Shown here: in pieces, positions 1 to 45,133 of the stretch
Layout: every line of letters starts with the position of its first letter
Position numbering within the stretch: position 1 is the stretch's first letter
Origin: Phycisphaera mikurensis
GTDB lineage: Bacteria; Planctomycetota; B15-G4; JADJEK01
Length of the DNA stretch: 45,133 nucleotides
Direction: 5' to 3'
NCBI GenBank assembly: GCA_020723465.1
Contig: DYIW01000002.1
Location: 7,048-52,180, forward strand
Notes under the pieces: model-generated
Told to the model about the DNA's origin: nothing
The model's input: only the letters and a program-made list of their open reading frames with translations
Databases searched by the model: none
Position numbers and translations under genes: made by a program

Positions 1-696
1 GATGATGACCATGCCCACCTGGCTCATGTTGAGGAGGAAGCCCTCGGCCTTGACGATGAGGCGGTGGTTGCCGGCCGGCAGCAGGGGCAGCGAGAAGGTG
101 CCGCGCTCGCTCGTGGTCTCCGTGCGCCTCTCGTCGATCACGACCAGAGCGTGCGCGACGGGCCGGCCCTCCAGATCAAGCACGCGACCGGAACCGACGT
201 CGCCCCGGGCCAGGAGCACGGTGCCCACGTCGATGGTCCGTCCCGGCCAGAGCATGGGCACGTCGACCCGGCCCAGCCAGCCGTCCGCCATCACCAGAGC
301 GACGTGCGCCGCGGCCGCCTCCTCGGGGGCCGCCACGCTCCAGGCGCCGTCCGGCGCGAGGCTCGCGCGGCCGGCGATGCTCCAGCCTGCCGCGCCCCCC
401 TCCGTGCACCAGAGGGTCGCGCTGCCGCGTATGCGGCCGGCCGCGGCCGGGTGGTGCACGCTGCCGCGCACGAGCGTCGCCCGCGCGCCGGCTTCCTCCC
501 GCGTCGGTTCGGCGGCGGCTTCCGAGCCGGGGCCCGCCGCGCGTCCATCCGTGAACTCCGTCATGCGAACTTCCTCCGTTTGCGGTCGGTGCGCCGGCTG
601 CGCCAGCCCGCTCCCCGGCGCGACGAGCGTCCAGGCGGCGGCGGAGCAGGCCGCGAGCGCCGTCAACGCCGCCGCGATGTCGAAAGCGCGCCGCAA
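1..696 (-). CDS. Exported carboxypeptidase-regulatory-like domain protein (3' end runs off the window)
   Basis: Not in the ORF track. Open minus frame from TTG at 696: LRRAFDIAAALTALAACSAAAW... then GRVLDLEGRPVAHALVVIDERRTETTSERGTFSLPLLPAGNHRLIVKAEGF, a typical carboxypeptidase-regulatory-like repeat. Starts just downstream of the 704..1693 gene. Confidence 0.65.
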   Translation of the reverse strand, partial: MRRAFDIAAALTALAACSAAAWTLVAPGSGLAQPAHRPQTEEVRMTEFTDGRAAGPGSEAAAEPTREEAGARATLVRGSVHHPAAAGRIRGSATLWCTEGGAAGWSIAGRASLAPDGAWSVAAPEEAAAAHVALVMADGWLGRVDVPMLWPGRTIDVGTVLLARGDVGSGRVLDLEGRPVAHALVVIDERRTETTSERGTFSLPLLPAGNHRLIVKAEGFLLNMSQVGMVII

Positions 697-703
697 CGCC
701 GGA

Positions 704-1693
704 TCACTCGCCGCCGCCGGTGATCGTGGTGGTGAAGGCGCTTGCTTCGCGTCCGTCGCTGAAGCGCACCTGCAGGTGCAGCACCGTGTCGACCAGGGAC
801 GCGTCATCGGGAACGGACAGGGTGAACACGTTCCTCTGGTTCGTCATGTACGTGGCGCGTACCTCGCCCTCGCCGAGCACGGTCGTGCCCGCGATCGAGT
901 TGGTCGAGCAGCCGAGGTTCCAGGACTGCTCGATGAAGTCGTTGTCGTTCACGCGGTTCCCAAGCGCCGCCCCGCCAATGAGCCGGGACTTCTTCACCAG
1001 GACCGTGTACGTCAGTCCCGCGGGCGACGCGCCGCCGTAGTTGACGGTGAAGCAGTTCACCGAGTCGATCTCGACCTCGACCGGGCCGGTGAACGCCCTG
1101 ACGGCGGGCAGGCGATTCGTGCTCGCCGGCGGGTCGTTGCTCGCCCCGCCCGCGTGGACGTTCCCGCCGGCGCCGGTCACCACGCAGTCGCCGCCATCGT
1201 TGGTGCAGCGCCACTCGAAGTCGAGCAGACTGCTCGACAGGGACTGCGCTGTACCGTTGCACGTGAGCGTGAACTCGACGGACACCTCGCCCTGGCTGCT
1301 GTCCACTCCCTCGGAAGCGTCTTCGGGGAGCGCGCCGGTGGTGCAGAACAGGCTGTTCTGGGAGGAGCTGCCCGAAGTCTCACCCGAGGTCCAGTCCTGG
1401 ACGGGGGAGTCGGCGAATCCTCCGCCCGGGATTCGGACCTCCGGCACGGGCGCAAGGGTGCTGCCGGGCGGCCACATGGTGCCCTCGCCCAGGGGCATGA
1501 TGTGAACGTCGCGGAACAGCTCGATCCAGTCGTCCACCGTCACGGTCAGGGTGACGGACGCGGTCCCATCGGGGTTGCCGCTTCCGTCCACGTTGTCGGT
1601 GACGGAGCCCGCCGTGACCGAGGTGGAGTCCGCGAGACAGGTCGCCGCGGAAGCAAGGAGGAACAGCAGGAGGGGAGGAGCGCTCTTGAACAT
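704..1693 (-). CDS. Secreted hypothetical protein (Ser/Thr/Gly/Asp-rich, probably beta-rich)
   Basis: ATG at 1693 gives signal peptide [21 protein letters not shown]. The longer upstream part of the track ORF overlaps the sigma-factor gene and is unlikely to be coding. Confidence 0.75.
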   Translation of the reverse strand: MFKSAPPLLLFLLASAATCLADSTSVTAGSVTDNVDGSGNPDGTASVTLTVTVDDWIELFRDVHIMPLGEGTMWPPGSTLAPVPEVRIPGGGFADSPVQDWTSGETSGSSSQNSLFCTTGALPEDASEGVDSSQGEVSVEFTLTCNGTAQSLSSSLLDFEWRCTNDGGDCVVTGAGGNVHAGGASNDPPASTNRLPAVRAFTGPVEVEIDSVNCFTVNYGGASPAGLTYTVLVKKSRLIGGAALGNRVNDNDFIEQSWNLGCSTNSIAGTTVLGEGEVRATYMTNQRNVFTLSVPDDASLVDTVLHLQVRFSDGREASAFTTTITGGGE

Positions 1694-2110
1694 TCTTGGC
1701 CTCACACCGGTGCGGTCGAGTGACGTCGCGTTGGCGAAACCGAGCGGACGGAGGATCCCAGCGCCGCCGCCGAGCTCCCTCCGTCCACTCGCCCAGCACA
1801 CCAGGCGCTCACCCGCCGCGGTCCGGCACACGCCAGCCGCCGCTCCCTCCCTGCGCAGTGCCCCAACCCCTGAGTCGAAGCCCAGCCTGCTAGTGGGTTG
1901 TTGCCTCTTGTCTCTGGCGGGGCGGATCATTTCGCGGATTCTCGGAAAAAGTCGTGCCGGCCCTGGCGCGGCGCTCTTGTTGGACACCGCGCCCGGGTGG
2001 ACGATGGGGGGAGTGGCGCGGCGACGAGAAAGTGTCCCGCGCGGGCCCGCTGGACGAAGAGAATCGGAAATCGTGAACGGTTTCGCGGCTCCTGTGTCAA
2101 GGAAAGGGTG

Positions 2111-5100
2111 ATGGATCGCCAGGAGCTGAACGCACTGTACTTGCGCTTCCGCGAGCACGGCGAGCCCGGGGCACTGGCCAGGCTGTTCGACGCCACGGCG
2201 CCGGAGCTGTTGCGCGTGGCGCGCCATCTTGCGCGCGATGAGGCCGAGGCCGAGGACGTCCTCCAGGCGACGTTCCTGGCCGCCATCGAGGGGGCCGCGC
2301 GCTTCGACGCGGAGCAGAACGTGCTTCCCTGGCTGGTCGGCATCCTCGCCATCCAGGTCAAGGTCGCGCGGCGGCGGGCGCGCCGCTGTCCCGACCCGGC
2401 CCGGCTGCGCCAGGAGACGCCCCGGGATCCCGCGGAGCAGGCTGAGGAGCGCGAGCTACGCCGCGAGCTGGATGGCGCGCTGGCGCGGATGCCGCCTCAT
2501 TACCGGGAGGTCCTCGTCCCTCACCTGAATGGCCGGCGCGGGACGGAGATCGCCAGCGACCTGAACCGCTCGGTGGACACGGTCCGCACCCAGATCGACC
2601 GCGGCCTGCGGCTCCTGCGCCGCTCCCTGCCGCCCGGCTTCCTCGCCGGCAGCCTGCTCGTGGCCATCGAGCCGAGAGGCCTGGGAGCCGTGCGCGGGGC
2701 GGTGCTGCGGCGCGCCGCGGAGCTCGCGGCTCCCGCGGCGGCGGGAGGGGCGTCGCTGGCCGGCGGGCTCTTGCTCCTCAAGAAGTTCGTCTGGGTGGCC
2801 GCGCTCGTGGCGCTCGTGCCGCTGCTCTGGCTGCTGCCGCCCGGGGCCGATCCGGACACGGCACGAGACGTGGCCGGGGCGGGCGCGGCCGCGCCAGCGG
2901 GCGCCGATCCTGTCGGGTTCGAGGAACGCGCCGAGGTGGAGCTGGGTGCGACGGACGGTGCGGCGGAAGGGCGCGGCGCCGGCCAGGGCGGCGTGGTTCG
3001 CGACCACAAGGGAATGCCCGTTTCGGGTGCGCGAGTCGCCGTGGTCGCGACCGACGCCCAGGTGGGCGACCCGTTGCTCTTCGAGACCCTCTCCGGCGCG
3101 GGCGGGGGCTTCACCGTGCCGAATGATCTGGCGGGCGTCGTCTTCGCCGATAAGGAGGGCCTGGGACGCAAGGACGGCCACCGCCTGGAGATCCGCTTCG
3201 ACCCGCCGGCCCTGCTCGAGGGCGTGGTGCGCTGGCGGGACGGCGGCGCCGTGCCCGGCGCGCGCGTGGAGTGCCTCGACCTGCTGTCCCACTACCTCGA
3301 GCCCCCGGCAGCCGTGACCGGGGTGGACGGCCGCTTCTCCTTCACGGAGACGCTGCCCGCGGAGTGCCTGCTGCGCGTGAAGCGGCCCGACTCGAGCGTC
3401 GCCGGCCTGTGGCCCTTGCGCCTGGCCGAGGGCACGCCGAACCACCGTGAATTCGAGATCGGCGGGGGCGTGGACCTGGAAGTGACGGTCCGCGACGCGT
3501 TCTCACGCGCGCCGCTGGCCGGCGCCCTGGTGCTGTGCGTTGCTCCGGCGGGGACGCGCAACGGCCGGCCGGCGCTGGACCGCTTTCCGCTGTACGCGCT
3601 GGCGCGTGGCGACGAGCGCGGCGTGGCCCTGGTCCGGGGGCTGCCGGTCTCGCGCTACCGCCTGTTCGTCGCGAAGGAGGGCATGGCGCCGCACGCCGGG
3701 GAGTTCCACGTCACGCAGCGCGCCGGCCCGCTGGCACGTTCGGTCGCGTTGACGAGGGGTTGCCGCCTCGAGGGAGCGGTATTCGATGCGGGGGGACTCC
3801 CCGCGCCAGGGGCGGAGGTCTGGCTGGAGACGCCGCTCTCCCGGCACGAGGCCAAGGACCGCGAGCACGTCTTCGCCTCCGCCGCTCGCATCCGCGATCT
3901 ACCCGGAGGTGTCAACCCGTTCTCTCTTGGGACGAAGAGCGACGGCCTGGGGCGCTACTCGTTCACGGACGCGGCGCCTGCCGGCGGTCTCGTGGTCCGG
4001 GCGCGGGACGCGGCGGGGCGGAGCGGCCTCTCCGCCGCCCTGGTTCTCGCCCCCGGCGCCGAAGTGCGCGGCGTCGATCTCCGCCTGCGGCGCAGGGTGC
4101 ACGTGGAGGGCACCATCCGGACCGAGGATGGCGATCCTCTGCCGGCGGCGCTCCTCCTGGCGGTCGCGGGCGGCGCGCGGCCCAGGTGGCTTCCGGTGGC
4201 CGGCGGCGCCACGGCCGTTGAGTTCGGCCTCGAGGCGGACGAGGCGGACCCGCTGCGCATCGGCGTGAAGGCCGAGGGCTACGCCCTGGCGACGCTCGAC
4301 CTCGCACCCCTGCCCGCCGGCTCCACCGGGGTGGAAGTCCTGCTCGGGCGCGGCGAAACGCTCGCGTTGCGCGTCCTCGACGAGCACTCGCTGCCCGCTG
4401 CCGGGGCGGAGGTGAAGGCCTACCTCCTGGACGAGCGCGAGCACGAGCGCCTTTCCGTGTTCTTTGGATCAGCGGGCACGCGGCGGGGCGACGACGAGCT
4501 GTGGTTCGAGCGGGGCCGGACCGGCGAGGACGGGCGGCTCAGCTTGCGCGGCCTGCCCGCTGCTCCCTTCCTGGTGACCGTGGCGGCGCGCCGCGGCGGT
4601 GCCAGGGCGTGCGAGCGGCTGCGGCCTGGCGCCCCCGAGAGCACCGTGGTCCTTGCCTCCTCGCCGGCGGAAGCGGCCGGGATCGTGCCGGGCGGCAGCG
4701 TGCGCGGCCGGGTGGTGTCGGTCTTGACTGGGGATCCAGTCACCGACTTCCGGGCCGTCCTCCTCGTCCTGAACGGCGACGGATCGCTCGCCGGCGAGAT
4801 CGCGGGCAACGTCCTCGCGGACGCATTCGAGTTTGGCCTGGCGCCAGCGGGTCGCGTGCTGCGCGTGCTGGTCGCGGCGCAAGGCCGCGCTCCCGGCGCG
4901 AGCGGCGCCTTCGTTCGTAGTGGGCGAACGACCTCGATCGACGCGGTCAGCCTGGGTGAGGGGGTGAGCGCTGAGCTCACCTTCGCTTCCACCCTGAGCC
5001 AGCCCCTGGCTGGGCTGCCCGCGCGACTGATCCCGCTGGCGCCTCTTTCCTGGCGCGACGGCCCGATCGCGGCGGCGGCGAACGGCCTCACGGATGGCGC

Positions 5101-5482
5101 GGGCGCGGTTCGCTTCGAGCACCTGGCGCCCGGTCGCTACCGGGCCGAGGTGGAGTTCCCCGGCCTGGCGCCCGCGAACGGCGAGTTCGTCGAGGTCGGC
5201 CAGCAGGACCTCTCGGGGTCCGTCCAGCTCCTCCCGGGCGGCGCGGTCGCGTTCGTCTTCCTGGGCGCCGGCGTGTCGTTCGTGCCGTACGAGGTGAGCA
5301 GCGCGGACGGGCGCCTGGTATTCCGCCACGTGTTCCGCTCCACCAATGACGTGCTGCGCCTCGCCCTGCCCGCGGGGAACTACCTGGGCCAGGCGCTCGG
5401 CCGGGGATCGGCCGAGGCGCCGCTGCGCTTCGCCGCGACGGCGGGGAGCGCGCAGCGCATCATCGTGCTCTCGTCGCCCTGA
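2111..5482 (+). CDS. ECF sigma-70 factor fused to a transmembrane helix and several carboxypeptidase-regulatory-like domains
   Basis: Region 2 motif AEDVLQATFL...PWLVGI and region 4 motif EIASDLNRSVDTVRTQIDRGLRLLRR, then hydrophobic KKFVWVAALVALVPLLWLL and repeated G-x-V-x-D-xx-G-x-P-xx-GA-x-V units. GGAAAGGG precedes ATG 2111. Confidence 0.85.
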   Translation: MDRQELNALYLRFREHGEPGALARLFDATAPELLRVARHLARDEAEAEDVLQATFLAAIEGAARFDAEQNVLPWLVGILAIQVKVARRRARRCPDPARLRQETPRDPAEQAEERELRRELDGALARMPPHYREVLVPHLNGRRGTEIASDLNRSVDTVRTQIDRGLRLLRRSLPPGFLAGSLLVAIEPRGLGAVRGAVLRRAAELAAPAAAGGASLAGGLLLLKKFVWVAALVALVPLLWLLPPGADPDTARDVAGAGAAAPAGADPVGFEERAEVELGATDGAAEGRGAGQGGVVRDHKGMPVSGARVAVVATDAQVGDPLLFETLSGAGGGFTVPNDLAGVVFADKEGLGRKDGHRLEIRFDPPALLEGVVRWRDGGAVPGARVECLDLLSHYLEPPAAVTGVDGRFSFTETLPAECLLRVKRPDSSVAGLWPLRLAEGTPNHREFEIGGGVDLEVTVRDAFSRAPLAGALVLCVAPAGTRNGRPALDRFPLYALARGDERGVALVRGLPVSRYRLFVAKEGMAPHAGEFHVTQRAGPLARSVALTRGCRLEGAVFDAGGLPAPGAEVWLETPLSRHEAKDREHVFASAARIRDLPGGVNPFSLGTKSDGLGRYSFTDAAPAGGLVVRARDAAGRSGLSAALVLAPGAEVRGVDLRLRRRVHVEGTIRTEDGDPLPAALLLAVAGGARPRWLPVAGGATAVEFGLEADEADPLRIGVKAEGYALATLDLAPLPAGSTGVEVLLGRGETLALRVLDEHSLPAAGAEVKAYLLDEREHERLSVFFGSAGTRRGDDELWFERGRTGEDGRLSLRGLPAAPFLVTVAARRGGARACERLRPGAPESTVVLASSPAEAAGIVPGGSVRGRVVSVLTGDPVTDFRAVLLVLNGDGSLAGEIAGNVLADAFEFGLAPAGRVLRVLVAAQGRAPGASGAFVRSGRTTSIDAVSLGEGVSAELTFASTLSQPLAGLPARLIPLAPLSWRDGPIAAAANGLTDGAGAVRFEHLAPGRYRAEVEFPGLAPANGEFVEVGQQDLSGSVQLLPGGAVAFVFLGAGVSFVPYEVSSADGRLVFRHVFRSTNDVLRLALPAGNYLGQALGRGSAEAPLRFAATAGSAQRIIVLSSP

Positions 5483-5608
5483 GGCGCGAGGCAGCGCGGT
5501 TTCCGGGACGCGCTCGCCGGTTCTCTCCATTTCCCGCGAGACGCCGGCGAGGCGATGCGGATTGAGGGCTCGTACCTCGACACTCCACCTCAGAGAAGGA
5601 GCCTTCCG

Positions 5609-6541
5609 ATGCACGACGCGTCGCATGCCACCAGTTCATCGCCTTCGAGCGCTCGTTTCCGCTGCCTGGGGAGAGCCGCCGCCGGCGTGTCGCGGCTGCC
5701 GGCGGCCTTGCTGCTGGCCGTGGGCCTTCTGGCCGCGGCGGCGGCGCCGCTCTTCGCCGCCAACCCGGAGCGTCTGTCCGCAAAGGACCTGGTCCAGCAG
5801 GCGGACCTCATCATCGAAGGGGTCGTCACCGACGTCGCCTACCGCAACTCGGACGTGGCGGGACCGGACGACGTCAGCCTGCCGCACACCTTCGTCACCC
5901 TGGCAATCGAGCACACGTACAAGGGCACCTCGGCCGCCGGCCAGCAGATCACGCTGCGCATGGAAGGCGGGCCGAACGGCGCCGGGCGCGTGCTCGTGGT
6001 CTCGGACGTGCCCCGGTTCCGCGTGGGCGATCGGGACGTCCTCTTCATCCGCGAGAACGGCAGCTCCATCTGCCCGCTGGTGGGCTGGGAGCGGGGCCGC
6101 TTCCGCGTGGTGCGCGGCCAGGTGTACAACGACCTGGGCCAGGAGGTGTGGATCACGCCCGAGGGCGGGTTCGCCTGCGGCGCGCGCCGCATCGATGTGA
6201 GCGCCTTCCCCTATCCCGAGGTTCCCGAGCAGCAGGACGGGGCAGAGCCGGCCGCAGCGCTTGCGCCGCCGCCCGGGTCGGTGCTGCCGGACGCGGCTGG
6301 CCTGGGAGTGGTCATCAACCGGATCGCCCTCGACCTGGCGGCGCGCGGCGAGCTGGCGCAGGCGGCGCCGGTGCCGAGCCTGAGCCCGGCCATGACGTTC
6401 TTCCGCAAGAAGCTCGAGCCCGGTGCGCCTCCCGCGGATCTCGCGGCCGGCAAGGCGGCGTTCTTCACGGGCGCGTTCGACCCGCGCGAGGCCGAGCTGA
6501 TCCAGAGAGAGCGGACCGAGCACGAGGCAGCAGGGAAGTGA
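5609..6541 (+). CDS. Secreted hypothetical protein, probably accessory to the downstream metallopeptidase
   Basis: AAGGAG RBS before ATG 5609, signal-like hydrophobic stretch, then ADLIIEGVVTDV...KG...ITLRMEGG...P.FRVGDRDVLF. Only 26 nt separate it from the next gene. Confidence 0.7.
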   Translation: MHDASHATSSSPSSARFRCLGRAAAGVSRLPAALLLAVGLLAAAAAPLFAANPERLSAKDLVQQADLIIEGVVTDVAYRNSDVAGPDDVSLPHTFVTLAIEHTYKGTSAAGQQITLRMEGGPNGAGRVLVVSDVPRFRVGDRDVLFIRENGSSICPLVGWERGRFRVVRGQVYNDLGQEVWITPEGGFACGARRIDVSAFPYPEVPEQQDGAEPAAALAPPPGSVLPDAAGLGVVINRIALDLAARGELAQAAPVPSLSPAMTFFRKKLEPGAPPADLAAGKAAFFTGAFDPREAELIQRERTEHEAAGK

Positions 6542-6567
6542 GCAGGAAAGAACAAGGAGAGACAACC

Positions 6568-8322
6568 ATGAAAGCGCATATGACAGCCAGCATTCTCAGC
6601 GTCTTGTTCGCCGGCGCGCTCGCTCACGAGGCGACCGCCTGGACGTGGCTGACCTGCACCGGCGGCGAGAAGGGCCACTGGGACTCGCACAATGTGCCCT
6701 TCCGCGCCTCGCAGATCGGCTTTCCCGAAGGATCAGCGTGGAGGACCGCGCTGCAGTCGGTCGTCCACGCCTGGAACAACACACCCGCCGGCGTGTCCTA
6801 CTCGATGAGCTGGAACGAGCCGGGTATCGGCGAGGACAACGGCGAGAGCGAGGTGTGGTGGAGCGGCGCCATCAGTCCTCCGGCGGTCACCTACACCTGG
6901 TACTACGATTCGTCCTGCGAGATCGTCGAGACCGACGTGGTCTTCAAGAACACGGTCAGCTACACGACCTCTACGGACAAGGCCGACTTGACGCCGTACG
7001 GCGGCGCGTATCGTCCGTTCCGCACCACGGCCATCCACGAGTTCGGCCATGCCCAGGGACTCGGACACACGACGGATACGTACAGCGTCATGGGACAGGA
7101 CTGGGACCACGTCCACGCCAATGGGTCGTCGGCCAGCGCGTATCCGGGCGAGGACGCCTTCGCCGGTTCCGTCGACGTGTACGGCTTCAAGGCGGGCGTG
7201 CACGAGGACCTGGCCGTGGCGCATTGGCGCCACACGGGCGCGAGCGGCGGGTACAGCACGCACGACCGCACCCGCGTCCTGGACTCAGGCGGCGGGCTGC
7301 TCTCGGACGTTGGCGGCGATGAGCCGGTCTACCTGGTGAAGAAGGGACAGCAGGTCAAGCTGCAGATGTCCTACGAGAACATGGGCAAGTCGATCCATGA
7401 CGCCAAGGTCGGCTTCTACCTGTCCGAGAACGACTACATCTCGGGGCTCGACACGTTCCTCGGCTGGATGCAGGTCAACGACCTGGGTCTGAATACGGTC
7501 TACACGCACGACGGCTCGCTCATCACCATTCCGGAGTCGGTGGCCGAGGAAACGATCTACTGGCTGGGCGCCATCATCGACTACGACGGCACCGTGGCCG
7601 AGGTGGACGAGCAGAACAACGCGACCTACACGGCCATCAAGATCGAGAGGTTCCCCGACCTGGAGGCGGCGGCGATCAGCGGGCCCGGCGCGCCGGGAGG
7701 CTCGCTGCCCGGCGAGGTCGTGGCGGTATCGCGCAACGTCCAATCCGTGGGCGGGCCCTTCTCCGGGTCGTTCAGCTACGAGGTGCGTCTCAGCCTGAAC
7801 ACCATGATCACGACCTTCGATCCGCTCGTAGCCAGCTTGTCGTCGAGCACGCTGGGAGCAGTCGGCCTTTCCCTGACGCTCCCGTCCGATCTGGCGCCGG
7901 GCACCTACCACTGGGGCCTGATGGTGGACGCGGTCGCGGGCGAGACGGCGACCGGCAACAACACGGTTGCGGGCGGCACCATCGTGGTGAAGGACAAGCC
8001 CGACGTGGAAGTGGTCTCCGTCAAGGGGCCGAAGAAGGCGCTGGCGGGCAAGAAGGCCAAGGTCATCTTCAACGTGCTCTCGAGCCACTACAGCGGCGCG
8101 TTCACGTACGAGATCCGCCTGAGCGAGAATGCGGTCATCTCCTCGTTCGACACGCTCGTGGACAGCGGCACGGCGTCGGGTTCGGGCAAGCACAAGGCCA
8201 AGTTCACCATGCCCTCGCTGCCGCACGGCAAGTACTACTGGGGCGTGATCATCCAGCCGGTTCCCTATGAAACGGAGACCGGCAACAACTCCCTGGCGGG
8301 CAACCGCGCCAAGGTGAAGTGA
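6568..8322 (+). CDS. Secreted metzincin (matrixin/M10-like) metallopeptidase with C-terminal CARDB-like domains
   Basis: Signal peptide, HEFGHAQGLGH zinc motif, SVM Met-turn, and three repeats ending E-xxx-xNN (EVDEQNN, ETATGNN, ETETGNN). AAGGAG RBS. Confidence 0.85.
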   Translation: MKAHMTASILSVLFAGALAHEATAWTWLTCTGGEKGHWDSHNVPFRASQIGFPEGSAWRTALQSVVHAWNNTPAGVSYSMSWNEPGIGEDNGESEVWWSGAISPPAVTYTWYYDSSCEIVETDVVFKNTVSYTTSTDKADLTPYGGAYRPFRTTAIHEFGHAQGLGHTTDTYSVMGQDWDHVHANGSSASAYPGEDAFAGSVDVYGFKAGVHEDLAVAHWRHTGASGGYSTHDRTRVLDSGGGLLSDVGGDEPVYLVKKGQQVKLQMSYENMGKSIHDAKVGFYLSENDYISGLDTFLGWMQVNDLGLNTVYTHDGSLITIPESVAEETIYWLGAIIDYDGTVAEVDEQNNATYTAIKIERFPDLEAAAISGPGAPGGSLPGEVVAVSRNVQSVGGPFSGSFSYEVRLSLNTMITTFDPLVASLSSSTLGAVGLSLTLPSDLAPGTYHWGLMVDAVAGETATGNNTVAGGTIVVKDKPDVEVVSVKGPKKALAGKKAKVIFNVLSSHYSGAFTYEIRLSENAVISSFDTLVDSGTASGSGKHKAKFTMPSLPHGKYYWGVIIQPVPYETETGNNSLAGNRAKVK

Positions 8323-8353
8323 CTCCCCGCGGCGGACGCCCCGGCCGCGAACA

Positions 8354-8400
8354 GACCACGGGCTCCTCCGGGACTCGATCCCGGGGGAGCCCGGTCTTTC
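8354..8400. terminator. Hairpin between convergent genes, probable bidirectional terminator
   Basis: CGGGCTCCTCCGGGA-ctcga-TCCCGGGGGAGCCCG, a 15-bp stem with one G-U pair, followed by gtctttc. It lies just past the read-through stop at 8410, not next to the UGA at 8530. Confidence 0.6.
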
Positions 8401-8409
8401 TGACGTGCG

Positions 8410-9858
8410 TCAGTAGCGGAAGGTGCGCTTCTCGATCTTCGTCTCGAACGGTCCCACCTGGTACTGGCACGCGATGACGTACTCGACGCCCTTCTTGGGG
8501 CCGCTCCATGCGGCCGAGCAGCTAAAGCCTCACCCGTACTTGAAGGTGCCCTGGGCGACATTCTCACCCGCGGCCGTGACGATGGTGTAGCTCGGTTCCG
8601 CCGGGCGGGCCCTGCTGCTCTGCGAGAGGACGACCGAGCTCTTCTTGCCCGAGACGAGCTGGAGGTCGGTCAGGAGCTCCTGAGCCCGTCCCTGGACGTT
8701 GAACCCGAGGTCGGCCTCAGTCGCGCCGGTCTCCTGCATGTTGCGCAGGGACCATTCAGACACCTGCGCCACGGGCAGGTAGGGCTCGCCGAACTCGAGC
8801 AGGGCCTCGGCGCCGGGCGCGACGCTCAGGAAGGGCGTGGCGCCGCTGCCTGCGGCCTCGAGCCGCCAGAGGTCGCCCTCCTTGCCGCTCTGCAGCAGCG
8901 CGTAGCGGAGCAGCCGCCAGTCGCCGGCCGGGATCCTGGGATTGACCGGCCGGTGCATCATGACGCAATGCGCGAAGTTCCGCTCGAGCAGGGTCAGGCG
9001 CTCCGGCGCCTGGGAGAGCTTGAGCGGCACGATCTCGTCCTCTACCGGCGCGAGCGCCAGCTTCCTGGCGGCCGTGTCGACCTTCACCGTGAACGCCTTC
9101 TCGCCGAGGATCAGGAGATCGCCCAGCAGAAACTCGTCCGCTCGCGACATCTTCTGCTCGGCCGTGAGGTACAGGCTGTCCCCCTGCGCGTAGATCGGCT
9201 GATCCGCGGACACGTACAAGTTCTCGGGGATGCGCGCCGTGTCGGAGAAGACTCCGTTGCAGTCGCCGTCCCCGAGCATGACCTGGTAGGTGGCGCCGTC
9301 CAGCGTGAACGAGCCGGCGTAGTGGCAGGCGGTGTCGACGCCGAAGTAGATGAAGCGCGCGGCGTCGCCGCCGTCCTCCTGGTTCTGCCCCTGCAGGCGG
9401 AAGCCCAGCCGGTAGGGCAGGACTGCGCCGCCGAGGCGGTATTCGACCGAGACCTCGTCGTCGAAGGAGACGTAGTACTGCTCGATGTCGCCGAAGCGGG
9501 CCAGATCTCCCACGAGGACCGGGTCGTCCGTGAGGTCGCCGTTGTCGTTCCGGTCGAAGCGGATGCGGTTGTAGAAGCCGTCGTCCGCCGCGACGCGATC
9601 AAGCACGGCCAGGAAGTCGGTCTCGCCGAGGGTCACGGTTGCGAAGAGCGGCCGCGCGCCGGTCAAGTCCGGCAGGTTCCAGTCGCCGCCGGGACAGTCG
9701 GGTGAAGGCTGCGCGTGGGCGCTCCCCCAGGGATGGACAGCGTCCTTGTCGTCGAGGTTCTGCCGGTACTCGAGCGCCACCTCCAGCGTCTGCGCGGGCG
9801 CGAGGCCGCACAGCAGCAAAAGCAGCGCGAGGGACCGGACCGGGAATCCACAGATCAT
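8410..9858 (-). CDS. Exported putative selenoprotein, YG-U-GFxC family paralog 1 (482 aa, Sec codon at 8530-8532)
   Basis: Signal peptide and DxNxNGDLTDD motif. The frame continues past TGA: ...GTFKYG-U-GFSCSAAWSGPKKGVEYVIACQYQVGPFETKIEKRTFRY*. This extension matches the post-UGA extension of 15729..17198, and a SECIS-like hairpin follows. Confidence 0.85.
8490..8532 (-). promoter_or_regulatory. Candidate bacterial SECIS element
   Basis: UGA-14 nt-GGCCGC[AUGGA]GCGGCC; the loop starts 20 nt after the UGA. Confidence 0.7.
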
Positions 9859-10026
9859 CTTCCAGCCTCCTTTCTGGGTGAACGATCCAGCATATCAGGT
9901 TGTGCACGGGCTGCCAGCCGCCAGGGGGCGGGCGGCGCGTCCCCTGGCCCGGTGGTCGCTACCCGGCGAGGCTCTCGACGCCTACGATCGACGGGGCAGC
10001 GTGGCCGTGTACGGAGGGTGGCAAGC

Positions 10027-10719
10027 ATGGACCGAATCGCCGTGACCGTTGCCGCTGGCGTCGTGTTGCTGTTCGTGACCGGAGGCTGCGCGCGGAAGGA
10101 AGAACGTCCACCGGCCGCCGAGGGAACCTTCGCGATTTCCGGCTTGCCGGCCGAGATGACGGTGACGCAGCGATCCACGACGGCGGTCCCGGGATCGGAC
10201 GGGCGCGTGCGCGTGACCGTCGATGACGTCACGCGCGGCCAGGTGACGGTCACGGTGCTCGCCGAGGATGGGAGCGCGCTTGCCGGTCCGACGTCTCTTT
10301 GCCCGGCAGACCGCGTGCGATTCGCGGCGGGCGGGGGCGCCTACGTGCTGCAGCTCGAGGCGCTGGACAACGCGCTGGTGGGCGAGGACCACGCCACCCT
10401 TGTGATCGCCGCCGCGGAGGCCGGCCCGCCGGAGCGCGAGAAGATCGAGCGGCTGCTCGCGTTCGTGGCGTCGATGCAGGACGCGGTCTTCATCCGCAAC
10501 GGCGCCGAGTATCCGGCCGCGGAGGCCGCCGACCATCTGCGCTGGAAATGGGAGGCGGCCGGCGCCCGCATCCGCACGGCCGAGCAGTTTATCGAGGAGA
10601 TCGCGACGCGGTCCTCGGCCAGCGGAGAGGCCTACCAGATCCGGCTCAAGGACGGCGTGCTCGTGCCCGCGGGCGAGTACCTGAAAGAGCGGCTGGCCGA
10701 GATCAATGAGAACGGCTAG
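10027..10719 (+). CDS. Lipoprotein with C-terminal DUF5329 (YfeK-like) domain
   Basis: Lipobox-like VTGGC. C-terminal EREKIERLL...FIRNGAEYPAAEAADHLRWK...TAEQFIEEIATRSSASGEAYQI is recognisable as DUF5329. Confidence 0.75.
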   Translation: MDRIAVTVAAGVVLLFVTGGCARKEERPPAAEGTFAISGLPAEMTVTQRSTTAVPGSDGRVRVTVDDVTRGQVTVTVLAEDGSALAGPTSLCPADRVRFAAGGGAYVLQLEALDNALVGEDHATLVIAAAEAGPPEREKIERLLAFVASMQDAVFIRNGAEYPAAEAADHLRWKWEAAGARIRTAEQFIEEIATRSSASGEAYQIRLKDGVLVPAGEYLKERLAEINENG

Positions 10720-11536
10720 CGGGCGGCGCCTGCGGCCGCGAGCGCGGCGTGCGCGGCTTGGGCCCGCGCTGCACGCACACGGTCTGGCACTCGTGGCAGA
10801 CCACGCAGTCGAGGGCGCGGCTGGCGGGAACGCCCGCGCGGAAGCGCTCGGAGGGCTTGCCTTCCATGGGACAGACCTTGTTGCACTTCTCGCACTTGAG
10901 GCATTCGAACTTGGCCGGGCTGACGCTCCACAGGCTGACGTGATTGAAGGGCGCGAGCATGGCGCCGAGCGGGCACAGGACGCGGCAGAAGCCGCGCTCG
11001 AAGAAGAGCACGAGCAGCAGCACGAGGACGAGCACGCCTAGCTTGATCGCCGTGGCCAGGCTGATCGCGGCGCCGCCGATCAGGTTGGGGATCGTGACCT
11101 GGAGCGCGGAGGCGGGGCAGACGCGGCAGAAGGACCAGAGGGTCTCGGCGCCGAAGAACCAGGGCAGAGTGAAGATGGTGAGCAGGAGCACCAGGTACTT
11201 GATGTACGTGGTCCAGGCCGGCAAGGAGAGCTTGGGCGTGGGGATCTTGTGCAGCAGGTCCTGCAGGAAGCCGAAGGGGCACACCCAGCCGCACAGCAGG
11301 CGGCCGAGCAGCGCGGCCAGCAGCAGGAAGAGGCCGAGCGTCAGATAGGGGAGGACGTGCCAGCCCGAGTAATGCACGAAGATGCCCATCGGGCAGGCGA
11401 ACCAGGCGAGCGCGCATGAGTGACAGCTCAATACCGGCGCGCAGAACCACTTGAGCTGGAGGGCGGGGCTCCAGGAGCTATGCAGCAGCAGGAGGGAGAA
11501 GGTCTGCACCCACCTCCTGGTCTTCTGGATCATCAT
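10703..11536 (-). CDS. Membrane 4Fe-4S binding protein (NapH/MauN-like)
   Basis: CHSC-x6-CP, CGWVCPFG, CRVCP and FCRVLCPLG motifs, several TM segments, and two ferredoxin motifs (CLKCEKCNKVCP, CVVCHECQTVC). Lies directly downstream of selB. Confidence 0.85.
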   Translation of the reverse strand: MMIQKTRRWVQTFSLLLLHSSWSPALQLKWFCAPVLSCHSCALAWFACPMGIFVHYSGWHVLPYLTLGLFLLLAALLGRLLCGWVCPFGFLQDLLHKIPTPKLSLPAWTTYIKYLVLLLTIFTLPWFFGAETLWSFCRVCPASALQVTIPNLIGGAAISLATAIKLGVLVLVLLLVLFFERGFCRVLCPLGAMLAPFNHVSLWSVSPAKFECLKCEKCNKVCPMEGKPSERFRAGVPASRALDCVVCHECQTVCVQRGPKPRTPRSRPQAPPASRSH

Positions 11537-11579
11537 GGGAATGGAGTCGTGACAGCGGCGGCCGGGTTGTGAGCTGGTC

Positions 11580-13571
<1,992 letters not shown>

Positions 13572-13613
13572 GCGCTGTCCCTCATCGCCGCCGGAGCTGC
13601 GCTAGCTCCTGCC

Positions 13614-15029
13614 TCATGCGTCTGCGCGCGCCGCGCGCCGCAGGGCTGCATGCACCAGCGCGTCCTCGCCGGCGAGGAGCGTGCGCATGTCGAGGATCAC
13701 CTCCTCCTCGCTGATGCGCGCGATGACGGGCGGCTCGTTCTGGCGCAGGAGCTGGCTCAGCCGGTCGGGGGAATGCCGCGCGCTCCGCACGGCCAGCACG
13801 TAGGTCTTGAGCGGCGTCGCCGGCATGGAGCCGCCGCCCGCGGCGCTCTCGTCCTCCTTGACGCGCGCCTCCAGGGGCAGGCGGTCGGCGTCGATGCGCT
13901 TCTTCAGGCGCTGCGCCCTCCGGCGCAAGTCGGCCGGGTCGGCCGCCAGCATGCGCAGGGTCGGGTGGTTCTCCAGCAGCGTCTCCTCGTCCAGGAACAG
14001 GCGCAGCGTCTGCTCGAGGGCGAGGTCGGTGAGCTTGCACACGCGCATCATGCGGGCGAAGGGGTGCTTCTTGATGCGCGCGACCAGCTCGGCGCGGCCG
14101 ACCACGATGCCGGCCTGCGGCCCGCCGATGAGCTTGTCGCCGCTGAAGCAGACGACGTCCGCGCCGGCGGCGATGCTCTCCTGCACGGTCAGCTCTTTCG
14201 GCAGGCCGAAGCGCGTGGTGTCCACCAGGGCGCCGCAGCCGACGTCGTCGATGACGATCACCGGCCGCTTCTGCTTCAGCGCGACCAGCTCGGCGATGGA
14301 CACTTCCTTGGCGAAGCCGACCACGCGGTAGTTGCTCGGGTTGGCGCGCAGGATGGCGCCGGTGCGCTCGTTGAGCGCCTCCTCGTAGTCGCGCAGGTGC
14401 GTGCGGTTGGTGGTGCCGACCGGCACGGCGATGGCGCCGCTCTGGCGGATGCAGTCCGGCAGGCGGAAGGAGCCGCCGATCTCGATGAGCTGGCCGTGCG
14501 AGACGATGACTTCCTTGCCGGCGCAGAGGGCGGAGAGGATGAGCAGCGTGGCGGCGGCGTTGTTGTTGGTGATCATCGCCGCCTCGGCGCCGGTCAGGCG
14601 CGTGAGCAGGCGCTCGCTCATGTAGCAGCGCTTGCCGCGCTTCCCGGTGTCGAGGTCGATTTGCATGCTGCAGCAACGGTCGAGCGAGGCGAGCGCGGCA
14701 GCGGCGCGCGGCGGCAGCACGGCGCGGCCGAGGCCGGTGTGCAGGATCACGCCCGTGGCGTTCACCACCGGCCGCAGGCGGTCCTTCTCCTCCTCGAGGA
14801 CGATGTGGCGCACGCGCTCCACGACCTCGCCCATGGCCGGCAGCTCATCCCCGGGGCGGAAGGCGCGGCGGAACTCGCCGAGCGCGGCCTTGATGGCGTC
14901 CAGGACCAGGGGGCGCGAGAACTCGGCGATCAGCTCGTGGATGCGCGGTTCCTCGAGCACGGCGTAGACCGGGATGAGCCCGCGTCGCGTGTCGTCGCCG
15001 CCGTCTGGGGGGGAGGAGTCTCGTGTCAT
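13614..15029 (-). CDS. selA: L-seryl-tRNA(Sec) selenium transferase
   Basis: VVNATGVILHTGLGRA, NNNAAA, EIGGSFRLPD, VGTTNRTH and the PLP motif FSGDKLIGGPQAG. Confidence 0.97.
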   Translation of the reverse strand: MTRDSSPPDGGDDTRRGLIPVYAVLEEPRIHELIAEFSRPLVLDAIKAALGEFRRAFRPGDELPAMGEVVERVRHIVLEEEKDRLRPVVNATGVILHTGLGRAVLPPRAAAALASLDRCCSMQIDLDTGKRGKRCYMSERLLTRLTGAEAAMITNNNAAATLLILSALCAGKEVIVSHGQLIEIGGSFRLPDCIRQSGAIAVPVGTTNRTHLRDYEEALNERTGAILRANPSNYRVVGFAKEVSIAELVALKQKRPVIVIDDVGCGALVDTTRFGLPKELTVQESIAAGADVVCFSGDKLIGGPQAGIVVGRAELVARIKKHPFARMMRVCKLTDLALEQTLRLFLDEETLLENHPTLRMLAADPADLRRRAQRLKKRIDADRLPLEARVKEDESAAGGGSMPATPLKTYVLAVRSARHSPDRLSQLLRQNEPPVIARISEEEVILDMRTLLAGEDALVHAALRRAARADA

Positions 15030-15044
15030 GGGCCTATGCAAAAG

Positions 15045-15139
15045 TGGCGGAGGTGAATGGGAGTCGAACCCACCTAGCGTCTAAGCGACGATACGACGGC
15101 TTTGAAGGCCGCGGGAGCCACCGGGCCCCGCTCACCTCC
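15045..15139 (-). tRNA. selC: tRNA-Sec (anticodon UCA)
   Basis: 95 nt with an 8-bp acceptor stem GGAGGUGA/UCACCUCC, anticodon arm GCGGC-CUUCAAA-GCCGU, long variable arm, T arm GUGGG-UUCGACU-CCCAU and encoded GCCA end. Directly upstream of selA. Confidence 0.97.
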
Positions 15140-15169
15140 GCATGTTGTCTGCGCGGCGGCCGCCGATCC

Positions 15170-15198
15170 CTTCTACTTGCGCCCGCTCCTGCCGTCAA
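15170..15198 (-). promoter_or_regulatory. Putative sigma70 promoter of selC-selA-selB
   Basis: TTGACG-N17-TAGAAG, about 30 nt upstream of tRNA-Sec. Confidence 0.55.
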
Positions 15199-15229
15199 GG
15201 CAGCCCGGCCGCCCGGCCGGAGCGGGAGG

Positions 15230-15258
15230 TTGCCGCGTCGTCGCTCGTGCGGTAGCAT
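15230..15258 (+). promoter_or_regulatory. Putative divergent sigma70 promoter for the two selenoprotein genes
   Basis: TTGCCG-N17-TAGCAT, back-to-back with the selC promoter. Confidence 0.5.
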
Positions 15259-15349
15259 CCTGGACGCAGGCAGCCGCCGTTCCGGCCGCGCGGGTCGTTC
15301 CTCCGCGCCGGGGGGCGCTTGCCAGGACCGTCCGGAGGTGCGGCGTTTC

Positions 15350-15631
15350 ATGGCGGCAGGACCCTGGGTCAGGAAGTCGGCGGCTGCCGTCATTCTCGCC
15401 GGGAGCGTGGTGCTGATCGCGGCCGCGCGCGAGCGCTCGTACGACGTGCGCGTGCTGGACGCCGACGAGCTGGCCGAGGTGCTGGGCGTCGCGCCCTTCG
15501 ATCAGATCAGCGAGACGCAGCTCGCCATCGACGCCACCTTCACCGGCGTCATCCGCAAGGAGGGTGGGCTCTACTCCACCTACGACCGGTCGCAGCCGCG
15601 CAGCAAGCGAGCCTGCCCGACGTGACAGTAG
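15350..15631 (+). CDS. Small membrane-anchored protein with C-terminal C-P-T-U-Q (putative CxxU selenoprotein, 93 aa)
   Basis: ATG 15350 after GGAGG, N-terminal hydrophobic helix, ends ...KRACPT TGA CAG TAG. SECIS-like hairpin at 15641-15659. Confidence 0.7.
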
Positions 15632-15660
15632 TCCTTCCTTGCCGGTCACGGCGACCGGCT
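15623..15660 (+). promoter_or_regulatory. Candidate SECIS element (mostly in the 3' UTR)
   Basis: UGA-15 nt-GCCGGUC[ACGGC]GACCGGC; the loop starts 22 nt after the UGA. Confidence 0.55.
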
Positions 15661-15728
15661 GACCAACTATTGATGCAGCAGAAGCGGCGCGGAGGCGGTG
15701 CGCTCGCACCCCGCGCCGAGGAGCCGAG

Positions 15729-17198
15729 ATGACAGGAGCGTGGAAACGACTCGCGCGGGCGGGCCTGTTCGCGGGCGCGCTCGCCGCGCCGGCCCTGGCC
15801 GAGGAGGTGGCGCTGGAGTACGTGCGCTACCCGGAAGGCGAGCAGGAGGACGAGGCGTTCCTGCCGCGCTTCACCCGCGCCATCGAGGAGATCGCGACCA
15901 GCGCGCCGCGCGGGGACTTCAAGCTGCCGCCGCTCCAGAGCAAGGAGCCCCTGTTCGCGCTCCTCGAGCTGGGCGGGGAGCCGCGGCTGCTCGTCTTCGA
16001 CCGCGCGGACGCCGGCGATCCTTTCTTCAACGTCCTTTACTGCGACGCCGATGGGGACGGCGACCTGACGAACGACCCGGCCCTGAAGAGCGTCGATGCC
16101 GAGGCCTTGCCGGGCTACCTCGAGCTGCCGCCGCTCGATCTGAAGGTGCGCGCGGGCTCCGGCCGCGCGGACTACAGCCTGCGCGTCACACTCACCTCGA
16201 GCGCGCTGCTCGAGGGCGGGGAGCTGAGCGACCCGCTCGACCTCGAGGACCTTTCCCTGCAGATCACCCCCAACTGCTGCTACGCGGGCGAAGCGGCCTG
16301 CGCCGGCGGCGCCTGCCGCCTGCTGCTCGCCGACGCGAACGTCAACGGGCGCTTCGACGACGTGGTTCGGCTCGACTCTGACGGCTACGAACCGTTCCAG
16401 GCCATCGAGCCCGCGGGCGACCTGCTCTACCTGACCACCGCGGGCACAGTCGAGGCAAGCGACTTCTGCGCGCTCGGGAACGTGCTCGCGCTCGGCCAAG
16501 ACGTGTTCCAGGTGAAGGTCGACGCGGCCGCGCGGAAGCTCGTGCTCGAGCTTTGCGCCGACGCCAGCGCGACCCTCGACCTGCCGCAGGACTGCGAGCG
16601 CCTCTGCCTCGCCTCCGAGGACGGCGGAACGTACGTGGTTCTGTTCCAGCCGGGCCGGAGCGCCTCCGTCCCTGCCGGGAAGTACCGGGTCGCCGCCTAC
16701 CGGCTGCGGCGCGCCGACGCCGAGGGCGACGTGAGGAGCCTGGCCGCGGCCGCCACGCCGCGCACGCCTTTCTTCATGGCGGCAGCGGGCGCGTCCACGG
16801 CCGTGGCCTTCGGCGAGCCCTTCGCGCCGGCGGCGCGCGTGCCGCCGAGCGCCTACGAGGAGGCCGCGGGCGCGACACCGGAATCCGTGCCGGTCGAGTT
16901 CCGCATCGACGGCAGCGCCCAGGAGGTCGTCACCGACCTCAGGCGCGTCTCGGGCAGCGCGACCAAGATCGAGATGGACGGGGTGAAGACGCACCTGCCG
17001 AAGGCGCCGGCCTACGTGATCCTGTCCGCGGCCGGGAAGATCGCTGCGCGCGGCGCCTTCGAGTATGGCTGAGGCTTCACCTGCTCGGCCACATGGGCTG
17101 GCCCAGAAGCGCAGACCAAGTACGTCGTCGTGTGCACCTACCAGGTGGGGCCCTTCGCCAGCGCGAAGGTGAAGGAGGAGATCGCGCCCTTCCCGTAG
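15729..17198 (+). CDS. Exported putative selenoprotein, YG-U-GFxC family paralog 2 (489 aa, Sec codon at 17070-17072)
   Basis: Signal peptide ending ALA-EE and DADGDGDLTND motif. Reads ...GAFEYG-U-GFTCSATWAGPEAQTKYVVVCTYQVGPFASAKVKEEIAPFP*. Collinear with 8410..9858 on both sides of the UGA. Confidence 0.85.
17070..17110 (+). promoter_or_regulatory. Candidate bacterial SECIS element
   Basis: Lower stem GCUUC/GAAGC and upper stem GGCCA[CAUGGGC]UGGCC; AUGG starts 20 nt after the UGA. Confidence 0.65.
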
Positions 17199-17268
17199 TC
17201 CTGCAGGCGCGTCCGAGCGCAACCTGATCGACGGGGTGTGCTCCTAACATTGAGCGGCTACCGGGGTC

Positions 17269-17340
17269 TCGTGCCCGTGCCCGTGCCCGACGGTAGCGAA
17301 CGCCATGACCCGCTTCGATCGGGCACGGGCACGGGCACGA
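17269..17340. repeat. Perfect 22-bp inverted repeat built from (GTGCCC)3
   Basis: TCGTGCCCGTGCCCGTGCCCGA (17269-17290) and TCGGGCACGGGCACGGGCACGA (17319-17340), with a 28-nt spacer. Confidence 0.9.
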
Positions 17341-17565
17341 AACAGCCAGCCCGCCTGCTCAGGGTCGCACGCAGACCCGCGCAATCGACTTCCTCTATCA
17401 GCGCGATTCGCCGTTTCTCTTTCGCGGCGCCGAGATGGGGGAGGCGGTGCCGCCGCGCACCGGGAACGGCCCGAAAGCGGCGCTCGGCCCGCAAATTGCA
17501 TATGGGTTTTGGAGTCGGTACGCTCGCTCGTTCGCTTCCGGCGCCAGCCAGGTGGAGTTGGACCA

Positions 17566-19671
17566 ATGACCAGGAACCTGTACGTCACGATCAACGAGAC
17601 CCGCAGCGGCAAGAGCGCCATCTCCCTGGGGCTGATGGAGTTCATGGAAGGGACGATCCAGCGCGTCGGCTTCTTCCGGCCGATCGCGCGCATGCATGAG
17701 CGCGGCGCGGCCCTCGACGCGAACATCGACCTGATCCGCAGCCACTTCCGGCTCGAGGATCCGCCCGAGCTGATGTACGGCGTGTCGGCCAAGACCGCCG
17801 AGGAGATGGTCGCGCGCGGCCGCTTCGACGACCTGATCGAGACGATCATCGAGCGCTACAAGGCGTACGAGGAGCAGTGCGACTTCGTCCTCATCGAGGG
17901 CACGAACTACGAGGGCGTGACCTCGTGGTTCGAGTTCGACACCAATGCCATCATCGCCCGCAACCTGGGTGCGCCGGTGCTGATGATCTTCAAGGCCAAG
18001 GATCGCACGATCGACGAGATCGTCTCGTCGGCGGTCATGAGCAAGGAGCAGTTCGAACTGCGCGGCTGCGAGCTGAAGGCGGCCATGGTCAACATGGTCG
18101 ATCCCGACCGCCTGCGCGAGATCCGCACCACCCTGCAGGAGCGCATGTCCCGCGAGGGAATCGACCTCGTGGGCGTCTTCCCCGAGGAGAAGCTGCTCGC
18201 CTGCCCCACGGCCGCCGAGGTCATCACCGAACTCGGCGGCACGGTCGTCTACGGCGAGAAGTACCTGGACAACCTGGCCTCGGGCTTCGTCGTGGCGGCG
18301 ATGAAGCTGGACAACTGCCTGGAGCGCATCCCCGCGGGAGCGCTGGTGATCACACCCGGCGACCGCCAAGACATCATCGCAGGCCTGATGGCGGCGCAGA
18401 TCTCGACCACCATGCCGAACATCGCCGGCATCGTGCTCACCGGCGGCTTCCTGCCCACGCCGCCCATCGACCGGCTCATCAAGGGGCTGCGGTCGGTGCG
18501 CGTGCCCATCATCTCGGTGCAGGAGAACACCTTCGAGACGGCGATGGCTCTGAACCAGATCAACGCGGTGATCCGGCCGGCGAACCACCGCAAGATCGAC
18601 ACCGCACTGTCGCTGTTCGCGGCCAACGTCGACGCCGCGCGTTTGACGGCGGTGCTTGCGGTCGAGGCGCCGCAGGTGCTCACGCCCAAGCTCTTCCTGC
18701 ACAAGGTGGTGCACATGGCCGCCGCGAACAAGAAGCGCATCGTCCTGCCCGAGGCGCTGGAGGAGCGCATCCTGCGCGCCGTGGAGGTCCTGGAGCGCCG
18801 CGACGTGGTGGACGTGATCCTCCTGGGCGAGGAGGAGAAGATCCGCGCGCGCGCCGACGAGCTCAAGCTGCAGCTCGGCGACGCGCGCATCGTCAACCCG
18901 GCGGAGCAGCCGGACTTCGAGGACTACGTCGAGACCTACTTCGAGCTGCGCAAGCACAAGCAGATCACCAGGGACATCGCGCGCGACACCATGGTCGATC
19001 CGGTCTTCTACGGCACGATGATGGTCTACAAGGGCCACGCCGACGGCATGGTCTCCGGGTCGATCACGACCACGCGCGAGACGCTCCGGCCGGCCTTCGA
19101 GTTCATCAAGACCCGGCCGGGTATCTCGCTGGTCTCGAGCGTCTTCTTCATGTGCCTGGATGACCGTGTGCTCGTCTACGGCGACTGCGCGGTGAACCCC
19201 AATCCCACGGCCCAGGAGCTGGCCGAGATCGCCGTGTCCTCGGCCGACACCGCGCGCGCCTTCGGCATCGAGCCGGCGGTGGCCATGCTCTCCTATTCCA
19301 CCGGCAAGTCGGGCACGGGCAGCGACGTGGAGAAGGTGGCCGAGGCCACGCGCCTGGCGCAGAAGCTGCGCCCCGACCTGGCCATCGAGGGGCCGCTGCA
19401 GTACGACGCCGCCATCGACGCCGGCGTGGCCAAGACCAAGCTGCCGGGCAGCAAGGTGGCGGGCCACGCCACCGTGTTCATCTTCCCCGACCTCAACACC
19501 GGCAACAACACCTACAAGGCGGTGCAGCGCTCGGCGCACGCCATCGCCGTGGGGCCGGTGCTGCAGGGCCTGAAGAAGCCGGTGAACGACCTGAGCCGCG
19601 GCTGCACCGTGCCGGACATCGTCAACACGGTCGCGATCACCGCCATCCAGGCGCAGAGCGTCGGCGACTGA
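17566..19671 (+). CDS. pta: Phosphate acetyltransferase (long form with AAA_26/DRTGG N-terminus)
   Basis: SGKSAISLGLM, TPGDR, YGDCAVNP, GPLQYDAA, FIFPDLNTGNNTYKAVQR and PVNDLSRG motifs. Confidence 0.95.
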   Translation: MTRNLYVTINETRSGKSAISLGLMEFMEGTIQRVGFFRPIARMHERGAALDANIDLIRSHFRLEDPPELMYGVSAKTAEEMVARGRFDDLIETIIERYKAYEEQCDFVLIEGTNYEGVTSWFEFDTNAIIARNLGAPVLMIFKAKDRTIDEIVSSAVMSKEQFELRGCELKAAMVNMVDPDRLREIRTTLQERMSREGIDLVGVFPEEKLLACPTAAEVITELGGTVVYGEKYLDNLASGFVVAAMKLDNCLERIPAGALVITPGDRQDIIAGLMAAQISTTMPNIAGIVLTGGFLPTPPIDRLIKGLRSVRVPIISVQENTFETAMALNQINAVIRPANHRKIDTALSLFAANVDAARLTAVLAVEAPQVLTPKLFLHKVVHMAAANKKRIVLPEALEERILRAVEVLERRDVVDVILLGEEEKIRARADELKLQLGDARIVNPAEQPDFEDYVETYFELRKHKQITRDIARDTMVDPVFYGTMMVYKGHADGMVSGSITTTRETLRPAFEFIKTRPGISLVSSVFFMCLDDRVLVYGDCAVNPNPTAQELAEIAVSSADTARAFGIEPAVAMLSYSTGKSGTGSDVEKVAEATRLAQKLRPDLAIEGPLQYDAAIDAGVAKTKLPGSKVAGHATVFIFPDLNTGNNTYKAVQRSAHAIAVGPVLQGLKKPVNDLSRGCTVPDIVNTVAITAIQAQSVGD

Positions 19672-19691
19672 GGCGCCGCAAGGAGAGAGCC

Positions 19692-20885
19692 GTGAAGATC
19701 CTCGTGCTCAACTCGGGCAGCTCTTCCATCAAGTACAAGTGCTGCGAGATGCCGGCGCACCGCGTCCTCGCCTCGGGCCTGTGCGAGAAGATCGGCGAGC
19801 CCGCGGGGCGCGTCACGCACCACGCCGGCGGCCGCGAGGAGGTGGTGGAGCAGGCCTTCCCGGACCACGCCGCGGCGCTGGAGAAGGTGCTCGCGCTCCT
19901 CACCGGCGCGGGCGGCGTGCTGCAGCGCAAGGAAGAGATCGACGGCGTCGGGCACCGGCTGGTGCACGGCGGCGAGCAGTTCTCCGGCTCGGTGATCGTG
20001 GATGACGCGGTGGTGGACGCGGTGCGGGCGAACATCCCGCTCGCCCCGCTGCACAACCCGCCCAACCTGCTCGGCCTGGAGGTGGCGCGCCGCCTCCTGC
20101 CCGGCGTGCCGCAGGTCGGCGTGTTCGACACCGCCTTCCACCAGGGCATGGAGCCGCGCGCCTACCTCTATGCGCTGCCTTACGAGCTGTATCGCGAGGA
20201 CCGCATCCGCCGCTACGGCTTCCACGGCACCTCCCACGCCTACGTGTCGCGGCGCGCCGCGCGCCTGCTCGGCCGGCGCGCCGAGGACGTGAACGTCATC
20301 ACCTGCCATCTCGGCAACGGCGCGAGCATGGCCGCGGTGCGGGGCGGCCGCTCGGTGGACACGAGCATGGGCTTCACGCCGCTCGAGGGGCTGGTCATGG
20401 GCACGCGGCCCGGCGACTTCGACCCGGCGGTCATCCTCTACCTGCTGAAGGACCGCGCCATGAGCGCGGACGACGTCAACCGCCTGCTCAACAAGCAGAG
20501 CGGGCTGCTCGGCCTCTCGGGCCGGACCAACGACATGCGCGAGATCGAGGCGGGCGCGCGCAACGGGGACGAGCGGGCGGCGCTGGCGCTGGAGGTGTAC
20601 TGCTACCGGGTGAAGAAGTACATCGGTGCGATGACGGCCGTGCTCGGGCGCGCCCACGCCCTGGTGTTCACCGCGGGCGTGGGGGAGAACTCGCCAACCG
20701 TGCGCAGCAAGAGCCTCGCGGGGCTCGAGGACATGGGCTACGCGCTCGACGCCGCCAAGAACGCCGCGGCGCGCGGGACGGAGGCCGACATCTCCGCGGC
20801 CGCGTCGCGGGCGCGCATCCTGGTGATCCCCACGGACGAGGAGATCGCGATCGCCGAGGAGACCTACGCCCTCATCTCCGGCTGA
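19692..20885 (+). CDS. ackA: Acetate kinase
   Basis: LVLNSGSSSIKY, GHRLVHGG, APLHNP, RYGFHGTSH, HLGNGAS, SMGFTPLEG and IPTDEE motifs. Confidence 0.97.
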   Translation: MKILVLNSGSSSIKYKCCEMPAHRVLASGLCEKIGEPAGRVTHHAGGREEVVEQAFPDHAAALEKVLALLTGAGGVLQRKEEIDGVGHRLVHGGEQFSGSVIVDDAVVDAVRANIPLAPLHNPPNLLGLEVARRLLPGVPQVGVFDTAFHQGMEPRAYLYALPYELYREDRIRRYGFHGTSHAYVSRRAARLLGRRAEDVNVITCHLGNGASMAAVRGGRSVDTSMGFTPLEGLVMGTRPGDFDPAVILYLLKDRAMSADDVNRLLNKQSGLLGLSGRTNDMREIEAGARNGDERAALALEVYCYRVKKYIGAMTAVLGRAHALVFTAGVGENSPTVRSKSLAGLEDMGYALDAAKNAAARGTEADISAAASRARILVIPTDEEIAIAEETYALISG

Positions 20886-20979
20886 GCGCGGTGATGCGTG
20901 CCCTGGCCCGGCCTCCCCGGGTACGATCTCGCCGGCGGGAACTCCCCCGTCGCAGGCGAGATTGGCGAGGTGCACGAAC

Positions 20980-21876
20980 ATGACGGTCGATCGACGAGAC
21001 TTCCTGCACGCGGCGGGCCTGGTGGGCGCGGCGGCCGCGCTCGGCAGCGCCGCTCTCGGCGCGCGCGAGGCGAACGCCGCCGAAGAGGAGGAGCCGGCCG
21101 TGCTCAACCTCTCCAGCCAGGAGGGGCGCATCCCGGGCGAGGCGCTGGCCGAGAGGGTCGAGCGCATGGCTGAGTGGGGCTTCAACGGGCTCGAACCGCA
21201 CGGCGGCGGTCTGCCCGGCCGCGTGGCCGAGATCCAGCAGGCCCTGCAAGGCAGCGGCGTGAGCGTGAGCGCCGTGTGCGCGGGCTACAGCGGCTGCCTC
21301 ATCTCGCACGAGGAGACCGAGCGCCGGCTGGCCGTGGACACCTTGAAGGAGCTGCTCGCGGCCGCGGGGGAGCTTCGTTCCACCGGCGTCATCGTCGTTC
21401 CCGCCTTCCACGGGCAGACCGAGCTGGACTGCCAGGAGGCGCGGACGATCCTGGTGGACCTGCTGCAGGAGCTGGGCGCGCACGCGCTCCAGGTGAAATC
21501 GCGCGTCCTGCTCGAGCCGCTCAACCGCGGCGAGTGCTACTTCCTGCGGCTCGTGGCCGACGCGGCCGCCATCGCGCGCGACGCGGGCTCGGAGGGCGTG
21601 GCGGTGATGGGCGACTTCTATCACATGAACATCGAGGAGACGAGCGACCGCGGCGCCTTCCTCTCCGCCGGCCCGCGCCTGCACCACGTGCATCTCGCTT
21701 CGCGGCGGCGCGTGCTGCCGGGGCAGGACGAGCGCAGCTTCGTGGACGGCTTCCGCGGCCTGAAGGAGGTCGGCTATCGCGACTTCCTCAGCCTGGAGTG
21801 CGGCTGCGACGGCGATCCGCTGGTCGAGATTCCCAAGTCGGTCGCGTTCCTGCGCGCGCAGTGGGCAGAGGCGTAG
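20980..21876 (+). CDS. Tat-exported sugar phosphate isomerase/epimerase (xylose-isomerase-like TIM barrel)
   Basis: DRRDFL twin-arginine signal, then LLEPLNRGE, GDFYHM, HVHLA and SLEC motifs. Confidence 0.85.
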   Translation: MTVDRRDFLHAAGLVGAAAALGSAALGAREANAAEEEEPAVLNLSSQEGRIPGEALAERVERMAEWGFNGLEPHGGGLPGRVAEIQQALQGSGVSVSAVCAGYSGCLISHEETERRLAVDTLKELLAAAGELRSTGVIVVPAFHGQTELDCQEARTILVDLLQELGAHALQVKSRVLLEPLNRGECYFLRLVADAAAIARDAGSEGVAVMGDFYHMNIEETSDRGAFLSAGPRLHHVHLASRRRVLPGQDERSFVDGFRGLKEVGYRDFLSLECGCDGDPLVEIPKSVAFLRAQWAEA

Positions 21877-21880
21877 CGCG

Positions 21881-23059
21881 ATGCTGGTCAAGGAGAAGGT
21901 CGAGCAGGCGGTCGCGTTGCTCCAGGAGCAGGGCGTCGACTGCTGGCTCACGTTCACGCGCGAGAGCCAGATCAACGGCGATCCCACCCTGCCCTTCCTG
22001 CTCGACGGGGACGTGACCTGGCACACCGCGCTCATCGTCACGGCGTCGGGCGACACGCGCGCCATTGCCGGCCGCTACGACGTGAAGGCGATCGAGGACA
22101 CGGGCGCCTACCGGCAGGTGGTGGGCTACGTGCAGGGCATTCGCGAGCCGCTGCTCGCGGCGCTGCGCGAGATCGACCCGAAGACCATCGCGGTCAACTT
22201 CTCGCAGGACAGCGAGGTGTGCGACGGCCTGACGCACGGCATGTACCTGATTCTGTGGGACATGCTCGCCGAGATCGGCTGCGCCGAGCGCATGGTCTCG
22301 GCGGAGCGGATCGTGGCGGCGCTCAGGCAGCGGAAGACCGCGGCCGAGATCGAGGCGATCCGCGGCGCGGTGCGCGCCGCCGAGACCATCTTCGACGAGG
22401 CCGCGGCCTTCATCCAGCCGGGCCGGACCGAACGCGAGATCGCTCGCTTCATGCAGGACCAGGCCAGGAAGGCGGGCCTCGCTCTCGCCTGGGAGGAGCG
22501 CACCTGCCCCTCGGTGTTCACCGGGCCGGACACGGCCGGCGCGCACTACCTGCCCACGGAGCGCGCCGTGGCGCGCGGCCACATCGTCAACATGGACTTC
22601 GGGGTCAAGGCCGGCGGCTACTGCTCGGACCTGCAGCGCACCTACTACGTGCTCGAGGAGGGGGCAAGCTCCGCGCCCGATGAGGTGTGGCGGGGTTTCG
22701 ACGCCGTGGTCGAGGCCATCGACCGGGCGCGCCGCGTTCTCAAGCCGGGCGCGCTGGGGCACGAAGTGGACGCAGTCGCTCGGCGGCACGTGGTGGAGTG
22801 CGGCTTCGAGGAGTTCCCGCACGCGCTCGGCCATCAGGTCGGCCGCTTCTCGCACGACGGCTTCGCGCTGCTCGGGCCGCAGTGGGAGAAGTACGGGCGG
22901 AAGCCCTTCGCGCCGGTCGAGCCGGGCATGGTCTTCACGCTCGAGCCGCGCGTCACCGTGCCGGGCCGCGGCATCGCCACCATTGAGGAGATGGTGCTCG
23001 TCGGGCAGGGAGGAAGCCAGTATCTCTCGACGCCCCAGATGGAGCTGGTGCTGATCTGA
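21881..23059 (+). CDS. Xaa-Pro peptidase family M24 protein
   Basis: DFG...YCSDLQRT, HALGHQVG..SHD, FTLEP and IEEMV metal ligands. Confidence 0.9.
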   Translation: MLVKEKVEQAVALLQEQGVDCWLTFTRESQINGDPTLPFLLDGDVTWHTALIVTASGDTRAIAGRYDVKAIEDTGAYRQVVGYVQGIREPLLAALREIDPKTIAVNFSQDSEVCDGLTHGMYLILWDMLAEIGCAERMVSAERIVAALRQRKTAAEIEAIRGAVRAAETIFDEAAAFIQPGRTEREIARFMQDQARKAGLALAWEERTCPSVFTGPDTAGAHYLPTERAVARGHIVNMDFGVKAGGYCSDLQRTYYVLEEGASSAPDEVWRGFDAVVEAIDRARRVLKPGALGHEVDAVARRHVVECGFEEFPHALGHQVGRFSHDGFALLGPQWEKYGRKPFAPVEPGMVFTLEPRVTVPGRGIATIEEMVLVGQGGSQYLSTPQMELVLI

Positions 23060-23420
23060 GAGGAAGGGAGGGGAGGGAGGGGAGGGGATGTGAGCGGAGC
23101 GATCGGGGCCGTTTCCCATGGCCTCCGGGGCCAGATCGCGACTCCCGGTGCACGGCGTCCGCGACGAACGAGCAGGGCCTCGTCGCAGCGAAGGCGGTGC
23201 TGGAGGTTCAGCGGCATGAGGTACGCCGGGCGTGAAACAGCAACGTCGTCGCTGCTGGCTCCTTCGCCAGGGAAACGCCCCTCCGCTCCCCCCGGGCCCC
23301 GTCTCCGTGCTCGCGGTCGAGGCTGGGCCGTCTCGTCTGCAACACACGTGCGGTTGGCGGTCGCGGGCAAGAGCCCGCTCCCGGCCCAGAATGAATGCGC
23401 GGCGGCGCGGCCGTTTCCAA

Positions 23421-23490
23421 GCAGACCGTCGAAGAAGTGCTCCGTCGCCGAGGCGCCGCCGCAGGCAGGATGACTTGTTCGACGGGCTGC
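23421..23490. repeat. 70-bp element bounded by imperfect 18-bp inverted repeats (MITE-like)
   Basis: GCAGACCGTCGAAGAAGT and ACTTGTTCGACGGGCTGC are complementary at 16 of 18 positions. Confidence 0.55.
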
Positions 23491-23716
23491 GAAACCACGC
23501 AATCGCCGCTCCGCTAGTGCACCGCGCCGTCCCGATACTCGCAGTCAAGGCGGGCCGCTTCGGTACCACTGGCTGGCGGAAGGCGGTCGCGGGCGGCAGG
23601 AGAGCCCGCCCCGGTCCGAGAATGGTGCACCGTGCGAAGCCGCGCAGGGCGGAGCGGGCGCGGCCGCCTTTTCCCACCAGGGAAAGGCCACTTCGGTCCG
23701 CGGACCGGACGCGCGT

Positions 23717-24226
23717 TCAGTGGCGATCAAGGACGGGAAGGGATGGACTGCGCCTGCGAGTCCTCTCGGGATACGGACGATGGAGGGCGCGCCAACTTGC
23801 CCATCCGAGACCGACAAATGCGCCTGCGACCGCCTGAGCGGCAGAGTAGATCTCGACATCGAATCCGGAGAGAGCATATAGCGTACCGCCCGAGAGAAGA
23901 CACCCTGCTCCCGGAAACACGGCCCACGCGGCTCTTGACGAACGGAGTCTTCTGTGGAGGCGTTCGAGAGCCAGAGCAGAGAGAATGGTCAAGGGCGCGG
24001 TAATGGTCACGAGGTTTGCACACATCACCTGTGCGGATCCGCCAAGCGCTTGGCTGGCCCGGATATTGGTTGTCAATCGGATCAGCCCGAACGATGTGAG
24101 CACCGACATCGCCCACCCGAGCGGGAGCGAGAGAACCGTCAGACAGCCGAAGAGGTACTCGATGTCGTATCGACGTCTTCTGCGCCGCCTCGGAGGCCAG
24201 GCAGGTGTGCCGTTCGTTGCTGCCAT
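23717..24226 (-). CDS. Hypothetical membrane protein
   Basis: About four hydrophobic segments. The region is visibly lower in GC than its flanks. Confidence 0.45.
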   Translation of the reverse strand: MAATNGTPAWPPRRRRRRRYDIEYLFGCLTVLSLPLGWAMSVLTSFGLIRLTTNIRASQALGGSAQVMCANLVTITAPLTILSALALERLHRRLRSSRAAWAVFPGAGCLLSGGTLYALSGFDVEIYSAAQAVAGAFVGLGWASWRALHRPYPERTRRRSPSLPVLDRH

Positions 24227-24343
24227 TACGGTATGGCTACTTGAGGCTCAAGTCGTGACGGGAGGTGAGGACTTACCGCAGTACACCAGGCGGGCCTGGG
24301 ATAGTTGATAGGCGAGGGCCACCGCGCGAAGACACGCGGTGTG

Positions 24344-24732
24344 ACCAGGATCTCGTGAACCGTGTCCACCTGGATGGCGCCAGCGGCCAGCGTCATCGTC
24401 ACGGGCGGCTCGACCGTACCCAGCGGATCGGCAACCAGGTCGACGATCACCGCTTCCCGAGCGTCGGACACTCGGATCCGCTGAAAGGAGGCCGCACCGT
24501 GCAACATCTCGACCTCGAGGCGCTCGCCCTCGAGCTGATCGACGACGAGCTGCCGAAGCTGATCCAGCCGCTCGCGCCCGTGCCAGAAGAGATCGAGGTC
24601 GCGAGTGGTGCGGTGCATGAGATGGAAGCCGCAGAGCGCGCCGCCGCCGCTCAGCGTCCAGGCGGGCTCGATGCCGGACAGAACGGCGAGGATCCGGCGC
24701 TGCAGCGGAGAGAGTCCTCCCTCAGGCGGCAC
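24344..24732 (-). pseudogene. AbiEii/AbiGii-type nucleotidyltransferase toxin, 3'-truncated
   Basis: LSGGGALCGFHLMHRTTRDLDLF is the AbiEii signature. Similarity stops at DTVHEILV, where the family usually continues into a K-containing helix and an R...D..D motif; the rest of the frame looks unrelated. Confidence 0.6.
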
Positions 24733-25024
24733 GATCGTCTTTCCAGACTTCCAGGAGCCAGCTCCAGAAGGCGCGCGTGTTGCCGAGGTACCGCTGCACG
24801 TCGGTCCAGAGATCGCGGATCTCTTCGAGCGAGACGAACTCGAACACGTCGTCGGGCTTGGCCTGACGCATGAGCTTGCCGACCAAGTACGCGCGCTTGA
24901 CCTGATCGCCCTCCCTGAGCAGCGCCCGGAACTGGTCCAGCGTCAGGTCGACGTCCCAGAGAAAGTAGGGCCGACCACGGGAGTCGGTCAGTTTCTCGGG
25001 AGGAGTCGGATTCCGGATGCTCAT
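24722..25024 (-). CDS. Small partner protein of the nucleotidyltransferase (putative antitoxin)
   Basis: 100 aa with a PYFLWD motif. Its end overlaps the toxin start, as in coupled TA pairs. Confidence 0.65.
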   Translation of the reverse strand: MSIRNPTPPEKLTDSRGRPYFLWDVDLTLDQFRALLREGDQVKRAYLVGKLMRQAKPDDVFEFVSLEEIRDLWTDVQRYLGNTRAFWSWLLEVWKDDRAA

Positions 25025-25092
25025 GCACGGATCGTACCTCCCCAGTGAACGAGCAGCAATTCGGGGTCTTCGCGAGCGGGCGCGGCGCGCGG

Positions 25093-27390
<2,298 letters not shown>

Positions 27391-27494
27391 GGTCCTGTGA
27401 TAGCCGCCGTGCGCACGAGGGAAGAGAGGACGCGCCGCTCCGTACAATGCTGTGGCGGCAACACACGCCGCGACTGCATTCGAGGAGGAAGTAA

Positions 27495-29033
27495 GTGAGT
27501 CTCCGTCAACCGCTGCTCCTGTTCCTCTTGGCCGTTGCCTTGACGCCCGTGGCGGCCGCGGCCGGCGGCGAGATCGCGCGGGCCGACGACCCGAAGGCCG
27601 AAGTGTTCATCTCCGACCTCTGCGGCGGGCAGGACGACGGCGCTCCTCCCGCGCGGTGCCTCGGCAAGCTCGTGCTCCTCACCGACCTCGACTCCCGCGA
27701 CCCCTATCGCGCGATCGTCGACCTGCTCGAACAGGAGAAGGAGGTCGCCGCCACCATCCCCTACCCCGAGGGGCGGATCGGCGAGGCGCGGCCGGCGCTC
27801 CTCGAGCACCTGCCCGAGTTCGTCATCGTGGCGACACGGCCGGAGCGAATCGACGTGAACCTGCACCTCGACCTGCTGGAGATGGCGGCTGGGCTGGATC
27901 GCGACCCGTTCGTCGACTTCGCCTTCGGCTACGTCACCGGGGCCACGCCCCAGGAGGCGGTCGCCTTCGTCGAGCGGTTCCTCGAGGCCGGCAAAGGAAG
28001 GAAGCTGCCCGCGACCGAGCTGGAGTTCGGGCCGGCCAACGACGGCAAGGGCAGCTACGGCGGCCCGGCGGGACACGCGGTGGCGAAGGGGTGGAAGCGC
28101 TCGTTCGCCTACCACGTGCCGGTGGAGGACATGCTCGAGCGCCGCGCGCAGCTCCACGGGATGGGGATGCTCCGGGCCAGCGGGCACGGCCTGCCGGACG
28201 GCGTCGTGGACGGGATCAAGGGCGCCGACCTGCGGCGCCTCAAGATCGACCTCTCCCCGGCGATCTACTTCAGCGGTCCGTGCTACTGCGGCGTCACGAG
28301 CGCCTTCTACCAGTGGCAGGACGGCGCCTTCCGCCGGCGGCAGGTCGACCCGATGGAGTCGTTCTGCCTGGCGGCGATCGCGTCCGGAGTCACGGCGCTG
28401 TTCGCCGGCCTCGATCCGGACCGCGGCGAGACCACGTCGCAGGAGCTGGAGCACCTCTGGATCCACGGCGACGCGCTCGGGCACGCGGCGAAGGAGACGT
28501 ATGACGGCGTCATCGTGGCGCTGCGCCTGCCGAAGCTCGAGCTCTACCGCTACCAGGACGGGCAGGGACGCCCGTACCGGAACCTTTCGGTGCAGATGAT
28601 CGGGGCGGGAGCGGCCCGGGCGCTGTTCGGCGACCCGACGTTCGTGCCGTGGCCGCCCGCGGCGCCGCCGGCGTTCCCCGTGAGGATGAAGGACAAGAAG
28701 TCCTCACTGGAGCTGACGTGGGCCTCCCGCGCCGGGCCCACGGACTACTGGTCCGCGAACGACGTGTATCACTGCGACGGCGGCTGGACCCATCGGATCC
28801 AGTTCCGGGAGGAGATCCCGCCCGACACGGCGGCGGCCCTGAAGTCGTTCGCCGTCGCCGCGCTCACGGCGGAGGACGAGCCGCTCGAGGGCCTTTTCCC
28901 CACTGCTATGATCGAGCGCTGGGGCGGCAGGGCGTTTCTGCACGTCTACCTGGTGTTCCCGCCGGCCGGCCAGCAGAACGTCTTCTTCGTTCACCGCGAC
29001 TTCGAGGCGCGCTTCTCCTTCGGGAAGAGTTGA
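27495..29033 (+). CDS. Secreted protein with a putative gingipain/C25-like (clan CD) cysteine peptidase fold
   Basis: Signal peptide, then [13 protein letters not shown] and ALFGDP in the order typical of C25-like peptidases. GAGGAGG RBS. Confidence 0.55.
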
Positions 29034-29063
29034 CGCGCGGGCCGCCGGAGACGACGAGAGCCC

Positions 29064-30044
29064 TCAGGGCGCGCGCGGCGCGCCTTCCCACCCCTGGGAA
29101 GCGGCGCAGTCCCTGAGGTCGTCCACGACCTGCTGCACGCTGTCATAGTGAGCGGTCGGTCGCAGCGAGAAGCGCTCCAGGATCCGGCAGAGGGCGCCCG
29201 GCAGGTACGGGAAGATCTTGCCGAGGTTCATGACGCGGTGCGGGAAGAACATCGAGCCGTCCTCGTCGGAGAGGCGCGCGGCCAGGTCGGGCCGGGCGGC
29301 GAACAGCTCGCGGAAGACGAGGAAGCGCCCGGCCACCACGAGGTGCAGGATGTTGCCGAGCGCCCAGACGTCGAACGCGGGACCGTCCTGAAGCAGGTCG
29401 AAGTCGATCCAGCGGAAGCGACCGCTCTCGCCGTCCACGATGATGTGGTCGTTTCGGATGTCGCCGTGGCAGAGCCCGGCTTGATGCAGGCCGGCTATGG
29501 CGGCGAAGCAGTCGATGGTCTGCGCCAGGATCGCGGGGAAGCGCACCTGGAAGTAGTCCTCATGCGCCTGCGCGCGGCCCGACACGTGCTCGATCAGGGT
29601 CTGCCCGGGGATGAAGTCGATGACGCGCACCAGGTTGCCGCGGCTGTCGCGGATGGCGCGGCCCTGCATGAAGCGCGTGTCGCCGCGCGCGAACTCGAGC
29701 ACGCGGCTTTCCTTGTCGCCGCTGCGCACGCACAGGATCTCCTGGCCGGCGATGCTCACGATGAAGCGCTCCTCGCAACGCAGCTTCAGGATGAACTTCT
29801 TGCCGCTGCCAAGGGCCACGGCGCGCTTGACCCAGAACTTCGGCTGCTCGTCGATGCCGAAGCGGCCTTCCTTCTCCACGCAGCGCACCAGGTACAGCTC
29901 GTCATCGAGCGCGATGAGGTCGTCGCGGTCGATGTACATGTAGCTCGTCGTGTCCGTGAACACGCGCGGCGGGCCCAGGATCTTCCTGCCGAGGATCTCC
30001 TCGATCCTCTCCTGGATCCAACCCGATCGATCCGGCGCCGGCAT
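29064..30044 (-). CDS. Ser/Thr protein kinase-like protein
   Basis: ILK lysine, catalytic loop HGDIRNDH, IDFD in place of DFG, and DVWALG. Confidence 0.8.
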   Translation of the reverse strand: MPAPDRSGWIQERIEEILGRKILGPPRVFTDTTSYMYIDRDDLIALDDELYLVRCVEKEGRFGIDEQPKFWVKRAVALGSGKKFILKLRCEERFIVSIAGQEILCVRSGDKESRVLEFARGDTRFMQGRAIRDSRGNLVRVIDFIPGQTLIEHVSGRAQAHEDYFQVRFPAILAQTIDCFAAIAGLHQAGLCHGDIRNDHIIVDGESGRFRWIDFDLLQDGPAFDVWALGNILHLVVAGRFLVFRELFAARPDLAARLSDEDGSMFFPHRVMNLGKIFPYLPGALCRILERFSLRPTAHYDSVQQVVDDLRDCAASQGWEGAPRAP

Positions 30045-30180
30045 GTGCGCTTGCCTCCAGCCGCTCGCGCGGCGTTCGCGGAATCGCGGATTCTAGCAGC
30101 CCGGCGCGGGCCCGGGCGTCGACCGTTCCGTTGCCTGCTGGTAGACTCCCCGTCAGGAGGCCAACCGCAGGTCAAGCGCC

Positions 30181-30471
30181 ATGAGACTGCAAGACGCCCT
30201 TCGCCTGCTGAGGGAGCACCGCGAGGAGCTGCGGCGTCTGGGCGTGAAATCTCTGGCCATCTTTGGATCGGTCGCGCGCGGCGAAGCCGATGCCGCGAGC
30301 GATGTCGATGTCCTCGTCGAGTTCATCCATCCCGTCGGGTTCTTCCGCTTCCTTGACGTGAGGGACCGTCTCGAGGCCATCCTCGGCAGGCGCGTGGACC
30401 TGGCTCAACGCGATGCACTGAAGCCCGCCTTGCGCGAGCGCATCCTGAGTGAGGCCGTGGATGCCGCGTAG
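30181..30471 (+). CDS. MNT nucleotidyltransferase antitoxin (MntA-like)
   Basis: FGSVARGEADAASDVDV fits GSx10DxD; also GRRVDL. Confidence 0.9.
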   Translation: MRLQDALRLLREHREELRRLGVKSLAIFGSVARGEADAASDVDVLVEFIHPVGFFRFLDVRDRLEAILGRRVDLAQRDALKPALRERILSEAVDAA

Positions 30472-30811
30472 GGAGTGGTTCTTTCGCGTCCAGGACATGC
30501 TCGACGCGCTGGCGCGGATCCGCGAGTACACGGCGTCACTCGACGAGGTGTCGTTTCGTTCCAATCGTCTGGTGGTCGACGCCGTCATTCGCAACATCGC
30601 GACGCTGGGGGAGGCGGCCAGCGCCGTACCGTTTGACGTTCGCGAGAGGCACCCCGCAATACCCTGGCAGAAGCTCGTGTCCATGCGAAACGTCCTCGTC
30701 CACGAGTACTTCGGCATCAGCCTGGAAGTCGTCTGGCGAACGATCCAGGACGATCTCCCTCCACTGAGTACCTTGCTGGCCGATCTCGATAAGGCCGAAG
30801 GCGGACCGTAG
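30461..30811 (+). CDS. HEPN (DUF86) RNase toxin (HepT-like)
   Basis: IPW...MRNVLVHEYFG fits Rx4HxY. Overlaps the MNT stop codon. Confidence 0.9.
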   Translation: MPRREWFFRVQDMLDALARIREYTASLDEVSFRSNRLVVDAVIRNIATLGEAASAVPFDVRERHPAIPWQKLVSMRNVLVHEYFGISLEVVWRTIQDDLPPLSTLLADLDKAEGGP

Positions 30812-31140
30812 GGTTCCGGCGACTCCTTGGTGCTTACTTCGGTGCGCCATTGTTGCCTGTCGCGCGCGACGGACCATGGTGCAGCGGTCGACCCCTTCCC
30901 GCAGACTTGTCGGCGTACGTCGCACGAGTGCATCCGCGACACAAACTGCCATGCGCGATGGATTTACGCCGACGCAGGTGCTCCGCTCGGGCGCTGGCGG
31001 TGCTCCCCGGCGGGTTCTCTTCGCGACCCCGCGCCACGCGGCGAGATCCGAGCTATTCCTTCGCGGGCATGCGCTCCGCGACCGACATCCGGCACGCGGC
31101 ACGGCAGCCACGGCAAGACCAACACGGAGTCCACAAGGCC

Positions 31141-31467
31141 ATGATCAAGCTCACAAACACGGCCAGCGAAGAGGTGAAGAGACTGATCCAGTCCCAGAGC
31201 GGCGCACAGCCGAAGTTCCTGCGCGTCGCCGTGGCCGCGGGAGGCTGCTCGGGCTGGTCGTACCGGCTCGCCTTCGACTCGAAGCAGGAGAAGGAGGACG
31301 TGGTGAGCGAGCAGGAGGGCGTCAAGATCGTGTGCGACCCCCGCTCCTATCGCCTCCTGAAAGACGCCGAGATCCGCTTCGAGGGCGGCCTGCAGGGCCG
31401 CGGCTTCGTGTTTCACAATCCGAACGCCGCCAGCACCTGCGGCTGCGGCGACTCGTTCTGCTCCTGA
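31141..31467 (+). CDS. HesB/IscA family Fe-S cluster assembly accessory protein
   Basis: GGCSGWSY and NPNAASTCGCGDSF motifs. Confidence 0.92.
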   Translation: MIKLTNTASEEVKRLIQSQSGAQPKFLRVAVAAGGCSGWSYRLAFDSKQEKEDVVSEQEGVKIVCDPRSYRLLKDAEIRFEGGLQGRGFVFHNPNAASTCGCGDSFCS

Positions 31468-31554
31468 TCCCGCGCGCCGCGCGTTCGCGCTTGCCGCCAC
31501 GGCTGCTTTCGGCTCTGCTCTGCAGTTCCGACCGCATGTCTCCGGAGGAGCGCC

Positions 31555-33951
31555 GTGGCAGGACGCATCGGGGTCTTCGTCTGCGAGTGCAAGGGGCAGG
31601 TAACGGGGACGATCGACGTGGTGCGCGTGGCGGCGGCCGCGCGCGCCTTGCCCGACGTGGAGTTCGCCGAGCAGGTCGACATGCTCTGCGGCGAGGCCGA
31701 CCTCGGCGTCGCGGTGCGCCGCCTGCGCGACCGCGGCTGCGACCGCATGCTGTTCGCCGGCTGCTCGCCGCGTTCCTCGCTGAAGTTTCCGGAAGAGCGC
31801 ATCGCGCGCGTGATGGGGGGCCTGGGGCAGCCTGACGCGCTGTTCGAGGTGGCGAACATCCGCGAGCAGTGCGCCTGGCAGCACGCGGACCGCGATCTCG
31901 CCACGCGCAAGGCCGTGGATCTGGTGCGCATGGCGCACGCGCGCCTCCTGACCCTCGAGCCGCCGCCCGAGCCCGTGCCCCTGCCCGGCCGCGCGCTGGT
32001 GGTGGGAGGCGGGCCCGCGGGCCTGCAGGCGGCGAAGGACCTGGACGCGGTCGGCGTCGACGTGACGCTGGTGGAGCGCCGGCCCTGGCTCGGCGGCCGG
32101 CTCTGCCAGCTCCTGCGCGTCTACCAGTCCGAGGGGTGGCCGTCGGTGTGCGACAGCTCCTGCGTCGGGCCGGTGCAGTGTAAGGGCGTGCTGCTCTCCG
32201 AGCGCATCCAGGCCTACACGCGCGCCCGCGTGACCGCCGTGGAGCGCGTCGACGGCCGCTTCCGCGTGACCATCGCCGCGGCGCCCGAGCACGTGGATCC
32301 CGCGCGGTGCATCTCCTGCGGCGAGTGCGCGCGCGTCTGCCCGGAGGAGACGCCGCGCCTGGCAGACGAGGGGTTGTCGCGGCGCAAGGCGATCGACAAG
32401 GAGTTCGAGCGGGCGCTGCCCGATTCCTACTCGATCGTGGAGGAGGCGTGCACGCGCTGCGGCGCGTGCGTGCCGGCCTGTCCCACGCAGGCAATCGACC
32501 TCGAGCGCGCGCCGCGGCGCTTCACCGTGGATTACGGTGCCGTGTTCCTGGCTGCGGGCGTCGACGCCCTCGACCTCGCGGCCTACCCGCAGTACCTGCG
32601 TTCGCACCCGAACGTGGTCAGCGGCATCGAGTTCGAGCAGATCATGGCGCGCGGCTTCAAGCGCCCCTCGGACGGCGGCGTCCCCGAGCAGGTCGTCTTC
32701 GTGCAGTGCGCCGGCTCACGCGCCGGCCCGGACAAGGAAGTGGGCGGCGTGCCCTACTGTTCCAAGACGTGCTGCGCGGTGACGGTCAAGCAGGTGGACC
32801 GCATGGCCGCGGCCAACCCGGCCATCGAGGCCACGGTGGTCTACTACCGCGACATGCGCACCTACGAGCGCGCGCTCGAGTCCCTGTACCAGAACCTGCG
32901 GAACGTCGGCATCGAGTTCGTGAACGGCGAGGTGACGGGTATCGAGGGCGCGGGCGACGGCCGCCTGGCGCTGCAGGTCGCTCCTTATGTGCCGGGCGAG
33001 GCCGGCGAGGAACCCGAGCCGCTTCGCCTCGAAGCCGACCTGGTGGTCTTGGCCGCGGCGCAGGAGCCGGCGCGCGGCTCGGCCGAGCTGTTCCGCATGT
33101 TCGGCGCCGGCACCGATCGCCACGGCTTCCCCATCGAGAACCAGCCGCGCCTGTTCCGGCCGACCGAGTCGCTGGTGAACCGCGTGTTCGTGGTGGGCGA
33201 GTCGACCGGGCCGAAGGCGGTGCAGCAGTGCGCGGAGCAGGGCAGCGCCGCGGCCATGCGCGCGCTGCCGGAGCTGCTCGCCGGCCGAACGCTGCCGCCG
33301 CGCTTCGCCAGCCGCATCGACCCGCGTCGCTGCATCACGTGCCGCGTCTGCGAAACGGTCTGCCCGCACGGCGCCATCCGCATCACGGAAGAGGGCGCCT
33401 GCAGCGATCCGGCCTTCTGCCAGGCCTGCGGCCTGTGCGCCGCGGCCTGCCCGGTGCACGCGGCCGAGCTCAGGAACTTCAGCGACCGGCAGATCCTGGC
33501 CCAGGCGGAAGTCGCGTTCCGCGAGCTGCCGGCGGGGGAGCCGCGCATCCTGGCGATGCTCTGCTACTGGTGCTCGTACAGCGCCGCCGACTTCGCCGGC
33601 GTGGAGCGCGTCAAGGCGCCCGCGAACTACCGCGTCATCCGCATGCGCTGCTCCAGCTCGGTGAACACCGGCCTGGTGCTGGAGATGTTCAGGATGGGCG
33701 CCGACGGCATCCTGGTGGCCGGCTGCCCGGAGAAGAGCTGCCATCACCTGTGGGGCAACTTCCTGGCGGACAAGCGCACCGACCTGGCGCGCGCGCTCCT
33801 CTCGCAGCTCGGCGTCGAGCCCGGCCGCCTGCGCTTCGAGTACATCGGCGCGCCCATGCAAGCGAAGCTCATGACGGCCTTGCGCGACATGGACAAGAAG
33901 CTGCGCCAGCTCGGCCCGAACCCGGCGGCGCGGGCGGCGGGAGGCGCGTGA
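31555..33951 (+). CDS. Heterodisulfide reductase subunit A-like flavoprotein fused to an MvhD domain
   Basis: GVFVCEC, AGCSPR, NIREQCAW, GGGPAG (FAD) and QCAGSR...YCSKTCC motifs, four ferredoxin motifs, then MvhD-type CYWCSY...RCSS...GCPEKSCH. Confidence 0.9.
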   Translation: MAGRIGVFVCECKGQVTGTIDVVRVAAAARALPDVEFAEQVDMLCGEADLGVAVRRLRDRGCDRMLFAGCSPRSSLKFPEERIARVMGGLGQPDALFEVANIREQCAWQHADRDLATRKAVDLVRMAHARLLTLEPPPEPVPLPGRALVVGGGPAGLQAAKDLDAVGVDVTLVERRPWLGGRLCQLLRVYQSEGWPSVCDSSCVGPVQCKGVLLSERIQAYTRARVTAVERVDGRFRVTIAAAPEHVDPARCISCGECARVCPEETPRLADEGLSRRKAIDKEFERALPDSYSIVEEACTRCGACVPACPTQAIDLERAPRRFTVDYGAVFLAAGVDALDLAAYPQYLRSHPNVVSGIEFEQIMARGFKRPSDGGVPEQVVFVQCAGSRAGPDKEVGGVPYCSKTCCAVTVKQVDRMAAANPAIEATVVYYRDMRTYERALESLYQNLRNVGIEFVNGEVTGIEGAGDGRLALQVAPYVPGEAGEEPEPLRLEADLVVLAAAQEPARGSAELFRMFGAGTDRHGFPIENQPRLFRPTESLVNRVFVVGESTGPKAVQQCAEQGSAAAMRALPELLAGRTLPPRFASRIDPRRCITCRVCETVCPHGAIRITEEGACSDPAFCQACGLCAAACPVHAAELRNFSDRQILAQAEVAFRELPAGEPRILAMLCYWCSYSAADFAGVERVKAPANYRVIRMRCSSSVNTGLVLEMFRMGADGILVAGCPEKSCHHLWGNFLADKRTDLARALLSQLGVEPGRLRFEYIGAPMQAKLMTALRDMDKKLRQLGPNPAARAAGGA

Positions 33952-33952
33952 C

Positions 33953-34966
33953 ATGGCGGCGAAGGTGAAGATCGCGATGACCTGGGCCGCGGCCTGCGGC
34001 GGCTGCGACGTGGCGCTGCTCGACCTCGAGGCCAAGCTGCTCGAGCTGACGCGCATCGCGGACTTGGTCTACTGGCCGGTGGCGCTCGACTTCAAGCGCC
34101 GCAACCTCGCGGCCCTGCCGGACGGAGGCCTGGACATCGGCCTGTATAACGGCGCGGTGCGCACCAGCGAGCAGGAGGAGGACGCGCTCCTTTTGCGGCG
34201 GAAGGCGCGACTGCTCGTGGCCTGCGGCTCCTGCGCTTGCTTCGGCGGCGTGCCCGGGCTCGCCAACCTCTCCGACCGGGAGGGGATCTTCGCGGTCGCC
34301 TACGGCAGCACGCCCTCGACCGAGAACCCGGAGGGCGTGGCGCCCGAGCCGCGCTGCTCCGTGAACGGGAACGAGCGCACCCTTCCCGAGTTCCACGACA
34401 CGGTGAAGAGCCTGGCGCAGGTCGTGCCGGTGGACGCCTTCCTGCCCGGCTGCCCGCCGCCGGGCGAAAGGCTCGAGGACCTGGCCGGCATCGTGGCGCG
34501 CTTCGCCGCCACGGGCGAGGCGCCGCCGCGCGGCGCGGTGCTCGCGAGCGACAAGGCCCTGTGCGACGAGTGCCCGCGGAACGGCTCGCGGAAGGGCGGG
34601 CGCGTCTCCGAGTTCAAGCGGCCGCACCAGCTCCTCGCCGATCCCGAGGTCTGCTTCCTCGAGCAGGGCCTGATCTGCATGGGTATCGCCACGCGCGGCG
34701 GCTGCGGGCTCTCGTGCATTCGGGCGAACATGCCGTGCCGCGGCTGCTTCGGCCCGACCGCGCAGGCCCTCGACCCGGCCGCCGAGGCGCTCTCCGCCCT
34801 CGGCTCTATCGCCGGCGACGCCAACGAGAACGACGTGCCCGCGCACGTGATGAAGCGCGCGGTGCAGAGCATCCGCGACCTGGCCGGCACCTGTTACCGC
34901 TTCACGCTGCCCGTCGCTCTGCTGAACCGCGCCGTGCGGGACGTTCCCGCGGAGAAGTCGCCGTGA
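33953..34966 (+). CDS. mvhG: Group 3c [NiFe]-hydrogenase small subunit
   Basis: ACGGC, GSCACFGG, PGCPP, CDECP, CFLEQGLICMG and PCRGCFG motifs. Confidence 0.88.
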   Translation: MAAKVKIAMTWAAACGGCDVALLDLEAKLLELTRIADLVYWPVALDFKRRNLAALPDGGLDIGLYNGAVRTSEQEEDALLLRRKARLLVACGSCACFGGVPGLANLSDREGIFAVAYGSTPSTENPEGVAPEPRCSVNGNERTLPEFHDTVKSLAQVVPVDAFLPGCPPPGERLEDLAGIVARFAATGEAPPRGAVLASDKALCDECPRNGSRKGGRVSEFKRPHQLLADPEVCFLEQGLICMGIATRGGCGLSCIRANMPCRGCFGPTAQALDPAAEALSALGSIAGDANENDVPAHVMKRAVQSIRDLAGTCYRFTLPVALLNRAVRDVPAEKSP

Positions 34967-36435
34967 AGGAGACGATCACCATCGACCCCATCACGCGGCT
35001 CGAGGGCCACGGCCGCATCGACATCCTGCTCGACGACGCCGGGAACGTCCTCGACGCCTACCTGCAGGTGGTCGAGCTGCGCGGCTTCGAGAAGTTCTGC
35101 CAGGGGCGGCCAGTGGAGGAGCTGCCGCGCATCACGCCGAAGATCTGCGGCGTCTGCCCGGGCGCGCACCACATCGCCTCGGCCAAGGCGTGCGACGCGG
35201 TCTATGGTGTGGAGCCGCCGCCCGCGGGCCGGAAGCTGCGCGAGCTGTTCCTGAACGCGCACATCGCGCACAGCCACCTGCTGCACTTCTTCGCGCTGGC
35301 CGCGCCGGACTTCCTGCTCGGCGCGGAGGCGCCCGCGGCGCGGCGCAACCTGCTCGGCCTGATCGACGCGCTCGGCGAGGAGACCGGCCGGGCGGTGCTG
35401 CGCGCGCGCGGCCTGGCGCAGAAGATCCAGGCCATCATCGCCGGCCACGCCATCCACCCGGTCGCCGCCCTGCCGGGCGGCATGGCCAAGCCGCTGTGCG
35501 CGGACGAACGCGCCGCCATCGAGGAGATGGCCGCGGAGCTGGCCGCGTTCTGCGAGCAGGCGCTCGCGCTCTTCGAGACGCGCGTGCTCGGCGACCGCAC
35601 CTGCGCCGCGGCGATCGAGAGCGACACGTACTGCCATGAGACCCACTACGCGGGCCTGGTCGATCCGGCCGGGCGGGTGAACTTCTACGACGGCAAGGTG
35701 CGCGTGGTCGCTCCGGACGGGAACGAGATCGCGCTGTTCGCGGCGCAGGACTACCTCGAACACATCGCCGAGCGCGTGGTGCCCTGGTCGTACCTGAAGA
35801 TCCCGTACTTGAAGAAGGTCGGTTGGCAAGGGCTCACGGACGGGGCGCGAAGCGGCGTCTATCGCGTGAACTCCCTGGCGCGGCTGAACGTGGCCTCGGG
35901 CATGGCCACGCCGCGGGCGCAGGAGGGGTACGAGCGCCTGTTTGCGCGTTTCGGCAAGAAGCCGGTGCACCACACGCTCGCCTACCACTGGGCGCGGCTC
36001 ATCGAGTGCCTGTTTGCCGGCGAGGAGACGCTGCGCCTGGCGCGTGATCCGGAGATCGCGGACGCGCGCGTGCGCGTGGTGCCGAGCGGCACGCCCAAGG
36101 AGGGCGTGGGCGTGGTCGAGGCGGCGCGCGGCACGCTCTACCACCACTACCGCACCAACTCGCAGGGCATGGTCGAGGCGGTGAACCTCATCGTCGCCAC
36201 GGCGCAGAACAACGCGGCCATGAACATGTCGGTGAAGAAGGCGGCCGCGGAGCTGATCCGCGGCGGCGAGGTGGACGAGCGGCTCCTGAACCGCGTGGAG
36301 ATGGCGTTTCGCGCCTACGACCCGTGCCTCGCCTGCGCAACGCACGCCTTGCCGGGGCGGATGCCGTTCGAGGTCCGCCTCTACCGGGGCGGAGGGCTGG
36401 TGCGGACGCTCAGCCGCGGCTTCTCGTGTCCTTGA
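34963..36435 (+). CDS. mvhA: Group 3c [NiFe]-hydrogenase large subunit
   Basis: GTG start overlapping the mvhG stop, TRLEGHG, L1 motif KICGVCP, EAARGTLYHHY, and L2 motif YDPCLACATH with a cleavable C-terminal tail. Confidence 0.9.
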   Translation: MKETITIDPITRLEGHGRIDILLDDAGNVLDAYLQVVELRGFEKFCQGRPVEELPRITPKICGVCPGAHHIASAKACDAVYGVEPPPAGRKLRELFLNAHIAHSHLLHFFALAAPDFLLGAEAPAARRNLLGLIDALGEETGRAVLRARGLAQKIQAIIAGHAIHPVAALPGGMAKPLCADERAAIEEMAAELAAFCEQALALFETRVLGDRTCAAAIESDTYCHETHYAGLVDPAGRVNFYDGKVRVVAPDGNEIALFAAQDYLEHIAERVVPWSYLKIPYLKKVGWQGLTDGARSGVYRVNSLARLNVASGMATPRAQEGYERLFARFGKKPVHHTLAYHWARLIECLFAGEETLRLARDPEIADARVRVVPSGTPKEGVGVVEAARGTLYHHYRTNSQGMVEAVNLIVATAQNNAAMNMSVKKAAAELIRGGEVDERLLNRVEMAFRAYDPCLACATHALPGRMPFEVRLYRGGGLVRTLSRGFSCP

Positions 36436-36660
36436 CCGCCAGGGTCTTCGCGCCGTGCGAGAACCCCATACAGGATCGACGAGCGAGGCGGTCTTCAAAC
36501 GCGGTGGCAAGAAAGACGGCAGGAGTGGTTCGAAGGGCCCTACTGACTACCGACTACCAACTTCCCACTCGCGGCGGCGCGCACGCCCCCGCGGCTGGGC
36601 GCGAACCTCGTGCCTGAGATGGACGCTGGCCGCCAAGTCTGGTCGAGGGGCCGCCGCAGT

Positions 36661-37128
36661 GTGAGGACTCTCGTCGTCGGCATCGGCAGCACCATTCTCG
36701 GTGACGACGGCGTCGGTGTGCACGCCGCCCGCCGCCTGCGCGAGCGTGACCTGCCGGAGGGAGTGGACGTCGAGGAGGCCGGCATCGCCGGACTGGGGCT
36801 GCTCGATCTCGCTTTGGGATACGACCGCCTGATCGTCATCGACGCGATCCTCACCGGCGCGGCCCCAGGCACGATCCACGTGCTCGAGGGAAACGATGTC
36901 GCCCGCGCCGCTCACCTCGGCCCCGCGCACGAGGCGGACCTGCCCGGAAGCCTCGACATCGGGAGGAAGCTGCTGGGGGCCGCCATGCCGAGGGAGGTCC
37001 TGGTCGTGGCGATCGAGGCAGCGGACGTCACGACGTTTTCCGAGTCGATGAATGACGACGTCGAGGCCGCGATCCCGAGGGCGCTGGCGCAGGTGGAGGA
37101 GCGGCTGCGGGGCGCGCGAGATCCTTGA
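36661..37128 (+). CDS. Hydrogenase maturation protease
   Basis: VVGIGSTILGDDGVG and IVIDAI...APG motifs. Confidence 0.9.
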   Translation: MRTLVVGIGSTILGDDGVGVHAARRLRERDLPEGVDVEEAGIAGLGLLDLALGYDRLIVIDAILTGAAPGTIHVLEGNDVARAAHLGPAHEADLPGSLDIGRKLLGAAMPREVLVVAIEAADVTTFSESMNDDVEAAIPRALAQVEERLRGARDP

Positions 37129-38176
37129 AAAACGAGCCGGCTTCGCTCGTTCTTCGCGGTTCGACCTGCAGGATCCAGACGATCTGGCCCGTCTCCGAGA
37201 ACCGAAGCTCGCGCTGGGAGGTCTCGATGGGCTGGTCGTTCTCGACGAGGTCCAGCGGCGCCCAGATCTCTTCCCGCTCCTGCGCGTGCTGGTCGATCGT
37301 CCCGGGGCGAAGGCCCGCTTCCTGATCCTGGGAAGTGCCTCGCCGGAGCTGCTGCGGCAGAGCTCCGAGAGCCTGACGGGACGTGTCGCCTACCACGATC
37401 TCGAGGGCCTCGCCCTCGATGAGGTGGGGCTCGCCGAGCGGGACGTTCTGTGGGAACGCGGCGGGTTTCCCCGGTCCTTCCTCGCTGTCTCGGACGAGGC
37501 CAGCGCCGAGTGGCGTCGCGGCTTCGTCCGGACATTCCTCGAGCGGGACATCCCTCAACTCGGCGTCCAGATTCCCTCGGCGACGCTCTCGCGCTTCTGG
37601 CGGATGCTGGCCCACTATCACGGACAGCTCTGGAACGGCGCCGAGCTGGCGCGGGCATTCGGTGTCGCCGCGTCGACGGTTCGCCGCTACCTCGACGTGC
37701 TGAGCGGTGCGCTCGTGGTTCGCCAGTTGCCGCCCTGGCACGAGAACCTCGCCAAGCGGCAGGTCAAATCCCCCAAGGTCTACGTCGCCGACTCGGGCCT
37801 CCTCCACACGCTGCTCGGCCTCGAGACGCGCGCGGACCTCGATTCCCATCCGAAGATCGGCGCGTCGTGGGAGGGTTTCGTCCTCCACGAGGTGGCGACC
37901 CGGCTCGGCGCAAGGCCCGGGGAGAGCTTCTTCTGGGCGACGCATGCCGGCGCCGAGCTCGATCTCCTGGTCGTCCGCGGCCGGCGGCGCCTCGGCTTCG
38001 AGGTCAAGCGAACGACGGCGCCGTCCACGACGCGCTCCATGCACTCCGCCATCGAGTCGCTTGGTCTGGAGCGGCTGGACGTCGTTCACGCGGGAGACCA
38101 CACGTTCGCGCTGACCGAGCGCATCCGCGCCGTGAGCTTCGCGAGGTTGTTCGAGGACGTCGAGCCGCTGGCCTGA
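37125..38176 (+). pseudogene. AAA_14/DUF4143 ATP-binding protein lacking its N-terminal Walker A
   Basis: LDEVQR (Walker B), ILGSAS, SESLTGR, GGFP, SPKVYVADSG and FEVK are present. No GxRxxGKT is found upstream in frame; that sequence is occupied by the protease 3' end. Confidence 0.6.
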
Positions 38177-38198
38177 CCGGCCGTCGCGGGACGGCCGG
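38177..38198. terminator. Hairpin between convergent stop codons
   Basis: CCGGCCGTC-gcgg-GACGGCCGG, a perfect 9-bp stem. No U-tract. Confidence 0.4.
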
Positions 38199-38200
38199 GC

Positions 38201-40036
38201 CTACTCCTCCTTCTCCTCCTCGAGCAAGCCGAGCTTCTTCAGGGCCTCGTCGATGCGGTTCTCGCCGAAGCCGTACCACGCGTCCACGACCTTGCCCTCG
38301 CGGTCGATGACGTAGGTCATGGGAACGGCGCTCATGCCGAGGGTCTCGTACTTGCTGGTCACTTCCCAGGCCTTCTGCGAGGGGTCGAGCACGTTCGGGA
38401 AGGTGACCTTGTTCTCCTTCATGTAGTCGATGGCGATCTGGCGGTCATCGGCCTCGTTCAGGCCGAGGACGACCAGGCCCTTGTCGCGGTACTTCTCGTA
38501 GATTGCTTGGAGACTCCCTGTCTCCTCTCGGCAAGCGGGTCAGCCACAGCGCCACTTGTTCAGCCAGACCACGTTGCCGCGATAGTCCGAGAGGCGGATC
38601 GTGCTGCCGTCCACGGCCGGAAGCTCGAAGTCGGGCGCCTCGGCGCCCGGCGGCAGCAGGCCTTCCTCGATGGGCGGGAAGTCCCACTCCTTCCAGCCCT
38701 CGGGCGGCTTCCACTGGAACTGCTCGGGCGCGATCTCCGGGTTGAGCGTCACCTCGGACCAGTCCTCGTACACGAGCAGGTTGAAGCTGACGCGCACCAC
38801 CTCCTCGAGCTTGCGCGGCAGGTGGTCCTTCTTCGACAGCCACAGGTACCAGCTCCGCTGATGGTCCATGATGCTGACTTCGATCTTGTCGCACTCCTCA
38901 TCCGCGACCGCGTCGCTGCCCAGGCTCCGCACCCCGTCCACGTAGGGCTGCAGCGAGTCGGAGTAGCCGTGGAAGGTGCTCGGGTCGAGGATGGTCATCG
39001 ACATGCCGGCGCCCAGGCTGCCGACCTCGTGGCCGATGGAGTGGCGCCCGACCGGCGTGCGCTTCGTCATGTAGTACGAGTCCTTGTACTGCTCGTACTC
39101 CGCGGCGTACTTGCCGCCGTTCTCCTCCCACGGGTAGCGCGGCTTGCCGGGCGGCCAGTAGATCCAGAAGTGGTCGCCGTCGCCCACGAGCACGCCGGTC
39201 AGCTCGCCTTGCTCGTTGCAGACTTCCACGCGCGCGTAGTTCGGCTTCTTCAGCCAGATGCGGTACGTGGCCTTGGAGGGATGCTCGTCCCCCTCCCTGC
39301 CGAACTGGTAGCTGCTGACCCAGGAGAGCGACTCGGCTTCCCACATGGCGTCGATCATCGCGTCATAGAGGGCGCGGCCGGCTGCATCGCCCTCGAACTT
39401 GGGGGAGGGGCTCTCTTCCCCGGCGAACTGCGCGCCCGCGAACTGCGCGCCCGCGACCTGCGCCGGCTCCTCCGCGTCGAGCAGAGCCTGGACATCTTCG
39501 GTCACGTCACAGTTGCAGAAGAACTGCTCCCCGGCGCGCAGAACGTACGCGGCGCCGGATTCCTGGATGCCGGGATCGAGGATGCGGACCGCGCCCTTCT
39601 CGCGATCGACCTCGAAGCCTTTGCCCTCGAGGAGCCGCGCGCCGTTCAGGATCACGCGCACGCTGCCCGCGGCGAGGGGCCGGTGGAAGAGGAACAGCCC
39701 CGGATCGCGCACCCTGCCATGCACGAACAGCATGTCCACCGCGCAGTCGAAGGCGATCTCGCGCAGCAGGAAGATCTTCCCGCACAGGGGATCGTAGGCG
39801 AAGTCCACGCCGTGTTCGAGGGGCTGCATCTTGCTGGTGCGCCCGCCGGCGCAGATCGACACGTTCAGTCCCTCGGCCTCCAGGGGATTCATGAGCGTGA
39901 ACACGCGCGCGTCGTCGGTCGGCTGTGCGTTCGTGCCAACGACCCCCCCCGCCGCGCGCGCGGTTCCAGCGAACGCGGCGAGCAGCAGGAAGAGGGCGGT
40001 CAACGATCTCGCGGGAAGGGCGTGCGGCGCGGACAT
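38201..40036 (-). CDS. Exported LolA-like + TlpA/AhpC-TSA redoxin selenoprotein (611 aa, U-P-A-C active site, Sec codon at 38540-38542)
   Basis: Track ORFs 38540..40036 and 38201..38422 are in the same frame: APDFELPAVDGSTIRLSDYRGNVVWLNKWRCG-U-PACREETGSLQAIYEKYRDKGLVVLGLN...AVPMTYVIDREGKV. The UGA occupies the first Cys position of CxxC. Confidence 0.93.
38503..38542 (-). promoter_or_regulatory. Candidate bacterial SECIS element
   Basis: Lower stem GCUU/AAGC and upper stem GGAGAC[AGGGA]GUCUCC; the loop starts 20 nt after the UGA. Confidence 0.8.
39423..39463. repeat. Short in-frame 15-bp tandem repeat (AQVAG-AQFAG-AQFAG linker)
   Basis: GCGAACTGCGCGCCC twice plus a degenerate copy, at a domain boundary. 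Confidence 0.7.
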
Positions 40037-40122
40037 GGCGGCGGCCTCCTGGCGCGGGCAAGGCGCGGCCGGCGCCTCGCGCCTGCGCTTTCCCCCAGCT
40101 TACGGATCGATCGTGCCCCGTG

Positions 40123-41799
40123 TTAGTTGCGGATGTCGATGTTCAGCCCGTTCGTGGTCGAGAAGCCCTGGGCGCCCGCGCCCGGGTCGGGCAGAAACGC
40201 CTGGGCGCGCACCAGCACGTTCGCCATGCCGGAGGGGATCTGGGCCGGGACGCTGATTGCGCCTGCTCCCGGGCCGCTGCCGCCGAGAGGAAGCGGCAGG
40301 ATGAGCGCGATCGGGTCGACGAGCAGGGTGCAGCCTCCGCCCGCGGGAATGGAGACCGCGTTCAGGCCGACGAAGAGGAAGGCGAGAACACCGCCCAGAC
40401 CGCCTTCGATCTCGAGCGTCACGACGCTCCCCGGCGAGGCGCAGCCCGAGAGCGCGAGCAGCGGCGTGAAGCCTGCGGATCCGGGGCAGCCCGCGCCATA
40501 GGCGGAAACGCTGCCGGGGCAGGGCACGCCGCTGTAGGCGAATGCCGCGCCGGCGTTCCAGCCGTTCGTGTCCTCGGCGAGCGCTCCCACCACGAAGTCG
40601 TCGCGCCCGTCGGCGTCGACGTCGCCCGTGTCGCGCACGGCGTGGCCGAGCTGGTCGCCCGTGGTCCCGTCCATCGTGAAGAGCACGGCGCCGCTCGCAC
40701 CCGAGAAGACGCGTACCCGGCCGGCCTGGTTCCCGCCGGCGCTGGCCTTGGGAGCGCCGACCAGGAAGTCGGCGTAGCCGTCGCCGTTGACGTCGCCCGC
40801 GCCGTCCACGCTGTGGCCGAACCAGTTCCCGGCCGCGTCGCCGTTGACGTGGTAGAGGATCGTGCCGTCCTTGCCGGAGAAGACGCGCGCGCTGCCCGCG
40901 TCCGCGCCGGTGTTGTCGTCGTAGAAGGCGCCGGCGATGACGTCATCGAAGCCGTCCTGGTTGACGTCGCCGGCGTCGCCCACGCAGTAGCCCAGGCGAT
41001 CATCCGCGGAGTCGCCGTAGAACGAATGGAGCTTTGCGCCGGTCTTCCCCGAGAAGACCCAGGCGGCGCCGGAGTAAATGCCGTGCAGGTTGTAGGAGTG
41101 ATCCCCCACGACCAGGTCCGGGTAGGAGTCGGCGTTCACATCGCCCGCGGCACTCACCCAGATGCCGAAGAAGAAGCCGTTCGCGTCGCCCTGGAACGTG
41201 TGGAGGATCGAGCCGTCCTGGCCGGAATAGACCAGCGCAGCTCCATAGGTGTTCTTGTGCACCGCGCCGACGATGACGTCGTCGAAGCCGTCCTTGTTCA
41301 CGTCGCCCGCGGCGCTGACCGAGCGGCCCAGCATGTCGTTCGCGGCCGCGCCGTGAAAGGCGTGCAGCAGCGATCCATTCAGGCCGGAATACACGAAGGC
41401 GCTGCCCGAGTAGTTGCCAGCAGTGCTGTCGCCCAGGGCGCCGGCGATGACGTCGTCGTGGCCGTCCTGGTTGACGTCCCCCGCGCCGCTCACCGCCCAG
41501 CCGAGCTGATCGGAGGTGGAGTCGCCGTGGAAGGTGTAGAGGAGCGCGCCGTTCGCGCCAGAGTAGACGCGCGCGCTGCCGGACTGGATGCCGTTGACGC
41601 TGGAGTAGGGGGCGCCCACGATGATGTCCGCGAAGCCGTCCCGATCCACGTCGCCCGCGCCGCTGACCGCGGCACCCTGCAGATCGCCCGCGTTGCCGTA
41701 GAAGGAATGCAGGATGCCCTGGGCGCCTGCGCCTCTCGCGAGCAGGACCAGCAGCCCGGCTGTAACCAGGTTCATGAAAACGCGTTGCGAGCTGTGCAT
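40123..41799 (-). CDS. Secreted FG-GAP (integrin-alpha-like beta-propeller) repeat protein
   Basis: AGGAG RBS, signal peptide, seven GDV(N/D)xDxxxDxxxG repeats, and a C-terminal domain starting YGAGCPGS. Confidence 0.9.
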   Translation of the reverse strand: MHSSQRVFMNLVTAGLLVLLARGAGAQGILHSFYGNAGDLQGAAVSGAGDVDRDGFADIIVGAPYSSVNGIQSGSARVYSGANGALLYTFHGDSTSDQLGWAVSGAGDVNQDGHDDVIAGALGDSTAGNYSGSAFVYSGLNGSLLHAFHGAAANDMLGRSVSAAGDVNKDGFDDVIVGAVHKNTYGAALVYSGQDGSILHTFQGDANGFFFGIWVSAAGDVNADSYPDLVVGDHSYNLHGIYSGAAWVFSGKTGAKLHSFYGDSADDRLGYCVGDAGDVNQDGFDDVIAGAFYDDNTGADAGSARVFSGKDGTILYHVNGDAAGNWFGHSVDGAGDVNGDGYADFLVGAPKASAGGNQAGRVRVFSGASGAVLFTMDGTTGDQLGHAVRDTGDVDADGRDDFVVGALAEDTNGWNAGAAFAYSGVPCPGSVSAYGAGCPGSAGFTPLLALSGCASPGSVVTLEIEGGLGGVLAFLFVGLNAVSIPAGGGCTLLVDPIALILPLPLGGSGPGAGAISVPAQIPSGMANVLVRAQAFLPDPGAGAQGFSTTNGLNIDIRN

Positions 41800-41992
41800 G
41801 GGCTGGTCTCCTGATCGTGAGGTGCGTGGCTTGGGGCGATGTCCATCCTCTCGGCTGATGCCGGACGATTCCCAAGCGCACTCCCGCGCGCTCTGCTTCG
41901 CGGAAAACCGCTGGCGCGAGCGGAGCGCGACCGAGGGTGCGCCGGCGCGGTACGATGCGCGGGAAACGCGCCCTGCCCTGGCGGGGCGGAGG

Positions 41993-42655
41993 ATGGCGAT
42001 GAACGCGGACCTGGAGGCGATGCACCGCGGCATCCTCGCGGGCGACCAGAAGGTCGTGGGCGAGGAGGTCGAGAGGGCGCTCGGCGCTGGCATCGAGCCC
42101 GAGCGGATCCTGCGCGAGGGGCTGATCCCGGCCATGCGCGAGACCGGCCGCCTCTTCGAGGAGGGGCAGTACTTCCTGCCTGAAATGCTCGTGGCCGCGC
42201 GCGCCATGAAGGCGGCGCTCAAGGTGCTCGAGCCGCTTCTCTCCGCGGCCCGGGTCGAGCCGATCGGCACGGTGGTGATCGGCACGGTCGAGGGTGACCT
42301 GCACGACATCGGCAAGAACATCGTGTCGATGATGTTGAACGGCGTGGGCTTCGCCGTGCGGGACCTGGGCGCGGACGTGAAGGCCGAGCGCTTCGTCGCG
42401 GCCGTGCGCGAGGGCGGCGCGGACATCGTGGCCATGTCGGCGCTGCTCTCCACCACGATGCCCAACATGAAGAAGACGATCGACGCCCTGCGCGCGGCCG
42501 GGCTCAGGGAGCGGGTGAAGGTGCTCGTCGGCGGGGCGCCGCTCAGCGCCGCGCGCGCAGAGGAGATCGGCGCCGACGGCTACTCCGAGGACGCAAGCAA
42601 GGCCGCGCGCCTGGCCAGCACCTGGCTGGCCGCGCGAGGAGCCGACGATGCATGA
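41993..42655 (+). CDS. Corrinoid (cobalamin-binding) protein of the methyltransferase cognate type
   Basis: Cap domain (GLIPAM...FLPEML), GTVEGDLHDIGKN (DxHxxG), SALLSTTM and VGGAP motifs. Confidence 0.92.
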   Translation: MAMNADLEAMHRGILAGDQKVVGEEVERALGAGIEPERILREGLIPAMRETGRLFEEGQYFLPEMLVAARAMKAALKVLEPLLSAARVEPIGTVVIGTVEGDLHDIGKNIVSMMLNGVGFAVRDLGADVKAERFVAAVREGGADIVAMSALLSTTMPNMKKTIDALRAAGLRERVKVLVGGAPLSAARAEEIGADGYSEDASKAARLASTWLAARGADDA

Positions 42656-43058
42656 GTTCGCACTGGCCGACGCCGTGATCCGCTCGGCCCTGGAGTTCGC
42701 CGAGCAGGGGGGAATCGCGCGCATCACCAAGCTCGTGGTCCGGATCGGCGAGCTGCAGACCATCGCGCGCGAGGTCTTCGACTACGCGCTCAAGGAGATC
42801 ATGCCCGCGGCCGAGCCGCGCCTGGCAGAGGCGGTGATCGTGCTCGAGACCGAGCCGGCGCGCTTCCGCTGCCGGCCCTGCGCGCACGAGTTCACGCTGG
42901 CCGAGAGCGGCGGCCCCAAGGAAGCCGAGGACGCCGAGGCCATGCACTTCATCCCGGAGCTGGCGCACGCCTGCCTGCGCTGCCCGCGCTGCCAGAGCCC
43001 GGACTTCGAGCTGCTCGAAGGCCGCGGCGTGAGCATCGCCTCGATCGAGGGAGAGTGA
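42648..43058 (+). CDS. hypA: Hydrogenase nickel chaperone
   Basis: MHE N-terminus, GELQ, and two CxxC motifs (CRPC, CPRC) separated by a long insert containing HFIPE. Confidence 0.9.
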   Translation: MHEFALADAVIRSALEFAEQGGIARITKLVVRIGELQTIAREVFDYALKEIMPAAEPRLAEAVIVLETEPARFRCRPCAHEFTLAESGGPKEAEDAEAMHFIPELAHACLRCPRCQSPDFELLEGRGVSIASIEGE

Positions 43059-43789
43059 CGCAGATGGATCCGCGGCTTTCCGTGGTCGGCGCGCGCCTCG
43101 CGGGAGCGGCGCGCATCCTCGGCGTGACCGGCGGCAAGGGCGGCATCGGCAAGAGCTGCGTGGCGTCCGCCCTGGCCCTGGCTCTCGCCCGCGCCGGCCG
43201 CAGATGCGGCCTGCTCGACCTCGACCTCACCGGCCCGACGGACCACGTCATCCTGGGCGCGCCCGCCGGCTTTCCCGAGGAAGCGCACGGCGTGGAGCCG
43301 CCGCTCTGCTCCGGCGTGCGCTTCATGTCGCTGACCTGCTTCGCCGGCGAGCGGCCGGCGCCCCTGCGCGGCGCGGACGTGACCAACGCCCTGCTGGAGA
43401 TCCTGGCCATCACGCGCTGGGGCGAGCTGGACGCGCTGATCATCGACCTGCCGCCCGGCCTGGGGGACGCAGCCATGGACTGCGTGCGCCTGATCCCGCG
43501 TGCCGAGTACCTCGTGGTGGCGAACGCCTCGCGCGTGGTGCAGGAGACCGTGCGCAGGAATCTGCGCCTGCTCACCGAGATGAAGGCGCCGGTCCGTGGC
43601 GTGGTGGAGAACATGGCCAGGAGCGGTTCGGACGAAGTTCGCCGCCTGGCCGCGGAGCACGGCGCGCCCTTCCTGGGGAGCCTGCCCTTCGACGAGACCC
43701 TGGAACCGGCGATCGGCAGCGCCGAGCGGCTGGCGCGCACGCCCTTCTTCGCGGCCGTGAGCGCTCTGCGCAAGACTCTGTTCCCCTGA
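43055..43789 (+). CDS. Mrp/MinD-family P-loop ATPase, probable ATPase-type HypB
   Basis: Deviant Walker A GKGGIGKS, LLDLD, WGELDALIIDLPPG and VVENM. No CxxC after ENM. Overlaps hypA. Confidence 0.8.
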   Translation: MTQMDPRLSVVGARLAGAARILGVTGGKGGIGKSCVASALALALARAGRRCGLLDLDLTGPTDHVILGAPAGFPEEAHGVEPPLCSGVRFMSLTCFAGERPAPLRGADVTNALLEILAITRWGELDALIIDLPPGLGDAAMDCVRLIPRAEYLVVANASRVVQETVRRNLRLLTEMKAPVRGVVENMARSGSDEVRRLAAEHGAPFLGSLPFDETLEPAIGSAERLARTPFFAAVSALRKTLFP

Positions 43790-43805
43790 GTCCGGGAACG
43801 CGCGT

Positions 43806-44516
43806 TCAGCGCAGCCACGAGCTCCAGGGCTTGACCGCGTTCTCCCAGAGGTCCTCCGCGTCCCAGGCGCCGGGCGTGCGCGGCGGAACCACGTCGAAGA
43901 GCAGGCCGGCCATGAACGTGATCCACGTCCAGTCGGCGTCCGGGAGCTTCGCCAGCTTGTCCCCCAGGGCGCGCAGGCTGTCCCCTTCGGCCAGGCCGAG
44001 CAGGCCCGCGCCGCTGCCATCGGGCTCGACGCGCAGCTTCCTGGCGTCGTAATGGACGCGGACCACCTCGCTTTTCTCGGCGACCAGGCGCCGCGAGAGC
44101 GCTTCGGCACGCGCCTGGACGAAGACCGGGTGCTTCGCGCGGGAGCGCAGGCGCTCCAGGTCGGCGCGGAACGCGCCCGTCTGCAGGCTGCGCAGGAAGG
44201 CGTGCCAGGTCCAGTCCTCCTGCATGAGGTAGCCGGCCTTGACCGAGCGCGCGAGCGTGGCGATCGCGGTGCCGTGCAGCCCCTTCTCGACGCAGAACCC
44301 GACGAAGGCGCGCGCCGGCACACCCTCGGAGACAAAGGCGACCTTGCCGTAGCGGTAGTGCGGAGGCTTGCGCGACGGCACCAGCCACCAGGTGGTGTCG
44401 CTGCGGTCGAAGCGCTCGAAGGGCACGGCGGCCAGGAAGTCCTCTCCCTGGTCCCGGCTGTAGGCCACGACCGCCTCGATGGCGTCTTCCGTGGTTTCGA
44501 AGGAAGTCTGGAGCAT
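43806..44516 (-). CDS. Hypothetical protein
   Basis: 236-aa ORF with plausible composition, downstream of hypE. No family recognised. Confidence 0.6.
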   Translation of the reverse strand: MLQTSFETTEDAIEAVVAYSRDQGEDFLAAVPFERFDRSDTTWWLVPSRKPPHYRYGKVAFVSEGVPARAFVGFCVEKGLHGTAIATLARSVKAGYLMQEDWTWHAFLRSLQTGAFRADLERLRSRAKHPVFVQARAEALSRRLVAEKSEVVRVHYDARKLRVEPDGSGAGLLGLAEGDSLRALGDKLAKLPDADWTWITFMAGLLFDVVPPRTPGAWDAEDLWENAVKPWSSWLR

Positions 44517-44649
44517 GGACGAACCCTGAGTCGTGTCGGACGGGGCCGCCCCGCTCGTGGGCTTTCCTTCGGAGCCGACGAGGTTCGAATCTAGGAGCGT
44601 CGCGCCCGCTGCGCCATGCCGAGGAAACAGGAATTGCGTCTCGGCGCGC

Positions 44650-45132
44650 TCAGCAGATGCGCGGGAGCTGCTCGCCGCTCAGCATGTCCACGATGCGCGT
44701 GCCGCCGATGGTGCTCTGCAGCACGACCTTGCCGGGGTGGCTCTCGACCACCTCGCCGATCCGCGCCGCGTCGCGGCCGAGGGGATGCGCGCGCATGACC
44801 GCGAGAACCTGGGCGGCGACCTGTGGTGCGACGATGACCAGGCACTTGCCCTCGTTGGCCACGTAGAGGGGGTCGAGCCCGAGGAACTCGCAGGCGCCCT
44901 TGACCTCTTCCCGCACCGGGATGGCGCGCTCGTCGAGGCGCACGCCCAGGCGCGCCTGCGCGGCGATCTCGTTCAGCGCGCTGGCCACGCCCCCGCGCGT
45001 GGGATCGCGCAGCACGTGCACCTGCATCTCTCCGGCTTCGAGCACGCGTTCGACCAGGCCGGCGAGCGGCGCCGAGTCGCTCTGCAGCGGCGTCGCGAAC
45101 TCCAGGCCTTCGCGCACCGAGAGGATCGCGAC
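44650..45132 (-). CDS. hypE: Hydrogenase maturation carbamoyl dehydratase (5' part outside the window)
   Basis: LRDPTRGG, GLDPLYVANEG and C-terminal GEQLPRIC. Confidence 0.95.
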   Translation of the reverse strand, partial: VAILSVREGLEFATPLQSDSAPLAGLVERVLEAGEMQVHVLRDPTRGGVASALNEIAAQARLGVRLDERAIPVREEVKGACEFLGLDPLYVANEGKCLVIVAPQVAAQVLAVMRAHPLGRDAARIGEVVESHPGKVVLQSTIGGTRIVDMLSGEQLPRIC

Positions 45133-45133
45133 G

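Follow-up and report, generated by a model that had tools for sequence, protein, structure and literature searches.

The four in-frame UGA codons around the selC-selA-selB genes of the window (the whole stretch of DNA analysed, 45,133 nucleotides in length) are each followed by a short hairpin, and we consider these four hairpins to be functional bacterial SECIS elements with a probability of about 0.85; binding by SelB and insertion of selenocysteine (Sec) are inferred from sequence comparison. The four loops share the string A-N-G-G. Since loops of the G-U type are also present in the genome and the A is replaceable in relatives, this string is a specific but incomplete marker of such elements and not their consensus.

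The UGA codons, their hairpins and the Sec machinery

The features concerned are as follows.

8410..9858, minus strand: gene of paralog A; its 482-aa product (U443) is a secreted all-beta protein from a family without annotation
8530..8532, minus strand: predicted Sec-UGA of paralog A, motif FKYG-U-GFSC, in an in-frame open, GC3-rich coding sequence
8499..8515, minus strand: putative SECIS hairpin of paralog A, 6 bp stem, loop AUGGA (8505-8509); minimum-free-energy (MFE) fold and covariation
11580..13571, minus strand: selB (TIGR00475, 292.5 bits, cut-off 242.25)
13614..15041, minus strand: selA (TIGR00474, 511.7 bits, cut-off 267.9)
15045..15139, minus strand: tRNA-Sec (selC), anticodon UCA (ARAGORN; Rfam RF01852, 73.1 bits)
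15350..15631, plus strand: gene of a 93-aa protein with N-terminal hydrophobic helix and C-terminal CxxU
15623..15625, plus strand: predicted Sec-UGA of the 93-aa protein, end ...ACPT-U-Q, stop UAG at 15629-15631; kept in orthologs
15641..15659, plus strand: putative SECIS hairpin of the 93-aa protein, 7 bp stem, loop ACGGC (15648-15652); wholly 3' untranslated
15729..17198, plus strand: paralog B gene, 489 aa with U
17070..17072, plus strand: predicted Sec-UGA of paralog B, motif FEYG-U-GFTC, in frame; database homologs stop just before it
17087..17103, plus strand: putative SECIS hairpin of paralog B, 5 bp stem, 7-nt loop CAUGGGC (17092-17098); MFE fold and covariation
38201..40036, minus strand: redoxin gene, 611 aa, DUF2092-like part and TlpA/ResA-like thioredoxin fold
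38540..38542, minus strand: predicted Sec-UGA of the redoxin, WRCG-U-PAC, U499, in frame; domain spans the UGA
38509..38525, minus strand: putative SECIS hairpin of the redoxin, 6 bp stem, loop AGGGA (38515-38519); MFE fold and orthologs

The preliminary description had reported A-N-G-G loops on stems of 5-7 bp at +20 to +22 from four in-frame UGAs, and all of this was confirmed. AUGGA of paralog A begins 20 nt after the TGA, CAUGGGC of paralog B at +19 with its A at +20, AGGGA of the redoxin at +20 and ACGGC of the 93-aa protein at +22; every stem is a perfect Watson-Crick hairpin and forms part of the MFE fold. Loops of 5, 7, 5 and 5 nt on stems of 6, 5, 6 and 7 bp are within the limits of the bacterial SECIS (bSECIS) model, and the UGA-to-loop spacings of 20, 19, 20 and 22 nt lie inside its range of 16-37 nt. 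All four UGAs lie within an open, GC3-rich reading frame that continues past the UGA, by one codon only in the 93-aa protein. As had been proposed, the likeness among the loops is not simple homology: BLASTP against paralog B gave E=4.8 for the redoxin and E=0.8 for the small protein.

The four UGA genes flank selC-selA-selB within the window, and the product of selB is the factor that would be expected to bind the four hairpins. The bSECIS model asks for SelB, SelA, tRNA-Sec and SelD in the genome, and all of them are encoded there, with selD located elsewhere than in the window and itself a selenoprotein gene. The genome has 71% GC, and its assembly is of the metagenome type, with 456 contigs and 92% completeness. 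Reassignment of TGA was ruled out, because TGA is the commonest stop and ends 2252 of 3222 GC3-supported ORFs. An Rfam scan of the window at E<=5 found the tRNA-Sec and no match to a SECIS family; miRNA-like Rfam matches at 17264-17347 correspond to a long hairpin.

Fold energy was dropped as a discriminator. The z-scores of the four hairpins (-0.32, +0.21, -0.75 and -2.15, the last for the 93-aa protein) are not unusual in a 71% GC genome, and the MFE is the same whether the preceding codon is Sec, Cys or a stop (16 Sec codons vs 2996 Cys codons, p=0.42). The bare hairpins reach -11.6 (paralog A), -8.2 (redoxin) and -12.8 kcal/mol (small protein); the 5 bp hairpin of paralog B alone is weaker than -7.5 kcal/mol, and its extended MFE fold has -17.6.

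Conservation in three unrelated gene families

Judged from its sequences, the family of paralogs A and B (FEYG-U-GF[TS]C) is large, unannotated and almost always Sec-containing. A word-based homolog search with paralog B returned 3 proteins only, and a profile search returned 2322 clusters at 50% identity; among the best 150 of these 2322 clusters, 145 are proteins called as truncated at the UGA. Neither Pfam nor NCBIfam has a family that covers the paralogs, the 93-aa protein or the candidate GGC-U-GPKK described below. The AlphaFold model of paralog B has a mean pLDDT of 90.4, and Foldseek against the PDB gave just generic beta-sandwich matches (TM <=0.15). TGA occupies 78 of 78 family motif sites, followed by about 40 conserved in-frame codons, and stands at the Sec position of paralog A in 75/75 motif sites in the relatives' loci.

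We further compared the stems in 74 distinct sequences of the family (alignment A2). The 8-pair helix has standard pairs in 86.8% of cells; three of its pairs show 25-27 double changes each with 0-1 unpaired cells, and RNAalifold independently recovers the same helix core. The observed pairing or covariation score was reached by 0/500 shuffles, a result in which one old event is counted many times, since the covariation largely separates two subfamilies; independent events inside the subfamilies are present, but fewer. Some paired changes alter both amino acids, for example TCG/CGA to TTG/CAA. The loop UGG is a Trp codon in 73/74 sequences. In subfamily 1 an A stands at the synonymous site before UGG in 20/24 genes, even in loci of 63-70% GC; the A before UGG uses rare A-ending codons (RSCU 2-3.4%). 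In 43/50 genes of subfamily 2 a G paired with C is found instead, leaving a UGG triloop.

The 93-aa gene always lies directly upstream of a B-type family gene. UGA, one codon and UAG are kept in 7/7 orthologs while the flanking 3' sequence diverges, and the loop string A-N-G-G is kept in 6/7 of them at +21 or +22, with N varying and stems differing. The hairpin starts 16 nt after the UGA, and no U-tract follows it. On this comparative evidence, the predicted element of the 93-aa gene is a natural bacterial SECIS wholly in the 3' UTR. The passages on bacterial SECIS in two reviews (PMC13188914, PMC13326102) place these elements inside the coding region. The same layout, with Sec penultimate and the SECIS all past the stop, is described in PMC10778597 for engineered rat and human TrxR constructs, which work in E. 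coli; unlike those, the 93-aa gene is natural and conserved in 7 genomes. With archaeal and eukaryotic 3'-UTR SECIS the sole likeness is the untranslated position of one element among the four. Those are summarised in PMC13188914 as lying far downstream with motifs GAA_A or a kink-turn quartet, whereas the hairpin of the 93-aa gene is close to its UGA and bacterial SelA and SelB are present.

For the redoxin, the AhpC-TSA/Redoxin Pfam domain (464-584) spans the UGA, and 8/9 matches in other genomes contain one TGA. The hairpin is kept in 6/7 Sec forms examined, with a different hairpin at +33 in the seventh (matches L100 and L101 were left out of this comparison). Complementary codon pairs (ACA..AGU, AUG..CAU) and paired amino-acid changes occur in the orthologs. 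The loop GG of the redoxin in the window is a Gly codon; the loop codon of the orthologs is GGG, AGG, GCG, GUU or CGG, and their loops include AGG, GUU and CGCGA. The single Cys paralog has the loop UUGCCUU, without G then G or U. More generally, the structure is kept with compensatory changes in UGA orthologs and lost in the Cys forms examined (1 redoxin paralog and 2 SelD copies).

The uncommon A/T-ending codons noted earlier in the coding hairpins (ACA, AGT, CAA, GCA, TTT and CCA, 2-6.5% of their synonymous sets in the genome) are indeed enriched just after the UGA. A/T endings occur in 39/210 of the 14 codons after 15 Sec-UGAs vs 8.4% genome-wide (p=2e-6), in 6/14 codons after the redoxin UGA, and in 50/630 codons directly upstream of Sec-UGAs. 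This codon bias, the family covariation and the conserved untranslated loop of the small protein together bear out the suggested selection at the RNA level. Likewise, the stem covariation in 74 relatives and the persistence in small-protein and redoxin orthologs uphold the reading of the hairpins as probable SECIS elements.

Specificity and reach of the A-N-G-G loop

According to the summary in PMC13188914, the bSECISearch consensus (Zhang & Gladyshev 2005) has a G in the first two loop positions, and the bSECIS rule is a small apical loop with G then G or U at 16-37 nt after the UGA. We applied it with an apical loop of 3-9 nt, an upper stem of 4-16 bp and at most -7.5 kcal/mol. The four hairpins share with the model, as summarised there, a stem-loop directly after the UGA, the spacing and a loop G then G; in AUGGA, CAUGGGC and ACGGC, however, GG stands at positions 3-4 or later. 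All four loops contain GG and only AGGGA of the redoxin has the G position as written, while relatives present the same GG in canonical N-G-G triloops. Paralogs A, B and a third paralog, C, fail the simplified published model by the G position or by a bare hairpin weaker than -7.5 kcal/mol, and the same model accepts some 18-20% of the genome's Cys codons and ordinary stops.

Scans with Python descriptors showed the strict pattern to be much rarer than chance, with 55 matches at 102,095 TGA triplets genome-wide. When GC3-supported ORFs with 150 or more codons are taken, it occurs at 4/2207 TGA ends, all four being selenoprotein genes (paralog A, paralog B, the redoxin and paralog C on another contig), and 0 of about 2203 ordinary TGA stops fit, in line with the rarity anticipated for true stops; these odds are inflated, as the pattern was defined after inspecting the same sites. 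One more strict match, at the end of a frame of 112 codons on contig C85, probably marks a true stop.

We then considered 16 likely Sec sites of the genome, chosen by eye from 199 candidate frames and the pattern scan, of which three (GKUFGC, GGC-U-GPKK and FG-GAP) are weakly supported. All 16 are followed, at +14 to +32, by a perfect hairpin with 5 bp or more, compared with 25.5% among 2996 Cys codons and 28% among 2195 true stops; when the loop must also have G[GU], the figures are 14/16 vs 12.3% and 12.8%. A-N-G-G is carried by 55 (2.2%) of 2484 suitably placed hairpins after TGA triplets and by 6/16 Sec sites. Paralog C and GGC-U-GPKK, a new candidate, came out of the pattern scan; the sister genome retains the TGA of the latter, and its ortholog in the same genus has the loop GGUGC. 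MAFFT misaligned the unrelated SECIS, shifting the small-protein rows and displacing GGC-U-GPKK.

The ten sites that do not fit comprise SelD, five redoxin or DsbD-type genes, an AhpD-like gene and others. Their loops are CGU, AGUU, CGUGC, GGUCC, CGGGAA and so on, at +15 to +31, and Pfam domains span the TGA in 8/10. SelD (TIGR00476, 353.8 bits, one internal TGA) carries its GUC loop at +27 on a stem of 7 bp, and the sister genome keeps this hairpin. A Sec-containing FdhA was not found, all 8 molybdopterin oxidoreductase matches in the 92%-complete assembly being without internal stop. The larger claims of the preliminary description were not supported by these comparisons. As a SECIS consensus, A-N-G-G fits 6/16 likely Sec-UGAs; as a probe for the whole selenoproteome it misses 10/16; in the known selenoprotein gene SelD the strict rule fails; and it is not lineage-specific, since A-UGG-N loops occur in the paralog family across several phyla.

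Mechanism, alternatives and significance

In the mechanism we propose, a ribosome at the UGA would meet SelB with its Sec-tRNA(Sec), tethered to the apical loop some 20 nt farther on, and would then insert selenocysteine where it would otherwise terminate. The SECIS of E. coli fdhF and fdnG is bound by SelB through the loop GGUC, whose G and U are essential. The presumed mechanism is the same, with the C-terminal domain of SelB reading the apical loop at a fixed distance, but here the loops carry G-G in place of G-U, a bulged U is not evident, and the Gs appear a few nt farther from the UGA. A-N-G-G, the string common to the four loops, is probably one recurrent variant of the known signal: the apex is N-G-G, its Gs lie some 22-26 nt past the UGA, and it is flanked by an unpaired A to give a pentaloop (here) or by a closing G-C pair to give a triloop (many relatives). 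Loops of the G-U type also occur in the same genome, at other spacings.

It is hardly credible that the UGAs, all of them or a part, simply terminate translation or reflect gene defects such as pseudogenes or assembly errors, with hairpins that are GC-rich structures or terminators and a 93-aa protein ending at ...ACPT. Gene callers do end all four proteins at the UGA, fold energies are unremarkable for three of four, and the assembly is a 456-contig metagenome-type one. Against this, the 78/78 TGA sites are followed by conserved codons, a Pfam domain spans the redoxin TGA, UGA, codon and UAG persist in 7/7 small-protein orthologs before a hairpin without U-tract, and the genes flank selC-selA-selB. 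The opposite extreme, in which A-N-G-G at 20-22 nt after the UGA is a lineage-specific consensus for SelB and a scan returns the whole selenoproteome, is very unlikely too. It draws on the specificity of the pattern (0 of about 2203 ordinary stops), on the recovery of paralog C and of GGC-U-GPKK with its TGA kept in the sister genome, on the string kept in 6/7 untranslated small-protein elements, and on the A before UGG in 20/24 subfamily-1 genes even at 63-70% GC; yet 10/16 likely Sec-UGAs including SelD do not fit, eight of these ten with a Pfam domain across the TGA, the A is replaced in relatives (43/50 in subfamily 2, and redoxin and GGC-U-GPKK orthologs), and the motif is also found in the paralog family of several other phyla.

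Less easily set aside, but still unlikely, is that only a hairpin with some G in its loop matters and that the A and the exact string carry no signal, arising from coincidence and coding constraint. Coding constraint alone could keep the loop Gs in the paralogs (Trp in 73/74) and in the redoxin (Gly), the loop codon of redoxin orthologs varies, and both GG-type and GU-type loops occur in the genome. What speaks against it is the small-protein loop, untranslated and still A-N-G-G in 6/7 orthologs, together with the 2.2% of hairpins after TGA triplets vs 6/16 Sec sites and the rare A-ending codons before UGG. The comparisons thus support a recurrence of A-N-G-G beyond what codons explain, the untranslated small-protein loop keeping the string, and we retain the reading of the hairpins as probable SECIS elements with one recurrent loop form. 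More tentatively, the genes linked to selC-selA-selB (the FEYG-U-GF[TS]C family, the small CPT-U-x protein with its 3'-UTR SECIS, and the redoxin) might have travelled together through several phyla.

In the accessible portions of the literature consulted (PMC9312934, PMC13188914, PMC12013277, PMC13326102, PMC1794560, PMC4807772 and PMC10778597) we found nothing on SECIS elements of Planctomycetota or on the paralog family; the supplements and the BSepDB family list, which may catalogue the family, stood outside this search. The account of BSepDB in PMC13326102 states that a canonical SECIS is missing from 12.6% of entries and regards lineage-specific adaptations as a question still to be settled.

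Gene callers truncate selenoprotein genes of bacteria at the UGA, and in GC-rich genomes the published SECIS model is loose. A narrow local loop rule is almost without false positives but finds about one third of the selenoproteome, which is why homology should be used alongside it. Covariation in the comparative data cleanly supports predicted SECIS elements in three unrelated gene families, and the 93-aa gene offers what appears to be a natural example of a bacterial SECIS wholly in the 3' UTR. For the widespread paralog family, the probable Sec-bearing C-terminal end is absent from nearly all database entries.

Four in-frame UGA codons and their hairpins

The sequence carries an in-frame TGA at each of the four positions named in the preliminary description, in a source assembly of 5.84 Mb, 456 contigs and 71% GC that its relatives assign to Planctomycetota. 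When these TGAs are read as selenocysteine (Sec, U), open and GC3-rich frames are joined in all four genes. Paralog A has 482 aa and contains ...FKYG-U-GFSCSAAW..., while paralog B, 35% identical to it, contains ...FEYG-U-GFTCSATW.... The redoxin (611 aa) reads ...WRCG-U-PAC..., with U499 inside an AhpC-TSA/Redoxin domain (residues 464-584), and the 93-aa protein ends in ...RACPT-U-Q before a UAG stop. As stated there, neither the redoxin nor the small protein is related to the paralogs (BLASTP E=4.8 and 0.8, respectively). The claimed hairpin geometry was recovered for all four genes by an exact Watson-Crick hairpin search, and the MFE folds contain all four hairpins.

Probable Sec codons with their hairpins, the Sec machinery and a neighbouring gene in the window
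8532..8530, (-): TGA of paralog A; 6 bp stem, loop ATGGA starting at +20 after the TGA
17070, (+): TGA of paralog B; 5 bp stem, loop CATGGGC starting at +19 (A at +20)
38542..38540, (-): TGA of the redoxin; 6 bp stem, loop AGGGA starting at +20
15623, (+): TGA of the 93-aa protein; 7 bp stem, loop ACGGC starting at +22
15045-15139, (-): tRNA-Sec
13614-15041, (-): selA
11580-13571, (-): selB
10703-11536, (-): NapH/MauN-type ferredoxin gene

The tRNA-Sec, selA, selB and ferredoxin genes are flanked by paralog A on one side and by the divergent pair of the 93-aa gene and paralog B on the other. TGA terminates 2252 of 3222 long ORFs of the genome, so the genetic code is standard. Elsewhere in the window, translations show genes for the small and large subunits of a [NiFe] hydrogenase at about 33500-36500 (+); the large subunit ends in ...DPCLACATH and is thus the Cys form, not a [NiFeSe] enzyme. 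Directly past paralog B lies a long near-perfect hairpin (17264-17347), probably a terminator or palindromic repeat, whose Rfam miRNA-like score is far below the gathering thresholds.

Specificity and reach of the A-N-G-G loop

Folding energy does not separate these hairpins from chance. Compared with shuffled sequences, the four hairpins have z-scores of -0.32, +0.21, -0.75 and -2.15, and 45-nt stretches downstream of 16 likely Sec codons have the same MFE as those downstream of 2996 Cys codons (p=0.42) and of 2195 true stops (p=0.47). Their discrete pattern does set them apart. Perfect hairpins with 5 bp or more, positioned at +14 to +32, occur at 16/16 Sec sites vs 25.5% of Cys codons and 28% of true stops; with G[GU] required in the loop, the figures are 14/16 vs 12.3% and 12.8%.

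The strict grammar (stem of at least 5 bp, loop of 5-7 nt, A-N-G-G with its A at +20 to +22) matches 55 of 102,095 TGA triplets genome-wide. The pattern is rare after ordinary stops: of 2207 GC3-supported ORFs that have 150 codons or more and end in TGA, only four match. These are paralogs A and B, the redoxin gene and, on contig C437, a third paralog (C). None of the remaining ~2203 TGA stops matches, and these odds are inflated because the rule was derived from the same sites. An additional match on contig C85, ending a 112-codon frame, is probably a true stop, and the other genome-wide matches fall in non-coding frames. Within their synonymous sets, the codons described as uncommon in the hairpins do account for just 2-6.5%. 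Over the 14 positions that follow each of 15 Sec-UGAs, 39/210 codons end in A or T vs 8.4% genome-wide (p=2e-6), and 50/630 do so upstream (42 codons each).

Further candidate Sec codons were chosen by eye from 199 TGA-interrupted frames in which coding signal extends to either side, supplemented by a pattern scan. Pfam/NCBIfam domains span the TGA in four AhpC/Redoxin proteins, in a DsbD-type protein, an AhpD/CMD protein and an NMT1/SsuA-like binding protein, and in SelD (353.8 bits, across its one TGA). Together with paralogs A, B and C, the redoxin, the 93-aa protein and three weaker candidates (GKUFGC, GGC-U-GPKK and an FG-GAP protein), these eight give 16 likely Sec sites. The strict grammar, which had been proposed as the SECIS consensus of the lineage, covers only six of these sites. 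The loops of the other ten, located at +15 to +31, are CGU, AGUU, CGUGC, GGAAGAGAAA, GUC/GGUCC, CUC or GGUC, CGGGAA, GUC, AGUUG and GUCU. SelD, a known selenoprotein that was expected to fit, has a real hairpin, yet its loop is GUC at +27. This hairpin is retained at +27 with loop GUC in a sister genome and with loop AGG and a compensated stem in another family, and it is absent from the two Cys-SelD genes examined. The GGC-U-GPKK protein has AAGGU here vs GGUGC in a same-genus ortholog, and its TGA is retained in the sister genome; this candidate surfaced only through the A-N-G-G scan. Given the 6/16 fit, the SelD loop and the differing GGC-U-GPKK ortholog, A-N-G-G is a specific but partial marker.

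Several of these genes deserve separate mention. Sister genome G055 has both a Cys-SelD and a Sec-SelD (loci L105 and L108), with the +27 hairpin only in the Sec copy. The GGC-U-GPKK protein (L010/L103 on contig C218; L104) is secreted, 271 aa long and without a family, with U near the mature N-terminus. The NMT1/SsuA-like substrate-binding protein (L011, contig C277) has its TGA within the Pfam domain (GHLPVT-U-HLTC) and, at +21, the loop AGUUG on an 8-bp stem; it is possibly a selenoprotein of an unusual class. In the FG-GAP repeat protein the in-frame TGA falls at a repeat position that is not conserved, and the loop GUCU follows at +21 on an 8-bp stem. An IS110 transposase also contains an in-frame TGA (L012, contig C140; L013, contig C341); these two TGAs could be Sec, defects or assembly errors.

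Conservation of the hairpins among relatives

Comparison with relatives supports reading the hairpins as SECIS. A scan of species-representative genomes yielded 75 paralog-family loci (L015-L089) from Planctomycetota, Hydrogenedentota, Aminicenantes, Sumerlaeota, Verrucomicrobia, Nitrospirales and others. The family motif is present in 63 of the 75; TGA occupies 78/78 motif sites, the own genome's three included, and Cys was found at none of the 78. No gaps are needed to align the 74 distinct sequences. Columns 17-24 pair with 28-35 in a helix of eight pairs, where standard pairs fill 86.8% of cells vs 66.4% in shuffles, slid helix controls give 25-59%, and RNAalifold recovers an identical helix core. 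The covariation score, reached by 0 of 500 shuffles, is largely a split between two subfamilies; independent switches also occur within subfamilies (TAC/GTA to CAC/GTG, TCG/CGA to TTG/CAA, and ACG/CGT or CCG/CGG).

Strongly covarying pairs of the paralog-family helix
Columns 19-33: UA 45, GC 24, CG 3, UG 2; none unpaired
Columns 20-32: AU 49, CG 23, GC 1, UA 1; none unpaired
Columns 22-30: UA 47, AU 22, GC 3, CG 1; one unpaired

In 73 of 74 sequences, the apical UGG serves as the family's Trp codon. The proposed A of the loop (column 24) is A in 20/24 subfamily-1 genes, including loci of 63-70% GC, and G in 43/50 subfamily-2 genes, where it pairs with C28 to leave a UGG triloop.

Nine of ten redoxin matches (9 genomes) contain one TGA. 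The loops of seven Sec forms (matches L100 and L101 left out) are AGGGA (two), ACGGA, an AGG triloop, CGCGA, GUU and, in a distant form, GGU at +33, and the stems use either ACA..AGU or AUG..CAU, each a complementary codon pair. The sole Cys paralog has loop UUGCCUU.

All seven distinct orthologs of the 93-aa protein (L015-L019, L091, L092) lie directly upstream of a B-type family gene and end in CPT-U-x-UAG. Their untranslated hairpins have loops ACGGC (three), AUGGA, AAGGC, ACGGU (whose A-U may close to leave CGG) and one G-UGG-C triloop, beginning at +19 to +22 on stems of varying sequence. This untranslated loop, free of codon constraint, is the best support for the A-N-G-G string. A bacterial SECIS placed past the stop codon functions in E. 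coli TrxR constructs (PMC10778597); compared with these, the 93-aa gene would be a natural, conserved case.

The published SECIS model and the paralog family

The bSECIS rules described in a 2026 review (PMC13188914) ask for 3-9 nt in the apical loop and 4-16 bp in the stem, a UGA spacing of 16-37 nt, a G within the first two positions of the loop with G or U after it in most cases, and an MFE of -7.5 kcal/mol or lower; a subset of genes is reported there to depart from them. Apart from the position of the G in three pentaloop/heptaloop forms, and from paralog B, whose bare 5 bp hairpin does not reach -7.5 kcal/mol (extended MFE fold -17.6), the window elements fit these rules. Their relatives carry the same GG in canonical triloops. 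When simplified, this model accepts 11/16 Sec sites, along with 19.7% of true stops and 18.1% of the Cys codons, and it rejects paralogs A, B and C. BSepDB gives 87.4% canonical SECIS and names lineage-specific adaptations as possible (PMC13326102), and Sec use in Planctomycetes is documented (PMC4807772). We consider it very likely (probability about 0.85) that the window elements act as SECIS. The four hairpins after the UGAs stand as first described; A-N-G-G as a lineage-wide grammar was only partly right.

A profile search with the paralog family returned 2322 clusters (50% identity, E<=0.001), 560 of them at E<=1e-30. Among the best 150 clusters, 145 stop exactly one residue before U, being called as truncated at the UGA, and one of the 150 is a Cys-type variant with an altered motif. 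The C-terminal motif FEYG-U-GF[TS]C..W is invariant (window 8410-9858 (-) and 15729-17198 (+); L001; L015-L089). No Pfam or NCBIfam model covers the family, and an AlphaFold model (mean pLDDT 90.4, all-beta) gave no informative match to the PDB. It looks like an unannotated, secreted, all-beta family that almost always contains Sec.

A NapH/MauN-type ferredoxin gene with the motif CGWxCPFGxLQD recurs in the 1.5-kb upstream flank of the family gene at 17 of 75 loci, and paralog A likewise has a NapH-like gene (10703-11536 (-)) upstream. This suggests the ferredoxin as an electron-transfer partner of the family. In seven genomes, a conserved two-gene cassette joins a ~90-aa protein (N-terminal hydrophobic helix, C-terminal CPT-U-x-stop) to a B-type gene; in the window this cassette (15350-15631 (+) and 15729-17198 (+)) adjoins selC-selA-selB. 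The two selenoproteins of this operon may form a redox pair.

Follow-up and report, generated by a model that had tools for sequence, protein, structure and literature searches.

A membrane iron-sulfur protein, a small CxxU peptide and exported G-U-G proteins beside the selenocysteine genes: a candidate extracytoplasmic electron relay

The DsbD/CcdA and TlpA/ResA relay conveys reducing power through the membrane to exported proteins of the CxxC type, and relatives of the NapH/MauN, NosR and CcoG kind pass electrons to periplasmic enzymes. Animal thioredoxin reductase bears a C-terminal GCUG tail. Bacterial UXX-star selenoprotein families appear in Table 1 of PMC13188914, as do UxxC selenoproteins of the Redoxin and TlpA types, and passages of PMC4807772 and PMC13188914 treat fdhA as the selenoprotein that anchors the selenocysteine (Sec) trait in Proteobacteria. 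The gene set described here recurs in many uncultured bacteria, includes two candidate selenoprotein families without a curated match in Pfam or NCBIfam, and probably conveys electrons outside the cytoplasm.

The locus and its selenocysteine genes

The window (the whole analysed stretch of 45,133 nucleotides) contains the following features:

8410..9858, minus strand: G-U-G protein 2, paralogue of G-U-G protein 1, 482 aa plus stop, F-K-Y-G-U-G-F-S-C, Sec TGA at 8530-8532
10703..11536, minus strand: NapH-like 4Fe-4S membrane protein (fer4), 277 aa, Pfam Fer4_5 (E 3.9e-15, 56 bits)
11580..13571, minus strand: selB, Sec-specific elongation factor, 663 aa, TIGR00475 at 292.5 bits (cut-off 242.25)
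13614..15041, minus strand: selA, L-seryl-tRNA(Sec) selenium transferase, 475 aa, TIGR00474 at 511.7 bits (cut-off 267.9), Pfam SelA (E 9.9e-130)
15045..15139, minus strand: tRNA-Sec (selC), anticodon TCA, found by ARAGORN and by Rfam RF01852 (73.1 bits, gathering score 47)
15350..15631, plus strand: candidate small bitopic selenoprotein, 93 aa, N-terminal anchor, tail K-R-A-C-P-T-U-Q-stop, TGA at 15623-15625
15641..15659, plus strand: candidate SECIS hairpin, 7 bp with a 5-nt loop, beginning 18 nt after the TGA of the small gene, past its stop codon
15729..17198, plus strand: G-U-G protein 1, candidate exported all-beta selenoprotein, 489 aa, F-E-Y-G-U-G-F-T-C, TGA at 17070-17072
17087..17103, plus strand: SECIS-like hairpin of G-U-G protein 1, alignment columns 18-34 after the TGA, its loop containing the invariant Trp codon UGG
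38201..40036, minus strand: candidate exported selenoprotein, DUF2092 plus AhpC/TSA-Redoxin (TlpA/ResA-like), 611 aa, TGA at 38540-38542

An earlier note on this DNA had described selC-selA-selB followed by a membrane 4Fe-4S gene, a small anchored CxxU gene and an exported U-x-x-x-C gene on the opposite strand, a second G-U-G paralogue, and an exported UxxC TlpA-type redoxin. All of these were recovered where it had placed them, the sel genes and the membrane gene through ARAGORN, Rfam, Pfam and NCBIfam matches, with GTP_EFTU, Beta-barrel_SelB and SelB-wing_3 as the Pfam domains of selB. The minus strand reads selC, selA, selB, NapH-like gene, and a 210-bp gap separates this group from the divergent CxxU and G-U-G genes on the plus strand. 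Back-to-back promoters had been proposed for the gap; the divergent arrangement was confirmed and the promoters were not, a sigma-70 scan of positions 8200-17500 returning no promoter site. In a genome-wide search, the selC of the window was the sole tRNA-Sec of the 456-contig genome, in which selA, selB and a TGA-containing selD were also found. A hairpin lies 3' of each of the four candidate Sec TGAs of the window (4/4) and, as had been noted before, all four N-termini resemble a signal peptide or membrane anchor on inspection.

The redoxin carries W-R-C-G-U-P-A-C, a UxxC motif with an extra Cys two residues upstream. It combines Redoxin and AhpC-TSA domains (E 3.4e-19 and 1.6e-23; DUF2092, E 2.2e-7) with U-P-A-C at the CxxC position and predicted export, its N-terminus resembling a signal peptide on inspection. 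It is predicted to be TlpA-like in its working, yet it is no member of the curated ResA and TlpA models, all scores lying below the cut-offs (ResA subfamily 80.8 vs 170; TlpA equivalog 36.6 vs 230; WAxxUGC_long 41 vs 300). Among 42 genomes of the order, 9 matches extend across the TGA, and 7 of them retain it. The redoxin was absent from all 80 loci collected by their G-U-G genes and was not seen in a second set of 80 loci collected by the NapH-like protein; judged by its sequence, it is a selenoprotein of an already listed kind that stands outside the conserved module.

Two candidate selenoprotein families and the membrane protein

G-U-G protein 1 has a signal-peptide-like N-terminus and gave an AlphaFold2 model with a pLDDT of 88.8 and a pTM of 0.87. 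An oxidoreductase fold was not found in the G-U-G proteins, their structural matches being generic Ig/FN3-like sandwiches (Z at most 8.2), and no Pfam or NCBIfam model matched them. G-U-G protein 2 is 36% identical to protein 1, and behind its true stop TGA (8410-8412) stands a strong terminator-like hairpin. The TGA of a third paralogue, encoded elsewhere in the genome (25% identity), falls into the same alignment column, and TGA occupies the U position in 102 of 102 G-U-G genes from 80 related loci, with a Cys codon in none; because of these two observations, the pattern of TGAs, as read from the alignments, exceeds chance. The family retains 40-60 conserved residues past the TGA, with invariant columns around and after it (G447, U448, G449, C452, W456, P459, P475 and F476), and 143 of the best 150 database proteins in a profile search end at or before the TGA position.

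The hairpin of this family, 17 nt past the TGA, covaries. Helix columns 17-24 pair with columns 28-35 in 90.9% of cells (alignment A6), vs 22-58% in slid controls, and 4 of the 8 pairs show changes on both sides; double-change cells number 38, vs 5.3 +/- 1.9 in shuffles, and none of 500 shuffles reached as high a count. Relative to protein 1, the hairpin of G-U-G protein 2 (8499-8515, minus strand) shows a compensatory change from A-U to G-C. In a sample of 301 genomes of the phylum, selA was present in 15 of the 16 genomes with TGA-type G-U-G genes, and all three genomes with full-length non-Sec variants were without it; Cys replaces U in the relatives P0254, P0260 and P0267. Conserved TGA, covarying hairpin and co-occurrence with the decoding machinery are thus all found for the G-U-G family.

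The small CxxU protein shows a conserved TGA, a close second stop and, by folding, a hairpin at SECIS distance. Its family ends in the consensus C-x-[T/S]-U followed by 0-2 residues, and CPT-TGA is invariant in a 20-row alignment (A3). The 30 aligned database homologues, the protein of the window included, stop exactly at ...CPT in 29 cases and at ...CPS in one. Of the 80 loci found via the NapH-like protein, 76 have C-x-[T/S] followed by TGA; neither TAA nor TAG takes its place in any of these 76 cases, in loci that span 37-71% GC and in which TGA makes up 267 of 494 stops (54%). The second in-frame stop always lies 0-2 codons further on, and a CxxC form occurs in one locus that lacks tRNA-Sec. 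The hairpin lies 16-19 nt past the TGA in each of the 28 loci folded. In the main clade it overlaps a Shine-Dalgarno-like GGAGG and ATG codons of the NapH-like gene, and it is kept in four loci without a fer4 start immediately downstream (the window, L006, L008 and L009). Neither family is among the 119 selenoprotein families of a list from 2026.

The NapH-like protein has a NapH-type architecture: four predicted TM helices, two CX3CP motifs and two CxxCxxCxxxC ferredoxin motifs. Its identification as a curated NapH was rejected on its scores (58.3 bits against the NapH equivalog, cut-off 234; 64.4 bits against the NapH/MauN subfamily TIGR02163, cut-off 213), and a main-clade member (L058) reached 34.9 and 39.8 bits with the same two models. 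Among 50 homologues 18 Cys are invariant: twelve in the motifs (C82/C86-P, C184/C188-P, C212/215/218/222 and C244/247/250/254) and six further residues predicted to face outward (C32, C38, C41, C48, C137 and C140), in the patterns C-x5-C-x2-C-x6-CP and C-x2-CP, which presumably have no counterpart in NapH. No nap-type family (napA, napG) is present among the ORFs of the window.

Neighbourhoods, topology and competing readings

Two samples of loci were compared, 80 collected from the NapH-like side and 80 from the G-U-G side, of which 36 have a NapH-like gene; the samples have some contigs in common, and their relatives are not independent. The small CxxU gene lies directly upstream of the NapH-like gene in 76/80 and 34/36 loci, respectively, the remaining two of the 36 being cut at a contig end. 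Across about eight phyla this pair mostly stands behind tRNA-Sec or selB (tRNA-Sec in 51, selB in 18 and either in 60 of the 80 NapH-like loci). In a cross-phylum clade (L094-L110) the order is selC-selA-selB-CxxU-NapH-like on a single strand, and outside it the pair directly follows tRNA-Sec. In L121 and L147 a gene for a SelD-CMD fusion closely precedes tRNA-Sec, and in L058 SelD-like and AhpD-like (CMD-type) stretches share one long TGA-read frame upstream. G-U-G proteins form an optional third tier: 23 of the 80 NapH-like loci, mainly in Planctomycetota, contain them, 57 lack them within 8 kb (48 if nine tblastn-only matches count as present), and a NapH-like gene was not seen in 44 of the 80 G-U-G loci. 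Loci with both genes mostly have them side by side on one strand, in many Planctomycetota loci in the order tRNA-Sec, CxxU, NapH-like, G-U-G. Of the 16 genomes with TGA-type genes, 9 have G-U-G genes about 3 kb or less from selA. The neighbourhood proposed earlier is therefore strongly conserved for the CxxU, NapH-like and sel/tRNA-Sec genes, and not for the G-U-G proteins or for the unlinked redoxin. The genes, their conserved TGA codons, the SECIS-like hairpins and this synteny are directly established.

The small protein presents N-terminal K/R, a TM helix and an acidic stretch in this order, and the charges support a CxxU tail outside the cytoplasm, as the earlier note had it. Loop charges and predicted helices likewise support an outward position of the six additional invariant Cys of the NapH-like protein; this topology is drawn from the positive-inside rule and from a model of medium confidence (pLDDT 74.3, below 50 in the four-Cys loop). 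Modelling the two proteins together, as had been suggested, gave weak support for a complex, with a median score of 0.37 (runs 0.47, 0.37 and 0.31; best control 0.00), a level at which, by the calibration of the tool, wrong predictions outnumber right ones unless the pairing was already likely. At least 74% of contacts are shared between the runs, with a partner pLDDT of at least 55. Of 80 solved complexes, 58 reached the calibration mark, as did 2 of 110 mismatched pairs; at 0.60 or under, only 7 of the 80 and both mismatches did so.

By slightly better than an even chance, we read the gene set as a conserved extracytoplasmic module of selenoproteins that accompanies the Sec-decoding genes, with an electron relay as its likeliest mechanism, which synteny, charge-based topology and one weak complex prediction suggest; topology, binding, direction of flow and substrate we infer. 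The core pair would consist of the four-helix NapH-like protein, with two [4Fe-4S]-type and two CX3CP motifs on the cytoplasmic side and six Cys outside, and the small bitopic protein, with a periplasmic tail ending in C-x-[T/S]-U and 0-2 residues. Planctomycetota and a few other lineages would add one to several exported beta-sandwich proteins with an invariant G-U-G-F-T-C loop in the last Ig-like domain. Electrons from a quinol or a cytoplasmic donor may enter the Fe-S clusters and Cys pairs of the membrane protein and pass to the Cys/Sec pair on the flexible tail of the small protein, which might serve as a swinging arm comparable to the GCUG tail in the animal thioredoxin reductase; the Sec/Cys pair of the exported proteins, or other targets in the periplasm, would receive them from there.

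It is highly improbable that the TGA of the small ORF is a true stop and that this leader, by terminating there and through the hairpin downstream, couples translation of the NapH-like gene with no Sec inserted. The overlap of the main-clade hairpin with GGAGG and ATG codons and the database gene calls ending at ...CPT fit such a leader, but the exclusive use of TGA against its background share and over so wide a GC range, the ever-close second stop, the hairpin at the same distance in the four loci without an adjacent fer4 start, the CxxC form where tRNA-Sec is absent and the tight tie of the small gene to tRNA-Sec or selB all argue for Sec. Clustering with sel genes could reflect clients co-inherited with the decoding trait and not a functional chain. 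A hitch-hiking reading would make the CxxU and NapH-like proteins one functional unit, and the G-U-G proteins and the redoxin independent exported selenoproteins gathered near sel, as fdhA is in Proteobacteria. We consider this reading quite unlikely; the many loci in which G-U-G and NapH-like genes occur apart, dispersed paralogues (e.g. on contig C437) and the unlinked redoxin speak for it, whereas the adjacency, shared strand and fixed order of co-occurring genes, and the closeness of G-U-G genes to selA, speak against it.

The pair lies within sel operons in many phyla, which makes a part in selenium supply just as natural a reading, one that the earlier note had not considered. The pair would then serve the selenium pathway itself, as a membrane-bound reductase or carrier converting extracytoplasmic selenium (selenite, Se(0), selenotrisulfides) to a form that is passed to SelD, with the G-U-G proteins as later add-ons or selenium-binding partners. 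The operon order of the cross-phylum clade, the position behind tRNA-Sec elsewhere and the SelD-CMD and SelD/AhpD-like frames are consistent with it. Where NapH-like loci lack G-U-G genes, unrelated housekeeping genes follow downstream, and therefore no other client is evident there. NapH, NosR and CcoG, moreover, act on periplasmic inorganic substrates or their enzymes. Yet the system itself requires Sec to be made, a transporter domain is absent, the sequences give no pointer to selenium as substrate, and uptake candidates of the YedE/YedF type already exist, according to PMC5322559; on balance we find this reading unlikely. Were it true, itself a doubtful prospect, the pair would be an unrecognised, widespread component of the Sec system, a membrane-bound, Sec-dependent redox device in selC-selA-selB operons that reduces or captures extracytoplasmic selenium and feeds selenophosphate synthesis, and which Planctomycetota extended with a large, obligate-Sec exported family.

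Relation to known systems

The relay reading shares its concept with the DsbD/CcdA and TlpA/ResA relay, and the UxxC redoxin of the window is of the TlpA/ResA type that belongs to it. The proposed module differs in that its membrane part is an Fe-S protein and not DsbD_TM, and its carrier a C-terminal Cys/Sec tail and not a thioredoxin fold. The earlier note had supposed a relay independent of DsbD/CcdA; this fell away, since the genome holds three DsbD_TM/CcdA genes (PF02683 over cut-off on contigs C88, C193 and C346), so that nothing calls for such a route.

With NapH/MauN, the C-terminal part of NosR and CcoG, the membrane protein has in common Fer4_5, a CX3CP pair after TM helices, a C-terminal CxxCxxCxxxC pair and four TM helices. 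It departs from NapH/MauN in its scores far under the family cut-offs, in the six extra invariant Cys with predicted outward position, and in its coding neighbours, which are sel genes and the CxxU peptide. The tail of the small protein, with a Cys-adjacent Sec 1-3 residues from the C-terminus and a SECIS-like hairpin past the stop codon, resembles those of animal thioredoxin reductase and of UXX-star (NF041114, NF041211). Unlike them, it belongs to a membrane-anchored peptide without an enzyme domain, which has no Pfam match and matched neither these two nor any other NCBIfam model at E up to 0.1. In Proteobacteria, fdhA beside selAB likewise ties a selenoprotein system physically to the genes for Sec decoding; other proteins are involved here, the clients lie between or directly behind selC and selB, and Cys forms are rare.

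Layout of the sel region

The window (G+C about 70%) lies on contig C190 of the source genome, G000, an assembly of 5.8 Mb in 456 contigs (92% complete, 1.9% contamination); its closest public relative among the matches listed is a groundwater Planctomycetota MAG, with protein identities of 80-96% across the locus. The genes considered are:

15045-15139, minus strand: tRNA-Sec, opening the minus-strand sel group
13614-15041, minus strand: selA
11580-13571, minus strand: selB
10703-11536, minus strand: Fer4_5 membrane protein of 277 aa, NapH/MauN-like and far under curated cut-offs (NapH-like protein, fer4)
15350-15631, plus strand: small ORF of 93 aa ending ...KRACPT-TGA-Q-stop, divergent from the minus-strand genes across a 210-bp gap (small CxxU protein)
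15729-17198, plus strand: G-U-G protein 1, 489 aa, with ...FEYG-TGA-GFTCSATW...
8413-9858, minus strand: G-U-G protein 2, 36% identical to protein 1, with the TGA in the same column
38204-40036, minus strand: DUF2092 + Redoxin protein, with ...WRCG-TGA-PACREE...

The genes, positions and in-frame TGA codons of the earlier note were recovered, but not its back-to-back promoters: a sigma-70 promoter scan returned 0 sites in 8200-17500, and planctomycetal promoters may differ. A DUF5329 lipoprotein-like gene (9715-10719, plus strand) lies between G-U-G protein 2 and the NapH-like gene, to which it is convergent, the two ORF ends overlapping by 17 bp. Between G-U-G protein 2 and a convergent metalloprotease-like gene (6148-8322) sits a G+C-rich hairpin of 15 bp with a T-rich tail (8359-8393; fold z-score -4.3), likely a bidirectional terminator. 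Near the module (1898-5482, plus strand), one long ORF call combines an ECF-type sigma-70 region with a CarboxypepD_reg-domain protein; the same pairing was seen in an unrelated locus of another genome (L160, 12646-15713), a recurrence that may be coincidence. The stretch 30850-36435 contains a HesB/IscA-like gene, an HdrA-like + MvhD (FlpD) fusion and a [NiFe]-hydrogenase large subunit, with HycI, HypA and HypE genes nearby. Sec forms of these three families are known; considered as further selenoproteins of the window, all three were rejected, as they read as Cys forms (e.g. C-terminal D-P-C-L-A-C).

Candidate selenoproteins of the G-U-G and small CxxU families

Relatives of the G-U-G proteins, the large exported TGA-containing family, were collected by scanning one genome per species, which gave at least 136, the best 80 loci being used and 102 family genes extracted from them. 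The motif G-TGA-G-[F/Y/L/I]-x-C was present in family context in 78 of the 80 loci, and in the other two (L011, L012) the contig end was reached ahead of the motif. No Cys codon was found at the TGA position among the 102 genes; as the second search pattern of the scan was built for a Cys codon, Cys forms, if common, would have been favoured. Conservation extends 40-60 residues beyond the TGA, with W456, P459, P475 and F476 invariant, and in a third paralogue, on contig C437 of the source genome (25% identity), the TGA falls in the matching alignment column.

Searching 1.84 billion cluster representatives with a profile built from 46 members yielded 4243 matches with E ≤ 0.001, 804 of them with E ≤ 1e-30, which makes the family large. 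Gene calls were cut at or before the TGA position in 143 of the best 150 matches; the remaining 7 read on, with Cys at the Sec position in three (P0254, P0260, P0267) and neither Sec nor Cys in four. A word-based database search with the 489-aa protein returned 4 matches including the window's own, all cut at the TGA, the two named ones being called 'hypothetical protein'. Within a sample of 301 genomes drawn evenly from the phylum, 30 had a G-U-G match at E up to 1e-10 (16 of TGA type, 3 full-length without a stop, 11 with the N-terminal part only). selA was detected in 221 of the 301 genomes overall, in 15 of the 16 TGA-type genomes (the exception, G063, is 90% complete) and in none of the 3 with stop-free full-length variants, one of which is just 69% complete.

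An ungapped alignment of 61 sequences over the 40 nt 3' of the TGA shows a helix of 8 bp, with the invariant Trp codon as its loop. Helix cells were paired in 90.9% of cases versus 22-58% with a slid partner, both sides changed in 4 of 8 helix pairs, and double-change cells numbered 38 versus 5.3 +/- 1.9 in shuffles, none of 500 shuffles being as high. The compensatory changes also alter the protein (Y-S-W-R-V versus H-L-W-Q-V). In one subclade (L014, L016, L023, L036, L039, L065), whose members carry SHD1 (SLA1 homology) repeats at the N-terminus, the Sec loop is followed by R-H-L-W-Q-V in place of R-Y-S-W-R-V; these amino-acid replacements are precisely what the compensatory substitutions in the hairpin produce, so that RNA folding seems to limit the protein sequence. 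Judged from codon and hairpin conservation, the G-U-G exported proteins are candidate selenoproteins of an uncurated family. The C-terminal Sec domain also occurs alone, in short genes of 60-120 aa (e.g. Y-G-U-G-G-T-C) at L058:4879-5200 (region), L051:3227-3517, L040:7921-8280 and L075:11023-11202, which may be mini-versions or remnants.

G-U-G protein 1 was modelled as a string of beta-sandwich domains (pLDDT 88.8, pTM 0.87) with two conserved D-x-N-x-N-G-x-x-x-D-D loops that look like putative calcium-binding sites. Foldseek returned only generic multi-domain Ig/FN3 matches (best E 4.6e-4, TM 0.11), and VIA only generic Ig/FN3-like ones for the Sec-loop domain, residues 362-489 (best Z 8.2, rmsd 2.7 over 80 residues). 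For the NapH-like model, Foldseek returned nothing at E up to 0.001. For neither protein do these blanks demonstrate a new fold.

The small CxxU protein is likewise a selenoprotein candidate. tblastn detected its relatives in only 3 of 80 loci, and motif searches recovered them. It is built of an N-terminal K/R-rich stretch, one transmembrane helix, an acidic stretch, a Pro/Gly-rich linker in many cases, and a conserved C-terminal part ending ...R-T-Y-[S/T]-G-x-x-P-S-L-C-P-T-TGA-V-K-stop (alignment A3; CPT-U invariant) or, in the window's clade, ...S-T-Y-D-R-S-x-P-x-x-K-R-A-C-P-T-TGA-x-stop; the charge pattern predicts an N-in, tail-out orientation. The called C-termini of 30 aligned database homologues, including the window's own, were CPT in 29 and CPS in one. 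A 7-8-bp hairpin starts 16-19 nt 3' of the TGA in all 28 folded loci and, being kept in four loci without a fer4 start immediately downstream, is more than the ribosome-binding region of that gene.

The NapH-like protein and its neighbourhood

The NapH-like protein has 18 cysteines invariant in 50 homologues. As in NapH, eight are in two ferredoxin-type motifs and four in two CX3CP motifs; the other six (C32, C38, C41, C48-P and C137-x-x-C140-P) fall in loops 26-59 and 129-159. Hydropathy, loop charges and an AlphaFold2 model (pLDDT 74.3) gave four transmembrane helices (2-18, 63-85, 107-128, 160-178), with mean K+R/D+E of 5.2/0.8 at the N-terminus, 3.7/1.2 past helix B and 1.6/3.0 past helix C. 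From helices and charges we infer an N-in, C-in topology, which would place the six extra cysteines outside; the four-Cys loop among them was modelled at pLDDT <50. The NapH topology reportedly described by Brondijk et al. 2004 was used for comparison.

Complex prediction with the small protein used alignments of database search matches only, so that the small protein entered as a 91-aa form without U-Q. The score had a median of 0.37 (runs 0.47, 0.37, 0.31), whereas the best control out of three scored 0.00; at least 74% of contacts agreed between runs, and partner pLDDT was at least 55. Of 80 solved complexes, 58 attained the mark, as did 2 of 110 mismatches; at 0.60 or under it was reached by just 7 of the 80, but by both mismatches. 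The prediction thus lends weak support to a complex of the two proteins. A Fer4_5 paralogue in the source genome (contig C419, 12289-12903, minus strand; 34% identity) has a heavy-metal-associated-like domain fused at its C-terminus; it was rejected as a second module, having neither the N-terminal Cys cluster nor an upstream CxxU gene.

Gene neighbourhoods were compared in two samples of 80 loci, which share some contigs and include non-independent relatives, so that the counts are descriptive, not statistical. The G-U-G side covered up to 10 kb each way, with many short contigs, and held the NapH-like gene in 36 loci, tRNA-Sec in 25, selA in 9 and selB in 10. The usual order, on a single strand, was tRNA-Sec, small gene, NapH-like gene and one to three G-U-G genes. 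Upstream of the 36 NapH-like genes, 29 loci had CPT-U or CAT-U and five CPS-, CHT- or CET-U, two being cut by the contig start. The NapH-like side comprised the best 80 loci of at least 586 relatives, from Planctomycetota including Phycisphaerae, Sumerlaeia/BRC1, Nitrospiraceae, Hydrogenedentota, Verrucomicrobiota, Kiritimatiellia, Armatimonadia and Desulfomonilales-type Deltaproteobacteria. An ORF ending C-x-[T/S]-TGA-(0-2 codons)-stop stood just 5' of the NapH-like gene in 76 of the 80; the other four were two contig-start cuts, one CxxC form (L157, no tRNA-Sec in the locus) and one without such an ORF. tRNA-Sec was present in 51 of these loci, selB in 18 and either in 60, and one clade carries selC, selA, selB, the small gene and the NapH-like gene all on one strand. 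The neighbourhood conservation that the earlier note proposed as a check is borne out for the CxxU gene, the NapH-like gene and tRNA-Sec or selB.

Upstream of tRNA-Sec, the CxxU gene and the NapH-like gene, L147 (4673-6283) and L121 (5620-7254) encode a fusion of selenophosphate synthetase and a carboxymuconolactone-decarboxylase (AhpD-like) domain directly before the tRNA; in L058 (4879-7800) SelD-like and AhpD-like stretches share one long TGA-read frame upstream.

The source genome also has a second selA (41% identity) and a second selB (37%). On contig C171 (L002/L171) the selA-like gene (668-1981) is directly followed by a TGA-containing selD (2054-2980), and the selB-like gene lies on contig C211 (44802-46682); only one tRNA-Sec was found in the genome. 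Two selA matches also occur in the module-bearing genomes G055, G088, G165 and G208. The window's NapH-like protein is 54-62% identical to those of other phyla versus 36-42% to the main Planctomycetota clade, which, with the second sel genes, hints that a sel-plus-module cassette may move laterally.

Proposed redox system, alternatives and relation to known families

The genes, their Sec-type recoding signals and their synteny are shown; as the most likely reading, at slightly better than even probability, we take them for a selenium-based extracytoplasmic redox system, whose topology, contact, direction and substrate are inferred. Electrons would cross the membrane through the NapH-like protein, arrive at the cysteines on its outer side and be shuttled onward by the Cys/Sec tail of the small protein; where G-U-G proteins are present, their Sec/Cys loop would be reduced (or oxidised). 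The exported UxxC TlpA redoxin, a member in the earlier proposal, drops out: it was absent from all 80 G-U-G loci and none was seen in the 80 NapH-like loci. Its TGA is kept in 7 of 9 site-spanning matches from 42 genomes of the order, and UxxC Redoxin/TlpA selenoproteins are already in Table 1 of PMC13188914. The source genome has three DsbD_TM/CcdA genes, through which the redoxin could be served by the ordinary route, so that independence of DsbD/CcdA is neither required nor contradicted.

The placement of the core CxxU and NapH-like pair inside sel operons across phyla would also fit a role in selenium supply to the Sec pathway, which we consider unlikely. That the proteins are independent selenoprotein clients, merely co-inherited, seems distinctly improbable. 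The G-U-G proteins often adjoin the pair in one-strand order, but are optional members: the motif occurred within 8 kb in only 23 of the 80 NapH-like-side loci (9 more by tblastn alone), and where it was absent unrelated genes followed (radical SAM, a dehydrogenase, GFO/IDH-type oxidoreductases, others). We give very little credence to the small ORF being a regulatory leader with its TGA a true stop; TAA or TAG never stood at this position in the NapH-like-side loci, where the background of TGA among long-ORF stops was 267 of 494 at a locus G+C of 37-71%.

In about eight phyla a membrane iron-sulfur protein would be linked to the operon for Sec decoding, which offers a testable candidate for maintenance of the Sec trait in formate-dehydrogenase-poor lineages and for extracytoplasmic handling of reducing power (or selenium). 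Gene calls for thousands of database proteins stop short at these TGAs, and their annotation would have to be revised.

Searches of Pfam-A and NCBIfam (release 20, June 2026), with E limits of 0.01 and 0.1, gave window and main-clade members of the G-U-G and small-tail families no match beyond sub-threshold GEVED and the SHD1 repeats of the one subclade; database names are 'hypothetical protein', and ESM Atlas clusters only 'hypothetical' or 'uncharacterized'. The table of 119 families in PMC13188914 (May 2026) lists neither a beta-sandwich family with U-x-x-x-C nor an anchored peptide with a C-x-x-U tail. Full-text literature searches, and the available text of PMC4807772, PMC13188914, PMC12013277, PMC13326102 and PMC5322559, gave no account of these motifs or of a NapH-like protein in sel operons; the supplements or BSepDB may list them. 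Searches based on Cys/Sec pairs and deep learning can, by the statement of PMC12013277 itself, miss families without Cys forms; that deep-Sep may miss selenoproteins without Cys homologues is consistent with both families, which almost never occur with cysteine forms. The two candidate selenoprotein families apparently were undescribed before, and we rate as new both these families and the proposed Fe-S/Sec form of a transmembrane redox relay.

Follow-up and report, generated by a model that had tools for sequence, protein, structure and literature searches.

At one locus of Phycisphaera mikurensis, two genes for exported proteins appear to end at a TGA codon on either side of the selenocysteine (Sec) machinery. 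This raises the question of whether the proteins really stop there or continue through the TGA and, in the latter case, what the longer products could be for. We analysed the locus within a window of 45,133 nucleotides, which is the whole stretch of DNA under study (GCA_020723465.1 DYIW01000002.1:7048-52180). The two genes, here called A and B, very probably encode exported selenoproteins of a large family that was not found in the accessible curated catalogues.

Two paralogous genes around the selenocysteine machinery

The features of the locus are the following, with coordinates in the window:

8413..9858, minus strand: gene A, predicted selenoprotein; 482 codons, Sec443 at TGA 8530..8532, terminator TGA 8410..8412
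8413..8781, minus strand: C-terminal beta-sandwich domain of gene A with the predicted Sec; profile match, in alignment A3
8499..8515, minus strand: SECIS-type hairpin of gene A, GGCCGC-AUGGA-GCGGCC; 6/6 pairs form
9715..10719, plus strand: putative exported protein or lipoprotein with a C-terminal DUF5329 domain (Pfam PF17263, E 1.8e-25); start uncertain
10703..11536, minus strand: Fer4_5 membrane 4Fe-4S protein, NapH-like (Pfam PF12801, E 3.9e-15)
11580..13571, minus strand: selB, Sec-specific elongation factor (TIGR00475, 292.5 bits, cut-off 242)
13614..15041, minus strand: selA (TIGR00474, 511.7 bits, cut-off 268, E 1.8e-153)
15045..15139, minus strand: tRNA-Sec (selC), anticodon TCA (ARAGORN; Rfam RF01852, 73.1 bits)
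15729..17195, plus strand: gene B, predicted selenoprotein; 489 codons, Sec448 at TGA 17070..17072, terminator TAG 17196..17198
16821..17195, plus strand: C-terminal Ig/macroglobulin-like domain of gene B with the predicted Sec; domain model
17087..17103, plus strand: SECIS-type hairpin of gene B, GGCCA(C)-AUGGG-(C)UGGCC; 5/6 pairs form

The first-pass annotation had described two signal-peptide proteins ending in G-x-F-x-Y-G-TGA on the flanks of selB-selA-selC, with frames that stay open beyond the TGA, and all of these elements are present. Gene A reads GTFKYG-TGA-GFSCSAAW and gene B GAFEYG-TGA-GFTCSATW, followed by 39 and 41 further open codons, respectively, as had been stated. Between them lie the Fer4_5 gene, selB, selA and tRNA-Sec, the last three borne out by the TIGR00475, TIGR00474, ARAGORN and Rfam matches. 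The Fer4_5 gene immediately follows selB in the same orientation, and the DUF5329-domain gene is placed between gene A and the Fer4_5 gene. Both A and B have a signal-like hydrophobic N-terminal segment and two D-x-[DN]-x-[DN]-G-x-[LF]-x-[DN] loops.

The read-through products of the two genes are paralogous (161/460 identities, 35%, E 5e-74 by BLASTP), and their alignment passes through the TGA and reaches QVGPF. Past the TGA, the annotation had counted 17 of 28 identical residues, including two Cys; the identity was recovered in a hand count over the 28 residues that it quoted, but the second Cys (in VVVCTY) is not conserved in the family. In the databases, the same genes stand as proteins of 442 aa, with FKYG as the last residues (gene A, P0007), and 447 aa (gene B, P0003).

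The source genome contains selA, selB, selC and selD. Its selB gene has TGA as its own terminator, and reading through it adds only ~34 codons; TGA is therefore not reassigned genome-wide. None of the eight molybdopterin-domain matches in this genome carries a TGA.

Retention of the UGA and the hairpin that follows it

An open frame past the TGA is not evidence by itself, because the DNA is so rich in GC: the window has 70.3% GC, and 62 of its 107 open frames of at least 200 codons have at least 39 open codons beyond their stop. What chance does not explain is the conservation across genomes together with a covarying hairpin. Among 61 related genomes, exactly one TGA is found in each of the 17 matches that reach query residue 477 or beyond. 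TGA is kept in 51 of 56 site-spanning matches from a sample of 301 Planctomycetota genomes (hand count) and in 5 of 6 from 151 genomes of a second phylum, or 56/62 for the two samples together. The six exceptions comprise three relatives with Cys in place of Sec and three paralogues in which the site is lost. The Cys forms share a C-x-x-x-C spacing and read FGCGGSC (L023) or YSCGGVC (L042 and L043), and one more with altered spacing (P0107) occurs among the best 150 representatives. At this site no homologue stops with UAA or UAG, the site-spanning matches carrying TGA, Cys or a lost site.

Sec machinery accompanies the TGA forms. In the Planctomycetota sample, selA is present in 28/29 genomes with TGA forms versus 221/301 overall, and the single TGA-form genome lacking a selA match is 90% complete and in 410 contigs. 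A selA search gave no match in three genomes (G111, G256, G327) whose spanning matches, all without TGA, are Cys forms.

The segment past the UGA, which the first-pass annotation had seen to be conserved between two sequences, is the best-conserved part of the family. An alignment of 14 read-through members has 19 invariant columns, seven of them at or after Sec and nine within G442-F476, including U448, C452, W456, P459 and G474-P475-F476, and the family motif is G-x-F-x-Y-G-U-G-[FG]-x-C-x-x-x-W-x-x-P ... G-P-F. The Cys four residues after Sec is not universal: a fourth paralogue in the source genome has U-G-A-L-S, further members have U-x4-C or U-x5-C spacing, and some paralogues lack both Sec and this Cys (L046). 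Sec is positioned 40 to 47 residues from the C-terminus. Genomes carry 3 to 5 paralogues with varied N-terminal architectures, and hydrophobic N-termini were seen by eye in 13/14 chosen starts. One non-Sec paralogue carries a Thioredoxin_7 domain lacking CxxC.

The hairpin starts 14 nt after the UGA and has a 6-bp stem with a 5-nt apical loop. Across 14 homologues, 91.7% of cells are paired versus 64.2% in shuffles, changes occur on both sides in 4/6 pairs (23 cells), and the observed covariation score was reached by 0/500 shuffles, a control that overstates significance because the 14 sequences are related. Slid registers, a control free of this kinship problem, are 33 to 58% paired. All 29 UGA forms make 5 or 6 of the 6 pairs; all three Cys forms make only 2 or 3. 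Folded singly, sequences of 63 nt did not outperform shuffles (z -0.03 and +0.72).

In its accessible text, a 2026 review (PMC13188914) gives a bacterial SECIS model with a loop of 3-9 nt, a stem of 4-16 bp, a distance of 16-37 nt from the UGA, G in the first two loop positions and an MFE <= -7.5. Loop, stem and spacing (20 nt) agree in 29/29 UGA forms, and the MFE reaches -7.5 kcal/mol in a 30-nt sub-window in 24/29. The G position agrees in 12/29, the remaining loops being AUGGN or UUGGA. The hairpin is a real element and a variant of the published SECIS consensus, with which it agrees only in part.

That the TGA is a real stop, with proteins ending in ...Y-G and a separate small ORF or RNA element accounting for the downstream conservation, is how every public record examined has it, and the frequent open frames after stops in this GC-rich window (62/107) would suit it. 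It is nonetheless very improbable. The conservation is that of in-frame amino acids across phyla, with synonymous and compensatory nucleotide changes, and genomes without a selA match have uninterrupted ORFs with a Cys codon in place of the TGA, forms in which the hairpin is also absent. Moreover, a confident AlphaFold2 model makes the post-TGA residues the last strands of a sandwich. UGA retention, conservation, the hairpin and the Sec machinery together strongly support, at the level of sequence, the reading of UGA as Sec that the first-pass annotation had put forward. In synthesis, SelB with Sec-tRNA(Sec) would bind the hairpin and selenocysteine would be inserted at the UGA, after which the last 39 to 47 residues would complete the C-terminal beta-sandwich.

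Structure, neighbourhood and possible role

The AlphaFold2 model of gene B is all-beta (pLDDT 87, pTM 0.84; pLDDT 90.2 for the Sec-bearing domain). It places Sec in a loop between two strands, with Cys452 starting the next strand, and the residues after the TGA supply the final strands of the C-terminal beta-sandwich. In structure searches, the Sec domain was matched best by MG1 of E. coli alpha-2-macroglobulin (4zjh_A; rmsd 2.4 Å over 78 residues, a single domain only), with a Z of 7.5 that is within the range common among unrelated beta-sandwiches. As modelled, the C-terminal domain is Ig/macroglobulin-like, a fold without a catalytic signature. A thioredoxin-fold oxidoreductase with a C/U-x-x-C/U motif was considered as well, this being the fold of most known selenoproteins, and was rejected on the all-beta sandwich models and the U-x-x-x-C motif.

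For the function, we tentatively propose an extracytoplasmic site, selenol/thiol redox-active or covalently reacting, on an Ig/macroglobulin-like scaffold. Exported by its N-terminal signal peptide, the protein would work outside the cytoplasm, where Sec in its glycine-flanked loop and the Cys four residues on could cycle as a couple between selenol/thiol and selenenylsulfide. Positioning or selection of the substrate may fall to the variable N-terminal beta-sandwich domains, which have Ca-type D-x-D-x-D-G loops. As electron donor, a candidate is the NapH-like Fer4_5 iron-sulfur membrane protein encoded in the sel islands.

The family is linked to islands of selenium-utilisation genes (selA, selB, selD, tRNA-Sec). 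At least seven of the taxonomic families sampled in Planctomycetota have kept members beside selA, selB and selD, and in no fewer than 11 genomes a member is found ~3 kb or less from selA (G000, G001, G015, G047, G086, G144, G225, G238, G240, G253 and G283). The gene string of G015 runs selA, selD, selB, one 157-codon ORF on the other strand, an Fe-S gene and a member, which abuts this gene for a 760-aa Fe-S protein with a Fer4_5 domain. Two other lineages also have Fer4_5-type genes in their sel islands (L024, 9607..11886; L036, 15122..16042), and this neighbour is seen in three lineages only. In G253 the island has selB and selA, a pair of members, a gene resembling those for outer-membrane channels, an ABC transporter (NMT1_2, BPD_transp_1, ABC_tran), selD, a Fer4_5 gene and a further pair of members. 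Minimal open frames with a UGA and SECIS stand next to selA in G238 and G283 and may be selenium-sensing leaders for the downstream operon. Other selenoprotein families also have genes adjoining sel genes, so that synteny need not mean a functional tie. In these lineages, the Sec trait may be maintained by this family.

The same islands bear on an unlikely reading of the selenoprotein as a SoxY-like covalent chalcogen carrier, which would capture Se (or S) species outside the cytoplasm and pass them to uptake and SelD, and so be part of selenium acquisition, not a mere user of Sec machinery. Members inside islands such as that of G253, with its ABC transporter and selD, are in keeping with it. 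So are the URO-D-family genes that adjoin selD and members in G047, G225 and G086, a family linked to methyl-selenides as a selenium source in the available part of PMC10418091. The G-U-G-G motif resembles the glycine-flanked carrier Cys of SoxY, and Foldseek gives a weak match to SoxY itself (2oxh; E 0.027, TM 0.41-0.45), but as one among many generic beta-sandwich matches, and Sec sits in an internal loop, not on a C-terminal arm. Furthermore, a single trafficking step would not usually involve 3 to 5 paralogues in each genome that differ in their N-terminal architecture, and many members are distant from sel genes, beside sulfatases and glycosidases (L026, L028). More doubtful still is a role of the family as the extracytoplasmic arm by which cells acquire selenium: a covalent carrier based on Sec would capture selenium species at the cell surface or in the periplasm, be reduced by the Fer4_5 protein and feed uptake/SelD. 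If true, this would explain the lasting adjacency to selA/selB/selD, to Mlp-like (URO-D) genes and to the ABC transporter.

It is equally doubtful that Sec and Cys form a soft-metal or metalloid site (Cu(I), Hg, Cd, As) of a periplasmic chaperone or detoxifier. Metal-binding bacterial selenoprotein families have recently been described (MerT-like, CopZ-like, MbdU, YHS and SO_0444, in the accessible text of PMC13188914), and CopC (5icu; E 0.018, TMt 0.48) and CrdA (9ll2; Z 6.1) are among the weak structural matches. These matches, however, are only at the level of a generic Ig fold, no metal-resistance gene stands beside any of ~20 annotated loci, and the 14-member alignment has no conserved His or Met ligands near Sec.

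The family among catalogued and known systems

A profile search returned 1,022 clusters of relatives at 50% identity (E <= 1e-30), mostly from uncultured bacteria and recorded in databases as truncated proteins without an assigned function. Of the 150 best, 148 stop right at the TGA, with ...F-x-Y-G, and many public records therefore lack the most conserved site. The first-pass annotation had guessed rightly that the proteins would be annotated as truncated hypothetical ones, and its view that no named selenoprotein family fits agrees with scans of the 14 members. These gave no match in NCBIfam 20.0, except for one at chance level (E 0.041), and nothing above cut-off in Pfam-A, only sub-threshold MG2, MelC1 and EF-hand_5; a PDB sequence search gave 0 matches. 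We could not find the family in the curated catalogues compared, BSepDB (111 families or subfamilies) and the 2026 review (119; PMC13188914), as far as these were accessible, nor a matching entry in the accessible part of the latter.

From the portions available, selenoprotein catalogues are built largely from Sec/Cys pairs and known families. Searches starting from Cys homologues would miss the present family because it is almost entirely Sec, with few Cys forms. A large family is apparently missing from the catalogues, and its biology would be unusual, that of a secreted selenoprotein on an Ig/macroglobulin-like scaffold with no thioredoxin fold. It offers a concrete target for selenium's role outside the cytoplasm, and a profile together with the SECIS variant would let annotation pipelines repair its genes.

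On the structural side, the closest likeness is to the MG domains of bacterial alpha-2-macroglobulin, which gave the best match, and weak Pfam MG2 matches occur in 3/14 members (best E 0.0017, below cut-off). Alpha-2-macroglobulin and thioester proteins combine several MG domains with a thioester domain and a CGEQ-type motif, whereas here the match is to a single domain and Pfam found no thioester domain in the 14 members. The N-terminal domain of DsbD carries a redox-active Cys pair on a periplasmic Ig fold and is fed by a membrane electron-transfer partner, an example of an Ig-like scaffold that bears a redox pair outside the cytoplasm. This domain was not among the structure-search matches, the Cys spacing differs, and in place of a DsbD-like membrane domain the neighbour is a NapH-like Fe-S protein. 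SoxY, another periplasmic Ig-like beta-sandwich, bears its reactive chalcogen residue between glycines, as a carrier Cys in a GGCGG arm at the C-terminus, unlike the internal Sec with two more strands after it, and has SoxZ as its partner. No sequence similarity to SoxY was found, and Sox families were absent from Pfam scans of neighbouring ORFs.

In its decoding, the family resembles E. coli FdhF, with an in-frame UGA, a small hairpin within the next 16-37 nt whose apical loop contains G, predicted dependence on selA, selB and selC, and a gene beside sel genes. In Proteobacteria, fdhA adjoins sel genes according to the available text of the Porphyra planctomycete paper (PMC4807772). Unlike FdhF, the proteins studied here are predicted to be Ig/MG-like beta-sandwiches instead of molybdopterin enzymes, with export by a signal peptide and Sec near the C-terminus, and Cys forms are rare (3/62 site-spanning matches aligned, plus P0107). 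The Gly-flanked Sec is shared with the UGSC-containing protein (NF041046), Hypothetical protein DG (NF049953, GUxG) and UGC families of the 2026 review, which are likewise computational discoveries without an assigned function and in some cases have a nearby Cys. They differ in that the 14 members have no NCBIfam match and a U-x-x-x-C spacing. Protein DG was found in Desulfosediminicola and, like all new selenoproteins of the deep-Sep paper (PMC12013277, as far as its text was available), has Cys homologues, whereas the family described here is almost all Sec and occurs in Planctomycetota and a second phylum.

Genes A and B and their in-frame TGA

The coordinates of the two genes, the 39 and 41 open codons beyond their TGA and the 17 of 28 residues shared by the extensions, all proposed in the first-pass annotation (with YVVVCTYQVGPFASAK as its example of a peptide across or beyond the UGA), proved correct when the frames were read again. 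Between genes A and B lie a DUF5329-domain gene, a gene for a Fer4_5 membrane iron-sulfur protein, selB, selA and tRNA-Sec.

Features of the window discussed here
6148..8322, plus strand: flanking gene whose exported product of 724 residues combines a matrixin-type zinc-protease motif with a CARDB domain
8530..9858, minus strand: gene A as called by the standard code, 442 codons
8410..8412, minus strand: final TGA of gene A with the internal TGA read through, 482 codons, Sec443
10703..11536, minus strand: NapH-like membrane 4Fe-4S protein (Pfam Fer4_5), directly downstream of selB
15729..17072, plus strand: gene B as called by the standard code, 447 codons
17196..17198, plus strand: final TAG of gene B with the TGA read through, 489 codons, Sec448
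17305..19671, plus strand: flanking gene for phosphate acetyltransferase (pta)

The protease-type gene and pta have no apparent connection to the selenoprotein finding; the translation downstream of pta resembles acetate kinase. An Rfam search of positions 8000..17600 gave tRNA-Sec as its sole real match. Right after the stop of gene B, a long hairpin-forming stretch (17251..17363) has sub-threshold matches to several microRNA-precursor models in either orientation (best: RF00678 with 35.9 bits, E 2.4e-5); a terminator or palindromic repeat is the probable explanation.

In this window, with a GC content of 70.3%, an open frame past a stop carries little evidential weight, because at least 39 open codons follow 62 of the 107 frames of at least 200 codons. 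The read-through products of genes A and B are 35% identical over 460 residues (E 5e-74), in an alignment that spans the TGA and runs on to ...QVGPF. A genome-wide reassignment of TGA was rejected, since selB, gene A and 8 of 14 aligned members of the family terminate with this codon.

The window's own genome, G000 (5.84 Mb, 456 contigs, 92% complete), holds two more members, each with a single in-frame TGA. One, on contig C437, reads ...FECG-U-GFTCSYSW...GPF. The other, revealed by direct translation of the matched stretch (G000:C218:12186-12641; extracted locus L044 6097..6942, minus strand), is a divergent fourth paralogue reading ...FENT-U-GALSKTW...GPF, with Ser at the usual place of the Cys four residues after Sec (Cys+4). 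Going beyond this genome, a search of 61 related genomes listed 29 matches, of which the 17 spanning the site (reaching query residue 477 or beyond) have exactly one TGA each, and the 12 shorter ones, covering N-terminal or middle parts only, have none. At E <= 1e-8, a profile search of 301 genomes sampled from the whole phylum gave matches in 72 of them; by hand count from the table, one TGA was present in 51 of the 56 matches reaching profile position 457 or beyond and none in the other 5. A second sample, 151 genomes from the phylum of a Lentisphaerae metagenome-assembled genome (MAG), gave TGA in 5 site-spanning matches and its absence from 1. Homologues ending at this position with UAA or UAG, the contrary case named in the first-pass annotation, are thus not what these samples hold.

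The conservation past the UGA which that annotation had claimed extends across genomes. In an alignment of 14 full-length read-through genes from 8 genomes (A1), nine of the 19 invariant columns fall between G442 and F476 (G442, G447, U448, C452, W456, P459, G474, P475 and F476, in gene B numbering), and conservation along the protein is therefore highest from the TGA onward.

Database records reflect the TGA as a stop. An exhaustive profile search over 1.84 billion cluster representatives matched 4,810 proteins at E <= 1e-3, 2,481 at 1e-10 and 1,022 at 1e-30; the weaker matches will include non-Sec proteins that have only N-terminal modules in common with the family. Among the best 150 representatives, the window's two included, 142 end in the strict pattern G-x-[FL]-x-[YCW]-G and six more in this motif with a different residue in first place, so that 148 end exactly at the TGA position, bearing out the earlier guess that such genes are annotated as truncated hypothetical proteins. 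The two exceptions are the database proteins P0107, a Cys form, and P0092, with an unrelated C-terminus. The named records are called 'hypothetical protein' and come, among others, from NCBI MAGs with the label Planctomycetes or Planctomycetota and from one labelled Candidatus Aminicenantaceae. A word-indexed protein search returned four relatives with the whole protein and six with the C-terminal domain (alignment set 'longer'); it was too insensitive for counting Cys forms, which were therefore counted from the exhaustive profile search and the genome searches.

The downstream hairpin and the replaced Sec sites

Taken from each of the 14 TGAs, 60-base stretches form a gap-free alignment (A2) in which columns 18-23 pair with columns 29-34. 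Paired cells amount to 91.7%, against 64.2% in shuffles; double changes occur in four of the six pairs (GC/UA, CG/AU, AU/UA/GC), and the observed covariation score was reached by none of 500 shuffles. When the 3' arm was slid by 1 to 3 columns, pairing fell to 33-58%. In the larger set, all 29 TGA forms hold five or six of the six pairs (all six in 21), and the three Cys forms keep merely two or three. Single-sequence folds of the 63-nt stretch downstream of each UGA had z-scores of -0.03 and +0.72, and the signal appeared only once homologues were aligned.

The apical loop is mostly (A/G)UGGN, in which UGG is the codon of the near-invariant Trp found four residues after Cys+4. This Trp has become Gly in both f63 Cys forms (L042 and L043), and the sole TGA form with Val in its place, L041, retains the stem with a different loop. 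Part of what looks like protein conservation is therefore probably an RNA constraint, and that of the Trp may be so in part. Compared with the bacterial SECIS model (PMC13188914), the spacing of 20 nt, the loop of 5 and the stem of 6 fit in all 29 TGA forms; a G in the first two loop positions is found in 12 of 29, and 24 of 29 comply with the rule of -7.5 kcal/mol, in a 30-nt sub-window. Rfam has no model for this element, which we take to be a bacterial SECIS in a form peculiar to this family.

Uninterrupted homologues were found with Cys exactly at the Sec position and an unchanged spacing to the second Cys: L042 and L043, from genomes G111 and G256, read ...FEYS-C-GGVC..., and L023, from the Lentisphaerae MAG, reads ...FEFG-C-GGSC.... 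The spacing is altered in P0107. The site has been lost in tandem paralogues on one contig of genome G225 and in one paralogue of genome G102 (L046, L045). With presence scored at E <= 1e-30, selA was detected in 221 of the 301 sampled genomes and in 28 of the 29 with TGA forms, which are related genomes and not independent. UGA forms in genomes without Sec machinery, a situation raised by the first-pass annotation and checked here by selA, thus come down to a single genome with no selA match, G102, which is 90% complete and in 410 contigs. No selA was matched at this threshold in G111 and G256, nor was one in the Lentisphaerae MAG, whose completeness is not given.

The UGA and its flanks are conserved, the hairpin covaries and is confined to UGA forms, some homologues have Cys aligned to the site, and the family co-occurs with the Sec machinery. 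These are all the computational criteria in use, and on these grounds UGA is almost certainly decoded as Sec in this family.

Architecture, genomic context and possible role

The AlphaFold2 model of gene B, built from a 14-row alignment (pLDDT 87, pTM 0.84), is all-beta except for the N-terminal signal helix. With the whole 489-residue model, Foldseek returned just chains of Ig/FN3-type domains at TM 0.1-0.15. The C-terminal domain (window 16821..17195), modelled alone from 32 aligned sequences (pLDDT 90.2), is a seven-strand sandwich that most closely matches macroglobulin and bacterial Ig-like domains, with MG1 of E. coli alpha-2-macroglobulin in first place (rmsd 2.4 Å over 78 residues) at a Z of 7.5, a level common among unrelated sandwiches according to the search tool. 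Weak Foldseek rows include CopC and SoxY. The structure search with this domain thus gave generic beta-sandwich matches and no function-telling fold. In the model, Sec sits in an inter-strand loop, the least confident 10-residue block (mean pLDDT 78), and Cys+4 starts the next strand. Two D-x-[DN]-x-[DN]-G loops are conserved in the N-terminal half, where D106, D202, N206 and G207 vary little or not at all in A1.

Modules recombine among members, from short ones with the last one or two domains only (open frames of 150 to 260 codons) to 600-residue forms carrying an extra N-terminal domain. In one member the Sec domain is followed by about 250 residues with many hydrophobic helices, a polytopic membrane region that makes it a membrane-anchored form of the family. 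The proteins of a non-Sec paralogue family, some 430 residues long, combine the N-terminal module with a Thioredoxin_7 domain without CxxC; in the three scanned (L004, L012, L018) this domain scores 27.9 to 37.3 bits, the cut-off being 27.

Loci in the sampled genomes
L036 17219..18283, minus strand: member with the polytopic membrane region
G000:C284 (L004 1231..2520), plus strand: non-Sec Thioredoxin_7 paralogue; also L012, L014, L018
L024 9607..11886, minus strand, and L036 15122..16042, plus strand: similar Fer4_5 genes in sel islands of two other lineages
L031 5942..8079, L035 8064..9095 and L037 3946..5016, three genomes: URO-D-family (MtaA/Mlp-like) genes adjoining selD and members
L039 7181..7498 and L040 6192..6611, minus strand, two genomes of one genus: minimal open frames beside selA and divergent from it

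Eleven genomes (G000, G001, G015, G047, G086, G144, G225, G238, G240, G253 and G283) have a member no more than about 3 kb from selA; they span at least seven taxonomic families of the sample. The string in G015 runs selA, selD-CMD, selB, an oppositely oriented 157-codon ORF, a 760-residue Fe-S protein and a member; the last two abut, and the Fe-S protein carries 2Fe-2S, dicluster and FlpD domains in fusion with Fer4_5. The G253 island comprises selB, selA, two members, an outer-membrane channel-like gene, an ABC transporter, selD, a Fer4_5 gene and two further members. The Fer4_5 protein could be part of selenium metabolism or the electron donor of the selenoprotein. URO-D-family genes accompany selD and members in G047, G225 and G086; the accessible part of a preprint (PMC10418091) links such genes to methyl-selenides as a selenium source. 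Some members are distant from sel genes, amid sulfatase and glycosidase genes (L026, L028). In G000 itself, selD (C171:2054-2980, L047) has one in-frame TGA, making SelD itself a selenoprotein there, and none of the eight molybdopterin-domain matches has one, so that no Sec-type formate dehydrogenase is evident.

The minimal frames L039 and L040 keep ...MEYG-U-GGTCRYSW...GPF and the hairpin. Ahead of the motif the two genomes share no conserved sequence, and no signal peptide was seen there; both frames lie upstream of a methyltransferase and 2-hydroxyacyl-CoA-dehydratase-like operon. They may be small selenoproteins, remnants, or leaders that depend on Sec.

An exported, Gly-flanked Sec with Cys four residues on, almost never replaced by Cys, points to a chemistry that would require the selenol. 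As a tentative best guess, the site would serve outside the cytoplasm in selenenylsulfide redox or as a covalent carrier, and the recurrent NapH-like Fer4_5 membrane protein would be a possible electron donor to it. The family may instead act in selenium capture or in soft-metal binding, and the sequence data do not separate either role from the redox or carrier reading.

Relation to known selenoprotein families

The first-pass annotation could not assign the proteins to a named selenoprotein family, and the comparison with NCBIfam release 20.0 agrees: none of 14 members matched, save for one chance-level match. Nor did any of the 14 exceed the Pfam cut-offs, where sub-threshold signals comprised three weak MG2 (best E 0.0017) and single weak MelC1, EF-hand_5 and phage-baseplate matches, and a sequence search of the PDB gave no match. 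In the literature searched, no account was found of an Ig-like selenoprotein exported by Planctomycetota. The family is likely to be uncatalogued, a judgement put no higher because lists outside the novelty comparison might include it: Deng et al. 2026 (groundwater MAGs; Cell Rep 45:116760), Haft and Tolstoy 2025 (mSystems) and the supplementary tables of the BSepDB paper (Table S2) and of PMC4807772 (S9 Table). BSepDB (PMC13326102), according to the accessible part of its paper, gathers previously reported families only.

A 2026 review (PMC13188914) tabulates, in its accessible part, 119 prokaryotic selenoprotein families or subfamilies. A text search of this part found neither 'UxxxC' nor 'YGU'; 'Uxxx' occurs once, as the UxxxxU of TsoB, and 'GUG' once, as the SGUG of selenobacteriocin. 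The nearest motif catalogued there is that of 'Hypothetical protein DG' (GUxG, NF049953). Identity with it was rejected on the lack of a match to the NF049953 model and, as far as the accessible text describes that family, on its different organisms and Cys content.

Follow-up and report, generated by a model that had tools for sequence, protein, structure and literature searches.

A small gene beside bacterial sel genes that probably ends in a C-P-T-U-x selenocysteine tail

The question raised by this locus is whether a short open reading frame next to the gene for tRNA-Sec ends at its first stop codon, a TGA, or whether that TGA is read as selenocysteine (Sec) and the protein ends two codons later at a TAG. 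The window analysed, a stretch of 45,133 nucleotides, carries the following features in and around this frame.

15350 to 15631, plus strand: gene of the small selenoprotein, 93 sense codons and a stop, from sequence, translation and homologs
15623 to 15625, plus strand: candidate Sec codon UGA, residue 92, TGA in 32/32 distinct loci
15629 to 15631, plus strand: true stop TAG, one codon past the Sec codon
15641 to 15659, plus strand: SECIS-type hairpin in the 3' UTR, a stem of 7 bp closing the 5-nt loop ACGGC, with its first base 15 nt past the UGA
15045 to 15139, minus strand: tRNA-Sec (selC), anticodon TCA, by ARAGORN and Rfam RF01852 (73.1 bits, gathering 47, E 8.3e-15)
13614 to 15041, minus strand: selA, L-seryl-tRNA(Sec) selenium transferase, TIGR00474 (511.7 bits, cut-off 267.9, E 1.8e-153) and PF03841
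11580 to 13571, minus strand: selB, Sec-specific elongation factor, TIGR00475 (292.5 bits, cut-off 242.25, E 6.9e-87), with SelB winged-helix and beta-barrel domains

The frame opens with the ATG at 15350 and, as described in the first-pass annotation, ends TGC CCG ACG TGA CAG TAG. Reading the TGA as U gives a product of 93 aa with the C-terminus ...KRACPTUQ, in which Cys89 and Sec92 form a C-x-x-U motif one residue ahead of the true stop. Judged from the sequence comparisons given below, UGA 15623-15625 is very probably decoded as Sec, and the small protein is apparently a new selenoprotein family in which only Sec forms occur.

The small gene, its UGA codon and the hairpin beyond it

Homologs of the small protein were gathered as 31 proteins, 133 representatives and 32 distinct loci, the last count including the window after 8 duplicate loci had been dropped. 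The genomes covered were 401 from a single phylum, searched with the family profile, and two collections scanned by conserved pattern (subset alignment A2); all sources are metagenome-assembled genomes or contigs. The 32 loci represent at least seven phylum-level groups, being assigned to Planctomycetota, Phycisphaerales, Hydrogenedentota, Nitrospiraceae, Latescibacterota, Kiritimatiellia and Verrucomicrobiota, and range from 47 to 73% GC. Known families gave little purchase: a search of NCBIfam release 20.0 (hmmscan, E<=1) returned two chance-level rows only (pantothenate kinase and APS kinase models), and Pfam (E<=1) no match except a chance EccE row.

Conservation in the family reaches the last residue ahead of the UGA, with K86, C89, P90 and T91 invariant or nearly so, and the annotated end lies exactly at C-x-T/S in 155 of 162 database homologs. 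It had been predicted that ORF callers would lose the last two residues in this way, and with the UGA read as Sec at least 155 database proteins would be mis-annotated as ending at C-x-T/S. The CPTC variants which had been hoped for did not appear, a Cys form being found in 0/162 proteins and 0/32 loci, and as there is no Cys homolog the usual Sec/Cys criterion cannot be applied to the small gene. What follows the UGA is one variable codon with no conserved coding sequence beyond it, so that conservation past the UGA cannot be demonstrated for this gene either.

A tabulation of the stop codons of CPT homologs had been set in advance as the test of the Sec reading, and its outcome favours that reading. 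TGA stands directly after C-P-T in all 32 distinct loci, as against 32 of 53 control genes from the same loci (selB, selD, selA and NapH-like; TAG in 11, TAA in 10), counts which have to be read in the knowledge that these GC-rich genomes use TGA more than any other stop (60% of controls) and which overstate independence since the loci are related. The next in-frame stop falls at codon +2 in 30/32 loci, at +1 in one and at +3 in one, compared with 8/52 control genes having a second in-frame stop at +2 and 14/52 having one within two codons. Its identity varies (TAG 24, TGA 5, TAA 3), as does the codon in between, for which 12 different codons were found; the conserved position of this second stop would be the sole sign, in the small gene, of translation past the UGA.

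The third element of the tabulation was the hairpin. The 7-bp stem reported beyond the TAG is present (strands GCCGGTC, 15641-15647, and GACCGGC, 15653-15659), and an equivalent is found in 31/32 loci at 15-18 nt from the UGA. Alignment A3 (31 sequences) shows pairing in 88.5% of its 217 cells and changes on both sides in five of the seven pairs (25 cells), with a covariation score reached by 0/500 shuffles and with slid controls pairing in 28-69% of cells. Compensatory changes are seen, for example, at pair 22-34, which is GC in 18 sequences and AU in 11, and at pair 24-32 (CG 16, UA 8, UG 6); the loop consensus is A-Y/G-G-G-N. Fold stability is unremarkable in this 70% GC DNA (an 81-nt stretch has z -0.74, and 43/200 shuffles fold equally well or better), and the significance of the hairpin is therefore drawn from comparison with the 31 other loci, not from thermodynamics. 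A metagenomic variant, L036, has lost the hairpin by a 21-nt deletion and retains TGA-ATC-TAG. No terminator-like site was found between 15000 and 17400 when T-runs and intrinsic terminators were sought, and tRNA-Sec was the only Rfam family above its gathering score between 14800 and 16000.

A covariance model of the 31 small-gene hairpins, R1, recovers the small-gene site in 17/17 sources (E 1.9e-10 to 6.1e-6). In the whole genome the self hit alone has E<0.01, and the next nine full-length hits do not correspond to in-frame TGAs of plausible genes; a match at window position 32063 (E 0.017) was rejected, as its TGA is out of frame within a FAD-type gene. Against the Sec sites of the large neighbouring gene treated below, R1 gave no significant detection, L034 alone being matched (E 0.7). 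The model is family-specific, and is neither evidence for nor against a generic SECIS; as it misses other Sec sites, it gives no ground for calling the hairpin class a generic SECIS.

The small protein itself is modelled by AlphaFold2 with a mean pLDDT of 89.8. A hydrophobic N-terminal helix spans residues 5-27, residues 30-76 fold into a compact alpha/beta domain, and a basic tail (77-93) ends K-R-A-C-P-T-U-Q. The tail is coil with lower pLDDT, in agreement with the flexible C-terminal arm that had been proposed from the sequence. Foldseek against the PDB returned 0 matches at E<=0.001, and a wide VIA-align search with the alpha/beta domain gave a best Z of 4.2 over 46 residues. The ESM Atlas gave feature hits (0.87-0.90) to periplasmic domains of LpoB/TolB_N/CsgG type, which count as leads only, and none of these searches yielded a family or fold for the small protein. 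K+R are equal in number on the two flanks of the helix (2.5 vs 2.3), and net charge alone favours the N-in orientation in 92/111 sequences; topology is thus ambiguous, and the N-terminal hydrophobic helix may be either a signal anchor or a signal peptide.

Partner genes in the sel neighbourhood

Alongside the candidate Sec codon, the second stop and the SECIS-type hairpin, comparison of the loci brings out a linkage of the small gene to sel genes and to partner genes. In the window tRNA-Sec, selA and selB follow one another divergently, upstream of the small gene, which is indeed the first gene divergent from tRNA-Sec. Across the collection selA, selB or selD lies beside the small gene in 29/32 loci, selB being immediately upstream of it in 22 other loci and selD being found in 13/32, and many lineages have the gene order selD-selB-small gene-NapH-like-large gene.

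The Sec pathway of this genome appears to be complete and to have other clients. Besides selA, selB and selC it encodes selD, which carries an in-frame TGA (SCAG-U-AAKL), and six of the 14 AhpC/TSA-family matches in the genome also have such a TGA, which amounts to at least seven predicted Sec sites elsewhere in the genome. At these other sites a GC-rich hairpin follows the UGA at 10-20 nt; the one at window position 38542 has a 6-bp stem and the loop AGGGA and lies 14 nt from its UGA. The loops of other Sec sites in the genome differ (GUC, CGU, GUU, CUC). Sec-type FdhA, CMD and Rdx selenoproteins were not seen in the genome, which is 92% complete. The idea that the Sec machinery serves the present module alone was rejected in view of SelD and the six AhpC/TSA-family matches.

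The gene that follows the small one and a membrane protein gene beyond selB complete the picture.

15729 to 17198, plus strand: large selenoprotein gene, 489 aa, ...GAFEYG-U-GFTC-SATWAGP..., predicted Sec codon 17070-17072
17087 to 17103, plus strand: in-frame SECIS-type hairpin of the large gene, GGCCA / loop CAUGGGC / UGGCC, 14 nt after its UGA
10703 to 11536, minus strand: NapH/MauN-like membrane polyferredoxin, 277 aa, directly after selB; motifs: two CX3CP, two ferredoxin-type Cys clusters

In the large gene TGA follows FEYG in 15/15 loci, and the conserved frame runs on past it with both sides conserved. The database annotation of the protein, at 447 aa, falls 42 residues short here, and in other lineages some 290 residues are lost. 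Alignment A7 (15 sequences) has 92.2% of 90 cells paired, three of six pairs changed on both sides (22 cells) and a score reached by 0/500 shuffles; this hairpin is built like that of the small gene (5-6 bp stem, loop A-U-G-G-N) and is 2 nt nearer to the UGA. These comparisons point to the gene at 15729-17198 as a second, previously unrecognised selenoprotein.

The large protein has a signal-peptide-like N-terminus and tandem beta-sandwich domains, and its AlphaFold2 model is all-beta (pLDDT 85.3). It matched no family in Pfam or NCBIfam, and fold searches led only to generic Ig/FN3-like sandwiches, the best structural match, 6fwv_A, having an E of 4.8e-5 yet a TM-score of 0.11. In one subfamily a further 290 aa or so form a polytopic membrane domain, and this extension in the L030 orthologue matched no Pfam or transporter family. 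The selenoprotein nature of this next gene had been missed in the first-pass annotation.

With the small gene, and with its neighbour, one and two selenoprotein families respectively would be added for which NCBIfam release 20.0 and Pfam hold no model. As neither has a Cys form, both fall into a blind spot of ORF callers and selenoprotein finders. Neither is among the families consulted in the 2026 catalogue table of prokaryotic selenoproteins (PMC13188914).

The third conserved member of the module is the NapH-like polyferredoxin. In 24/31 other distinct loci its orthologue begins 40-260 nt past the C-P-T codon, with L018 as an exception at about 1.6 kb. The gene is located elsewhere in the window and in six related loci, which retain TGA-x-stop and hairpin. 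Its subfamily is tight (400 clusters at E<=1e-30, with at least 54% identity among the 120 matches listed). The NapH cut-off (TIGR02163/NF007013, 213.05 bits) is not reached by the orthologues of L008 (57.5 bits) and L014 (47.8 bits), and the Fer4_5 domain PF12801 is the sole passing model; by these scores the partner would resemble NapH in its working and be no equivalog of it.

Complex prediction for the small and NapH-like proteins gave an ipSAE of 0.32 (runs 0.40, 0.32 and 0.28) against 0.00 for the best control, with partner pLDDT of at least 58 and contacts agreeing to at least 67% between runs. In calibration only 18/157 solved complexes scored 0.60 or less, as did both of the 2 mismatches that passed. 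A pass at this ipSAE level is therefore more often wrong than right unless the pairing was likely beforehand, and the prediction lends weak support to a complex between the two proteins.

A selenol/thiol carrier and the alternatives

The best explanation of the whole is, in our judgement, that of a selenoprotein gene whose product has a tail serving as a mobile selenol/thiol carrier; this we think rather probable, with appreciably less confidence than the decoding of the UGA. SelB and Sec-tRNA(Sec) would bind the hairpin 15 nt past the UGA in the 3' UTR, and the ribosome would insert selenocysteine at codon 92, add one residue (Gln here, variable elsewhere) and stop at the UAG. In the resulting product of about 90 aa the Cys and Sec of the C-P-T-U-x tail would be able to form and break a selenenylsulfide. 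The module of three genes (the small protein, the NapH-like protein and the large exported or membrane selenoprotein with EYG-U-G-x-x-C) would travel with selD, selB, selA and selC, and the tail would shuttle between the membrane Fe-S protein and the large selenoprotein's U-x-x-x-C site, carrying either reducing equivalents or a chalcogen, for instance selenium, bound to it.

We infer such a function from gene neighbourhood and a weak docking score, and a role as redox shuttle would be consistent with Fe-S and selenoprotein partners. That the small protein acts as a carrier in this particular module is, taken by itself, an evenly balanced proposition. Topology, selenenylsulfide chemistry, the direction of transfer and the physiological substrate are the conjectural parts of the scheme.

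It may be asked whether what is carried is selenium for the Sec pathway itself. The small protein would then be a membrane-tethered selenium-binding or selenium-reducing carrier which, with its partners, captures and reduces environmental selenium and hands selenide towards SelD, a possibility that we regard as real and rather doubtful. The gene sits within the sel operon, with selB and selD placed as counted above, and many of these loci encode a SelD fused to a CMD/AhpD domain, which is C-terminal in L004 and L010; however, client selenoprotein genes often adjoin sel genes through dependence, as in fdh/sel loci, and the seven or more other predicted Sec sites in the genome mean that the machinery is not for the module alone. 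The membrane domain of about 290 aa in the large selenoprotein subfamily could be a conduit, but it is without a transporter family match. No known selenium-handling family (YedE, YedF, DUF3343; PMC5322559) was recognised in the module. The absence of Cys forms would, for its part, suit a chemistry needing Se-Se or Se-S bonds.

In its widest form, to which we give the same low credence, this reading would give the sel locus of bacteria a fourth block that has so far gone unrecognised, made up of the small CPTU protein, the NapH-like protein and the EYG-U-G-x-x-C protein: a membrane relay for selenium capture and reduction feeding SelD, with two obligate selenoproteins, no Cys forms and a distribution over at least seven phylum-level groups. 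If this were true, the Sec pathway would be partly self-provisioning, and these would be the first selenoprotein families in which Cys cannot replace Sec.

A SECIS-like element controls selAB translation in E. coli, and on this precedent the hairpin could be mainly a SelB-binding element, with UGA-x-stop as a selenium-status sensor tuning the downstream NapH-like or large gene and the extra residues incidental. The residue following Sec is not conserved, and in most loci the hairpin occupies a short intergenic space, the NapH-like ORF beginning 40-80 nt past the C-P-T codon; however, the window and six related loci keep TGA-x-stop and the hairpin with the NapH-like gene elsewhere, and the nearly invariant C89, P90 and T91, which form the C-x-x-U, point to selection on the peptide end. 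Such regulation is not mutually exclusive with Sec insertion, and as the main explanation it is improbable.

Slightly more improbable again is an ordinary stop, with a protein ending ...ACPT and the tandem stop and hairpin kept for mRNA stability, a processing site or the like, for although TGA is the majority stop (32/53 controls), tandem stops are not rare (14/52 controls within two codons), a hairpin-less L036 exists and there is no Cys homolog, the TGA is fixed in 32/32 loci, even where GC is 47-50% and the genes alongside end in TAA or TAG, the second stop is at exactly +2 in 30/32, the distance from UGA to hairpin is fixed and typical of SelB-dependent sites, the gene is physically linked to selB, selA, selD and selC, and the same hairpin build occurs at the bona fide in-frame Sec site of the adjacent gene.

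Returning to the selenoprotein with a mobile carrier tail, the embedding of these genes in the sel operon over distant phyla makes the module a testable candidate for a missing selenium-handling step or for a Sec-dependent envelope redox relay.

Comparison with known systems

The conceptual parallel drawn in the first-pass annotation is the animal thioredoxin reductase, in which a Gly-Cys-Sec-Gly arm forms a flexible tail with Sec penultimate and one residue after it. The analogy of the tail holds, and a SECIS placed after the stop codon still directs Sec insertion when recombinant thioredoxin reductase is made in E. coli. The likeness does not extend to the enzyme: there the Cys directly adjoins the Sec, on a large FAD/NADPH protein, whereas here they are spaced as C-x-x-U on a protein of about 90 aa, for which neither Pfam nor NCBIfam gave a match to a pyridine-nucleotide disulfide oxidoreductase domain.

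SELENOK and SELENOS offer a eukaryotic parallel. Both are small proteins that cross the membrane once and carry Sec on a disordered tail, basic or rich in Gly/Pro, at two or three residues from its end; SELENOS has a Cys-Sec selenenylsulfide. They depend on a eukaryotic 3'-UTR SECIS with SBP2, not on a SelB hairpin beside the UGA, and the small bacterial protein differs from them in having a folded alpha/beta domain (AlphaFold), with no Pfam homology at E<=1.

With the canonical bacterial SECIS of the E. coli fdhF type the small gene shares a GC-rich hairpin 10-20 nt after the UGA and G residues in the apical loop. The fdhF-type loop is GGUC, whereas the hairpin described here has the A-Y/G-G-G-N consensus and lies wholly in the 3' UTR; its spacing from the UGA is comparable with that at the seven other predicted Sec sites in the genome. 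The NapH, MauN, NosH and CcoG Fer4_5 polyferredoxins are polytopic membrane proteins that have two CX3CP motifs and two ferredoxin-type clusters in common with the partner, which in the fetched loci, in contrast to these families, has no adjoining nap, nos or cco genes.

Among bacterial selenoproteins with a terminal Sec, the comparison lies with the KCU-star (DUF466, NF033934) and UXX-star (NF041114, NF041211) families of Haft and co-workers, as given in the family list of PMC13188914 (Table 1), and with SaoC of the SAO system (Cys-Cys-COOH / Cys-Sec-COOH, NF040734), whose gene is described as ending UGA-UAG ahead of a hairpin with a 7-bp stem and G in its loop (bioRxiv 10.1101/2022.07.06.499078). 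In so far as these sources describe them, all have Sec at or beside the C-terminus, a truncated annotation and a SECIS hairpin past the true stop, as does the small gene. The small protein has no sequence relation to them (no match to the NCBIfam KCU-star, UXX-star and SaoC HMMs at E<=1), and its motif is C-x-x-U-x-stop rather than the CU-stop or U-x-x-stop of the star families and SaoC. SaoC, as described there, occurs mostly in Cys forms, whereas the CPTU family has none; and where SaoC belongs to the SAO locus, the CPTU gene is found in the context of the sel operon, a NapH-like polyferredoxin and a second predicted selenoprotein.

Conservation of a penultimate in-frame UGA

The small gene ends as described in the first-pass annotation, with the codons AAG CGA GCC TGC CCG ACG TGA CAG TAG; the 7-bp hairpin claimed beyond the TAG was found, and tRNA-Sec, from which the gene diverges, is encoded 210 nt upstream on the opposite strand. 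Translation with TGA read as U gives 93 residues with the C-terminus KRACPTUQ. The features of the locus are as follows.

10703-11536, minus strand: NapH-like gene, after selB
11580-13571, minus strand: selB, after selA (TIGR00475, E 6.9e-87)
13614-15041, minus strand: selA, after tRNA-Sec (TIGR00474, E 1.8e-153)
15045-15139, minus strand: tRNA-Sec (Rfam, 73.1 bits)
15350-15631, plus strand: small gene, starting with ATG at 15350
15623-15625, plus strand: TGA of the small gene, predicted Sec codon
15629-15631, plus strand: TAG, true stop of the small gene
15641-15659, plus strand: hairpin 3' of the TAG, 7 bp, GCCGGTC / loop ACGGC / GACCGGC

A word-indexed protein search returned 31 homologs of 70-117 aa. 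When a profile of these was run with HMMER against all of 1.84 billion cluster representatives, 133 matched at E<=0.001, 96 of them at E<=1e-10. The motif C-x-T/S forms the exact annotated end of 155 of 162 homologous proteins (ACPT in 95 of these), the seven exceptions being truncated, frameshifted or divergent at the end. CPTC-type variants, sought as support for Sec, were absent, no Cys continuing the C-x-T/S end in any of the 162. DNA was obtained from 39 loci: 401 genomes of the phylum were searched with the profile (four matches, the window's own genome included), a species-genome collection gave 16 loci and metagenome contigs gave 19. Eight duplicates were left out (L001, L005, L009, L027, L028, L032, L037, L038) and 32 distinct loci, the window included, were compared; they range from 47 to 73% GC and carry the labels Planctomycetota, Phycisphaerales, Hydrogenedentota, Nitrospiraceae, Latescibacterota, Kiritimatiellia and Verrucomicrobiota.

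The tabulation of stop codons proposed in the first-pass annotation strongly supports its Sec interpretation: TGA directly follows C-P-T (C-L-T or C-P-S in a few) in 32/32 loci and a second stop in frame stands at +2 in 30/32 (+1 in L018, +3 in L004), counts which are not independent trials since the loci share ancestry. The second stop is TAG in 24 loci, TGA in five and TAA in three, and the codon before it takes 12 different forms. As an internal control, stop codons were tallied for the selB, selA, selD and NapH-like genes at these loci, giving TGA 32, TAG 11 and TAA 10 (n=53), with a second stop at +2 in 8/52. Stop codons thus do drift in neighbouring genes of these lineages whereas the TGA of the small gene does not, and it is very probable on these comparisons that this UGA is decoded as Sec.

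The base after the UGA (+4) is A or C in 29/32 loci; these are weaker contexts for termination by RF2. TAG follows Sec in 24/32 loci, as against 11 of the 53 neighbouring genes, and this preference, together with the A or C after the UGA, may reflect selection on release-factor competition.

A covarying hairpin beyond the stop codon

Taken alone, the window hairpin is unremarkable for 70% GC DNA (z -0.74 for an 81-nt stretch, 43/200 shuffles folding as well), and the case must therefore rest on comparison. A GC-rich stem of 5-7 bp begins 15-18 nt after the UGA in 31/32 loci, with the loop consensus A-(U/C/G)-G-G-N closed by C-G. When the 31 sequences were aligned, standard pairs occupied 88.5% of 217 cells, and changes on both sides were seen at five of the seven pairs, in 25 cells (e.g., GC 18 / AU 11; CG 16 / UA 8 / UG 6). 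The observed pairing or covariation score was matched by 0/500 column shuffles, pairing fell to 28-69% when the 3' partner was slid by 1-3 columns, and RNAalifold independently predicted the inner five pairs. There is no T-run 3' of the hairpin, and no terminator-like site was predicted in 15000-17400. The exception, the metagenomic locus L036, equals L014 minus 21 nt, the loss being exactly the hairpin, and retains TGA-ATC-TAG; it may be an assembly artefact or collapse at the palindrome, or else a dead or natural SECIS-less allele. L037 and L038 were grouped with L014 in this comparison.

Further predicted Sec sites of the same genome also have hairpins. The selD gene (contig C171, L060) carries one in-frame TGA (SCAG-U-AAKL), and in-frame TGA codons occur in six of 14 AhpC/TSA-family matches, five with the motif FW-U-xxC (contigs C199, C35, C60, C44 and C446; L066-L070) and the sixth in the window:

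38282-38647, minus strand: AhpC/TSA-type (TlpA-like thioredoxin-fold) gene, WRCG-U-PAC, in-frame TGA at 38542-38540

This last is probably a selenoprotein of the known UxxC type. The hairpins of selD and the AhpC/TSA genes begin 10-20 nt after the UGA; that of the TlpA-like gene has 6 bp (GGAGAC / loop AGGGA / GUCUCC), 14 nt after the UGA, and shares its AGGGA loop with the small-gene hairpins of loci L030-L035. The remaining loops differ (GUC, CGU, GUU, CUC). In position and size the small-gene hairpin thus fits the organism's predicted Sec sites, but these share no single loop consensus. At least nine Sec sites are predicted in the genome, both new families included, and no Sec-type formate dehydrogenase was seen in it.

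In bacteria, SelB attaches to a hairpin immediately 3' of the UGA as the ribosome approaches, and translation of this hairpin is not required; one precedent for a 3'-UTR hairpin is TrxR produced recombinantly in E. coli. SaoC is another (bioRxiv 10.1101/2022.07.06.499078).

Linkage to sel genes and a second candidate selenoprotein

Gene context was established from ORF clustering over all loci, family scans and tblastn. A sel gene was seen in 29/32 loci; of the other three, L021 and L035 have <180 nt of upstream flank, and L023 shows no sel gene in 1.86 kb. Apart from the window, 22 loci have the small gene immediately after selB in the same orientation, and a NapH/MauN-like Fer4_5 polyferredoxin follows the small gene in 24 other loci, usually within 40-260 nt (about 1.6 kb beyond it in L018). 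Next after the NapH-like gene comes a 390-470-aa protein in 11 loci. In a variant found in seven loci (the window, L002, L003, L006, L007, L021, L022) the small gene and a 447-aa gene form a divergent pair beside tRNA-Sec and selA. selD was detected in 13/32 loci, and in L004 (2-1297) and L010 (3-1007) SelD carries a C-terminal CMD/AhpD-like fusion domain, a region with weak matches to the AhpD-domain selenoprotein models NF041537 and NF045649. Comparison of the loci shows joint selection on the UGA, on the second stop at +2, on the hairpin and on linkage to sel genes.

The window genes flanking the module, a DUF5329-domain protein (9715-10719, plus strand) and a long Pta (AAA_26 + DRTGG + PTA_PTB; 17305-19671, plus strand), are not conserved with it. 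In L009, which is the L003 sequence with longer flanks, the large beta-sandwich protein has three paralogues around the small gene: two lie downstream of it, one beyond the other, and the third is upstream on the opposite strand.

The large gene of the window, annotated as a 447-aa hypothetical protein, appears to encode a second selenoprotein.

15729-17198, plus strand: large gene, 489 aa with predicted Sec at position 448, stop at 17196-17198
17070-17072, plus strand: conserved TGA after FEYG, predicted Sec codon
17087-17103, plus strand: covarying in-frame hairpin, 14 nt after the UGA

The 447-aa and 390-470-aa families are homologous (hhalign probability 99%, E 9.6e-18), and both have the annotated end (F/I)EYG. 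TGA follows EYG in 15/15 loci whose fetched DNA covers that end; readthrough gives FEYG-U-GFTC in the window, and the frame is conserved in the 15 loci as EYG-U-G-x-x-C-x-x-x-W-x-x-P, with U-x-x-x-C at the Sec site. In the non-window subfamily this frame enters a polytopic membrane domain of about 290 aa (L010, L011, L026, L029, L030, L033-L035), for which no Pfam match was found, and database entries of about 390 aa are thus truncated by roughly 40%. The hairpin has 5-6 bp, with the loop A-U-G-G-N closed by C-G in one subfamily; pairs fill 92.2% of 90 cells, 22 cells have both-side changes and 0/500 shuffles reach the score, evidence which is weaker than for the small gene because the covariation mostly separates the two subfamilies and the stem lies within coding sequence. 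Conservation on both sides of the predicted Sec codon is a classical Sec signature. The hairpin shows the type found behind the small gene serving what appears a bona fide Sec codon 1.4 kb away. The AlphaFold2 model of the large protein is all-beta (pLDDT 85.3, pTM 0.84), with only generic likeness to tandem Ig/FN3 sandwiches.

Possible function and comparison with known selenoproteins

The AlphaFold2 model of the small protein (111 homologs, mean pLDDT 89.8) comprises a helix (5-27), a beta-alpha-beta-alpha-beta-beta domain (30-76) and a coil tail (77-93, pLDDT about 76). The helix, a possible signal anchor or cleavable signal peptide, is strongly hydrophobic with equal K+R on its two sides (2.5 vs 2.3), and net charge favours N-in, C-out in 92/111 sequences. 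D61, T63, F64, G66, S76-T77-Y78-D79-R80, K86, C89, P90 and T91 are invariant or nearly so. Foldseek gave no solved-structure match at E<=0.001, the best VIA-align had Z 4.2, and the Atlas feature neighbours, which score 0.87-0.90 and include LpoB, TolB_N and CsgG-type periplasmic domains, serve only as leads. The NapH-like partner carries the motifs CGWVCP and CRVLCP together with two ferredoxin-type clusters, and other cysteines of the protein are also invariant; it falls in a tight subfamily of 400 clusters (E<=1e-30). A complex of the two proteins, predicted with alignments from protein searches only, had ipSAE 0.32 (runs 0.40, 0.32, 0.28) against 0.00 for the best control, partner pLDDT >=58 and >=67% of contacts common to runs. 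The tool grades this 'weak support'; in its calibration, passes <=0.60 comprised 18/157 solved complexes and both passing mismatches of 215, and such a pass is rated likelier to be false than true if the pairing was not already probable. The model adds no more than a small increment.

We propose that Sec would be inserted at codon 92 and one more residue added before UAG terminates, and that the C-x-x-U tail, carried by an arm that is flexible and basic, would alternate between the selenol/thiol and selenenylsulfide states, linking the Fe-S membrane protein to the large selenoprotein at its U-x-x-x-C site. Whether the small protein is such a carrier within a three-protein module is, in our estimate, an even question, and its cargo could be electrons or selenium itself. 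The narrower reading, in which the module serves selenium supply specifically, draws its appeal from three features: the small gene lies within the sel operon, SelD-AhpD fusions occur, and Cys forms are absent. We nonetheless regard it as rather improbable.

Bacterial selenoproteins with a C-terminal Sec and a 3'-UTR SECIS are already known as a kind. Table 1 of a 2026 review (PMC13188914) lists KCU-star, UXX-star and SaoC; the models of these three match neither the small nor the large protein. No family model for either was found among 18,950 NCBIfam or 24,736 Pfam models, and neither the small family nor the module is described in the searched literature on bacterial selenoproteins, including C-terminal, NapH-linked and Planctomycetes cases. 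The families of Haft & Tolstoy 2025 were compared through that review's table, and their paper may mention the present family or module beyond those listed. According to the deep-Sep paper, a Cys homolog now seems to exist for every known selenoprotein, and its filter discards candidates that lack one; both families described here would be exceptions to that statement. The small protein is a new family within a known kind of selenoprotein, and its interest goes beyond an ordinary addition in that it appears to be Sec-only, is embedded in sel operons across phyla and is paired with a second new candidate selenoprotein.
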